Positions 1 to 64,000 of a stretch of 64,000 nucleotides of DNA are shown in pieces; the stretch's first letter is position 1, and each line of letters begins with the position of its first letter. The DNA is from Octopus vulgaris (taxonomy: Eukaryota): assembly GCA_951406725.2 (NCBI GenBank), contig OX597826.1, positions 72,540,001 through 72,604,000 of the forward strand. The letters run 5' to 3'. The translations under genes were made by a program, and so were the position numbers. The notes under the pieces are model-generated. The model ran no database searches, was not told where the DNA came from, and saw only the letters and a program-made list of their open reading frames with translations.

Positions 1-29
1 GTCAGGTGACTAACACAAAAAAAAAAAAA

Positions 30-278
30 TGTTCCTTCTCGAGCCATGCCAGGCTCATAAGGGCCGGTTTCTCGGTTTCAGTGGCATAGAAATTCCCCAC
101 CTGGACAGGATGCCGGTCCGTCGCAGGATTACTCATTTTTGCCAGCTGAGTGGACTGCAGCAATGTGAAAATGAAGTGTTTTGCTCAAAAACACAATGCA
201 TTGCCCAGTCCAGGAATTGAAACCACAACCTTACATTCATGACAGCAACACCCTAACCACTAAGCCACGGACCTCCAC
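30..278 (-). mobile_element. tRNA-headed SINE, family D, tail type 1
   Basis: On the - strand it begins GTGGAGGTCCGTGGCTTAGTGGTTAGGG (A box) and has GGTTTCAATTCC (B box), then the shared body ...CCACTCAGCTGGCAAAAATGAGT. Related copies at about 7960-8137, 17966-18160 and 18765-18990. Confidence 0.75.
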
Positions 279-1019
279 GTGACTAACAGAAACTCTTGAG
301 CATTAATTTAAGATGGAGAATAATTTTTATAACCCTTAAATGTGTTGGTATTTCTGTGGCTGAAAGATAACTGATATTGGAATTTTTGGAATTGAGAAAG
401 GTAAAATAGGATAAAACAAATAAATTAAAAGGAAAAAAAAACAAACAAAAAAAAAATCGGGAAAAGAGCTGAGGAGGTAGAAGTTTCAAAGTTTAGGTGG
501 TCTGTTGTTGCTTTACAGGAAGGGTAGCATCATAGCATAGCCAACATGGGAAAAAAAGGAAACAAAGGACCACAAAACCAAAAGGTGGAGGAATGTGAAG
601 GTAGGTTAAAAATGAGGTAGGGATAAAAATTAAAAAAAATAAAAGAAAAATACCCAAAATAACTCATCATCATCAGCATCATCACAATATTATGAGAAAT
701 TTGTTTGCAAAGGAAAAAGACAGGTTTGAGGTAGCATTTCAGAAGAACAAAGATTTTGACAGTTATATAGATTTTGGTTATTAAAAGAAAGGTGAACAAA
801 CTACGACAGTTTAGTAATTGGGGGAGTGAGAGCGAGAGAGAAGGGGAGCAGTACCAATGTAAGAGGTTAATAATACAAGAACCTTTATAATTAGATTTTT
901 AGTTTCTTGTATGTTGGAGATGTTTTTATAGAATTTTTTTTGTTATTATTATTATTATTTATAAATGGTTTTAAAAATATAATTATTTAGTAAAAGGTCG
1001 ACCCAAATCCAACAGCTGG

Positions 1020-1190
1020 ATGACCAAAGACATTCCAGTTGTGACCATCCCACCTCTATTTCAGACAGTGTACTTGGAACTATATAATCAAACATGTCCC
1101 TGTGTTTTTTTTAAAGACAGTAAGATGTGATTTGAAAGGGATTTGGTTGCTATTTCCAGTAGGTTGGGGGACAATATAAAGGCTCTCCTA
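1020..1190. repeat. Dispersed repeat family E (probable SINE)
   Basis: The motif GACATTCCAG.TGTGAC.ATCC...TGATTTGA.GG.ATTTGG.TGCTATTTCTAGCAGG recurs at about 3190-3510 (reverse), 13140-13300, 26495-26660, 42840-43050 (reverse), 55650-55790 and 59350-59480 (reverse). Confidence 0.6.
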
Positions 1191-1485
1191 TGAATTTGAA
1201 CTGGTTCCTTATTGGCACAACTAATTTGATAATCTATGTGTGGTACTTACTGTAGAGTATTCCCTGCCTGAATGGTCAGATCTATTTCAACAGCTAAATT
1301 AGCAGAGTGTGCTTTCAGAGAGTTCATTGGATTGTAAAGAATAAAAAGGCTTCCTCTGTCACAATGTTAAATATTTTGAGATACAGTGTAGCATCATAGA
1401 ATGAAATGTGTGATGCAGTGTGTTGTACTTTAGCAGCTGAGAAATGTACTGGAGGCGGGGAGCCAATTGCATTTTGAATGTAATA

Positions 1486-1830
1486 TAGTGAAGGTGCATG
1501 GCTCAGTGGTTAGAATGTTGGGCTCACAATCATGAGGTTGTGAGTTCAATTCCCGAACTGGGCTGTGTGCTGTGTTCTTGAGCAAGACACTTTATTCCAT
1601 GTTGCTCCAGTTCATTCAGCCATAGAAATGAGTTGCAGAGTTCCTGGTGCTAAGCTGCATCAGCCTTTGCCTTTCCCCTGGGTAACAACGCTGGCATGGA
1701 GAGCAGGGAGGCTGGTATGCATGGGTGGTTGCTGGTCTTCCATAATGAACCTTGCCTGGACTTCCGCCTCGATGGGAAACTTTCTAAGTGCAATCCAGTG
1801 GTCATTCGTGACTGAAGGGAGTCCTTACCC
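1486..1830 (+). mobile_element. tRNA-headed SINE, family D head with tail type 2
   Basis: GAAGGTGCATGGCTCAGTGGTTAG (A box) and GAGTTCAATTCC (B box); same body as 30-278 but a different 3' half. Confidence 0.7.
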
Positions 1831-3047
1831 TTTAAAAGTGAAACTACCAGGGCATGTATGGAGTAGCAATTTTAGCATGCTACATGAAGAATAGTACTGA
1901 GTAGTATTGCAAGTTCCACAGGGATTCATTTTGCCTTTCATCCTTTTGGGGAGGGGAGGGGTTCGATAAAATAAGTACCAGTTGAGTACTGGGGTCCATG
2001 TAATCAACTTGCCCCATCCCCTGAAATTGCTGGCCTTGGGCCAAAACTTGAAAACAATATTGTGTAGTATTGCAAATGCTGTTTATCACAGATCAAACCT
2101 AATTGAAGTAGATCTGCCAGGAATTTGTAACAGGGTGAGTAACAAGAAAAACTCTCCCCTGTTGATATGCTGTTGTTGTGTTAGTCCCAGGTCAGCTCTG
2201 GTCATTGATATCCTGTATGAGGCAAGTGTAGTTTAGTTCAATGTTCAGAGCGTTCAGAGTCACATATATTGAGACAACAAATGTAGCAGTCTGGATATGT
2301 GTCGGATACTACATGGCAATGAATGTAGGACCTAGGACATGTGTGGGATGGGATGTTGTTGCAGGGTCAATGTAAGAACCTAGATATGTGAGGGGTGTTA
2401 CACAGATGTAGAAGTCAGTGTGGCAACCTGAATATGGTTATAAAGACATACTTTAGTCACGAAATGTTGTGTAGATGTTAGCGTTGTGAGGACTTCTATA
2501 AAGTCCATAGATTAAAACATTTTCACAACACTTAGGCAAGGTAACTTATACTCTACTTGCTTCAGTCTGTTTAGTTATTTAGAAACATTCAATATGACTT
2601 CACCTCAATACTTGAATAATTGCAGTAAAAACGGACAGTAATGTGGACACTAGTGTATAGTAGTTATGAAAAAAAAAATCTCAGTTAATTCTGATCAAGA
2701 AAGGCAGGGAAGACAACCCTGAAATTTAACTCAAAATTAATAAAAAAATACAATACAATGGGGAGTGAATCTGATCTTTGGCTATATATGTCAACTTTGG
2801 ACAAGTTTGGTCCTTATTAGCTCTCATCAACAAAGTATAGTTTAACTGTAACTGCCAAATTTTTGAATGACTGGGCAGAATGTAGGATTTTAGTAAACAA
2901 GCACTGTGTGGCTTAAACTAATGACAGAGGAATAATACTAATATCCAGACAAGGTAATAGAAAAGCAAATAATGGAGGAGCCTTATTAAAAGGGCAGAAC
3001 AGACTTGCAAATTTAAATAGTTGGAGTACATGTCTGACTTCTTTCTA

Positions 3048-3101
<54 letters not shown>
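3048..3101. repeat. (AAT)n microsatellite
   Basis: Perfect AAT run. Many other (TA)n, (CA)n and (TACA)n tracts occur, e.g. 5842-5880, 22550-22617, 45576-45640 and 55215-55420. Confidence 0.95.
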
Positions 3102-3103
<2 letters not shown>

Positions 3104-4319
3104 TTATTGTATACAGTGCTCAGGAGCACCACAACCACAAAGTGAAACTATATTATACTGATATGTAAAACTCATATCAATGAGAACTCTTCTGCATGGT
3201 CACTAGCTTGCAAGAAATAATATGCAAATCTCCCTCGAATCTTGGCCTACTGTCTCACAAAAAAAAAAAAAATGGACACATTGGATAATGTAATTTTAGA
3301 TTTGTTAATGTCTGACTAAAAAAGGAGACAGTTACTTTTTGACCATATCTGTTAAGCAAAAACAGGTTAAAGAATATCAACAACTATTGTTAGAAATAGT
3401 AAATACTACACTATACACTAAATGAAGTAGATACCGAAAAAAAAAAAACTGTCTGAAAAAAACACGGGCTGGTCTATAACAGGAATATCTTTGATAATAG
3501 GTCTGCTGGATCAGGGCTGACTTGGGGTTAAATAATAATAATAAGTGTTATGTAAAACTGAGGTAGATTGGGCTGTGTGGTAATGTGCATGTGTTTTGGC
3601 ACAAGTATTTATGCATCTGCATATATATATATTTATATATATATATATATCTGTCTGCATGCACATGTGAATGTATGTGTGCACATGTGTATGTATGTGT
3701 GCACATGTACTGCCTGCATGTATTTCTCTGTATATGTGCATTTTTATATGCATCCATGCACATGTAAGCTTCCTCTATGCTGACATAATGTAAAAAAAAA
3801 GAAAGATTCTCTCATTTGTTGAGTTAAAATATTAACTAATCATGAGACTAGCCAAATAAATTGTTCTATTAAATATAACATGGCATCATAAGATCTTGAT
3901 TGTATAGCAGAATAGAGTAGGGGGTATAGAGGCAAGCAGAGCAGGTTAGAGAGATTTGTGGGGAGGTTTTTCTGTTTAGTTCACCATTCTTATGCTTAAA
4001 TGTTATAGAGCATACCTCATTCTATGTTGAAAATGGCTCTGTAGAACCTTAGTAGGTGCGGAATATTTTCTGAAAACAAATAGGTGATAGGGTTTAGTGA
4101 AACAGTAACTACTTGCAGGTGTCAGAGAGGTAGTTCTCTCAGAACAGTAATTAGGTTGGGGGGAGCCTGTGTAGAGATGGAAGGGGACTATTAGAATTAG
4201 CTGAAAATAGATTTCAAACACAATTAAACAAAATACAACAGATAAAAATAGAATAACATAAAATGCAAATGGTTATTTTTTTTTTCTTAATAAATCATGC
4301 ATAACATTGAGAATCAATT

Positions 4320-5100
4320 TAGCATACATTTAGTACACAGTACAGAACAGCATACAGAATACAGAATTTAGTTCAGAAATTAGAGTTTAGAAAAGGGTAT
4401 AGTATAGAGTTTAGAAAAGAATAGAACAGAATTCAGAGTTTAGAAAAGATAGAACAGAATTCAGAGGTTAGAAAAGAGTACAGAGTCTAGTACAGAATGC
4501 AGAGTACAGAGATTAGATTAGAATACTGAGTACAGAGTTTAGGACAGAACACAAAGTTTAGTACAGCATACGGAATACAGAGTACATAATACAGAGTTAA
4601 GTATAGACTACAGCATACAGAGTTTAGAATAGATTACAGGGTTTAGTACAAAATAGAGAGTTTTAAAACAAAATAGAGTTTACAGATACAGTACATAATT
4701 TAATACATAAAAACAGAGAGTGTGCACGGTAAAGATATAGAGTAGATGTCAGACAGAGAGATATCACACTTGATTTGATTATTGAACACAATATTGTATA
4801 CAGAGTTGTAGTGAGCAGGTATTGTGTTATCTAGGTATATAGACAAAGTGTATAGATGTTGATTGGATGTGTGTGTGTGTATTGATCTCGGACAGTGAGC
4901 AGAATTGGACAAGACAGATAGTCACAGAGTGCAAATGTTGATTGGATAGACAAACACCATGTGTAGATGTTGATTAGACACAAAGCCAGCAGTGTGCAGA
5001 TGTTGACTGGATATATAGACACAGTGTTTAGAATATACAGATGCAGTGTATAGATGTTAACTAGATAGACAGATACATTGTGTAGATGACTATATAGCTA
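4320..5100. repeat. Degenerate tandem repeats: TACAG/AGAAT-type pentamer array followed by a ~32-bp minisatellite
   Basis: 4320-4700 has recurring TACAGA/GAGTTTAG words. 4848-5095 has about six copies of GTGTA(TA)GATGTTGATTGGATAGACA. Confidence 0.6.
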
Positions 5101-5836
5101 GGTACAGGCTACAAATTCCAACTGTATAGAAACTAAAAATTAAAAAAGAATTAGTTTTAGTTATTTAAAAAGTTATCAATTATTAATTTAATTCTGCATG
5201 CAATGTTATAAACTAGGGTAAAGATTTACCTTGTTGCCAAAATCAAGGGCTTACATTAAAGGTAAGGCCTAAATTATCTTCACTTACTACCATAAGTAAA
5301 AATTTAAGTTACCTCTTTTTACTGCTGAAAGTTAGCAGCCTGATAAAGAATTACCAATATTTCATCTGCTCAAACAGTAATGAGATGAGATTTTTAAAAA
5401 ATGGTTATGTAGCAACATTTAGTTTTCTGATTGATGTTGGATCATTGAATATGTCCAACAAGAAGCAATGTAAGTAGTCTTGGATTAGTCAGGAATTCAT
5501 AGTGCAGCAGTTTGTTTGGTCCTCATCAAAAAACCTCATTACCTATGCTGTTTATTGAAGCTGCATTTCAGCAGGTTTTCAGGTTTTGCTAGCTGTTTAA
5601 TTGGTTCTTCAGGTCTAAGTAATTGTACAAATGGAGATAGAAATAAAGAAATGTGAATTACAGTGACAATTGGTTGGAAGAAATGGATGTTTGAGTTAAA
5701 CCCTTTCTCTGACAAACATCACAGCCAAAACATTGATCAGAAATTAAACAATACAACCATAACAAGCCAACTAGAGGATATACAGCTTATACACAGTTGT
5801 AGCAAGTAGGTCTTGTGTTTTCTAGACACGGTATGG

Positions 5837-5892
<56 letters not shown>

Positions 5893-6201
5893 CCAGAATC
5901 ATGCTAATAGCTTAAGAGTGAAATTTAGGATGTCTCGGTTTTCTGTGAATCGATTTTGATAGTGTGCTGGTTTGCACACAATGACAACACCATTATGTTT
6001 TCATCATTCTGTGTAAAGTCCTTTCTTTTTTATTTCAGATTCTTCAGTTTTTGGGTGAACAACGCTAATAGCTTTTGAATGAAAATATCCCAACTAGACA
6101 TTTATTTTAAAAAATGAAAGGTAATGATACATACTAAGCATAGCTTTGTGTCGACCAAAGCCTTGTGAGTAGATTTGGTAAACAGAAACTGAAAGAAGCC
6201 C

Positions 6202-6242
<41 letters not shown>

Positions 6243-6245
<3 letters not shown>

Positions 6246-6537
6246 ATAAATATTAGGGAATAAATCCAAATTTACAGGGGAAAATCAGATTTAGGATTGA
6301 ATCCAATTTTATAGTAAAATATAATATAATATTAATTAGAGACAAAACTTCATAGTTCAAAATTGCATAGAAGGTCTTGAAACCACCTGATGAATGTCCA
6401 TTGAAGTGACAAGAAACGATCGTAGTGGATATCTTAATTATATTTAATTTATATAAAATTTTTATGTATTGGATTAAGTCTTTCTTTGTTTGATTTGCAT
6501 AATAGTGGTTTTGTCTCTAATTAATATTATATTATAT
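6243..6537 (+). mobile_element. Penelope-like (pLTR-derived) fold-back cassette in (TA)n, family P1
   Basis: (TA)n on both sides, perfect 30-bp inverted arms at 6319-6348 and 6508-6537, an internal hammerhead, and a second family member at 39439-39645. Confidence 0.7.
6383..6428 (+). ncRNA. Minimal type-I hammerhead ribozyme motif
   Basis: CCAC-CUGAUGA-A-UGUC(loop)GACA-A-GAAA-CGAUCG-UA-GUGG. Stem I is CCAC/GUGG, the core is canonical, stem III is the palindrome ACGAUCGU and the cleavage triplet is GUA. Confidence 0.75.
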
Positions 6538-6556
6538 ATATATATATATATATATA

Positions 6557-6719
6557 AAATGGGCTTCTTTCAGTTTCCGTTTACCAAATCTACTCACAAG
6601 GCTTTGGTCAACCCGAGGCTATAGTAGAAGACACTTGCCAAAGGTGCCACGCAGTGGGACTGAACCTGGAAGCATGTGGTTGGGAAGCAAGCTTCTCACC
6701 ACACAGCCACTCCTGCACC
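6557..6719 (-). mobile_element. SINE family A, 5' half
   Basis: Reverse complement of the head and body of 7235-7635. Confidence 0.8.
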
Positions 6720-6799
6720 AATATATACATATACTTTTTATTACTGTCATTACTTTAATACATATATATTTTTTCATCAGAGTTTTAACATTAACACCA

Positions 6800-7705
6800 C
6801 AATCCTCTTTCCCGATTCTCTTGTTGCCAACTTCCCATTTCCATGCCTTCTCACACACAATTCAATTACACCGCTACACCAACTTCCTACACCTTTACCA
6901 TCCCACACAGTCACACTCCATAACTGCACACTTTTTGCATAATTACACAAATTCCCCTGCAACAAAACACATGCACACACCTTCCCCTTATACTACTTTC
7001 AATACCTGGATACACCCTTTGTGTGTACTCCTTCCTTCCTTCCTTCCCTCCTTTCCTAACTCACCTATAGAACCACTTTCCCACCTGGCTCCTAACCCTC
7101 ACCCTTTTTCTTTTCCTCCTCCAAACATTTTTTTCCCATTCAGTCTTTATCTTTTTTCTCAATCGTTCTTCTGATGAAGGACCAGCATCTGAAACCCGCT
7201 GCTGTTTACTTTCTTTTCAAATGTTAAACTAATAGGCGCAGGAGTGGCTGTGTGGTAAGTAGCTTGCTAACCAACCACATGGTTCTGGGTTCAGTCCCAC
7301 TGCGTGGCATCTTGGGCAAGTGTCTTCTACTATAGCCTCGGGCTGACCAAAGCCTTGTGAGTGGATTTGGCAGACGGAAACTGAAAGAAGCCTGTTGTAT
7401 ATATGTATATGTATATATATATGTATGTGTGTGTTTGTGTGTCTGTGTTTGTCCCCCTAGTATTGCTTGACAACCGATGCTGGTGTGTTTACGTTCCCGT
7501 CACTTAACGGTTCGGCCTAAGAGACCGATAGAATAAGTACTGGGCTTACAAAGAATAAGTCCCGGGGTCGATATGCTTGACTAAAGGCGGTGCTCCAGCA
7601 TGGCCACAGTCAAATGACTGAAACGAGTAAAAGGGTAATACAACTTTTAACCAACCTTGTCCTTCCCATGTTTTTCTTCCGTGTTCATTACTTTCCTAAC
7701 ATTTG
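6800..7705 (+). mobile_element. Decayed pyrimidine-rich Penelope-like relic with degenerate hammerhead (CTGATGAAGGA..TCTGAAAC at 7171-7195), interrupted by a SINE
   Basis: A long pyrimidine-rich tract, then a hammerhead-like core, then GTTAAACTAATA|C, which resembles the 51882-52076 family. A mirror-image relic lies at about 54300-54620 (-). Confidence 0.4.
7235..7635 (+). mobile_element. Full-length tRNA-derived SINE, family A
   Basis: GGCGCAGGAGTGGCTGTGTGGTAAG (A box), GGTTCAGTCCC (B box), internal (TA)/(TG) tract and an AGTAAAAG-type tail, with a possible TAATA target duplication. Other copies at 18330-18717 (-), 26721-27166 (-), 31705-32119 (-), 33775-34178 (-), 52496-52858 (+) and 57215-57510 (+), plus fragments. 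Confidence 0.85.
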
Positions 7706-8244
7706 CATGTGTGTGTGTGTGTGTGTGTGCATAGGCAAGTATGCAGCTGTTGCCTGGTCAGACAGAGCAAAACAATAAACTCTGTTTTCAACACATTAAG
7801 GCTGGGCACCAATATATTGCTGATGTTATATTATCAACCATCCCAAAACCACAACTCAGAGACTTAACGTTTAGATCCAATGGTCAATGCTACTCTTAGT
7901 CTTAGGTCTGTCACAGCCCTACAGGCTCATTAGGCTGGAGTACATTCATGGCATATAAGAGTATAAGTTCTCTCCTGAACAGAATGACAGTTCATTTCAG
8001 GGTTATACTCCAGGTGAGTGGACTGGAGCAATGTCAAAAAATGAAGTGTTTTCCTCAAGAACACAAGCTACTCAGTCAGGGAATCAAAACTATGGTTGTC
8101 AGTCCAACACCCTAATCACTAGGCCACGTGACTTCACCAGAAGAATATATCTTTAACAACCCTGTGTAAAAGATCTGTAAGGTATTCACAGGGATTATTA
8201 CCAAGAATGTTTAGGATCCCCATTTTTGGCGATGGAATACCAAA

Positions 8245-8466
8245 TCATCATCATCATCATCATCATCGTTTAACGTCCGCTTTCCATGCTAGCATAGGTT
8301 GGACGGTTTGACCGGGGTCTGGGAAGCCAGGGGCTGCACCAGGCTCCAGTCTGATCTGGCAGAGTTTCTACAGCTGGATGCCCTTCCTAACACCAACCAC
8401 TCCGCGAGTGTAGTGGGTGCTTTTTATGTGCCACTTGCACAGGTGCCAGGGGTGTCTCACATCGGC
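8245..8466 (-). mobile_element. 3' tail of RTE-type LINE or derived element (family B) with (GAT)n end
   Basis: Matches the 3' UTR of the RTE relic at 20845-21697. More than 15 copies occur, e.g. 17095-17351, 29697-30095, 35735-36100, 39291-39425, 53661-53980, 56925-57204, 59500-59702 and 61598-61793. Confidence 0.8.
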
Positions 8467-8477
8467 TAAAATTAACG

Positions 8478-8530
8478 TTCCCATGCCGGGAATCGAACCT
8501 GGGCCGCCTGGGTGAAAGCCAGGAATCCTA
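8478..8530 (-). pseudogene. 5'-truncated tRNA-Glu(UUC) fragment
   Basis: The - strand reads TAGGATTCCTGGCTTTCACCCAGGCGGCCCAGGTTCGATTCCCGGCATGGGAA: anticodon arm with TTC, T arm and 3' acceptor strand of eukaryotic tRNA-Glu. About 19 nt of the 5' end is missing and replaced by (TA)n. It is followed by CGTTAATTTT. Confidence 0.85.
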
Positions 8531-8540
8531 TATATATATA

Positions 8541-8866
8541 TAAACCAAGAGAGAAGGTGGAGATAAGATTAATAAAAATTTATTAATAGATTGATAAGAC
8601 CTACTATTGTTTCAATTCTTTGCCTACAGCATAAAATCAATCAAATTTAATTTAATCAATTTGGTTAATTATTATAAGCCAAATTGATTTAATTAAATAA
8701 ATTTGATTGATTTGAAACGATTGTAGGTATTGTCAATGTATTAATAAAATTTGTTAATCTCCATCTTCTCTATTGGTTTTTATAATAATAATATAAATGT
8801 GTGTATACCTGTATTATAAGGCATTCAACCAGTCTAATCTTGGCTATGTTTATCCCTCTGATGTTT
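8541..8866 (+). mobile_element. Fold-back cassette in (TA)n, family P3, with hammerhead 3'-half remnants
   Basis: Imperfect inverted arms at about 8541-8616 and 8710-8782 plus an inner inverted repeat; GAAACGATTGTAGG at 8714-8727; (TA)n on both sides. Confidence 0.6.
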
Positions 8867-8906
8867 ATATATATATATATAAACAATAATAACAGATGGA
8901 TTGTGG

Positions 8907-9008
8907 TTCACTACAGCTGTTTCAGACATGTTTTTTATTGACAAACAGAAGTGCTACATCATGCAACACACCTCAAAAAAAAAAACACAATTGTTTTCAT
9001 CAGGTGAA
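8907..9008 (-). ncRNA. Type-I hammerhead ribozyme motif with extended stem II
   Basis: The - strand reads UUCAC-CUGAUGA-(73 nt, AAACA...UGUCU closing)-GAAA-CAGCUG-UA-GUGAA: perfect 5-bp stem I, palindromic ACAGCUGU stem III and a GUA triplet. Confidence 0.7.
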
Positions 9009-11051
9009 TAAGGTATGAATCAACAATTAGCACTTCAAAGATCAAGTAGATAGCGCTATATAACTCTACTGACTCAATGTCAGTATATATACTCAGAGAG
9101 ACACAGAAACTAATTGTATTAGCAGAATCATTAGAGCATGGGGAAAATGTCAAGCAGTGTTTGTGCTGGTTCATTACATTGCAAGTTCAAAATCTACCAA
9201 GGTCAACTTTGCCTTACATCTTTTTGGGGTTAATGAAATGAAGTACCAGTCAACTGTTAGAGTTGTTGTAATTGACTAAACCCTTTCCCTCAAAATTACT
9301 GGCACTTGTACCTAAATTAGAAATAGTCATTTTAGACTGGCGATCTACCCTGCTCAGTGGGACATTGGACAAATTGGCTTGCAACATTTAGTAACATCCC
9401 TTTTATGTTCTGAGTTCAGATCCTAAAGAGGTTGCCTCTGTGTTTCTTCCTGTCAAGGTTGATTTTAAAAAGAAGGGCCAGTAATTCACTAGTGTTAATT
9501 TAATCCCTTATTCCCAACCCACACATCTAAGGCCTAATATTATTAATTATGATAATGGTTTTTGATTTAGACACAAGGCTGGCAATTTTGAGGGAAGGGC
9601 TTCAGTTGATACCATCCAACCGAGTAGTTGATTGACATTTGATGTATCAATTCTGGAGGGAATGAAGGCAAAGTTGACCTTGGTAGGATTTGAACCCAGA
9701 AAGTAAAGGGATGGAAGAAATACTGCAAGGCATTTTTTCTGATGTTTTAATGATTCTGCCAGCTTGCTGCTCTTTTTGATGATGATAATGGTTTCAAATT
9801 TTGGCACAAAACGTGTAATTTCAGGGGAAGGAGTAAGTCAATTACATTGACCCCAGAGTTCAACTGGTGCTTATTTTATTGACCCGAAAAGGGATGAAAG
9901 GCAAAGTTTACCTCAGTGGAATTTGAACTCAGAATGTAACGTTGAACGAAATGTTTACCAATGCAGGTATAATAATTACAGAGGGGATCTCCTGGTCACA
10001 GACAGTTTACTGAGAATTTACAAGCCATTACTCTAAGCTGTAATAACGACCATGATGATGATGATAATAATAAGGTTGACTGCACTTTTCCAACAATCCA
10101 GAGAAAGCACTTAGGAAAATAAAACGAATATACAAATACATATGTGTGTTTGTGTGTGTGTTTGTGTGTGCATGTGTGTGTGTGTTTGTGTGTGCATGTG
10201 TATGTGTGTATAAACAATCTGATTGAAAAGATATACATTATATACACACTATGTATACGTGTGTATGTGTATGTGTGTGTGTGTGTATTTATAAATATAG
10301 ATATATATATATATAATGTAGTTATTTATATAAATTGAAAAGAACAAGTTGAAAGGTATCAAAAGACAAGCAAGAGTGAACAAAACACCTGTATTTAATG
10401 TTAAGTGAAGCTTTCTCTGTGTATATGAGAAAAAAAAAAGGGGGGAAATAAAACATAAAAAAGTTATAATCTCGATATCAGCTGGTGTAAATAATAAAAT
10501 GGAGTATAATGTATATCTGAGCATAGTATTGTACAGAGTAATATAGTTCAGTGTACATAAGTGCGGGAATGAAATTCGCTTAGGGGGTGCCAACCCAGTT
10601 TTTCAGGAGGATCTTCAAAGCATATTCATTGCCTACCAAAAATTTTAAAGGGTTCACTTGCTCCCCCTGCACCTGGTTCCTGAGCCTATGTGAATGTAAT
10701 GAATACTATACAGTGTTTACAACAGAGTAATGAAAGATATAGTGTGGTATAGTATGGTATAGTATAGATATAGTATGGTATAGTATAATCAGTATAACAC
10801 AATATAGCATAGTTTAATAATACGCTACAACATGGTATATAGTGTAATACAATGTGGTACTTATAGTATAGTATAATACCTGCCACAAAGTCCAGTCCTT
10901 GTTGCAGTGTAGGAGCTAGTGCACCTCAATGACTCTGAGAGCTGTACCTGTAGAGCACAAGCTCCAGATAGGGCTTCTATGCTGGACAGTCAAAGGATAG
11001 AGGCCAGGCTAATATGGATCCCCTCTTCCCAGAGGTTAAAAAGTAAGTTTA

Positions 11052-11452
11052 CATAGGGCCAAGATGTAGGTTTGCATGGGGCCAAGATGTAGGTTTGCAT
11101 GGGGCCAAGATGTAGGTTTGCATGGGGCCAAGATGTAGGTTTGCATTGGGCCAAGATGTAGGTTTGCATGGGGCCAAGATGTAGGTTTGCATGGGGCCAA
11201 GATGTAGGTTTGCATGGGGCCAAGATGTAGGTTTGCATGGGGCCAAGATGTAGGTTTGCATGGGGCCAAGATGTAGGTTTGCATAGGGCCAAGATGTAGG
11301 TTTGCATAGGGCCAAGATGTAGGTTTGCATGGGGCCAAGACGTAGGTTTGCATGGGGCCAAGATGTAGGTTTGCATGGGGCCAAGACGTAGGTTTGCATG
11401 GGGCCAAGACGTAGGTTTGCATGGGGCCAATATGTAGGTTTGCATAGGGCCA
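11052..11452. repeat. 23-bp minisatellite, about 17.5 near-identical copies (CATGGGGCCAAGATGTAGGTTTG)
   Basis: Direct head-to-tail units with no spacers. The ORF track shows a 23-aa periodicity in all three - strand frames. Confidence 0.95.
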
Positions 11453-12469
11453 GTCGTCTATGTTTCATAGGGAACAAAGGGCTGAAGTGAATAACAATAC
11501 AATGCAGTACACTACGATATAGCAAAATATAAAGTCAATAGTTTAATGTAGTAAAACGCGGTATGCTATATACAGTACTGTACAGCATGGTATAGTACAT
11601 TTACAATATAGTGTTTGGAATGTAGAACAGCTGTTTTGAAGCCCTAACTGTTAGGGCAACATGACCCACTATAAAAGTGGGAGGTAACCCGTCACTCTTA
11701 TATGGTGAGGTTCAGCCCATACTGGGTACATTGGGCATCTTCTAACAAACTGTGTCTAAAGTTGCATAACAGTGGCATGGTGGTGGAGAAGGAGAGAGTG
11801 AGGGAGAAAGGGGTGGTGGCAGCTATGGGATATATATGTATATACACATACGAGAGAGCGGGAGCATAAGTGATATTTACAAAGATAGATATGTCACATG
11901 TGAGTAAGTTACAGTGTTTGTTGTTGAAGTGTTAAAATTAAGGTCAGCTGTTTCGTGTTTGTTGGGTTTAAAAAGTGAAAACAACAACAATGTTGAATAC
12001 ATGTGTATGTATATATATAAATATACATACATATACACACACATATATATATATATATATCTGCATGTGTGTGTATATATATATATATCTGCATGTATGT
12101 ATATATATATATATATATTTGCTTACAAACTTACAAAGAAAAAAAAAAGACCTTCACCAGTAAGTAACACAACATACACAAACACATATACATTTATAAG
12201 CATGAGTGTTCACACCTAGACACACACACCAGCCTTATTGTTATTTGTTTTTGTTATCAGACTATAAGCTAACTTGCAATAAAAAAAAGTGATTATAGAA
12301 GGCTGAAATGATTTATTGTTGAAGTAGAACGACTTTTGTAAAAGGAGAAGGTGTATGGGTGGATCAGGGTGTAGAGAGGGTATTTTATAAGACTTTGTAG
12401 TAAGGTAAATATAAACACTGATTTACAAATATTAAATGTTTATATGGTGGTATGTACTGTAGTTAAAGA

Positions 12470-12610
12470 AATAATGCAGGAAATATGAAATAATGTTGGA
12501 AAATGTGAAATGGTGTAGAAAATATGGAAATAGTGTTGGAAATTTGAAATAGTATAGTAAAATGTGAAATAGTGAATATGTGAAAGAACCTATTATGTGA
12601 AATAGTGTTA
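12470..12610. repeat. Degenerate ~20-bp tandem repeat (AAATGTGAAATAGTGTTGG-like)
   Basis: About six imperfect units visible. Confidence 0.55.
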
Positions 12611-13681
12611 TAATTCTTTCTACTATATGCACAAGGCTAGAGGGGTACCTAGTTGATTACATCAACCCTCAGTACTCAACTGGTACTTATTTTATCAACC
12701 TTGAAAGAATGAAAGGTAAACTTGACCTTGGTGGCATTTGAACTCAGAACTTAATCGGTTGGAAGGAATACTTCTAGGTATTTTATCTGCATGCTCTAAC
12801 AATTCTGCATGCTCATAATGATATGTGAAGTAACAGGGGGATATGCAACATAGTGAAACAGTCACCAAATACACACACTTTTTCCAACTGATATAAACAA
12901 CTAAATCCACTCCCAGATGTACTGAGATTAACACAGGAACAGAATGTCTCAAATGAATGGAAATAGTGCCTTTTCACACAGGATTAAGTACTACAATTGG
13001 GATTGTGCGCACCAGGAAGGAGTGTTCATATGTTGCAGCTGTATTCTAGACAATTTGAACATTTCAAATGCCATACTTCAACCTGGTCAGAGTCTATCAA
13101 TATTTAGACCCAAGTCTAAACTTCGATTATCTAAACTTATGATCAATAATATTCCAGCTGTGACAACCCATTTTTTAAGGGCTTTGACACAAATTATATT
13201 ATCTAATTAAGGCAGAAGTTTGCTTTCCCTAGTTAAGACAGAGGTTTGAAATTTGAGGAAAACTGGGCAGCTATTTCTAGCAAGTCAATTACTTGGCTGG
13301 AGATATCTATTACTATTAGCCTGAGGTGAACTTCAATGAAATGTGTTATAATCTCACCTATGGCTATGAAATCAACTTAGCTGCGAAATGGCTATGAAAT
13401 CAGATTAGAAGTTATGAGTTCAAGTCTACCATAGTTATTGCCTTAATTTTTCTTCTATGTGACTCAGTTGAGCTAACTGTAAGAAATAGAGAATCTTACC
13501 CCAGTTACAGATGTCTTATCCAGCAGCACATTTGCCTCATCTGTTTAATACCATAACACTGAAACTCAGTACCTTAAAAGATCTTTGAGTCTTTGGAGAT
13601 ATTTGCATTTATTTTAAGCTGCCTGTCAAGGTATACTGTGGTTCCCCATTTCAAAAATTACACACACACACACACACACAC

Positions 13682-13715
<34 letters not shown>

Positions 13716-16169
13716 ATCACATCACGTGACCGACCAGTCCATCAGATGTAGTTACACATCGCTGGTCACAATGCGTTCGCATTATTTTAGCCCTAACCAC
13801 TAGGCTATTGCGCCTCCACTATATATATATATATATATATATAAAACTGATATTGGTGAATACTAAACAAGTTAAGCAATAATATAGTTGCCCCCTTGCT
13901 AGCTCATTTGATTCAATAATATACTGAAGACAAACATGTCTTCAAGTCAAACTAATTTCTCATCCTACTTAAAAAATAGCCATCTAAACACACCGACCTC
14001 CTCATATCACACTCTGTGACATGAGTGTGGAAGGATGAAAAAGAAAATTGATGAGTGGGTGAGATTAGAATTTAGCAGAATTAGTAAGAATCATTAAATA
14101 CATCGAGTGAAAACGAAATCAGCAGGCAGCTCAATGAATCAACTGACGCTTCAAACACCAGCCAATTACTCATATTTGGAAGTCAGGTTTATAAAAAGAA
14201 CATCAAGTGTTTTTTTGTCCTGTAATCAACTTGGTACAACAACCAAAACAGCTGACGTGTTTCAGATGATTCAATTTTCTTCTGATCACTCTGAATTATC
14301 CAGGAGACTGAACAAGGTCTATTTGTATGGATGGAAATTATGCTGTAATTGGCAAGAAACCTCGATTCTTTGCTCGGGTCAAAGAGAAAGCTCTACATGT
14401 TTTCACTACATGCTGTATTCTGCATGACACAGTTCTGGTATCCAAAACACTGTTCTAATAATAAACTTGTTCTAATAATAAATAAGTTTGTTTTTCTTTG
14501 AGGGAGCCAATTCTACTATTTTCTTCAACCAAGTCACAACACCAGTTTTACCTGTGGGAGTGTTTTATAATCAAACTAATAAACACCTTTCATATACTTC
14601 TCTAAAATAAAAAAGTCACTTCCCACCATCATACCCTGTCAGAACTCAACCTGTCTCAAGGCAAACAAACATTTGTATTCCACCTGTCCTCTTTTTGATA
14701 ATCAACTATGGCATACTACTGGTACCTTTTTACATAAATCACTGAATATTCTATGTCAAAGATAACGGCAGCTGGGATTGAACTGAGAAATTCAATATTA
14801 TAGACTAGATATTGTAACTGTGAAATATAAGGATTAGTCATATCCTACATTTTTCAGAAAAATGTGCATGTGTGTGTGTGTGTATATATATATATTTATA
14901 TACACATGGTGCTCAGTTGTCTTTGCTGTTTACTCACAGTTCAAAGATGTTCCAACTGTAACCATTCTGTCTTTTATTCAATCCGAATATATTGATGTCT
15001 ACATGACCATCAACATCATTTAGTGTCTGTTTTCCATGCTGGCATGGGTTGAACAGTTTGACAAAAGCTGACCAGCTGAAGAGGGCTGTTCAAGCTCCAT
15101 GTCTGTTTTGGCATGGTTCCTACAGCTGGATGCCCTTCCTAACACCAACTATTTTACAGAGTGTACTGGATGCTTTTTATATGGCACCAGCACCTATGAG
15201 ATTAGGGATGCTCAGCTGGAGGGAACTGCAGAGGACAAGCCTGTATGCAAGGGCAACCACCACAGTAAACCGCCAGGAATCTCAGTCCCCTATCATCCCC
15301 TCTGTGAGTCCCAACGTCTGTAGATCCTTTCTCACCACTTCATCCAATACATGTCCTTTTAGACTACAAGGTGTGATTTGATAGAAATTTCTCTGCTGTT
15401 TGTAGCAGGTCAAGTAGAGGCTCTTTAATAGAATGTAAACATGGTTCATAGGTGGTTGTTATAACACACACACGCACAATATAAATTTCTGTAGCTCTAA
15501 TTCAATTACCATGTTTTGCACCAGTGTTAAGAAGTGTTTGTATGTTTTCGCAGCAAATTTATATGAAAAATATTGAGACAAGAAGTGTTGTCACTGCTGT
15601 ATGCAATTCAGGATTGACTAATTACCAGTAGTCAGTCATTTGAACTTCGAAAGATCTTAGCAGCATGTTCTATTGATGTTAAGTGCCAGCTGAATATCTC
15701 AACAAACTTGTTTACAATATTGGAGGAATTGTACAGAACTATGACTTTCATTAGCAGACATAGATCACAATGATAGGAAGGAGTGAAAGGATGGAAGTTG
15801 TAATAAGGAAGAAAGATGAAAATAGACAGCCGAAAAAAAAAAAGAAGAAAAAAACAGAAAAAAAAGGAAATTAATAGAAGATGAAATAAGTAAAGACATG
15901 AAATCATGGAATAGAAGATGAACATTTAAAGGAAAATAAGATGAAGAAGTGAGAAGAAAGAGTAAATAAATGAGAAGAAGTAAAAAAAAAAGAATTTTAT
16001 CAATTACAATTTTGCTGGGTATATACTGTATGTATGTATGTGTATGTATACACACACACATCTATACATACATACATATATACATACATACATGCACATA
16101 CATACATACATACATACACACAGATATATATATCTTCGATACTATTTTTATATTCTCAAATGCCCTGGA

Positions 16170-16760
16170 GGACCTTTAGAGGTATGAGATGGTTTCTGTT
16201 ATCTAGGTGACCTAATTAGCAGTGGAAGAGGATGTTCTGAAAGTATAGTAGCCAGAGTAAGAACAAGCTGGAGGAAGTTCAGAGAACTACTACTTCTGTT
16301 GGCAAAGAAAAAGGTTTCTCTCTCAGAGTGAAAGACACACACTGTATGATTACTTGTGCACAAACTGCAACACTACATGGTGGAGGGACATGGGCCCTGA
16401 ATGAAGAAGACTGGCAAAGAATGACAAAGTACAGATGTGTTGAGAGAAAAACTTGGCATAAGAAAAATCAGATGTAGTGTACAAGAAAGAAGATCGTGTT
16501 GGTATGGGCATGAAATGCATATAGATGAGGACAGCTGTATAAAGAGGCACAGATTGTTTACAGTGGGTGGAATCTGTGGAAGAGGGAGACCAGGAAAGAT
16601 GTAGGACAAAGTAGTGAAGGCCAAGGTCTTCAGTGAAACGTATCAAGTCATGGAGAGATGATACCTTACTGGGAAATAGAAAGGACATCCGGCTGTAGAA
16701 TGACTGTCTCAGCAGATTCTGAGTGACCCATGCAAACATGGAACAACAGACTTGAATACT
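16170..16760 (+). pseudogene. Heavily decayed RTE LINE 3' fragment
   Basis: Collinear with 20845-21250 (TTGAGAGAAAAACTTGGCATAAGA...GTTGGTATGGGCATG...GAGACCAGGAAAG) and ends in the family B GGACATCCGGCTGTAGAA motif. Confidence 0.6.
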
Positions 16761-19700
16761 ATACATCACATCATTTCAATATGTCCAATTAAAATGCTTT
16801 CAAATTTATAATTGTAGTGACATTGAATGTGTTTCATTGTATTCAGAGATGCATGTGCCCTCTTTCTGTATGTGTGTGTGTGTGTGTCTATATGTATGTA
16901 TGTATATATATATGTATGTATGTTGGGCTAAAAAGTCACATTCAATCACAGCACCACTAACAGTTAAGCTTTGTGCAAAGGCCATACTCGATAACGAGGG
17001 GGCAGCCATAATAATGTATGTATGTATGTATGTATGTATGTATGTATGTATGTATGTATGTATCTATCTATCTATCTGTATATATATATATATATCATCA
17101 TCATCATCATCATCGTTTAGCGTCCGCTTTCCATGCTGGCATGGGTTGGACGGTGCAACTGGGGTCTGGGAAGCCAGAAGGCTGCACCAGGCCCAGTCTG
17201 ATCTGGCAATGTTTCTACAGCTGGATACCCTTCCTAACGCCAACCACTCCATGAGTGTAGTGGCTGCTTTTTACGTGCCACTGGCACAGGTGCCAGACGA
17301 GGGTGGCAAACGGCCACGATCAGATGGTGCTTTTTACGTGCCACTGGCACGACACAAACACACACATACAACTGAATGTACAACATGACAGCCTGAAGAA
17401 CTGTATGATTCTAAAGCAACAAAACTGTAACAAGTTGACAGTATTAGTTTCAGCTAACCAATTAAATTACACACACGCATACACATGATGAGCTTCTTTC
17501 AGTTTCCATCTACCAAATCCACTCACAGGGCTTTGGTTGGCCCAAGGCTATAGTAGAAGACACTTGCCCAAGGTGCCACGCAGTGGGACTGAAACTGGAA
17601 CCATGTGGTTGGGAAGCAAGCTTCTTACCACACAGCCACTAATCTTTTACTTGTTTCAGTCGCTGGATCCCTGCCGTGTTGGGGCACAATCTTGAAGGAT
17701 TAAGTTGAACAAATCAACCTCAGTACTTATTTTTTCAAACCCGGTACTTATTCTGACAGTCTCTTTTGGCACACAGCTATCTTATGGGGACGTAAAGAAA
17801 CCAACACCACATGCCAAGCAATGGTAGGAGTACAAACACAGAGCCACACAAACACACACACCTAAACACAGAAACTTGTAAGATAAAGCCAAAATAATGC
17901 AAGATAAATTACAAAGTGAACCATCAAGAGAAAACAGGAAAACTTGCATTGTTTTGGTCTTATCAGTGGAGGTGCATGACTCAGTGGTTAGGATGTTGAA
18001 CTCATGAGCGTAAGATTGTGGTTTTGATTCCTGAACCAAGTGATACATTGTGTTCTGGAGCAAAACACTTCATTTCACATTGCTCCAGCTGGTAAAAAAT
18101 GAGTAATTCTATGATGGACTGGCATCATGTCCAGGTGGGGTATATATAGGCCATGGAATTGGGCTTCTTTCAGTTTCCTTCAGCCAAATTCACTCAGAAG
18201 GCATTGGTTGGCCCAGGACTATAGTAGAAGACACTTGCTCAAGATGTAGCACAGTGGGAATGAACCTGAAACCACATGATTGCTAAGCAAGCTTCTTTCC
18301 CACACAGCTGTATCTGTGCCTGGTATATTCTTTTATTCTTTGTTTCAGTCATTTGACTGTGGCCATGCTGGAGTACCGCCTTTAGTCAAATAGATCGACC
18401 CCAGGACTTATTCTTTGTAAGCCTAGTACTTATTCTATTGGTTTCTTTTGCCGAACTGCTAAGTTACGGGAAGTAAACACACCAACATCAGTTGTCAAGC
18501 GATGTTGTGGGGAATAAACATTGACACACAGACGTACACACACACATATAAATATATATATGACAGGCTTCTTTCAGTTTCCATCGACCAAATCCACTCA
18601 CAAGACTTTGGTTGGCCCAAAGCCATAGTAAAAGACATTTTCCCAAGGTGCCACACAGTGAGACTGAACTTGGAACCATGTGGTAGGGAAACAAGCTACT
18701 TACCACACAGCCACTCCCGTGTATAAACTTGTAAGTTAAGGCTAAACTAGTAGTAAAGAGTAAAATTCTTTCCAGACTCATAGGGCTGGTTTCCCAATTT
18801 CCATGGCATGTCTATTCCTCACCTGGATGGGACACCTGTCAGTCACAGGATTACTCATTTTTGCCAGCTAAGTGGACTGGAGGAACATGAAACGAAGTGT
18901 TTTGCTCAAGAATACGTGTTGCTTAGCCCAGGATTTGAAACCACAATCTTACGATCACAAGTCCTACATTCTAAGCACTGAGCCACCTCCCTCTACTGAT
19001 ATGGCCAAAACAATGCAAGTTTTCCTGTTTTCCTTTTGTAATTCACTTTGTAATTTATCTCGCATTATTTTGGCTCTTTATCTTACAAGTTTATCTAATT
19101 TAATATCTCACAATGTTTCGCCCTATTCTATTTTAATATATATCTATGTTTGTATGTATATATTTATGCGTGTGTGTGTGAGTGCGTGAGCCGCGCATGT
19201 GTGTGGAATCATTGCTCTTCGCTGTTGTCATTAATACCTTGTGAAAAGTATCTGCTCCACAACATCTCAGAAGGCCATGTGCCTAGTCATTGTATGCAAA
19301 GAAACATTTGACATACACGCATACATTAATGTGTACAGATTCATATCTCTGTAAACATACAGAGAAAATAGTAAAAGAAAATTTTATTGGGATGAGTCAA
19401 AATGACAGAAGTACAAAGACTGAGGCTATGAGTCATACCCAGATTTCACTGGTGATGTCCCTTCAAACCTGACTGTCAGCTCTGCGTGTGTGGTGCGTGT
19501 GTGTGTGTGCATAAGTAAGTACTCATGAACCCATACACAATGTCTATGTGCATCTATATAAACACATGCATGTACACATGCACACATACATTTATGTAAT
19601 TATGCATACGCATATGTGTATCTATGTAAAGCACACACATTGACACCCATATACAGCAAATAAATGCATATATCTAAATAAACATACTCACATGTATGCG

Positions 19701-20844
19701 TATATATATATATACACATACACACACACACACACATGTTTATACACATACAGAGAAGCATTCAAATACACACATAATCGTAGACCTGTATATACATACA
19801 CAATACACACATACCCAGTCCAAAAGAGAAAGAACACATACACTCCTATATTTTGGCTGAGGTAAAAGTTTAAAAAAAAAAATAATAATCACCGTCACAA
19901 TATCTTATTGTTACTATTGTTGTTTTGAGGTCGAGGAGTGATTCAATCCTGATTGGAGGCGGTTTTTATAAGTACCCATGTAGATTTAAGTTGGAGAACA
20001 CACTATCTACACTGTGTAGGTTAACATACACATATACAGACACATACAAACACATACACTCATACAAAACAATGTAGTGAATCAAAAAGAATTTTTAATC
20101 TAATGAAATTACACTTTCAATGAGTAAAGATGCTTGTGTTAAAACAATTCTCATTAAGATGGGCAAGGGAGAAAACTTTGAAATGTAAACTGATCAAAAA
20201 TTAAATGGAGACATGCAGTGGAGGATGCGTCTCATCTTTGGTAGATTGGATGATAATGCCAGATATGTTGCTCAGGTCGACTTTGCCTTTCATCCTTTCG
20301 GGGTCGATAAATTAAGTACCAGTTACGCACTGGGGTCGATGTAATCGACTTAATCCGTTTGTCTGTCCTTGTTTGTCCCCTCTATGTTTAGACCCTTGTG
20401 GGCAATAAAGAAACAGATATGTTGCTCAGGGGAGGGGAACGGAGAGGAGAGAGAGAGAGAGGAGGGGGAAAAAGTTACATGAGAAATGCCACAGGGAAGG
20501 CATGAATATCACAACACATTTTACTCTTTTAATTACAAAATGACCAGTAAGGGTGTGCAGCACTCATACACAATATATTTTGTGATGTGGGGGTGAGCGT
20601 AAAGGCTTGGATGTGAGAGCTGCTCAAATGTATGTAAACATATAAACCACACACTCCCATCACACACGTCTGTAGTAGGCTGTGACATATGTAATACACT
20701 GAGTTGAAAAACTTAGATTATTTGAAATTATCCTTGTAATTAGTGGACATAAACTTCCTCTTGAGGTGTTTAAAATCCAAGAACAACAAACAAGGGAAAT
20801 AACACCAATAAGATTGGTTGATTGAAATTTCTTGACAACGTAGA

Positions 20845-21697
20845 AACTGCCATGCTTCACAGCAGTGAAACATGGGCTGTGACTGCGGAAGACATGCGTA
20901 GGCTCGAAAGAAATGAAGCTAGCATGATCCACTGGATGTATAATGTCAGTGTGCACACATAACAGAGTGTAAGCGCCCTGAGAGAAATGTTGGACATAAG
21001 AAGCATCGGATGTGGTGTGCAGGAGAGGCGTTTGCGTTGGTATGGTCATGTACTACGGATGGACGAGGAGAGATGTGTGAAGAAGAGCCACTCCCAAACA
21101 GTGGAAGGAACCCGGGGTAGAGGTAGACCCAGGAAGACATGGGATGAGGTGGTCAAGCATGACCTTCCAACGGGCCTCACAGAGGCAATGATGAAAAACC
21201 GAGACCTCTGGAGTTATGCTGTGACCACGAAGACCCGACAAATGAAGTGAGTTCATGGCTCGCAGGACGGCCTGCAGTACTAACTTTGGATCGTAGGGCG
21301 ACCTGCTGTGCTTGAGGAGACCTATTGAGTCAAGTACATCAACATCAAAATAAAAATCAAATGGAAATTGTAGTTGTGATACCCGTACCGGTGGCACGTA
21401 AAATGCACCATCTGAACGTGGCCAATGTCAGTGCCGCTTTGACTGGTGTCCGTGCTGGTGGCACGTAAATAGCACCAACTGATCGTGGCTGTTGCCAGCC
21501 TCCCCTGGCCCCTGTGCCAGTGGCATGTAAAAAGCACCCACTACACTCACAAAGTGGTTAGCATTAGGAAGGGCATCCAGCTGTAGAAACACTGCCAGAT
21601 CAGACTGGAGCCTGGTGCAGCCTCCTGGCTTCTCAGACCCTGGGCAAACCATCCAATCAATGCTAGCATGGAAAATGGATGTTAAACGATGATGATG
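20845..21697 (+). mobile_element. 5'-truncated RTE-clade LINE (ORF C-terminus, 3' UTR and (GAT)n tail)
   Basis: ORF 20987-21250 encodes RRLRWYGHVLRM...EGTRGRGRPRKTW, the typical RTE C-terminus. The 3' UTR has repeated GTGGCACGTAAA..GCACC motifs and ends GTTAAACGATGATGATG. Confidence 0.85.
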
Positions 21698-22566
21698 TAG
21701 GCAATGTGGATGTGAGTAGATTTGGCTTTTAAATCTCACTGGTGAGAGCAGGGGACATAACAAGATTCTACCAGGCTTTCTAAGCAAAGCAACACTCTAT
21801 TCAGCTGACAAGCCCAAGAGTAATCAATGTGTGTGACTGTCTTCTTAGCATGACATCATGTGATAGTTGTAAGCAAGTATGAAAGATAGATAGACAGACA
21901 GAGACAGATGTCGTGAATGTAGTGATGCTGATTATAAATGGCTGAAGGAAACTCTCTTTGGTACATTCTGCACATTAAATACAAATACTGTAGTCTCATT
22001 AAAAAAAAAAAAAACATCAGTTGACTGCAATTAGCAGAGAAACAGTTTAGAGGGGTTTTTAAGAAAAAAATCTAAAAAACAAGTAAGGGAAATAACTCCA
22101 AGGAGATCAGTTGACTGAAATATTTGGAAATCAAAGGCAATGTAGAGGTGTAGATATCCTTAAATTGAACTGATAAAGACAACAGACACATTTCATTCCC
22201 TGTAGACCTCTTCAGTGAAGCCCGTTTCACTCAGTAAGACCAAGAATGATTAGTGTTTATAGAAATGCATGGAGAATAGTGACACACACACACACAATAC
22301 TTGTACACAATTATGCACACAGACTTCAAGATATCACCATTCACACACCAGATTACTTATAAGCATACTGCAGTGGGTAAATATCCAAATATATGCCTGA
22401 TTATACACAGGCATATTTGCATACATAGACACATGCAACAGCAGCTGGTGTGCCCACACTTACAAAATACAGGGACATACATATGTGCACATACAAAATC
22501 CCACATTTACTAAAAAAATAGTTATCAATAACACTCAGATATACACACATACAAACGTCATTTCCA

Positions 22567-22620
<54 letters not shown>

Positions 22621-24469
22621 TAAACAAACACCACATACGTAACACACCACCACACACACTTGTAACACCCTGAACAGTGCGCATCACCCGTACAATTATC
22701 GTCACTAATAAGTCACCTGATACAACCAACTCGATGATTTCATCCTAACATAAGTTTTACAACTGATCGCATCACACAGCAGACACAGAAGATGCGTTTG
22801 ATGACAGAAGGAAAATATGGAAAATGGTCTGGCAGAGATACACTATAGTAATGGTTGTTTGGTTATTAATGTTGCTGTAGCTATTGTTGTTGCTTTAGAA
22901 CTTCGCAAATGATATAATTCAACAGAATTCAGTTGCTTTCGCATATCAAAGAATTTGTACCACAATATCTAAAAGATAATTCAGCACACGTTTTCATTCA
23001 CACACCATCTCTTAGATTCTCCTGTCTTTTCTTGCTTAGTGAGCAGGAGAACAGTACCCACAGTCCTTTCCAAGGCCATATAGATGGTTGGAGAATGGGA
23101 AGGCGGGAGATAAACTGAAGGCCTTGATCCGAATGTTTGCGAAAAAGTGCACTTCGCTAAAGAGATGCAAGGACCACAACATAAACCACTTTCATGCATA
23201 CAAACGCATATATGAGCATCATGTCTTTTACAGAAACCTGCATCTGTCTCTATCACGCGTCTATATTTCTTCTCCACACATGCATACATATGGACACACA
23301 CTCCCTACCTCCCTATATCTAGACTACACATATACCCCTCACTTCTACCATACACACCCATATATCCTCTATATTATTGACAGACACGCAAACAATCTCC
23401 CTCTTCTTACATTACACAGGACAGCCTCCCCATTCTCTCTCTACATGTATCATAACCTCGCATTACCCCTGCCTCCCTACATTTGAGGGGCGTCCACAGA
23501 CCATCGTCGTTGACACTCCCTCTCTGTCATATTTAAACTAACAACATCAACAACAATACTTTTTAAACATAGGCACAAGGCAGCGAAATTGGAGGGGAGG
23601 AGTGAGGAATAGTCGATGAAATCTCACTAGTATTGCATTGGCATTTATTTTATGGACCAAGGAAGAATGAAAAAAAAAAAAAAAAAGTCAAACTGAAAAT
23701 TGCAAAGATGACAATAAAGAAATACTATTTTTTAAATAACGTATCGTTTTTTTTTTTTCATCTTGCATGTATCTATCTATATAGTAAACATACGTGTAAA
23801 AATCTGTCTGTGTGTGTATGTGTGTGTGTGGTATATATATTTATACACGTGTATATAAGTGTGCAGCTAAATAGGCGTGTGTATTATATATATGAGTTAA
23901 ATGCATACACAAACACACATACACAGAGATTGTGCGTATAGTAAAGTACAGGTAGCTCCAGCTCACAGCACAGATAAAGTGTGCAGTGGCATAATCAGTG
24001 CTGGAGAGAAAGACGGAGGTGATTAGATACATACGTAATGCACACACACACATACACACACACAGATTATAGAGTAAAAAGAGAAAGAGAAAATAATACA
24101 ATGTAAACACAGAGGTAAATATAAACGAATATATCTATATAAATAATAAAAACATCCAAATGGTTGTGACGACCGCTATTTCTCACTCTCAGTGTATTCT
24201 TCATATTCCTGCACACAAAATAAGGAAAGGAAAAAAAAATATATATCTGCTTTTACTCTCCGAAGTCGGACTCCAATTAAAGAGTAAGGCCTGCAAAGAA
24301 ATTTGCATCAGAAAAATCCAAAAACTCTGTCTTCGGCGACGGTACAGTGCTGATATAAGTAATATAAACACGGGAGTGTGGGGTGTCAATCGGTAATGAA
24401 AGTGGGAAGATAGAAAGGATAAGTTGAAAGGAAGATAGGAAAATATAAGAGAAAATAGTCTCTTCTCAC

Positions 24470-24990
24470 CTCCATCGTTTGGTCGGTGTGATGTTCCTTA
24501 GAAATTCCTTCTCACTGGATGCAGCTTGAACAGCAGAAGTGCAAGTACCATCGCGCTGGACGGTCTCACACAGACTCTGTTGTTTATGGAAACCGACAGA
24601 GTTAAAACGGTGAAGTCCTTCGCCCATTTCTGCCCTATGACCGTCCAATTCGGCCGTATTGATAGATTTAACCGGGCTACTATTTCTAATGTTTCTACTG
24701 TAAGCACAATTCGTTTGTTCATCTAAGTTGGAAGATAAATAGTTTTGTGATCGCTGTTTTCGATCTGACGCTGTCGTCGTCGCCGCCGTGGCAGACCGCG
24801 ATGGTGCATCATAACGGCCACTGTTTTCTTTGCTCTCTTCTTGCCTTTCGGAAGTTTTCTTATTATAGTTGAACATAGCATATTTAGTATCCCTGTGCGT
24901 GCCATCTAACGAGATGTTCGTGAGGAAATTAAAGGCTGCTATCCTGTGTCTGCACCGTTTCTTCTGCTGGCGTTGGCTGGTTGTCGCCAT
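24470..24990 (-). CDS. CABLES1: First coding exon of a CDK5 and ABL1 enzyme substrate (Cables) homologue
   Basis: The N-terminal motif RHRIAAFNFLTNISLDG matches the conserved Cables RRxAAxxFLxNISLDG. The start context is gacATGG and the exon ends at TGGAG|GTGAGA (donor GT at 24469-24468, phase 2). The sequence is CpG-rich and non-repetitive. Probably a co-orthologue of vertebrate CABLES1/2. Confidence 0.85.
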
Positions 24991-25750
24991 GTCGGAGTTA
25001 TCACGCGAATAAACGCTAACCTTGTGCGAAACTAAAATAAATCAATAAAAAGTACGAGACTAAAGCAAACGAGGCTAGCTCCGTTCTCGTCCGCGCACCT
25101 TATCTTACGTCTGCTCTTTCCACTTGAATTTTTTTATTTATTTTTTTTTCTTCTACTTTTTTTTTCTAAATGAAAAACTGACAATCTAAAAAGATGGGGC
25201 GATCGGATTCAGTGATGTTTATGTCTTTCTCAAGGGCATTAATGATCTGTGTAAAATTAAACAGCTCTGACTGGCACGTGAAACCATAATTCAGACCCAG
25301 TTCAGGGAGCGTCTTTTAAGAATATTATATATATTAGCTTCTTAGACACATAGTCCCGCTTTTTAAAGGGGAGTGTTTGAAGTTGTGACCTTCGATCCTT
25401 TCTTATGGGAACTGATAGTTTAAATGAAGCGAAATTGCTTCAACCGGCCTAAAACTGAGCTCGTCATGAGATTCTTGGTGTATGAGGCTCGCTTCAATTC
25501 AGACAGAAACAGGCTGAATTCTTTCTCATGCCAATTCCAACTTTAGCCTAAAGGCAGCACAGGAAAAGCAAGCTATAAATATGTCGATAGGAGATATTTT
25601 TGGACCTCTCAAACGAAAGAAAACTATATTTTATCTCGTTTTCGTCTATCGGCGTTTCGTTTCATAAACTGTACCGGTTTACAATCATTACGTTATTATT
25701 GTCATTAACATTATTAATTTATGAAATAAATAGCTGATCGTGGAAATGCA
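24991..25750 (-). promoter_or_regulatory. Cables 5' UTR and promoter region (CpG-retaining, repeat-free)
   Basis: Visibly more CpG than the flanks and no SINEs; E-box CACGTG at 25275-25280 and a CGCG-like word at 25001-25010. Confidence 0.5.
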
Positions 25751-26720
25751 TTTCCAGCACTTCCCCTCGGCTTCCGCATTCTTCCTTTCCTACATTTTCC
25801 TTCCTCTCTGTTTCGCCCTGTTTTGCCTCTCTGCTTTGCCCTGCTTGCATCTCTGTTTTGCCCTGTTTTCCTCTCGCCGCTTTGTTCGCTATTTATTTGT
25901 GTGATTATTTATTTATCTTCCTTCTCCCCCCTCTCTCCACCTCCCTCTCCCTCTCTGCATCCATCCATCTATCCAAATAGTCAGCCTGCTTATTTATCTA
26001 TCTTTCCAAATCAGAAAAAAAAGTCTTCTCTCTTATGAGTAAAAATAGTTCTCGCTTAAATAATGCTTGATAGCTAAATACAGCCAGTCGTTGGCTGGAG
26101 AGTATAAAACCAACTTTAATGTACTTAATGTACTCAAATATGTAAAAGTACTGAAAAAAAAATCCTAAAATAATTACGATTTGATATCAGATATAAATTT
26201 TCTGGAAAAATAAATTTGTATGCTCTTAGGAAAGGAGTTTAGATTTTACGTTTGAGGCAGGAACAGTCACGTTGCAAGAGTGACCCGGGACAAATCACCT
26301 TAACTTAAAATATATGATAATCTATAAGAAATCTTGTACCTCTTCGTACCTAAGTCCAGGTACAAGTGTTCCCTGGTTCCTCTTTTACTACGCCTCTGGG
26401 CAGGGCTGTTTATTCGCAAAAAAAAAAAGAGAAGAAAAGTCACTTAGTTTTCACAAATTGTTCCTTGCTTCAAATTATCGCTGATTATGCAGACATATGA
26501 TCGAAGACATTCCAGGTGTGACAATCCAATTTTAGGTGTATCTAAGGTATCTACATTATCTAACACAATCTTTCCTTTATTTAAGAATATAGTGTTGTTT
26601 GAGGGAAATTTGGCTTCTATTTCTAGCAGGTCAAATGACCTTGTAGATGTTCCCTCATTAGCTCATTATAACCTATCAAGAGCTTAGCTTAGAAGTTACT
26701 TAACTTGATTTTAAAATATT

Positions 26721-26944
26721 TTTTACTCTTTTACTTGTTTCAGTCATTTGACTGTGGCCATACTGGAGCAACACCTTTAGTCGAACATATCGACCCCAGG
26801 ACTTATTCTTTGTAAGCCTAGTACTTATTTTATTGGTCTCTTTTGTCAAACCGCTAAGTTACGGGGATGTAAACACACTATCATTGGTTGTTAAGCGATG
26901 TTGGGGGGACAAACACAGACACACAAACATATATACACACACAT

Positions 26945-26997
<53 letters not shown>

Positions 26998-27166
26998 TAT
27001 ATATACGACGGGTTTCTTTTAGTTTCCGTCTACCAAATCCACTCACAAGGCTTTGGTCGGCCTGAGCGGAGGCTATAGTAGAAGACACTTGCCCAAGGTG
27101 CCACGCAGTGGCACTGAACCTGGTATCATGTGGTTTGTAAGCAAGCTACTTACCACACAGCCACTC
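26721..27166 (-). mobile_element. Full-length SINE family A
   Basis: Reverse-complement match to 7235-7635. Confidence 0.85.
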
Positions 27167-28103
27167 CAGATTTCATAAGAAAATTAGACATTGAAGAATA
27201 TTGTTGATTGCAGAAGTATGAAACACTGGATTATGGTTCAAGCAGAACTACATAATAATTGAAATTTAATTTTTGATTCCTTAGTGATTAAATCCTGAAA
27301 ATAAATAAATCAGGTACTACAGATTTAACTTAATGGGAAGTGTGCTATCACAGAGTGTGAATCATGGATTATAATATTGGGAGATGAATATGTAGAGAAT
27401 CATAAATCTGTCCATGAAAAGCAAACTTGCAAGATAACAATCTAACAAATGGCTTATATAACATCCTCTAGCAGTTGGCATATCAATGTAACAAGGTGGT
27501 GAACTGGCAAAAATGTTTAGTTCTGTCTTATGCTGTATGTTCTTATGTTCTGCCTTACAATTTGCAACACCCTTTTAGGATTGATCAACAATGAGTGCTT
27601 TTTCTGCAAATATTTGTGCAGTGCTTCCAATTGAAGACACTATTTCTTTGCATTAACTGTTTCACTTTGTTTTAACACTTCATAAATGATTATGCTCTTC
27701 ATGTCCCACCAAAATATAGAGCATAATTTCTTTTTCTGGTACAGTCCTGATTTGGGAATTGATCCTCCGTTTTTCATCTGTCTTTACTCTCTGAATTCAT
27801 TTTCCGCCGAGGTTAACTTACCTTTCATCCTTCTGGAGTCCAATAAAATAAGTACCAGTTGATCACTGGGATAGGTGTAATCAATTTACCCCCTGCTCCA
27901 ATATTGATAGCCATATGCTGGGCAAAAATGCTTTGCAGCATTTCGCCCATCTTTACTTTCTGTGTTCAAATTCTGCCATGGTTGACTTTGTCTTTCATTC
28001 TTTTAGGGTCAATAAAATAAGTACCAGTTAAACACTGGGATTGCTTTAATCAACCAGTCCTTTACCTGAATTTGCTGATCTTGTACCAAAATCTGAAACC
28101 ATT

Positions 28104-28472
28104 ATTACTTCTGCCTTAGTGAAGGCAGAGGTATTGTTTTCAGTCGTGTTTGTCTGTTTGCTTGTCCATGGACAAGATATCTCAAGAACCACTGGATGGA
28201 TTCAGATGAAACTTTCAGGGATGTTTGGCCTCATGACTGGCACACACTGCTCAGATTTTGGGATAGATCCCATACCAGACAAGGATTCTGGATTATTTTT
28301 CCTATTTTTGGCTAAATTTTTGAGAGTGGTTGAGTTCATTTTTAGCATTCTCACTTGTGAGAGCAGTCGAGTTACTTCAGATATTCCCATTTTAAAAATC
28401 ATCTCCGGCTAATCATTGAGAGGATGTTGGTGTTGCCTTGGCAGAGGTTTGTGCTCTATGAGTGCTCTTGTT
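28104..28472 (+). mobile_element. Non-autonomous Helentron/DINE-1-like rolling-circle element
   Basis: 5' ATTACTTCTGCCTT..AAGGCAGAGGTA hairpin, GTCTGTTTG-type microsatellite, subterminal CCTTGGCAGAGG inverted repeat and 3' GTGCTC..GAGTGC hairpin ending CTTGTT. Confidence 0.65.
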
Positions 28473-28759
28473 ATTTTCTGTGTTATGTATCAGTGTTTCA
28501 CTAAGTTTTGATCAAAACATTTAGTCTGCTCATTCTATTTTGTTCTACAATTTTTGAGGTAGCAATGTCCTTTTTTTGAGATATTGCTCTGTTTTATAGA
28601 TACTACTTCTTTAATTTCTATGCTTTGTAGTTAGAGCCTTAATTTGAGTTTATTTATATTTGCTGATGGTATTCGCAATAATAACGCAACTGTTTCACTC
28701 CTGCTACTTGTCTATTGATTGTCAGGCAGTGTTTATGGTGGCTTTAAGCCAGGTCCTGA

Positions 28760-29520
28760 GAGGCTAAAGCATGATATAGGGACAAACACAGGTGTCTTGC
28801 TATAAAGGAGATACATGATTACCTCAGATTATATAAGGATGAGTAGCAGTAACTGAGGAGAGGATAAAGATTATAGTGATGGAGTGCCAGAGCAAACTCT
28901 CAAACTACAAGAAGATGAACATAAGAGAGGGTATGGTCAGTGAAGTGGGGGTGGGAGAAGAGCTGGTGGGTAGTTTCATAAGAATGTGAGGGAAGAGATG
29001 GGGGTAGAGGTGACTGCATGGGGGGGGGGGGCAAAGGTGGTGGAGCAGCTGATGGGAAATATCAGTATGGAGAAGGTGGATAATGTGAGGGAGATAGCTG
29101 TAGTCCAGAAGGATGATGGATCAAAAGGTAGGGTGACAATGTGACATGTATAGGAGTTGTGGGGAGGGAGACGTGAGGGTACCTAAGGCTGTCTTTAGTG
29201 AATGAGGCATGAAGGTGGATATGAGAAGGGGTTGAGAATGATAGCAGATATGTGAGGTGTTAAGATAGAGTGTAGTTGAGGAGAGAGATACCTGAAAGCA
29301 CAGAAGAATAGTGTGGGAAGGAAAGGGTGGACAATAAGATTATCAAGATGGATGGTTCCAGGTGGAGAGGAGGTAACTGGGTATGCAAAGGGTGGGGGTG
29401 GGGGAAGTGATATGTGCCAGTTATGCTCTCAAGTGATTACAGCTGCCAAGTTAGTGCCATAGACAGAAGAGTGATGGAGTGCTAGGTGTTAGAGAAATAG
29501 GGTATATCTGTGCAAGAGGT
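28760..29520 (-). mobile_element. Purine-rich segment matching the reverse of the long 3' UTR of the second RTE subfamily
   Basis: CTAAAGCATGATATAGGGACAAACACAGGTGTCTTGCTATAAAGGAGATACATG matches the reverse complement of 50270-50330; a similar piece lies at 47715-47850. Confidence 0.55.
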
Positions 29521-31704
29521 GAGTTTACATGATGTATGTACTATCTGCAGGATGCGTATTCAAGTGCGATTGTAGAGAATTCAATGCATGCCTTCTGATA
29601 ATAACTGTGTAATTTGTAGTAGTAAAAGCTGCATTGTAAAAGTTGTGGGAGCTGTAATGACAGTGGCTGTAAGTTGTTGCATTTGCCTATGGTTGTCATC
29701 ATCATCATTTAACGTCCACTTTCCATGCCAGCATGGGTTGGACGATTTGACTGAGGACTGGCGAACCACATAGCTGCACCAGGCTCCAATCTGATCTGGC
29801 AGAGTTTCTACAGCTGGATGCCCTTCCTAATACCAACCACTCCAAGAGTGTAGTGGGTGCTTCTACGTGTCACCGGCACGAGGGCCAGTCAGGCAGTACT
29901 GGCAACATCCATGCTCAAACAGTGTTTTTTATGTGCCACCTGCACAGGAGCCAGCCCAGTGGCACTGGCAACAACCTTGTTTGAATGTTTTTTCACGTGC
30001 TACTGGCACAACTGCCAGTAAGGTGACACTGGTAATGATCATGCTCAAATGGTGCTTTTTATGTCCCACTGGATGGAAGCCAGTTAGCTGCTTTTGCAAC
30101 TGTACATATGTATATCATGTATCTGTATAATATTGAGATAAGCTTAAATACACTGGTATTTCTAGGCTATGTGTACTGGTTTGTAACTCTAGGCTGCGGA
30201 ATTTGAACTCAGGACATAAAGGCAGATGAAATACCGCTAAACGTTTTGCCCGGCATGCTAATGGTTCTGCCAGCTCATTGCCTAAATGCTTGTATAAATG
30301 ATAGTGACAATCATTTTATAAATAAGGGGCACTTTCAAGGCAAGGAGACACAAGCATACACTCACACATACATATATGCATACATACACACATACATACA
30401 TTCATACATATACACACATATATATGATGACCTTCGGTATTTTGTCTGCCGTTACGTTCTGAGTCCAAATTCCACTGTAGGTCGACTGCCTTTCATCCTT
30501 TCGGGGTCGATAAATAAAGTACCACTTATACACTTGGGTCGATGTAATTGACTTAATCCCTTTGTCTGTTCTTGTTTGTCCCCTCTGTGTTTAGCCCCTT
30601 GTGGGTAATAAAGAAATATATATGATGACCTTATTTCAGTTTCTGTCTGCCAAATTTATTCACAAGGCTTTGGTCAGATCAGGGCTATAGCAGAAGACAC
30701 TTGCCTAAGATGACCACAGTTGGATTGAACCCAAAACCATGTGGTTGAAAAGCAAACTTCTTATCACATAGCCATGCCTGCACTCATATATACATATCAT
30801 CATCATCATCATCATCATCAATTAATGTCTATTCTCCATGCTGGCATGGGTTGGACAGTTCGACAGGAGTTGGCCAGCTGTAGAGCTGCCCAGGATCTGT
30901 TTGTATGTTCTGCCATGTATGTGTGTGTATGTCCCTGTGAGTATGTGTGTGTGTGTGTGTGTGCGTACGCGTGTGAGTGTGTGTGTGTAAAAAAAAGACT
31001 ATTTTTTTATTTATGTAATCTTTCTATAAAGTGTGGGGAAAAAAGCATGCATGCTGGTTTATAAACTTCTGCTCCATTGTAGGAAAGTGTTCTGCTATGG
31101 AAAGGCCAGCTACATTGCATTGTTTCTCCACATAGTTGTAGAACTGTATTTGTGTCTTTGTGTAATTGTCAAAGCCTGTTGTTTCTTTGTATAGTTGTTG
31201 AGATAAAGTTGCTAAAAATTAAATGGTGAGTAAACTCTGCCTGTAAAGCTTTTCTGCTGTGTGACTAAAAGAAACCAGTTATTATATCATCTGTCAAAGT
31301 TACTGATTGGTCAAAATTGTGATGATGTCAGCACGTCTGTTGATAAATTAGGCTCACAAACTGAATAGTCTGACAGATGATGACATAGGTGTATCTCTTG
31401 ATGTCAGCCTATCTGTTACTAAACAATTATTAAGAAATGTAAACTACCAATTTGTAGACCAACATTCTTGTCCAGTCACGAACAAACTGTGAGCTGTAAG
31501 ACTTTCTGAATAGCACGTCAATGAAACATCCCCTTGAATTTTTTTTGTAGTGTGACCCACCTGATGATGAACCATGTCTTGTGTGGCCCACTTCTCAAAA
31601 ATGGTTACCCATGTCTGTTCTAGTCACTGGAGTGCTACAAATATTACAGTGAGTATTCTCTAAAGTTTTGAAGCTAAAGCTTCATCACTTACAGCTGTGT
31701 TTCA

Positions 31705-32119
31705 ACTCTTTTACTCTTTTACTCTTTTACTTGTTTCAGTCCTTTGACTGCGGCCATGCTGGAGCACCGCCTTTAGTCAAGCAAATCGACCCCGGGACTT
31801 ATTCTTTGTAAGCCCAGTACTTATTCTATCAGTCTCTTTTGCCGAACCACTAAGTGACAGCAACGTAAACACACCAGCATCAGTTGTCAAGCAATGCTAG
31901 GGGGACAAACACAGACACACAAACATGCACACATATATATATATATACATATATACGACGGGCTTCTTTCAGTTTCCGTCTACCAAATCCACTCACAAGG
32001 CTTTGGTCGGCCCGAGGCTATAGTAGAAGACACTTGCCCAAGGTGCCACGCAGTGGGACTGAACCCGGAACCATGTGGTTGGTAAGCAAGCTACTTACCA
32101 CACAGCCACTCCTGCACCT
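31705..32119 (-). mobile_element. Full-length SINE family A
   Basis: Close to consensus, with a (CTCTTTTA)n tail on the + strand. Confidence 0.85.
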
Positions 32120-32258
32120 AACTAGTAACTAACTGATGAAGATTTGAGATATGAAACAAGTTGTAATTTGTGAAGTTCCAGTTTCAAAATTTATATATTC
32201 CTCTTCTTTGTTGCCATCCGGCTATCTATCTGAGGCTTTATTTAGCTATGGTGCAACC

Positions 32259-32692
32259 TCACCTGGCAGCTGACTTGGCAGACACCCATAAAATTATTAA
32301 CCATCTTACAAACAATAATTCTGAGCGCCTTTTCAAACTCCACCTGTCTAACACCTGTGGACATGTTTACAAAGTCAGAAAACAGCACAGCTCCCATGAC
32401 TTTCGGAAACATTTTTTCACACTAAGAGTTACTGAAGTATGGAACAAACTGCCGGCATCAGTTGTTAGTTGTCGGAGCACTGCATCCTTCAAAACATCCA
32501 TGCTTCCTGAGATTCGCTAACACTACACCTGATTTTCTCCTCCCCTCCATACACACACAAGCATGTATCTAACTCATACACTGTTCACTTCCCAGACATT
32601 TGTACATTACTGCATATACTTTATAAGCACTTTGGACAAGTTGTGGTGCACCTGAGTATTGTATACAATAATTTCATCATTATTATTATTAT
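32259..32692 (+). mobile_element. CR1-clade LINE 3' end
   Basis: ORF 32170-32520 encodes DLADTHKII...TCGHVYKV...RKHFFTLRVTEVWNKLP...FKT, the typical CR1 ORF2 C-terminus. A short 3' UTR and an (ATT)n tail follow. Confidence 0.85.
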
Positions 32693-33683
32693 AACAGCTT
32701 CCACATTTCACTGTAGGAGACAGCCTTGGGGATCATCATGTCCTTCAAATACCTTATATGGTCCACTCAGTATAAACTGCAAATCCAACTGGATAGATTC
32801 AATACTAGGCATACTCGTGTGCTGCCAGACTACCTCTTTAGAGATGTGGTCACTCTATCAAATGTTTGTTAGAGATTGTAGCAGGTGCAACTGACTACTC
32901 CACAGTCTTTTGACATCCTGTTGATATAGTGTGTAGACCTTAACAGAAAACAACACACACAAACACGCACGTGTGTGTGTGTGTGTATGCATATGTGTGC
33001 TTGATTTAAGAAGATTTTGTTCCACTTTTTGGCATATGAAAAAAATGAAACACAAGGAATAAAATTCACCATTTTCCTTCTTCACAATTTTACATCAAGG
33101 ATCTATGATGCAATAATTTGGCATTTAAAGAGTCACACTTACATAACAATCTTCCAAAAAAGCCTAAGATCCTTAATGAAAGTTTCTCTTGGGGGCTATT
33201 AAATGATTCCTATACACACTTCTGTTTAATGTCTCACTTGGGAAAATGCTATAACCAGAGTAGATCAGCTTCCACCAACTTTGTGATCTGTCAGTTTGCC
33301 ATAACAACAAAAATTGAAGCCACTACTAGTAAGGCCATACTGGAGCAGTGATTGCAGTATGGTCTTGCAGTGATGGCTAAAATGAAAGAATTTGGGCAGC
33401 GCTCCAATGTAGCCTTAATTGTGATTGCTGAAATAAACTAAAGAACTACTGAAAGAAATACAAATTTATCATACCATTTTACCATTGTTGAGGATATAAA
33501 TATCACAACTGCAACAGCAGTCTGTGTTTGAATGAGATCAGTTTACAGGTGAAATGGCTGAATAAAAATTATCTGGAACCACCTCCTTAAAAGTCCTGAG
33601 TTCATATCTCTTTTGTGCATTTCATTGTGCTTCTTTGTAGGAAGTTAGTTATACCAAATTTATTAAAAAAATTCACCCTAAAC

Positions 33684-34297
33684 CAGCGGTTCTCAACTGT
33701 GGCTTCCAGGGCCACATATGGTCCTCAAACATCCTTCTGGCTGTCCCCAACAGTCCTCTCTCCTTTTCTTTTGTCTTTTCTTTTACTTGCTTCAGTCATT
33801 TGACTGTGGCCATGCTGGAGCACCCCCTTGAAGGATTTTAGTTGAACAAATCAACCTCAAGACTTTTCAGTATTATTTTTAAAGCCTGGTACTTATTCTA
33901 TCCACCTCTTTGTCAAACTGCTATGTTATGGGGGATGCAAACACACAAACACTGGTTGTCAAGGGGTGGTTGGAGACAGACACAGACAGAAGGCCACACA
34001 TACATCCACAAATGCACACACACACTCACATGATGGGCTTTTTTCGGTTTCCATTTGCCAAATCCACTCACAATGCTACAGTAGAAGACACTTGCCCAAA
34101 ATGCCATGTAGTGAGACTGAATCCAGAACCATTGTGGTTGGAAAGCAAGTTTCTTACCATACAGTCATACCTGCACCTATAATTGAAATAAACTTTTCTT
34201 AAATTGACTTGTGTTTTACCTTTTTTTTTGGTGTGGTCCCCTGAAAAAAAACTGGCTTTGGGTCTGGTCCAGATATTAAAAAGATTAAGAACCCCTG
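33684..34297. mobile_element. hAT (Charlie-like) MITE with a nested SINE A
   Basis: TIRs CAGCGGTTCTCAAC and ATTAAGAACCCCTG; flanks CCCTAAAC and TTCTAAAC form a decayed 8-bp TSD; SINE A is inserted at about 33775-34178. Confidence 0.65.
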
Positions 34298-34435
34298 TTC
34301 TAAACACTTGATTCTACCTGTCCCACTTCACCTAATTGTTGGGAAATGTTAATCAATCTTAAGAGAATGTTACTTATGAGTAACTAGTATTCCCTCCTGA
34401 AGAATGGTTATTTCATTCATTTTTTATTTATTTAT

Positions 34436-34739
34436 TCGCCCTTTTCAAGCCTAGCCAGGCTCATGGGCCCGGTTTCCTGGTTTCTATGATGTATGTGTTC
34501 CCACCAGCTGGAAGAGACGCCAGTCCATCGCAGTATTACTCAAGAAACAGGAAGAAAGAGTGAGAGAAAGTTGGGGCGAAAGAGTTCAACAGGGGTCGCC
34601 CCCCCCACCCCTGCCGGAGCCTCGTGGAGCTTTAGGTGTTTTCGTTCAATAAACACACACAACGCCCAGTCTGGGAATCAAAACCTGATCCTCCGACCGC
34701 AAGTCCGCTGCCCTACCCACTGGGCCATTGCACCTCCAC
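34436..34739 (-). mobile_element. tRNA-headed SINE, family D-related, with GCGATGGACTGGCGTC domain
   Basis: Reverse-complement match to 52862-53155; A and B boxes present. Confidence 0.8.
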
Positions 34740-35220
34740 ATTTCATTCATTTAATATCATAAAATTGCCAAGTCGGCTTCTGCAGGGCTGACTAGGACTA
34801 CACAACAACAACAACAACAATAGTAAGCATGAAACCAGTCTTTATGGATTTTCAAGACTTTTTTCAAATAGTTTGGTCTGCATGAAGAAGCTGTGCCCAT
34901 GATCTTTGCAGACCCTCTAGCACCAGTATGACTGATGCCATTGATGCTCTTGAACAATAGTGAGTCAATGACTACAAGAGAAATATGAATTAGGAAGAGC
35001 TTCCAGAGGTCTGCCTTGTGGATAGCAAGAAGTGGAAATAGTGGTGGGACCTATAGAGTATACACAATGTGGGTGACGAGACAAAGAGAAAGGAGTGGGT
35101 TGAGTGGTCATGAGTAGAAGAGGAATGAGACCAGAAAATCTGAGGAACAGAGGCCATTGCTGCAGTGGTAGAAAGGCAGACAATAAAACAGCATGTCTTG
35201 CTGGTCAGAGATTGCTGTGT

Positions 35221-35330
35221 GTTGGTGGGTGACTTCATACTAATTAGTTCTAATCAGTGACTTCATACTAATTAGTTTAAATCAGCAACTTCATGCTAAT
35301 CAGTTGGTGGGCGACTTCATACTAATGAGT
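35221..35330. repeat. 26-28-bp tandem repeat x4 (GACTTCATACTAATTAGTT core)
   Basis: Four adjacent copies of ACTTCAT(A/G)CTAAT.AGT. Confidence 0.8.
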
Positions 35331-36779
35331 GGTTATTATCTGCATATGAGTAAGTATGAATGTATATACATCCGTAACATTGTCTGAAATAAGGAAGCAT
35401 TATTCCATTATAAGTCTCACTTATGCGTTTTAGAGAGTCAACAGCCAATGAGAGCTGAAGTATTTTCTGGCATCAGAAATGAAGGCAAGTCTTTAGGATG
35501 TTGTACATTTGATGTACCATTTGTTGCAATTTTGCTGGTTTTAATTGCGTGTTGTTCATGACTAGGTGTGGTGGGTTACAAAAGTGTTTCCTTCATGTAT
35601 TCAGTGGTTATGTCTTTATGTTATTGCAAAAGGCAAAATTAACGCAACACTATAAGAAGATATTTTCAAAGTTTCTATTAATAGGGGAAGTGCATGCTTG
35701 GCATCAGGTGTCGTATTTCATGCAGATGATTCTTCATCATCATCATCATCCTCATCATTGTTTAATGTCCGCTTTCCATGGGTTGGATGATTTGACTGAG
35801 GACTGGCGAACCAGATGGCTGCACCAGGCTCCAATCTTGATCTGGCAGAGTTTCTACAGCTGGATGCCCTTCCTAATTCCAACCACTCAGAGAGTGTAGT
35901 GGGTGCTTTTACATGCCACCGGCATGAGGGCCAGTCAGGCGGTACTGGCAATGATCTCATTCGAATCTTTGTACACATGCCACTGGCACAGGTGCCAGTA
36001 AGGCGACGCTGGTAACGATCACGCTTGAATGGTGCCTTTTACTTGTCACCGGCATGGAAGCCAGTTAGTCGCTCTGGCAACGATCACGCTCTTGAATGTG
36101 GTAAATTACAGAGAAGTGAATTACTTGAATAGGAATTGGTATTCTGAGAAGTGCAGCTCGTAGTTTTTTGGAGGAAGAGCATGAACACATAGATAAACCT
36201 TGAGGAACAGCACAATTGATAGACTATGGGTGAGAGAAAGCTCCACGGGGACATTCTACAAGGGTGAAATCTCATAGAAAGCTTTCATTTCAAAAGATGA
36301 GTAATGAATGGAGCCAATAGGTATGTGGTTGAGCTAAAAGATTTGCTTACTACCCATACTCAAAGAGAATTGCACAAAATTTTCTTTCTCTATTTCTCTT
36401 TTAATAATTTAGGGTTCTAAAGCAGAAAAAGTGGAATTCTGACTAAATGTGTTCCAGAATTTAACATAATTCCATTACTTCCTGAGTTCTAATTCTGCAA
36501 TGTATGACTTTGATTTTCATCTCTTTCGGCATCAATAAAGTGAGTTTTTGTTATACACAATAACTAATTCAATAAGATGTACTCTTTCTTTATATAATTC
36601 ATTTATCTGGTATCACTGAAGAATTAGTCATCATATATTGTATTTTGAGCAAGTTTCTCACACTCCAAGTTATATTACTCATAATGAGAGTTCAACTAAG
36701 CAGCTTAAGCTGATGAAAGACTTTTCCATATTGCCATTGCTTATGAGATCATTGCATGATTGCTTTTGGATGTGTGTGG

Positions 36780-37340
36780 TGTTGAAGGCAATTGTCATGT
36801 AATCTAGCTGGCTGTGTGTATAATGAATGAAGTAAACTCATGAACTTTTAACTCTTAACACATTTATTGCTGGACATGATTTACTGTATTGGCTGTTTAC
36901 AAAAGAAAGATGCTGATAATATAAAGCTGACTGGGAGAAGAGAACTGTTCTGTCATGAAGAAAGCTAGTTGTGGCACATCCTGTGTGGGAGTCTGAAGTT
37001 GTCTCTTGCTCACGGTGGCCTGTCTGAGTGTCCAAAGAGGTCTGGTCTGAGCAGTCTGTTTTCTGTGAGTGTCCAAGGTGGTCTATGTGAATGCCTGAGG
37101 TTGACTTCTCTTGCAGTCTGCTACAGCTGTCTATGTGAATGTCAAAGGTCGTCTGGCTGAGTTAGGCTCCCAATGGTTTTTATAGGGTGAAAAGGAGGCA
37201 AATTTTAGATCATCCAAGAAGCCATATTGCACCTCAGCTTCACATTGATTGGTCTATTTATAGATCAATCATATGAAATTGTGGAGGCTCATTTGTTATC
37301 TTGTGGTTGGGGTTCAGATCCCTTCAAGTTGTTCCTGACC
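36780..37340 (-). mobile_element. LTR-like element, copy 1
   Basis: Collinear with 40184-40712 and begins TGTTGAA. The - strand has TATAAAA followed downstream by AATAAA. Confidence 0.55.
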
Positions 37341-37434
37341 CTCAGTATCTATTGAAATCTAAATGGTCTGTGCCATTTCAGAAACAAATGTCATGACCAA
37401 AGACACAGTACAGTGACAAATAAGATATGAACTA

Positions 37435-38702
37435 TCAGGTCATCCCATAAGTTCTGTCCCAATTTTGAATAAAGAATACAAGTGATCAAATGTTATATTT
37501 AATTGAAATTTAATCATCAATGTACTTACCCTGATTATCTATGACTTCCTTCCATCTATTTATAAGCTTTTTAATCCTATCAATGTAAAAACACTTTTGG
37601 TTTCAAAGTGAAGAACTCTGAAATGTCAGTTTTGCCCTCTTTCTGGCTTGCGAAAGTTATGTCCCCCAAATGATTCTGTAAACTACGAAACAAATGGAGC
37701 AAGGTTGGGAGAATAAAGTGGATGAGGAATTTTTTCCCAACCAAGCTCTTCAATCTTTTGTGATGTGATCTTTGCAGTGTGGGGTCACGTATTGACCTGA
37801 TGAAACATCACTCCTTTTCAATTCACTAAAGCGGGTCTTTTTTCTTCAAAGCTTGGTTCAACCACTCTAGTTGCTGACAGTAGACTTGAGCATTGATTGT
37901 TGCATTAGGTGGTAACAATTCAAAGTGAATTACTCCTTTGCAATCCCACCAGATAGAGAGAACCTTTTTACCATGAAGTTCCCTTCTTGGATGTGGTTGA
38001 GCTTTTTTCCCTTTTACCAAGCCACTGTTTATAACATTTAACATTTCGATAGAAGATCCATTTTTCCTCACCAGTTACAAGTCTATCCAAAAAGGGTGAA
38101 ATGAGTTTGCGAGAATGGAGAGAAGAACAGATGTCAACTTGGGATTTGCAGTTGCTTGCGGACAATTCATGAGGCACATTTTCCAAGTTTAGGAACCTTT
38201 CCAAGTTGTTGAAGATGACGATGAACAGTTGTATGGTTTTAACTAAGCTTTATTGCCAATTCTTTAACTGATAATGCAGGATTTTCTTCAAGTGATGTCT
38301 CAAGGAGCTTATCATCAAACAGGACATCCTGTTCGATCTTATCTTCAAGGCTGAAATCTCCACTTCTGAATTTTGCAAACCATTTTCTGCAAGTTCTTTC
38401 ATTCAAGTATTCTTTCCCATAAACTGAGTGTATGTTTTGAGTTGCTTTGGCTGCAGAGTTTCCTTTTTTGTACTCATAAAGCATTATGTGCCTCAAATGC
38501 TCTTTGGATACTTTCATGTTAGAAAGGGTTTGAATCAAAGAAATTTTAATTCTATTCTTCTGTAAAATAATATTTAATTAGTTTAAATGCACACAAATGC
38601 ATAAAAATATTTTTTAATTCCATTAGACATTCTAAAATACTATTAAATTTCATTCAATTTTAAAAAAAGGTAAAATCGGACAGATCTCATGGGATGACCT
38701 GA
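37435..38702 (-). mobile_element. Full-length (~1.27 kb) mariner DNA transposon, decayed
   Basis: TIRs TCAGGTCATCCCATAAGTTCTGTCC and GGACAGATCTCATGGGATGACCTGA, with TA on both sides (37433-34 and 38703-04). Confidence 0.93.
37510..38517 (-). pseudogene. Frameshifted mariner transposase
   Basis: Fragments in different frames: MKVSKEHLRHIMLYEYKKG...WFAKFRSGDFSLED, VPHELS, LVTGEEKWIFY, IWWDCKGVIHFELL...YCQQL, and a C-terminal GKYIDD*. The first catalytic Asp appears as Glu (TGEEKW). Confidence 0.92.
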
Positions 38703-38929
38703 TATTTACCTCTTGGCAGCTTGTTTTACATCATCAATTTGTCCATTTGTTCTTCTTGAGCCAATATAAGAAATCAATGATTTAAAGTGCTCTGTATTGT
38801 TGTAGTTATTATGATTAACATGTTGAGGGATCGATAGGAAAAAGAATCATCTTCAACAATGTTATTACTAACAGCTAATATTCTTGTGTACATATAGATA
38901 TATATGTACACAAAAAAAAGTTTTTTTAT

Positions 38930-39278
38930 AATTATAAACATGATTAAGGGATTAGCAAAAAGTTGCTTCACCACATACCGAAAATTTAGAAATACCAGTC
39001 AAAACTACTAATTCTTTTGATACAATATATCTTCACTGACAGTAATACTCGCAACTCAAATAGGCAAAAAAAAAGAAAAAAATAACGAAACTATACAGCC
39101 TTCATGAATCATGTACACGTTTCGGGATTAGAATTGTAAAATTCATTTCCTTCGTCAGCATGATATTCGAGATTATAAATTTGAAAGTGCTAACATAATT
39201 CATGCATGTTTGATCAAGAGACATCAAACATAACATAAGATAAACAGCATTTCCGAATTTATATATAAATGCGGAAAT
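38930..39278 (-). mobile_element. Penelope-like relic (family P5) between AT-rich/(TA) tracts carrying a hammerhead
   Basis: Contains the hammerhead at 39108-39164; the - strand 3' end reads GCTAATCCCCTTAATCATGTTTATAA. Confidence 0.55.
39108..39164 (-). ncRNA. Minimal type-I hammerhead ribozyme motif (best preserved)
   Basis: The - strand reads AUCAUG-CUGACGA-AGGA..GAAUU(UUAC)AAUUC..UCCC-GAAA-CGUG-UA-CAUGAU: 6-bp stem I, canonical core, near-palindromic ACGUGU stem III and a GUA triplet. Confidence 0.8.
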
Positions 39279-39438
39279 ATATATATATATCATCATCATT
39301 TAGCGTCCGCTTTCCATGCTAGCATGGGTTGGACAGTTCAACTGGGGTCTGTGAAGCTGGAAGGCTTCGTCAGGCCCAGTCAGATCTGGCAGTGTTTCTA
39401 CGGCTGGATGCCCTTCCTAACGCCAATATATATATATA

Positions 39439-39645
39439 ATAATAATATTAGGGAATAAATCCAAACTTACAGGGATAAATTAGATTTAGGATTAAATCCA
39501 ATTTTATAGTATAAATATATTATATTATATTAAATTAGAGATAAAACCACTATTAGGCAAATCAAACAGTGAAAAACATAAGCCAATACATAAAATTAAT
39601 TAAGATTTGCCTAATAGTGGTTTTATCTCTAATTTAATATAATAT
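39439..39645 (+). mobile_element. Fold-back cassette in (TA)n, second copy of family P1
   Basis: Perfect 42-bp inverted arms at 39522-39563 and 39604-39645; homologous to 6243-6537. Confidence 0.75.
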
Positions 39646-39957
39646 ATATATATATCTGTATATATACATACAATATAAAATTTGTTGTATGCAAGGTACA
39701 TGTTTGAATTAAGAAATAATGAAACTACTGAAAGACACAGTAACAGATTTTTGTATAAATGTAGGACAAGGCTTCTAGATATGACAAGAATAATCTCTTG
39801 GAGAGAAATTTGAGGGTGAACACTATCTTATTAAATGGGTGTCTAAAGACACATAGCCCTTGCCAACAGTAGGAAGTTGTCATACTTTGTCACCAATGCC
39901 ATGAGAGTGCTTGTTCACCATTGTAGTGGGTCTGCAATGGTGAATGTGTGTGGTATT

Positions 39958-40172
39958 AAGGCGGTGAGCTGGCAGAATTGTTAGCATGCTGGATGAAATG
40001 TTTAGCAGTATTTTGCCTGTCGCTATGTTCTGAGTTCAAATTCCATTGAGGTTGACTTTGCCTTTCATCCTTTTGGGGTCAATAAATTAAGTACCAGTTG
40101 AACACTGGGGTTGGTGTGATTGACGATCCCCCTCCCCCAAATTTCAGGCCTTGTGCCTATAATAGACAGGAT
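39958..40172 (+). mobile_element. SINE family C (central GCCTTTCATCCTT.GGGGTC.ATAAA.TAAGTACCAG domain, resembling the MetaSINE domain)
   Basis: GGCGGTGAGCTGGCAGAA head and GAGTTCAAATTCC B box. Many copies, e.g. 1900-2060, 9180-9950, 12630-12815, 20270-20410, 27790-28100, 42410-42605, 53220-53430, 56200-56400, 58130-58740 and 62825-63040. Confidence 0.75.
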
Positions 40173-40183
40173 ATGTGTCGTAT

Positions 40184-40712
40184 TGTTGAAAACCATCTTC
40201 ATGTGGTCTAACTGGTTGTGTGTATTATAAACAAAGCAACTCATGAGCTTTTAACTTTTAACACATTTATTGCATTGGCTGTTCATGAAATAAAGATGCT
40301 GGTAATATATCTACGAACTGAGAGAAGAGAACTGTGCTGTGTCTGTAGAAGGCAGATGTGGTGCATCTTGTGTGAGTGTCCTAAGTAGTCTCTGGCACAA
40401 GGTGATCTGTCTGAGTGCTCTAAGCTGTCTGTCTTAGAGATCTGTTGAGGCTGTTTGCCTTACTCACTTTCCTGAAGTTATCTAGCCCCTTAACAGTTTG
40501 CTGTGGCTGTCTACCATACTCTCTTGCCTGAATTAGGCAACAGTTTTTAATAGGGTGAAAATTGTAGGTCATCTGAGGAGCCAAATCACATCAAAGCTTC
40601 ACATAAATTGGTTTATTTTTAGATCAATCATGTGAAACTGTGGTGGCTCATTTGCAATGCTTAACTGAATACCTTGAGATTGGGGTTTGAATCCCTACAA
40701 AGTATTCCAACA
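40184..40712 (-). mobile_element. LTR-like element, copy 2 (TG...CA)
   Basis: Ends TGTTGAA and TTCCAACA form short terminal inverted repeats; about 530 bp. A partial third copy lies at about 40740-40900. Confidence 0.6.
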
Positions 40713-41081
40713 AAGAGTTGAACTCTGTGAATTCTATAAACATCATGTGTGAGTGTCCAAAGCCATCTCTTTCTCAAGGTGGTTTGTCCAAGTATCTCAG
40801 GTGGTCTGGTCTCAATGGTCTGCCTTGTGTGTGTGTGCCCTAAGTGGACTATGGAACTGTCCGAAGCTGTCTGTCTTAGCAGTCTGCTGAGTTTGTTTGC
40901 CATATTCTAAAAAGTTTTAGAATATTTCATGAGACTTTTAAGTATGAAAATTAAACTTTTCTTTTTGTGTGTCAGAGCCCATAAAAAAAAGATGGTTTGT
41001 TGGAAAAAATGTCAGTAGGTGTTAAGTTACAATTAACTCTGGTCAACATTACCAAATATAGCAGTATTATTGAATATTACT

Positions 41082-41506
41082 ATAGGTAGTGTGTAACGAT
41101 TTTCTTCACTACTTCAGGGAGTGACGACCCTGCCTGATATGAGTCCCGGGCTCAGCTGGCTCCTGCTGACAGTACCCGGTATGGGCCCCTATCCAGGGTT
41201 ACGGAAAGGAGATATCCTCCAAAGAAATCTGGAGTGGAGCCCTGTAGGCGGTTTAATGTTCGACTCGACACTGTTCCGGTAGCTCCTGCAACCAAGGTGG
41301 TGCCAAACGTAATGCTCTGCACTCCTTTAGACTACGTCAGCAAGGTCGAGAGAGGATTCCTGACAATTGGGCTACCCAGGACTTTCTTATCTCTAGCCCA
41401 GGCCTGCACAAAACTGGAGAAGACATGAAATGTAAAAACCAGACTGGATTAGTTTATGCACAACTCCATTGTCTCCCGAGACAAAAGGATGCCAACAACA
41501 ACAACA
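41082..41506 (+). mobile_element. GC-rich short retroposon with (ACA)n tail and 13-bp TSD
   Basis: Perfect flanking duplication ATTGAATATTACT at 41069-41081 and 41507-41519; CAACAACAACAAC tail; no ORF of note. Confidence 0.75.
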
Positions 41507-43375
41507 ATTGAATATTACTGGTAATAGTAACCACTATAGTAATATTATTTGCCAGTAGTTTTCACTTTCAAACTTTGGCTTTGAATTTGAGGAAGACTAT
41601 CTGCTATACTATCATAAATGTGTGAAACAAAAACAATAAGCAATTAGATATCTGAATTATTTTCACACAACTTTCCTCAGGAAATTTCTTTTCAGCATTA
41701 TGTGGCAGAACAAGATTTTCCCATTGATATAGCTTGCCCAAATCCTTGGCCTCTACTTTATAAAATACTTCTGTTCTGATCAGTTAGCGATCCCTTGTAA
41801 AGATCAAGAGTGACACACATTAAAATGGTGTTCATATCTCTGGGTTACTGTTCAGCCATATACAGAAGCATCTTACTTGATTAGTAAAATTTCATTTATC
41901 AATGGGCTCTAATAATGGGGCTCAGACACTAAATTATTCACTCGTTCTTTCATTTATTCTTTCATTTCTAAGAGAGAAGGTTCAATCTCAGTACTGTAAG
42001 ATACTAAACCACACAGTTAAGTTGCTCTCTATCAATAAGTTATTCTCATCTGATAACGTAGCCAGCTAAAATGGGATGCTGTGGAGCTTTGTATCTTGCT
42101 TGGACACAGCATATTCCCAGGGATGGAATATAAACTCACAACCCTAAAGCTTCTTTACTTCAATAATCGCGCTTTCACACCCTAGGTATGCTGGTGATCA
42201 AGTTACATTGTGTATTGACTAAGTGATGTAGTATACTGATCCAGTCATATAGAGCACCGTCACATGGGATCGAACCAAATCGTTGGGGATCAAATGAATA
42301 AAATGCATTCACAAAAAAGTTTAGACTGCAGAAAAATTACCCCCACCCCACAAAAAAGCCCCACTGCGATGGTGAGACAAGAAAAAAAAAATGCTAAAAC
42401 TATTGACGATAAGGCGGGCTGGTAAAATCTTTAGTATGCCGGATTAAAATACTTGGAGGCATTTCGTTCGTCTTCACATTTTGAGTTCAAATTCCGCCGA
42501 GTTCGACTTTGCCATTCATCCCTTCGGAATTGTACTGTGGTCGATGTAATCGACAAGCTTCCTCCCCTAAAAGAATTTCCGGCCTTGTGTCTATAATAGA
42601 AAGGATATGATACATCAGGGTTCTGAATCTGTCTTATGCGACCGGAGAACTTCTTTCGTCCAAGTTCTTTGGTTTAAACATCTTTTCCCACCTAATTACT
42701 TTAAGTTAATTCTATCTAAACACCAATAATTGTTCAATTCCATTCACTGAGAACATCTACGTATATCTCTCCCTCATCTCTCTTTGATGTCATCTTCTAC
42801 GGCCCCTTCTTTATCTACAACTTTTCTTGACACGAGCCAGTGAAGAAGACTCTATGTGGTTCGATCTGCTAGAAATAGCAGCCAATTTACCCTCAGATCA
42901 CACCCTTCAATCATTAAAAAAAATGGTACATTGGATATTGTAGCCTGGAATGCACCGTGCGTGTATGTTCTTTAAAAAATGACGAGATAATAATTGCCAG
43001 AATGTTGCAAGTCACATCTTTTCAATCGGGGTTGATCGGTGGGGTTGGCAAAACAAGTAATTCTTGACACTCGTGATCCCACCCCCACCCCACCACCACT
43101 ACCGGCACTGATGTCGTAAAGGTTAAATTATTTGTTATTCTAAACTATCTGCACCAGTTTTTATCCTCACCTACCCGTATCCCTTGACTGACACACCAAC
43201 ATTCCAAATATACCCTTTATATCTTTCTCAACTCCAGCACCAGCCTTCACCCGATTGTCACTGTTTCTGCCCCCAACGAATCATTTGATAATTGACTAAT
43301 CAAAACAACACGCCTCACAAGATTTTTTTTTTTTTTTAAATGCATAACAAGTTCGTCCTATGAACCCTTCTAGTA

Positions 43376-43613
43376 CAATGGTTCTCAACCAAGGCCCATA
43401 TAAAATTTCGTTAAAATTTTTATCTGCAATAAATTGCTTAAACTTCTATAATACTCAAAATATTTTAATAATTTTTTTTTTTTACAATTCCAAATAATAT
43501 TTAATTATAGAAATAAAACGGGATTTTTAAACATCGATTGGCTAAGAGTACATCCGACTAAAATAGGAATCAAAGGGTCTATAAATAAATAAAATAATAG
43601 TTGAGAAACACTG
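43376..43613. mobile_element. hAT (Charlie-like) MITE
   Basis: TIRs CAATGGTTCTCAAC and GTTGAGAAACACTG; 8-bp TSD TTCTAGTA / TTCTAGAA (NTCTAGAN-type target). Confidence 0.8.
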
Positions 43614-44251
43614 TTCTAGAACTTAAAATAAGCTAAGTGGACAATGCACTGTCAGTCCTGGATCGATTGCTCATAATAACTATTACAGATAGAAATATTC
43701 CAAGGTCTAATCTCTACTAGTAGTCATACTTCATTGAAGCCCCCAATATTCTGGAGAAAAGCACGAAATAAATGCAATTACAATTTAATTTCTCGACACA
43801 TCTGAAACTATTCATAACATGGTGCATTATTAAAATTAGTGGAGTTTGCAGCCTATAGGATTCAGAGATTTAGATTTCACTAATTTGATTTCGTCTCTAT
43901 AATTGTGATGTCAACTTTAAAAGCACTCCGCCGTCTATTTTCTACCTCTAATGCGGGATTGATTAAATAAACAATTAGTAATATACTAGGGTTCACATGT
44001 AACACAACAAACGAGACCAATGTCTGTAAAACAATAATAACCTTGTCTTTGAGAAAAGCGAACTTAAAGAGACCGATTCTGTGTGATTATGTAAGGTATG
44101 GGCAGACAATTCAGACCAAGTGCTTCAATTAAATAAAACACTCAGTGTTGCACGCACGCACGCACACACATCGGGTGCCTGTGTGTGTATACATATAGAC
44201 AAACACATACATATATGTGTGTGTGTGAGCATACACACACATATATACATA

Positions 44252-44560
44252 CTAGCAGTATCGCCCAGCGTTACTCGGGTTTGTTTCGACCCTTTAGAAT
44301 TGGAATTTTTGAAAAGTAAAAATTTTGCATTATGTAGCTTGTTTATTCTCTTTAAGTGAGCATTTTTCTGTTGAAATACACCGAAAAATTGTGACACAGC
44401 AGTCAAAAAATCGTAAAAAATAGGGATTTTCATAGGAAAAAAAAGCACCTTTTTGATATAAATACTTTTTGGTGTTAACATGGTCTGACTTGAATTTTAT
44501 TTTCTACGGAATGAAGAGCAAACCTTCTTCTATTATACTCTTAATTTTGGTCAACTTGCA
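44252..44560 (-). mobile_element. Helitron-type 3' end, truncated at a (TA)n tract
   Basis: The - strand ends with a CCCGAGTAACGCTGGG hairpin followed by CGATACTGCTAG|T. Confidence 0.65.
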
Positions 44561-44573
44561 ATATATATATATA

Positions 44574-44828
44574 ACTTTAAAATAAGGGTGAGAAATTAGA
44601 TATTAATTTAATTAACATCGATTTCACACCAGTGATCTAGCATAAAAAAAAAACTGAAGGTTCAGTAAAATTGTATTATATGCATATTAGAGGGAACCCA
44701 CTATGTGGACACCCTTATGCTAGAAATAGATATCCGCTATGGTCTTACCACTAAGAAATGTTCTCAAGAACCATAGCGGATCTATTTCTAGCATAAGGGT
44801 GTCCACATAGTGGTTTCCCTCTAATATG
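44574..44828 (+). mobile_element. Fold-back cassette in (TA)n, family P2
   Basis: About 63-bp near-perfect inverted arms at 44683-44746 and 44766-44828, (TA)n on both sides, and one arm extended by about 110 bp. Confidence 0.7.
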
Positions 44829-45046
44829 TATATATATATATATATATATATAAATATGTATGTATGCGAGCACAGATGTGTGTGCATACATGCTTGATGT
44901 ATAGAAAAACGTCAGCTTTTGTAGATGAAGCTCCCTAACGAAGCCAATAAGTATCGACATAGTGTGAGTGTGATGCAGTCGTGGTGTAATGAAATGTGAT
45001 TGACAACCGAATATAGCGCAATATGTAAAAATAACAACAAACCAAA

Positions 45047-45056
45047 TCTCGCGAGA
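45047..45056. promoter_or_regulatory. TCTCGCGAGA palindrome (CGCG/BANP-type motif) in the MIB1 upstream region
   Basis: Exact 10-bp palindrome about 210 bp upstream of the ATG in a CpG-retaining region. Confidence 0.55.
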
Positions 45057-45263
45057 CCGAATCAGTATGAAAACGAGATTTAATCCACCATTTTACAGCC
45101 AGCCAGCCGATACCACCATCAGCTACATTTCAACACTCTTTACACTCATTTACGTTTACTTTACGGTTGTTTTCATTAAAGGAACTCACTGACATTTTTC
45201 CTTCGGAGAGCTTTATTTTTATTTTTCACATTTCTAAAAAGATGTGGCTCGGTTAACGACTAA

Positions 45264-45695
<432 letters not shown>

Positions 45696-46677
45696 TAGAA
45701 TATTATGCTTAGATATCCTTCTGTATATATTGATAAACAAGTGAAGTGTTTAGATCTGCCTCTTTCTCTGTCTATATATATATATATACATATATGTTAA
45801 TATTTTTGTTAAAAAAAGATACTGTGTATATACACTCTTGTAAATTCGATATATTCCTGTGTGTAGACGAGATACTCGGTGCTTATTTTTGTGTGTGTTT
45901 AATAATGAAGATAGTGTTTGTGTAACTGTGTATATATTGCTATATATACATGCTATATATACACACTTGATATTTATATCCTTGTATGTACGATGTAATG
46001 CCATTGTCTGTGTATGTATTCTGTGTATTTATTCGAAGTTTGGACGTTTGTTCTGTCGCTTCTTAAGTTTCTGGCTCGCTGTGATCTTTCTGGCGATTTA
46101 CAAAATTAAAGATAAAAAAGATCGCATCTGGAGACAAACTCCGAGTAGAAGAAGGAATTAACCACCTTCACACAAGATAAATTCTATAAACAGGCATTGA
46201 GTACGTTATTATTTTTTTTGGGGTGGGGGTCTTTTGTAAATCCGTACGTACGTATGTATACACACAAATACATAAGTATATATACGATATATATATATCG
46301 GAAACGTGCTACTACGAACGAAAGATCGCCTATCTTGATATATTTGTATAATTATAAATATATATATATCTTTTGTTTATCTTTTATTGGTTTCAGGCAG
46401 TTGCGACCATGCTGGGACAACACTATTTCACACACACACACATACATACATACACACACACACATACACACACACACACACACACATACACACACACACA
46501 CACACACACATACACGTGTGTGTGTGTGTGTGTGTATGAAATCTGCATTTGTGTGTTTTCCCAACAGGCATGGGATGTAGGTAGTGCTTTTTCGGTCGGA
46601 TGCTTTTCTTGACACCAACCGTGTTAGTTGCCTCATAAAATACGCAGAGATACAGTATACCTATTCTTAAAACGGTG

Positions 46678-47110
46678 GGGCGGACGTGAAGAATGTGGAC
46701 CGCACCCCCTTTCGTTTATTAAAAAACATTTTTTTTTTTACAGAATCCCCCATCTGCCAAAAAAAAAAAAAATGGCATTTAAAAATTTTAATTTCCCCCA
46801 CTCCTAAACCTTCAAATTCTTCAATTTTCACTTTTTCCTTAAAAATTGCAACTTTACAAATCTCTTTTTTTTCAAAATCATAATCTCCGTATTTTTTTAC
46901 GTATTTCGAAAAAAAAAGAAAAAAAAAAAAAAAAAAATTCTGAAAATTGAAGAATTTAGGGGGAGGTGAATGTGGGAGGGAAATAAAAAAATTTAAATGC
47001 GGTTTTTTTTTTTTGCAGAATCAGAATCTCCATAATTGAAAATGGGGGATTCTGTAAAAAAAAAAAAAAAGTGGGTGGGTGGGTACGATCCACTTTCTTT
47101 ACGTCTGCCC
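46678..47110. mobile_element. MITE with long imperfect TIRs
   Basis: GGGCGGACGTGAAGAATGTGGACCGCACCC...TTTTACAGAATCCCCCAT is mirrored by ATGGGGGATTCTGTAAAA...GGGTACGATCCACTTTCTTTACGTCTGCCC. No clear TSD. Confidence 0.7.
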
Positions 47111-49349
47111 TTGACAGTTTACTACTCGTTGAATTACCGTTGGAAATAAATGAGCATTCTTCCGACACGTCTACTCGTATTGTAATTGTCAAATAAAATC
47201 AGCGAGACAAGGCTGTCTGAGTTATTAGTACAGTCTGTCGATGGTCTTCTACACAGTTTCCGTTCGGATTGACCTGAGGCTGTGGTAAAGACATTTATCT
47301 AAGATGCTATGCAGTGGAATCGAACTTGAAACTTTTTGCCTTACAAGCGAACTTTTTACTTCCCTCCTCCACTCATGCACAGACACGTATAATTATCCAC
47401 ATCATTCTCGTCATTTAACATCCGTTTTCTATACTTCCATAAGTTGGCTGGCTCAGAAGGATTTGACGAGCCAGAGGGCTGCGGTGAACACCAATGTCAG
47501 CTTTTGGTATAATCTCTAAGGCTAGATACCCTTCCTAACACCATCCACTTTAATGTACAGGGTGTTGTTACATGCCACTGGTATGAGAGTGATGTTGCTA
47601 GTAATTTGCAAGAAAAGAAAAAACCCTCTTAGTGGTGGTGGTATTTGAAAGTGGCTTCGTGCCAAGTATTGAGAGGCTATAAACAGACTAACAAATATAT
47701 ATATATATATATATGATAGAGGGACAAGCACAGATGTTTTGCTATAGGGCAGGTACATGGCTACCTGTATTATATAAGGGTGATGAGGAGTAATTGGAGA
47801 GAAGAACAAAGATGGTAGTGATCAGGAGCCAGACCAAACTCTCTAACACACACAACTGTGGCAAATTGACAGAGCAGTTAGAGTATTTGATAGAATGCCT
47901 TGTGGTATGTGTTCTGCCTCTCGATGCTCAAATCCCACCAAGATCAACTTTACTTTTAATTCTTTCTGTTTCTAAGTATAGTTAGGTGCTGACCCACCCC
48001 GTCTCTCCGTTCAACTGTCATATCCTGAACGATCTATGATGTCAAAGGTGGAAGGGTTTGGAGAGAGTATGCTCAATACTTAACATGGCACTTGAAACCT
48101 ACTTATGAAATCCTGGTACATGCTGATACCATTGTCAGTAGTTAGTGAAGGCCATCTATCAATCTGTCTGTCTGCCTTAAAAACAGGCCGGATCTTCCTA
48201 ATGTTTATATGCTTTCACTACTGGTTGCATAACCATGACATTTTGCGAGCTATGTCTGTCAACATAATGAATTAAGTCCAACCCCCCAGAAACAGCTGTT
48301 GGACTGTAACACCATACCTTCTCCCACTAATTTCCTATATCTTTGTACTCTGTGTAAGTTTGCTCTGTTAATATATAAATATCTATTAATATATAGTTAT
48401 TCATTGTCTGAATATTTTCAGTCTATGTTTTCTCTCTATTTTTATTTGTTTATTTACATCATTATCTCCATATGTGTTCACTTGGATTCCTCTTATAGCC
48501 ACTCTTTACTCCGCAGACTTAATCCTCAGTAAAGATTTCAGAGTGTAAGTTCAAATCATTTGAGTGCTACTAAGTATTTTCTATATTGAACATCTCTGGA
48601 TCTCATCTGTTGACTCTGTCTGTCTGTCTCTATGTGTGTGTGTGTGTAGGGGGAAGCACCCTGGGCAAGTGTTCTCTAATAATGTTCTCTAATAAAGCCT
48701 TGTGAGTGGATTTGGTTCATGGAAACTGAAAGAAGCTCATCATATACATGCATGAATATACATATGTATATATGTTTATGTATGTGTGTGTGTATGTTTG
48801 TTTACATTTGTACTCATGAGCTACAAATGACAGTGTTATTTATCCTGTCAACAAGTCATCTGCTGGCTTTGCACTCTTGAAAACATTGAAATAGCGTATC
48901 CTTGGAAAATGGGTGAAGATTAAAGACAGGAAGGGCGTCCAACTGTAAATTGCATGATGCTTTGTTGCTATTTCTAGCAAATCCGAGTGACTCCTCTGTA
49001 GAAGATCTATCGTTTAACCCATGCTAACATTGAAAACAGATGCTAAATATGAACTAACAAATATGTATGCAAACACATGTACATATGTACTTGGGTTCAG
49101 TGTTATACAAACAACTAGAACAGTGCCTTTATCTAAAACAGAGGAGGCAACACTTTGGATCTTAGTTTCACAAGCAACCTAGATAGACATTCAACAAGAA
49201 ACACTGAAACTCTATGCAACCTGAACTTCCACAGAGCAAACTGGAATTGATTCAGAAAGAGATCCAGTAAAAGAACTGAAATGGCAGTCTGTGTGACAAT
49301 AGCATAAAGCTTGAAGATCTTATATCAGTAATGCAAGCCTTATACTTAA

Positions 49350-50620
49350 AATTTGCCCTTGAGAGAAGAGGGAAACCCAGGAAGACATGAGTGATGGCTA
49401 ATCTCAAGATGTTGAGCTTCACGGAGATGACAAAGGACTGGGATGATTGGCAATTTGCTGTGTTTGAGAAGGCTCATCTGTCTTCCCGAAAGTGAGGTCC
49501 TAAAAGCATTGTGCTTTTCTCTATACACTCACTGGACTCTGCCCCTGCTCTCTCTCTGTCAAGCTTTCTTCATTTCTCACATTCTTAACACCTACCCCTC
49601 AACTCTCCTAACTTACTGCACCATTCAGCTGCTATAATTATAAGAGAGCAGAATATGCACATATAGTGACCTCCTCTCCTTGGAATCACAGCTTTTTAAA
49701 AGCCATCCCTCATTCTTGATATCACCCCTTTCCACTTTATTTTCCACCAATCACCTCTTTTTGTGTCTCCTTGTGATATATCTTAGGCTTGTTGTTAACT
49801 TATCTTTAACACTCTCTTATCTGCTGTCATTCTTATCATCCTGTCATATCTGCAGTGATGGCTTCTCCTTCACTATACCCACCCCTTCATACCTCTGACA
49901 TCCATCTGGGTCACTGTATACTTCTCTTGCTTCCTCTTCCTCTCTCTCCCCACACATCATTTCCATGTTTCCTGATCTCTTATACTACTGTTCTTCTCCA
50001 TTCCTCTACTGTCACTTATCACCTCCTCCTTCCTGAGCCACTCTTATTCATTCACCTCCAACTCACACTGATATTTACCTTTAACCATACCACCACCACC
50101 TATGTCCCTCTCATTATTCATTATATTCACCTCTACAACCATCTCTATTCCAGATGCATTGTATTCTCGCTTATACTCACCTTGTATTTTGAGAATACAC
50201 TCTAACATCTCGTCATTACCATCTTTATCCTTCTTTCCATCTACTCCTACCCACCGTTATATGATGCAAGGGTAGCCATGTATCTCCTCTACAGCAAAAC
50301 ACTCGTGCCTGTCCTTCTATCATACTTTAGCCCCTCAACACTTTGCATAAAACCATCTCCCTCTCTACCACAACGACGCTCTGCTGAGGGAGAGTCTTTT
50401 CGTTTTTTTGCGAGTTACTTGGTAACTTCACAAGCGCCTGTGTCATGAAAAACAACACCTAGTACACACTGTCAATTGTTTGGTTCTAAGAAGGGCATCC
50501 AGCTGTAGAAACCAAGCCAAAATAGACATTAGAGCTTGGTGTAGTCCTCTGGCTTGTTGGATCCTCCCAAACGATTTCACTCATGCCAGCATCGAAGACA
50601 GATGTTAAATGACAATGATG
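49350..50620 (+). mobile_element. Second RTE subfamily relic with long pyrimidine-rich 3' UTR
   Basis: AGAGGGAAACCCAGGAAGACATGA (RGKPRKT) remnant, about 800 bp of pyrimidine-rich tract, then the shared AAGGGCATCCAGCTGTAGAAAC...GTTAAATGACAATGATG tail. Confidence 0.6.
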
Positions 50621-50652
50621 CATATACACATGGGTTCATAGGCATAAAAGCA

Positions 50653-51199
50653 CATGAGGTCTGGTCAAAAAGTTTTGGGATAGTTGCTATGGTAATGGAG
50701 CTAAAGTACACAGAATGAAGCCACTTGGCACAGATTGACTTTGTTGCACATGGACACTGAGTTATAACATACTTGCTCATTTCTGTTGTTTATAACAGAG
50801 CTTGGAATTAAAGCGTGTAGGGTGTGGTCATCTCACCACCACACCATACAGATTCCACCAGTGACTGTGGCAGTGAAAATATAGGTATGTGCATGTAAAT
50901 GCATGGAAACAGACACATCTTGTAGGTTATTATGACCAAGAATCTTTCCAAAAATCAAGTCCCACTTGAAAGGAACAAGGTTTCAAGATGTCGAGGAAAT
51001 CCGAAAAAATGCGATGAAGCAGCAGCTTGCTATCCTGAAAAAAGGAGTTCTAGGAATGCTTCCATCAATGGAAATGACTCTGGATAAATTGTGTGACTTC
51101 AGAAGGAGACTACTTCGAAGGAGATTAAATGCCAAATTGATATGTGTTGTAATTATCTTTCTATAGCACCAATCCTGATATTTTTGCTATGTTGGACCA
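50653..51199 (+). mobile_element. Internally deleted mariner/Tc1-type element
   Basis: Left end CATGAGGTCTGGTCAAAAAGT. 50946-51128 encodes FPKIKSHLKGTRFQDVEEI... and, after a frameshift, ...GDYFEGD*, a mariner C-terminus of a different subfamily from 37435-38702. Confidence 0.75.
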
Positions 51200-51881
51200 C
51201 TGAACAGTTTGGGAGGATCCAACAAGCCAGAGGACCACACCAAGCTCTAATGTCTATTTTGGCTTGGTTTCTACAGCTGGCTGCCCTTCTTAACACCAAC
51301 CAATTTACAGTGTGTACTAGGTGCTTTTGTTCATGACACAGGCACTCGCAAGACAAGGAAAAGATCGTCTCTCAACTGAGTGATGTTGTAGTAGAGAGAG
51401 AGATGGCTAAAGTATGATGACAGGCAGGCACAAATGTTTTACGTATATATATATTTACACACACACATATACATACACATACATGTGTATGCAGTTTTCA
51501 GTTGCTTGAAGATAGTAACTGTATCTCCCCCATACATATCTTATTACAAAAATTGAGAATTGTTAACCTGTTAAACACTCTGAAGTGTGCTATGTAGTTT
51601 TTTTTTTCAAGGTAAACTGGAGATTAGAGTTTCCCATTTTAAAGTAGATTGCACCTAAATACTGAGAATGTTTATAGTTTTTCTCATTGTGTTATTAGCT
51701 GGTTCATTAAATAGATATAATCGTATTGTGGTAATTGCTAGATGGTTAGTTATGAAAATTAATTTTCTTTTAGAGGAATCAAATGGTTGACCATTTTTGT
51801 TTGCCGATGCCCTCAGTCATACGTCCAACCCATGCTAGCATGGAAAGCGGACGTTAAACGATGATGATGATTTATATATAT

Positions 51882-52076
51882 AAATATCGCCATGATAGAT
51901 CGTTAGCCACTACACACATTTTTTTCTCTTCTTGTTTTTTTCTGTGTCCCTTTCTGTAGAAGAGCGTAGGCTCGAAATGTAAAAGACATTTTCTATTCCT
52001 GAGTGTTATACTAATACATCTGTTTGATTTGTACACCACCTGTCTTCGTCTTTTGTTTTTTTTGTAAACTCTCCCC
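51882..52076 (+). mobile_element. (TA)n-flanked Penelope-like pLTR fragment, family P4
   Basis: A second copy lies at about 54037-54200 (-). Carries a variant hammerhead and ends TTGTAAACTCTCCCC next to (TA)n. Confidence 0.65.
51950..51985 (+). ncRNA. Variant minimal hammerhead fold (CUGUAGA core)
   Basis: CUUU-CUGUAGA-A-GAGC(GUAG)GCUC-GAAA-UG-UA-AAAG. Stems I and II pair perfectly; the core has U in place of A6. Confidence 0.55.
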
Positions 52077-52099
52077 ATATATGTATATATATATACATA

Positions 52100-52232
52100 C
52101 ACAGAAGCACACTTATACAAGCATATATACACACACTTATATTCATGTGTGTGTGTGTGTATATTATATACACAGAGGCACACTTATACAAGCAGATATA
52201 TACACACCCATACATTCGTGTGTGTGTGTGTT
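52100..52232. repeat. ~71-bp tandem duplication x2
   Basis: CACAGA(A/G)GCACACTTATACAAGCA...ATTC(A)TGTGTGTG repeated twice. Confidence 0.75.
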
Positions 52233-52495
52233 TGAATGTATATATATATCATCATTCATCTTCATCATGTTAATGTCCGCTTTTCTATAGTTGGATGCCC
52301 TTCTGGTCACCAAACCTCACCTGTTTCCAAGCAAAGTATTATTTTTCTATGGCCAGACATGTTCTTGCAGAATATTGGAAATGAGCGACACTGTAGGTAT
52401 GAGACAGTGATGAACATTTTACAGTGATCACATGATGTCAAGACTAGGAGTCATATACACCCTTTTACATGCATATATTTATATATACACACTAT

Positions 52496-52858
52496 AGGCG
52501 CAGGAGTGGCTGTGTGGTAAGTAGCTTGCTAACCAACCACACGGTTGCGGGTTCAGTCCCACTGCGTGGCATCTTGGGCAAGTGTCTTCTACTATAGCCC
52601 CGGGCCGACCAATGCCTTGTGAGTAGATTTGGTAGACGGAAACTGAAAGAAGCCTGTCGTATATATGTATATATATGTATATGTGTGTGTCTGTGTTTGT
52701 GTTTGTCCCCCTAGCATTGCTTGACAACCGATGCTGGTGTGTTTACGTCCCCGTCACTTAGCGGTTCGGCAAAAAGAGACCGATAGAATAAGTACTAAAA
52801 GGTGGTGCTCCAGCATGGCCGCAGTCAAATGACTGAAACAAGTAAAAGAGTAAAAGAG
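52496..52858 (+). mobile_element. SINE family A (small internal deletion), abutting another SINE
   Basis: Same head and tail as 7235-7635. Confidence 0.85.
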
Positions 52859-52861
52859 AGA

Positions 52862-53155
52862 GAGGCGCAATGGCCCAGTGATTAGGGCAGCGGACTCGTG
52901 GTTGGAAGATCGCAGTTTCGATTCCCAGACCGGGTGTTGTGTGTGTTTATTGAGCAAAAACACCTAAAAAGCTCCATGAGGCTCTGGCAGGGGATGGTAC
53001 TGACCCCCTGTTGTACTCTTTCGCCACAACTTTCTCTCACTCTCTCTTCCTATTTCTTGAGTAATGCTGCGATGGACTGACATCTCGTCCAGCTGGGGAG
53101 AACACATACGCCACAGAAACCGGGCCCATGAGCCTGGCTAGGCTTGAAAAGGGTG
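52862..53155 (+). mobile_element. tRNA-headed SINE, family D-related
   Basis: GAGGCGCAATGGCCCAGTG head, GTTTCGATTCCC B box and tail ...GAGCCTGGCTAGGCTTGAAAAGGG. Confidence 0.8.
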
Positions 53156-54129
53156 ATGTTTATCGTTATATATACACATACATATATGCACATATGTATG
53201 TGCACACACACACATATATTTTGGTTTCAAATCTTTGCACAAGGCCAGCAGGTTCAGGGAATGGGGGTTTAGTTGATTACACTGACCCCAGTGCTTAACT
53301 GGCGCTTATTTTATCAACCCCAAAAGGGATGAAAGGCAAAGTCGATCTTGGTGGAATCTGAGCCAGACTGTAAAAACAGAAGAAATACCTCTAAGCATTT
53401 TGTCTGATGTGCTAACAATTCTGCTAGCTCATTACGTTGCCCCCTCCCCCCATGCATATGCACTCATACATTGTGTGTATGTATAAGTGATATTTGGATC
53501 TACTTGTCATACATAAGGAATTACCCTGGATGTTAATTCTATTTGAATTTATTGATATTTGATTAATATAGTTAACCAAGTTCATTTAACACTGAGTACT
53601 TTCTTCATATCTGTCAGAATTTATTAATCCCTTTTACCTTTTGTTTTATATATATATATATCATCATCATCATCGTTTAACGTCCGTTCTCCATGCTAGC
53701 ATGGGTTGGACGGTTCGACCGGGGATCTGGGAAGCCAGAAGGCTGCACCAGGCTCCAGTCTTATCTGGCAATGTTTCTACAGCTGGATGCCCTTCCTAAC
53801 ACCAACCACTCCGTGAGTGTAGTGGGTGCTTTTTACGTGCCACCTGCACAGGTGCCAGGCGAGGCTGGCAACGGCCACGGTTGGATTGGTGTATTTTACG
53901 TGCCACCGGCACGGAAGCCAGTCGAGGCGGCGCTGGCATCGGCCATGAGTCGGACAGTGCTTTTTACATACCACCAGCCCAGGGATCCTGGCTGGTTCAA
54001 TTCGATGTATATATACATAGCAAGTATGTATATACGTCGGGGGGAGAGTTTACAAAAAAAACAAAAGACGAAGACAGGTGGTGTAGACAACAAACATGTA
54101 TTAGTTTAATGCTTGAGAAGTGAAAAAGT

Positions 54130-54164
54130 CTTTGATGTTTCGAGCCTATGCTCTTCCACAAAAG
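54130..54164 (-). ncRNA. Variant hammerhead fold, second P4 copy (decayed)
   Basis: The - strand reads CUUU-UGUGGA-A-GAGC(AUAG)GCUC-GAAA-CA-UC-AAAG. Confidence 0.45.
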
Positions 54165-55210
54165 GAACACAGAAAGAAACAAGGAAAGAAAATAAAGAAT
54201 GTATATATGTATGTTTATAATAAATCATAATCTAAGAAGACTGGTCATGTTCTATGTCAGCATAGATTGCATTCACTGGAAAAAGTAAATATATGTGTCA
54301 AGGAGAATGGAGTTTCTGATGTTTCAGACAGAATCCTTCTGCTGAGTTAAGATGAAAGGAGGGAAAAAAAATTTAAGACAGAAGTTTTATCCTTTGTATC
54401 GGAGTGGCTGATATGGAATGCAAAAGAATATGAGGGTGCATGTGTAGACAGGAATTAATGGGAGAGAGAAAGTCAGTGGGAGAGTGATAAGGAAGGAAGG
54501 AAAGGAAAGGCAGAAGGGGAAGAGAAGCTCGGTGGGAAGTGGAGAAAATTAGAGTGAAAAGAGAGCTAAAGGATAAAGGAAACATTACATTAAATGAGCT
54601 GGTGGTGGGTAGATGGGGAAGTGTTCATTTAAACCTATTTGTGCGATGGATCTCAGTTTGAATATGACAGAATGTTCCTTATGCTACCTTGGAGATGTAG
54701 GACTTTGATAAATGAGTAATGTAGTGGTCTGTTGTGTTAAATAGGTTGGCTTTGCATACGTATGAATGTTTGGGAAAGTTATTGATGAGGCGATGGCCTG
54801 TTTCACCAACAACGTAAAGCGCACAAACGTTCACGTATATATAGATATACATACGCTCATGTGCTAAACTCATGCACACCCGCACACGTGCATATGTAAG
54901 GCTCCTACAGAGGCAAGCACACACACACAAACACATATGCTTCAGATGGTAGTCATACAGGATGTGAACAAATACCTTGCAATCACACTGTATTGCTGTA
55001 TGTTGTCCTTGTCAGATATATTTATATATACATTTGGTAAATGATGGACAGAGAGAGAAAGGGAGTATTGTTCATATCACAAGTGCCAAACTAAACTCTC
55101 TCTCTCTCTCTCTCGCTTTCACCACTTTAGCCGAGAAGGAATATTTTATTGTTTTCATTTTAAAAAATTTCACTGTTATGGTCCAATATTTTAACACTTC
55201 TCTATGGTTC

Positions 55211-55420
<210 letters not shown>

Positions 55421-55837
55421 TATTATTATTACATTAATAAGACTGTTATTTCATTTATTTTGACAGACATCGCCGTAGTGGGGGGGGATGATGGTGGTGG
55501 TAGTGATAGTAGTAATAGCGGCAGTAGTAGACATGATGTGGTAGATGTAAGATTGGAGTGGTGATGGTGATAGTAACAGTGATATGATGATGGTGATGAT
55601 AACAGATGTTGATGGGGGTATTGGTGATGATTGTTGCTATTTAGCATCAGGCCAGTTTTGACCAAGCATATCTGTGATTATAGTCACTTGGGCTGTACCC
55701 ATCCCATCTTTCCAGGCACACTGTACTTGGAGACCTCGTTAGGCAATTTAATCATGTTCCCTTTTAAGACAGCAGAATGTGATTTGACATAATTTTATCA
55801 ACTCTGCAAAGATGAATGGCAAAGTTGATTCTCACAG

Positions 55838-56160
55838 GCTGGTGCTCTGTCGTTATGACGACGAGGGTTCCAGTTGATCCGATCTACGGAACGGCCTGCT
55901 TGTGAAATTAATGTGCAAGTCGCTGAGCACTCCGTCTACACATGTATCCTTAATGTAGTTTCTAGGGAGATTCAGCATGATACAGAGAGTGACAAAGTTG
56001 CGCTTTTGAAATACAGGTACTACTCATTTTTGCCAGCTAAGTGGACTGGAACAGTGTGAAATAAAGTGTCTTGCTGAAGGACACAGCGCATTGCCGGGAA
56101 TTGAACTCATGACCTTTCGATCATGAGCCAAATACCCTAACCTCTAGGCCATGTGCCTTC
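55838..56160 (-). mobile_element. tRNA-headed SINE, family D head with tail type 3
   Basis: Same head and body as 1486-1630 and 130-278; different 3' half (...GATCGGATCAACTGGAACCCTCGTCGTC). Confidence 0.7.
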
Positions 56161-59100
56161 ATGATTTTAACAGTATTTGTTTAATAATAATTAAATCGTT
56201 TCCAATTTGGGTACAATTTGAGGAGAGGGAATTTGTTGATACCATTGATCTCAGTATTTGACTGGTACTTATTTTATCAGCCCTGAAAAGATGAAAGGCA
56301 AAGATTGGCCTTGGCAGAATTTGAATTCAGAATGTAAAGAGTTGGGAGAAATCCCACGGAGTATTTCTCTGGCACCCTAACAATTTTGTTAGATCACCAC
56401 CCTTGAAATAATGGTTGAAAAAGTGGTTGGCATTAGGCAGGGCACCTGGCTGTAAAGACCATGCCAAAACAGACCTCGCTGGTGTTGGTGCTACATAAAA
56501 GCACTTGGTCCACTCTGTGAAGTGGTTGGTGTTAGGAAGGGCATCCAGCTGTAAAAACCATGCCAAATCAGACTGGAACCTGGTGCAGTATTCTGGCTTC
56601 CCAGTTCCTGTCAAACCATCTAACCCTTGCTAGCATGGAAAATGGATGTTAAATGATGAAGATGATGATGTACAAGGCTAGCAGTTTCAAGGGGAAGGGT
56701 TAAGGCTATTTTCTCAAGAGGGTGAGAAGTGAAGTTGATCTGGACAGGATTTGAAAACAGAACATAAATAGCTGGGATAAATGCTGCAAGCTATTTTTCT
56801 TGACATTTTAAGGATTCTTGCCAGCTTGCTGGACCCATTCATTCGTTATAAAACCTACTACAAAAGTGATTACAAGACATGATGGAGATTTACTTATATT
56901 TATCTGTGTGTGTGTGTACATATAAGCTTGAGAAGACCTGTTGAGTCAAGTGAAATCATTGTTGTGGCCAATGCCAGTACTGCCATTCAAGCATGGTTGA
57001 TGTCAGTGTCACCTGACTGCCCCCATATAAAAAGCACCCACTACACTCTCGGAGTGGTTGGCGTTAGGAAGGGCATCCAGCTGTAAAAACTCTGCCAGAT
57101 CAAATTGGAGTCTGGTACAGCCTCCTGGCTTCCCAGATCCCAGTCGAACTGTCCAGCTCATGCCAGCATGGAAACCGGTCATTAAATGATGATGATGATG
57201 ATGATAGACGTAGACGGGGGCCGTGTGGTAATAAGTTTGCTTCCCAACTATATGGTTTTGAGTTCAGTCTCACTGCATGGCATCTTGGGCAAGTGTCTTC
57301 CACTATAGCCTCAGACTGACCAAAGCCTTCTGAGTGGACTTGGTAGACAGAAACTGAAAGAAGCCTGTTGTATTTGTATATGCATCTGTGCATGTGTGTG
57401 TGTTTGTGCCCCATCGCTACTTGACAACCAGTGTTGGTGTGTTTACATCCCTGTGACTTAGTGATTCAGCATGGCCACAATCTAATGACTGAAGCAAGTA
57501 AAAGATAAAAGGTATGAATATGTCTATAAACCTGGGGTGGAGGTGGGGAAAATGTAACACAGTCTCTGAAGACATTAAAAATTTTAAAAATACTGCATTT
57601 ACTTAGGTACATTTTGACCCTGTAATGGGATCTTTATTTTTTGTGCTTAAAAATCAGTATATTTGCGTTATTTTTGTACCATTTTACCTTCATACCTCAC
57701 CTCATCTTACCTATCTACTTATCTATTCATCCAGATGGGAAAGTACGAATGTCTATGCTTACTGTGCAATTTCTGTCACATCATTTTACTATTTCTGTTT
57801 TAAATTTGTTAAATTATTTTGTCAAATGTTTTTTCTTCTTCTTCCCATTTCTGTAGAGCTGGCCAGCATGAATCAACTTGCTAAAATATGAAATATAGAA
57901 AATGTTCAAAGATGAACCTTCTTTTTCACTCCAGGGTAATGAGGTAGACACTTAATTGCTCTGAAGTCCTTTACTGATAACATGAAACACATAATAACTT
58001 CCTTTCTATCAAAGTAATTATTAATAAATCCAAATTGCCTCTAGAAAGAGCTCTATTACAAACATCCCTTCTTATCAAATAACATTTATAATAACAGCTT
58101 CTAATATAGATGTGTGAGAAAAATTTATTGGGCGGGGGATAAAAATGACTTCAGTTCTTAACTGGTGCTTCATTTTATTGCTACCCCTCAGAGGGATGAA
58201 AGGCAAAGTTGACCTTGGCAGGATTTTAATTTAACAATTCTGTTGATCCATTCACCTAATATTGATAAGCCTTTCAACTGTAGCCATATTGCTTGAAGTT
58301 TTGGGAGAGGATGGAGCTAGTTGATTACATCAACCCCATTGTGAAACTAGTATTTTGTTTCATTGACCCTGAAGGACGAAAAGCAAAGTTGACTTTGGTG
58401 GAATTTGGAAAAAAATTTTACTAAGCATTTTATCCAGTATGCTAATGATTCTGCTTGTAAGCTTCCTTCATAATAATAATAATAATAATAATATTAATGA
58501 TAATAATGATAATAATAATAATAATAATAATCCTTTCTACTATAGGCACAGGGCCTGAAATTAGCGGGAGGGGACTAGTTGATTACATCGACCCCAGTAC
58601 TCCACTGGTACTTATTTAATTGACCCCAAAGTGATGAAAAGCAAAGTTGATCCCTGAGTTTTAACTCAGAATGTAAAGACGGATGAAATGCTGCTAAGCA
58701 TTTTTCCTGGCATGCTACCAATTCTGCCTGCCCACCACTTTAATAATACTACTACTAATAATATGATGATGATGATGATAATTTAGATTGGCTCGATGCC
58801 GTACTTTTGTAGGATAATTAATTGGATCAGTTATAACTTAATTTATCTTAGAGAGACGGATTTAAGTTAGATTACAATATGAATAGCATTGATCATAAAT
58901 AATAATAAGGATGCTTATTTAATGAAATTCAACTCTTTTTTTTTTTTCACTGACGAAGCTCATTTACATTGGTGAGATTTTTGCTTGGTAAGGATAAACT
59001 CAACATATATTATGCAGCAGAATTATAGTCTATCATATAGTCAGGTCTCATCTCTGACCAACAGATGGTTTACAGTTGGAAATCATTAGCGACAGGTAAA

Positions 59101-61552
59101 ATTTGGATAACTTTCTGAATCAGGAGTTAAAAGGATAATGATAATCATCACCAATTCTGACTATAAACTGTCATTGGTCTGTTGGGACCTGACTGCATGG
59201 CAGAATAAGTCTGCTGTGCAACAAGTGTTGGTTTCTTCCTCACCAAACAAAACTTCAAACTGAATGAAATTTTCTATCACTGTTTGCTTCTATATTACTT
59301 ATAATTTTTACAGATATATGAATAAAGCAGTGGGGTGAACCTTTACATAAATTGCTTGATTTGCTAAAATTAATGCCAAATCTTCAAGTCACAAAAAAAA
59401 AAAAGACCCATTGGATTGGATAGTGTAGTCATGAATATACAAAAATATGGGATCAATGCTCTTGATCATGGGTCTGTTCAATAAGTGTCAATCAATCTAT
59501 CATCATCATCATCGTTTAACGTCCGCTTTCCATGCTAGCATGGGTTGGACGATTTGACTGAGGACTAGCGAACCAGATATCTGCGCCAGGCTCCAATCTG
59601 ATCTGGTAGAGTTTCTACAGCTGGATGCCCTTCCTAACACCAACCACTTCAAGAGTGTAGTGGGTACTTTTATGTGCCACCGGCACGAGGGCCAGTCTGG
59701 CATTACATCTAGACTTATAATAACATAGCTATGAAGAACATTACTTCAATTTTGGCTGTGTGGTAAGGAAGTTTGCTTCTCAGCGACATGGTTTTGTATT
59801 CAGTCTCTCTGCATGGCTCTATGAGCAAATGTCTCTTATTATAGCCCTGGGCTGACCAACGCCCTGTGATTGGATTTGATAGATGGAAACTGAAAGGAGC
59901 CTGTCATGTGTGTGTGTGTACATGTGTCTTGACATCATGTGATAATGTCGCTGTCATGCAGTGTCTTTCATTTCCAATCTTCCATGAAAATATCTCTGGT
60001 TATGGGAAAATACACCTTACTTGGGAACAGGTGATGGTTGGTGGCAGGAAGGGCATTCAGTCGTAGAAAATCTGCTTCACTAAATTCTGACTGAATTTGC
60101 ATAGGCAAATGTGGAAAAGTGGACATTAATAAACGATGAAATGAAATGAATTGAATTGTTATATTTGTTTGATACAAAGATATTGCAATGCACATCTGCA
60201 GATGATGGCAGTGGAGAAATAAACAACAGCACTACAGAATACTTAATTTTAACTAGAATTGAACCTTCACCTTATGTTTTACATTGAACATTAATATAGA
60301 AGGTGGTGGTGGTGGGTGTTTTTTCTCATGCTTACTATGGAGAATACTAAACTTGAATTTTATTTAAACTTTTGCCCTGTACCTAACATCGACAAACAAA
60401 TAACAAGCTGTAATCCAAAGTGAAAAAAAATGTAAACTATTCCACCAGATCGAAAAACGGAAAAGGAAAATGATGTCATGTAAATAAATGATTACTAATG
60501 ATTCTAAAATTATTTAATGTAGTAATGATGCAAAATTAGCATATTTCCTATGAATCCTCTGTGGTTGATCCACATGATCTGTATATTACTGGCTTTGCTT
60601 TTATGCAGGACACTGCATATGTATGAGAGTGCGTGAGTGCAGAGAGAGAAAGAGGAGGGGAGTAAATGAAGAGGTTTTAATTCTCAGCAGAGATATAGTC
60701 ACACAGTTAATACTTATATTTGGCTGTGTTTCATTTTTTTTTCTTTTCATTCTTTTTTTCTTATTGATTCTGAAATGCATCCAGAGTTGATAACGATAAT
60801 GTTACAGACATTTTTGCATTTTAGGGCTTAGTGTTAACTAAGACCGATAAAAACCAGAACTATAAAATCGTTTTTATATTTTTAATTAAATAATATTTTT
60901 AAGAATTAAAAGGGTTGAGTGTTAGATAGGTTCTTCAAATCTATGTAGATTGTCATTTGGCCTCTGGCTGTTTCCAAAGCTTTTCCACCCTGTGTAAATG
61001 TGCTATTTTCGTTGTCCTTTTTTTTTTTCAGGGGCAGGGGTTTAGCCAGATAACTGATGGATAAACAGGCTGAAAAGAGCCAGTGATGTCTGTTGATGTC
61101 TAAAATATTTCATTGCTACACAAACTCCACGTTCTACACTATCAGCATCTGTCGCTGATACACATGTCACCAATCACACTGCACATTTGTAATATGATCA
61201 CCACCCAGCATAAATAAAGCAGCTAACATACTTTACACGACAGAAAGAGGCTAAAATATCTACAGAAACAATAAACCAAACCCCACAACAAAGCAAAACT
61301 GAGTTTACAAGACACCCTGTATCATCTTTGAAATGATCTTACTCTATAGATTTAGGGATTCAGTACAGTACTCAATGTAAACAATGGCCACATTAAAGAC
61401 AGTGGAACACCTGATTTTCTAAGTGGCAGAACTATAACTTAAGTGTATTTGATGTGCAAGTGTAGTTTGCAGTAGGAACAGCCTTGGAATAATTACAATA
61501 GATTGCTCTGATGGCTTGTTTGGTTTTCCTAGGCGGTGAAATTATTGTTTAA

Positions 61553-62091
61553 CCCTTTAGTATTGATTATTCTGTCAAATGTAATGTCTATTTATTTATC
61601 ATCATCATCATCGTTTAACATCCGTTTTCTGTGCTAGCATGGGTTGGATGGTTCGACCGGGGTCTGAGAAGCCAGGAGGCTGCACCAGGCTCCAGTCTGA
61701 TCTGGCAGTGTTTCTACAGCTGGATGCCCTTCCTAACGCCAACCACTCTGTGAGTGTAGTGGGTGCTTTTTACGTGCCACCTGCACAGGTGCCATATATA
61801 TGAAGTTAAATATATGTCCACTCATAGAATGACCAATGGCTTTGCATCCATATTGTGCTTAGTTTTATAGATAACTTGTCAGACTCCAATGGTCATGTGC
61901 ATATCCATATATTTAACTTCATATTGTTTTGAATTAATTATGCATCATCTTGTAGTTTAGAGATTTCAATGATGTGATTGTGTAGTTTTAGAATGACATT
62001 GTAGGGTAGGTATGAGATGCCAGATCTGGTCAGTTGCAATATAAAACGGTAAATATTTTGGTCAAATATGGCCAGTTTGAATTCTAAGGGG
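61553..62091. mobile_element. piggyBac-like MITE with nested insertions
   Basis: TTAA|CCCTTTAG left end and CTAAGGGG|CTAA decayed right end. Contains an RTE tail (61598-61793) and a small inverted-repeat unit (61798-61924). Confidence 0.5.
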
Positions 62092-62339
62092 CTAAACAAC
62101 TACAGCTGTAGAGAAGAATGTAGCTTGATAAATATACTTGTAGTATCTCTGTAATAAGAGAAAAAAGAAGATATTTAACAATCTTTCTCTTTATTTTGTA
62201 AATTATCAGAATTTAATTACAAGGAAACAAAGAAACAGACAAAGAAAAAAGTGGTGGGGGGAATTAAGCAGCAGAAGATGAAGTGGGGAGGGAGCAATGA
62301 GCCTCACACCCCAGAACAAATGGTGTGTTCAGCTGCACC

Positions 62340-62545
62340 CTGTGGTCATGGCCGCAATAGTGATGCAGTGGAGAAATGCCAGCGACATTCATTGCAGCAA
62401 CCACTCCACCTTGTGGGACTCATTTCTCAGATGGGCCACTGTTAACCCTATTATGCAGGTGAAAATGGTAGCACTGGCTCCAAGAACACCTGAGGTCTCA
62501 ATGGCGACCAGCACAAACTGATAGCCATCAGTCAAGCCCCTACAT
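62340..62545 (-). pseudogene. Fragment of a restriction-like endonuclease C-terminus from a CRE-like non-LTR retrotransposon
   Basis: The - strand reads KCRGLTDGYQFVLVAIETSGVLGASATIFTCIIG...EWLLQ*MSLA, resembling the YxFxPxAxETxG...FLxQRxSxA signature of RLE-bearing CRE-like elements. Confidence 0.6.
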
Positions 62546-64000
62546 TTAATTATTTCCTCTTCCATTTGCAGTTGGACTGCATAATTAAACTTTATAACAT
62601 CCTTTGTTTTCCTGATCATTGATCATGCTTGATTGTTTTCACCATTTTTTGGAACCTTTTAGAAGCGTTAACCTGGAAACCAATGTTCACATTGATTATA
62701 CGTTTGAGATTATGTAATTCAATTAAACTAGCTGTAGTTATTTTCAATTTTGTATACAATAAGAATTCAGAGTTTACTACATAAAGAGCATTAGATCAAC
62801 ATCATCATCATCATTATTATTTAAGGTTGGGAGCTGGCAGAAACATTAGCATGCTGGGTGAAATGCTTAGTGACATTTTGTCCATCTTTTCATTCTGAGT
62901 TCAAATTCCACTGGGGTCAACTTTGCCCTTCATCCTTTTATGGGTTGATAAATTAAGTGCCAGTGAAACACAGGGCTTGATGTAATTGACTAGTCCCTTC
63001 CTCCGAAATTTTAGACCTTGTACCTTTAGTAGAAGGAATTATTATTATTATTATTATTATAGAATTGGTGGTGTGTTAAATTTAATTCCTTGCAATATCC
63101 AGTTGTCTGTTTAAGTTTCTGTGTTCAATCTGCTATAGTTGATTTTGTCACTCCTCCATCTGGGATCAATAAGTATCAGTCATGTACTTGGTTTGATCTA
63201 ATCAAGTGTACCCATCCCAAACGTTTTGGTCTTATGACTAAGTTAGCAATTATTATTGTCATTAAGATGATAAAGTGACAGAAATTGTAGCACACCAAAC
63301 TAAATTCCAAACATCATTTAGTTTTGCTCTAAACATTCTGAGTTCAATCTTACCAGAATCAAATCTGCCTCTCATTTTCTAGGGTTGATGTATGTGTGCA
63401 GTGTTCACTTTGTTCACTTTTGGGGATGTAGGCTTATGTTTCTATGCTAATTCAGTTTTGGTTTGTTGTTTCTGGTGCTATTTTGGTCTTTCTGTTGTGT
63501 AAACTATGTGCAGTATTGGTTGTGTTATTTTGTTGCTTCATGATTATGTTTCATATGTGCAGTATAATTGGTGTTATGTGTTCTAATGTTGGAGAGTCAT
63601 CATCATCATTATTGTTGTTCGACCGTGGTCGAGACTTTCATAGTCTTTTCAAATGGCTAATAATGTGTGCGCGCGCCACTACTACACACATTGGAAAGCA
63701 TTGTACAACCAAGTACTAAAGAAGATCTTTCCTCCTCCATGAAACAAAGCTGTTCCCGCTGGACGTTGGAGAGTGCTTGTGTTAAATGTGCAATCTGTAT
63801 TGCATTAACGTGTTGCAACCACATAGAATGTGAGTTCTAGCACCAGGTGTCTGTTATATAAGAGTATGTATTGTGTTTATTGGATGATGGTTGTGTAGGC
63901 TGTTTGTTGTGGTTATGTAGAGGAATTATTTGTTGTGGTCATGCTAGAGATAGTATTACTTTAGACTGAAGTGGTTATATTGGGGACACTATCAATTTAC

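Follow-up and report, generated by a model that had tools for sequence, protein, structure and literature searches.

The window, i.e., the 64,000-nt stretch of Octopus vulgaris DNA that was analysed, contains four fold-back cassettes (C1–C4), each composed of two arms in inverted head-to-head orientation with (TA)n on the outside and with one arm longer than the other (4/4). Genome-wide, arms end at two fixed sites, an inner (S) and an outer one (L), and nearly every classifiable pair combines one S with one L. The cassettes are probably separate insertions of the end of a Penelope-like element (PLE), the S and L arms of which likely arose by priming of sense RNA at two sites on both strands.

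Cassettes in the window and pairing of arm ends

The architecture that had been noticed in the letters, four (TA)n-bounded fold-backs with one extended arm, was recovered in every case, and the arm ends recur throughout the genome. The extension measures ~76 bp in C1, ~80 bp in C2, ~79 bp in C3, and ~103 bp in C4. C1 and C3 belong to one family, P1 (87–89% identity), and both short arms end in the same internal AT patch, as had also been proposed. C1 lies between (TA)n runs at 6205..6242 and 6538..6556; its L arm (6243..6348, minus strand, tail 6243–6318) is 5'-truncated at template position ~166, and its S arm (6345..6537, plus strand) begins at the putative transcript 5' end, with a 4-nt overlap with the L arm at the centre. 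As inverted copies, the C1 arms overlap over only ~30 bp because of the strong 5' truncation of the L arm. C3 derives from a second P1 subfamily, with an L arm at 39439..39601 (minus strand) that stops before the hammerhead and an S arm at 39604..39645 (plus strand). C2 (family P2) consists of an S arm at 8541..8684 (minus strand) and a long arm at 8659..8866 (plus strand), the latter ending at a middle TA patch ~25 bp before the usual P2 L end; its centre is ambiguous because the position falls within the long stem II hairpin. A 204-nt piece of C2 (8640–8843, centre included) was found with 0 differences in contigs of run X3 (organism B) and the part 8559–8681 in contigs of run X7 (organism D); hence, C2 is no assembly artefact. 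C4 was assigned to P3, a ~540-nt, partly tandem unit with a putative hammerhead, and has an L arm at 44574..44770 (minus strand, tail ~44574–44676) and an S arm at 44766..44828 (plus strand).

Searches of the organism's own genome returned 1915, 208, and 2585 first-look candidates, figures which are not copy numbers, and the same arm ends were seen again in dozens of genomic copies, far above chance. This genome-wide end mapping supports the claim of two fixed, non-random 3' end points. Pairing was counted in blind samples, for which queries without either end were used so that selection was independent of the arm ends. The P1 sample (40 places; 3 with an unclassifiable end, 12 single-arm) yielded 24 S+L, 1 S+S, and 0 L+L pairs, the P3 sample (30 places; 4 unclassifiable, 16 single-arm) 10, 0, and 0, and the P2 sample (28 places; 3 unclassifiable, 19 single-arm) 4, 2, and 0, respectively. 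Together, S+L was found in 38/41 classifiable pairs and L+L in 0/41 (p = 5e-9 against 0.5). Many insertions have one arm only. The S+S exceptions include a clear P1 case (locus L126) and one among the P3 extras (L140), and in ten P1 copies, long or mixed, that include an inverted arm, this arm ended at S and the main one at L. The fixed 5' end seen in 40/40 P1 cases is partly a selection effect, as the query spans the splice junction. The same S/L layout is present in family A, an intact and very young family with a 781-aa ORF: most of its arms end at S, yet its two-arm insertions (three among 30 loci, plus L225) are all S+L; these counts were not taken from automatic de-duplication, which over-merged family A. 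The inverted 5'-truncated copy and one-sided tail of EN+ PLEs are present in P1–P3.

Parent elements, the P1 intron and hammerhead motifs

Long P1 copies carry frames collinear with the P1 end, namely a 421-aa RT-like frame (locus L392) and EN-like frames (L393/L396), so that RT and then GIY-YIG lie upstream of the pLTR as in EN+ PLEs. In the ESM Atlas, the frames matched RVT_1/HTH_animal clusters (0.93–0.97) as well as a GIY-YIG cluster (0.94), 33% of whose members carry that family; a Pfam search of the frames gave 0 RT and 0 EN matches, and BLASTP of the frames against family A was not significant. The L392 frame has the DKG to DKT change of the Hydra clade, and in the L393 frame a CxCX5C linker as well as CxxC and CxH around the EN end, and no CCHH, were read by eye. 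P1 belongs to a PLE with Hydra-clade motifs, and the placement of this parent, the N-terminus of which was not recovered, in the Hydra clade is putative. The proposed Penelope-like identity is supported.

The P1 parent has a ~3.3 kb non-coding 3' region with an intron inside. In long copies, this is a ~1.1-kb GT-AG intron directly upstream of the hammerhead, and a GT(A)...AG-bounded intron of 664–1956 bp was found in 19/20 of them. Exact exon–exon joins were found in 64 P1 arms, including the C1 short arm, where the exon-1 part (6347..6373, plus strand) is joined directly to exon 2 at 6373/6374. The 26-nt exon signature of a long copy is matched exactly by 38/64 putatively spliced arms, and a spliced counterpart exists for 8/9 long-copy signatures, which suggests that splicing recurred across P1 subfamilies; in several palindromes both arms are of the spliced form. 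All but one of the 64 (63/64) stop no more than 40 nt before the junction, close to an initiator-like motif, and 28/29 copies extending further upstream keep the intron, locus L361 being the single long spliced arm. A template jump could mimic splicing in the youngest subfamily, which has AG/GT at both intron ends; the argument fails for the AG/AT subfamilies. The exact loss in short arms together with retention upstream indicates that the template of the short arms was likely a spliced sense RNA and not an antisense RNA copied by self-priming.

A minimal hammerhead motif is present in the P1 pLTR: 98.6% of cells in the alignment are paired, and one compensatory palindrome change occurs in 5/13 rows. 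In C1 the type I motif spans 6383..6428 (plus strand; core, stems I and II, palindromic helix III). Rfam at gathering score gave 0 matches in the window. P3 is a closed, non-coding ~540-nt unit (515–546 nt), the junction of which was found in 25/30 loci; two full units were not seen at any of the 30. Its putative hammerhead was read by eye, unscored, and its core reads CCGA, a variant of CUGA. Neither circles nor ends of P3 were obtained from four RNA or RNA-like runs (contigs were uninformative, and one run was without P3 placements). In two P2 copies, at least 0.8 kb of extra T-rich sequence lies upstream. No own RT-EN ORF of P2 or P3 was found; tblastn matches adjoining them were rejected as own ORFs, being neighbours or chimeras.

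Proposed two-site priming and alternative explanations

According to the preferred reading, the element enzyme would nick both strands of the (TA)n target, one cDNA would begin at each of the two fixed internal sites of the sense RNA, and both would extend toward the RNA 5' end. Their stopping points would differ, and the head-to-head joint between them would often contain a few bases that are shared or filler. The template of the P1 short arms would be a spliced transcript starting near the initiator-like motif ~38 nt before the intron. The long copies would have had a longer RNA as template, in the form of its downstream pLTR copy, from which the intron would seldom be removed and would therefore be kept. 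The earlier suggestion that both strands are primed is supported. Chances appear about even that a single mRNA carries the start-site pair twice, the 5' pair giving the intron-less stubs and the 3' pair the unspliced downstream pLTR. No P1 copy with L continuing into the ORF was found (0/19 distinct places, none among 28 long regions), and a tandem 5' pLTR with its tail continuing into the ORF is present in family A; the two-pLTR mRNA is therefore transferred to P1 from family A.

Centre break points differ between copies. Filler-free junctions show microhomology of ≥2 nt in 13/18 (P1) and 10/14 (P3) cases versus ~24% expected; filler or mismatches occur in 23/41 P1 and 32/46 P3 junctions, and with these counted no enrichment was detected (P1 p = 0.18; P3 p = 0.69). 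The two arms of an insertion resemble one another more than they resemble other copies in 17/19 (P1; 1.4% vs 3.2%), 22/28 (P3), and 11/13 (P2) cases, for which gene conversion or one-master-at-a-time activity could be an alternative cause. Such shared variants, as well as the near-perfect palindromic centres of some insertions (ties in 6/24 P1 pairs), would also be expected if the second arm were copied by self-priming or fold-back from the first arm or an antisense template before being joined at the TA-like S patch. The account already published for head-to-head repeats in A. vaga PLEs is self-priming on an antisense template, in the part of the paper covered here (PMC3846280). In C1 and 7/24 blind P1 pairs, however, the S arm has 5' sequence absent from the L arm and the L arm has the tail, so that neither was copied from the other, and an antisense template would not be expected to give 64 arms from which a sense-strand GT-AG intron is exactly missing. 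Self-priming is contradicted for S-longer pairs and could still hold for L-longer ones; as a general explanation we consider it unlikely.

The original prediction placed the start of one cDNA at the true RNA 3' end and that of the other at an internal TA-like microhomology. Where the former can be tested, it does not hold: in family A, both S and L lie within the pLTR–ORF junction and the template continues beyond L, and in P3 it continues into the next ~540-nt unit (25/30 loci). For P1 and P2, no continuation beyond L was found, as that prediction would have it. Its second part stands insofar as S is TA-like: in each of the four families, S windows are among the top 1–8% of template windows for TA alternation. 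For L, a rank in the top 2–3% was found in P1 and family A, and C2 ends at a third TA patch. The L of P3 does not resemble TA (21% of windows do as well in the score), and patches that alternate as strongly or more so, of which five lie upstream in family A and two in P1, are left unused, so microhomology alone does not choose the inner site. Overall, this version is improbable, slightly more so than self-priming. Under two-site priming, the positions of S and L would probably be fixed by protein binding or RNA structure, and the TA-like bases at S would likely aid annealing of the target 3' end without choosing the site. Folding of the S–L regions revealed no common structure, only P3 giving z = -3.0 (seven windows, the P3-hammerhead window misplaced). 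A common P1/P3 motif before S was rejected (62/300 shuffles equally good), and no other family pair shared a significant one. DNA similarity of P1–P3 to family A was likewise discarded, the matches being nested neighbours.

Arrays of (TA)n are unstable, and slippage between the internal TA patch and (TA)n could in principle have deleted one tail from symmetric L+L palindromes and produced the middle end of C2. This is very unlikely in view of the lack of L+L among the 41 blind pairs, which include copies 97–99% identical to each other, and of S being the commonest end even in family A copies 100% identical over the query. MITE-like DNA elements with TIRs and TA target duplications, amplified whole, would share the short, palindromic, TA-inserted form but are refuted, as centres vary, ends are asymmetric, the hammerhead is conserved, the intron is exactly lost, and long copies reach RT and GIY-YIG frames; the fixed symmetric TIRs and conserved interior of Tc1/mariner-type MITEs were not found, and the earlier view that the cassettes are not MITEs is upheld.

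The flanks of 89 S+L insertions and the reads of four DNA runs, one of them a raw-read run covered to ~3%, yielded no empty orthologous (TA)n site or allele; one paralogous empty-like site was found among the flanks. Truncated repeats adjoining TA runs agree with 5'-truncated insertions into pre-existing arrays, and the same 89 flanks gave no decision on de novo (TA)n synthesis by the RT. An inverted duplication of the C1 flank was rejected as part of the mechanism, being present in 1/89.

Comparison with known elements and implications

In L1 twin priming, each of the two target strands primes a cDNA and short microhomology links these cDNAs, giving inverted and direct parts without overlap and with a variable second site; in the octopus insertions the arms do overlap, and S and L are both fixed. 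EN+ PLEs, as described in the parts of PMC8557442 and PMC3846280 covered, are alike in the head-to-head inverted, 5'-truncated pLTR copy, the one-sided tail, the (TA)n targets, and the hammerhead in the pLTR; their tails measure 30–40 bp, those of P1–P3 76–110 bp, and those of family A 40 bp. What sets the octopus insertions apart from these descriptions is the near-strict pairing of one S with one L counted here; the descriptions mention intron retention only, whereas P1 has intron-less stubs beside intron-keeping long copies. Two internal start sites bounding the tail have already been published for an anole PLE: PAc (Poseidon, Anolis), a predicted dimer, cleaves and extends both strands in vitro and begins reverse transcription at two internal sites close to the RNA 5' end (PMC11167929, in part). 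There, the start is an AC-rich loop without target homology, whereas here S (in family A also L) resembles the (TA)n target; in the part covered, PAc shows no strand preference between sites, and pairing per insertion is not addressed.

As far as covered, Hydra-clade elements (PMC8557442) share with the P1 parent DKT, the CxCX5C linker, CxxC and CxH around the EN end, the C-terminal GIY-YIG, hammerhead, and (TA)n targets; they are generally <3 kb, compared with a P1 parent that has ~3.3 kb of non-coding 3' region with an intron. D. virilis Penelope likewise has a 5' intron ~40 nt past the transcript start, before the hammerhead and within the pLTR (PMC2377424; PMC4209133; both in part), of 75 bp compared with 1.1 kb in P1; its retention was explained by selection, whereas both P1 forms are genomic and sorted by copy length. 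P3 resembles metazoan non-LTR retrozymes, as partly covered, in being non-coding, permuted, and partly tandem with a type I hammerhead motif (PMC7229834; bioRxiv 10.64898/2026.07.22.740005), and differs in unit length (~540 vs 150–450 nt), core (CCGA vs CUGA), and repeat number (mostly 1–1.3 units vs arrays). The literature covered, mostly open-access papers, listed no earlier account of twin priming and none of PLE copies that are spliced or lack the intron; an earlier mention elsewhere is possible.

The origin of inverted pLTRs, tails, and intron retention in PLEs has been stated to be unresolved (PMC8557442, in part). The large marker intron of P1 records which RNA each arm was copied from, and the data point to spliced sense RNA for the short palindromes, with two testable rules: every insertion would have one S and one L end, and only copies that begin at the transcript start would have lost the intron. 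Such palindromes can pass for MITEs in repeat annotation, and family A lends itself to in vitro work on a (TA)n-targeting PLE. Copying of spliced RNA onto both cut strands would help explain PLE insertion and intron keeping. If one mRNA does carry two start-site pairs, then a single sense-strand mechanism, with a dimeric enzyme using one site per strand, would account for the inverted pLTR, for the one-sided tail, and for the retention of the pLTR intron, and would require neither an antisense template nor selection for the intron.

Fold-back cassettes and their families

The four cassettes were recovered as described in the original prediction: C1 (window 6243–6537), C2 (8541–8866), C3 (39439–39645) and C4 (44574–44828) each consist of two arms in head-to-head orientation, with their sense 3′ ends facing out into (TA)n and one arm longer by 76–103 bp. 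The cassette architecture, the (TA)n bias and the hammerhead are already known (PMC8557442, PMC3846280, PMC4209133). C1 and C3 both belong to family P1, and P2 (C2) and P3 (C4) have no relation to P1 or to each other above shuffle level. Each of the three families is abundant in this 2.8 Gb animal genome (G000), with own-genome searches yielding 1915 (P1), 208 (P2) and 2585 (P3) first-look candidates, which are not copy numbers. Parts of C2 are also present in contigs from sequencing runs of two other organisms, one contig spanning the C2 centre. Abutting the C2 TA run, window ~8468–8530 (minus strand) resembles a tRNA-Glu gene in its 3′ portion; ARAGORN detected no tRNA there. About 70 bp of SINE right of C1 are repeated inverted on its left (6140–6205 vs 6556–6622, 92%), an adjacent flank duplication of a type present in 1/89 two-arm insertions, and a 23-bp minisatellite lies at 11043–11452 (17.8 copies, 96% matches).

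P1 carries a minimal hammerhead (window 6383–6428). Across 13 aligned copies its core and stems I and II show no change, the loops are variable, and the helix III palindrome is altered on both sides in 5/13 rows; hammerhead-like motifs were read by eye in P2 and P3. An upstream walk in long P1 copies gave an RT-like and a GIY-YIG-like frame, followed by a microsatellite-rich spacer of ~2 kb and the P1 end. These frames contain the motifs given for the Hydra clade in PMC8557442, and ESM Atlas matches back both RT and GIY-YIG; a Pfam search of the frames returned no match. The P3 unit is non-coding and ~540 nt long; in 25/30 loci its end continues into its own start, and in this it resembles a retrozyme. 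No parent element has yet been found for P2. As control served family A, an intact, very young Penelope-like element (PLE) of the same genome with a 781-aa RT and C-terminal GIY-YIG frame. One of its many copies (L220, G000:C16:20834500–20841000) shows this 781-aa RT-EN frame with a Neptune-like cysteine linker; the family also has a hammerhead-like motif, read by eye, whose core shows the U3-A8 variant, and a frame of ~479 aa that overlaps from upstream and has no Pfam match.

Joints without TA connect a P2 arm to P3 (L152/L281), a P3 arm to an RT frame belonging to a different PLE family (L246/L336; 58% aa vs family A), and P3 to preceding sequence resembling the 3′ region of a third PLE family (L085). 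These chimeras are possibly template switches, which would name enzyme donors. Tandem arrays comprise 8–9 134-bp P3 pieces with a hammerhead motif in each (L253, G000:C6:127091556–127092746) and a 102-bp repeat of a different P3 piece (L090).

End sites and their pairing

Short-arm ends mapped across sampled genomic copies fall at fixed points, as predicted, and every family has an inner (S) and an outer (L) end site. For unbiased sampling, queries containing neither end were used. Among two-arm insertions with both ends classifiable, S was paired with L in 24/25 (P1), 10/10 (P3) and 4/6 (P2) cases, i.e., in 38/41 when pooled (p = 5e-9 vs the most favourable independent choice), with L+L in 0/41; 47 single-arm copies and 10 two-arm insertions in which an end could not be classified are not part of this count. 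On visual inspection, one P2 “S+S” case has a tail interrupted by a SINE, and two P1 “single” copies do have partner arms. S is the end of most family A arms, yet inverted pairs are S+L in 4/4, and the rule also holds in long P1 copies. A reading as MITEs was ruled out, since centre break points differ from copy to copy and the cassettes are thus made anew each time. The last 15–27 nt at the P1 L end are duplicated at L021, L173 and L186, and P3 L ends carry a 6-nt unit in varying number; both may reflect slippage at initiation.

The long arm had been proposed to start at the true 3′ end of the RNA, which is contradicted in family A and P3. In the former, S and L both lie within the junction of 5′ pLTR (the terminal repeat) and ORF, 40 bp apart, and the template continues to the ORF start; in P3 it continues past L into the next unit. 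L is therefore internal where testable, as for PAc, an anole PLE protein studied in vitro, and two internal RT start sites are already published (PMC11167929). No template continuation past L was found for P1 and P2. As for TA-like microhomology picking S, S is TA-like in 4/4 families (top 1–8% of template windows), but equally alternating upstream patches are unused as end sites. Scoring of L in family A, P1 and P3 showed it to be TA-like in the first two and not in P3. Because of the unused patches, we infer that the sites are positional, with annealing to (TA)n at most a helper.

A putative P1 intron and probably spliced short arms

Between the first ~27–38 nt of P1 and the hammerhead part, 19/20 long copies hold a 664–1956-bp segment that begins with a splice donor, mutated in one case, and ends with an acceptor. 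Short arms, including C1, have these ~27–38 nt joined exactly to the hammerhead part (n = 64), and 38/64 are identical to the 26-nt exon signature of a long copy. Spliced counterparts exist for 8/9 long-copy signatures, including subfamilies with only AG common to both intron ends, so intron loss recurred over P1 history. Nearly all exact-join arms (63/64) end ≤40 nt upstream of the junction, in a stretch with an initiator-like motif, and copies reaching further upstream kept the intron in 28/29 cases (exception: L361). Several P1 palindromes have both arms spliced. In the chimeric long copy L331/L371 (G000:C7:22032519–22036400), the intron is truncated, and another GIY-YIG-like frame comes after it.

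That a sense-strand intron is missing so exactly makes a spliced RNA of sense orientation the probable template of short P1 arms; such loss is not expected under the antisense self-priming proposed in PMC3846280. Five family A copies begin at positions 85–99, ~30 nt downstream of a TATA-like motif, which fits the same start-at-5′-copy route as in P1; no intron was seen in family A at this start.

Proposed copying of two cDNAs from one RNA

In C1 and 7/24 blind P1 pairs, each arm holds sequence absent from the other, which excludes arm-from-arm copying in those pairs. Arms of the same insertion are more alike than arms from different insertions (P1 17/19, P3 22/28, P2 11/13), which fits one template molecule but would also fit gene conversion. 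Where centre junctions are free of filler, 2–6 shared bases are overrepresented; filler or mismatch occurs in more than half of the centre junctions, and the enrichment disappears when these are counted.

We consider it likely that paired S and L priming on sense RNA produces two cDNAs that are joined head to head. By analogy with PAc, for which nicking of both target strands is shown (PMC11167929), the enzyme would nick both strands of (TA)n. One cDNA would initiate at S and the other at L, the observed pairing suggesting an enzyme dimer, and both would be extended in the direction of the template 5′ end, probably with strand displacement along a single RNA, before being joined. Spliced copies are short stubs and intron-keeping copies are long; a P1 mRNA with two pLTRs may account for this sorting, its 5′ pLTR giving spliced stubs and its 3′ pLTR long copies keeping the intron. 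Alternatively, any long copy could yield the short RNA from the promoter located in its 3′ spacer; the conclusion that the template is sense and spliced would be unaffected. A literature search of limited coverage found no publication that describes spliced stubs coexisting with long copies that retain the intron, and none that counts S+L pairs. Together, spliced stubs and S/L pairing constitute mechanistic evidence on the origin of inverted pLTRs and tails in PLEs and on their intron retention.
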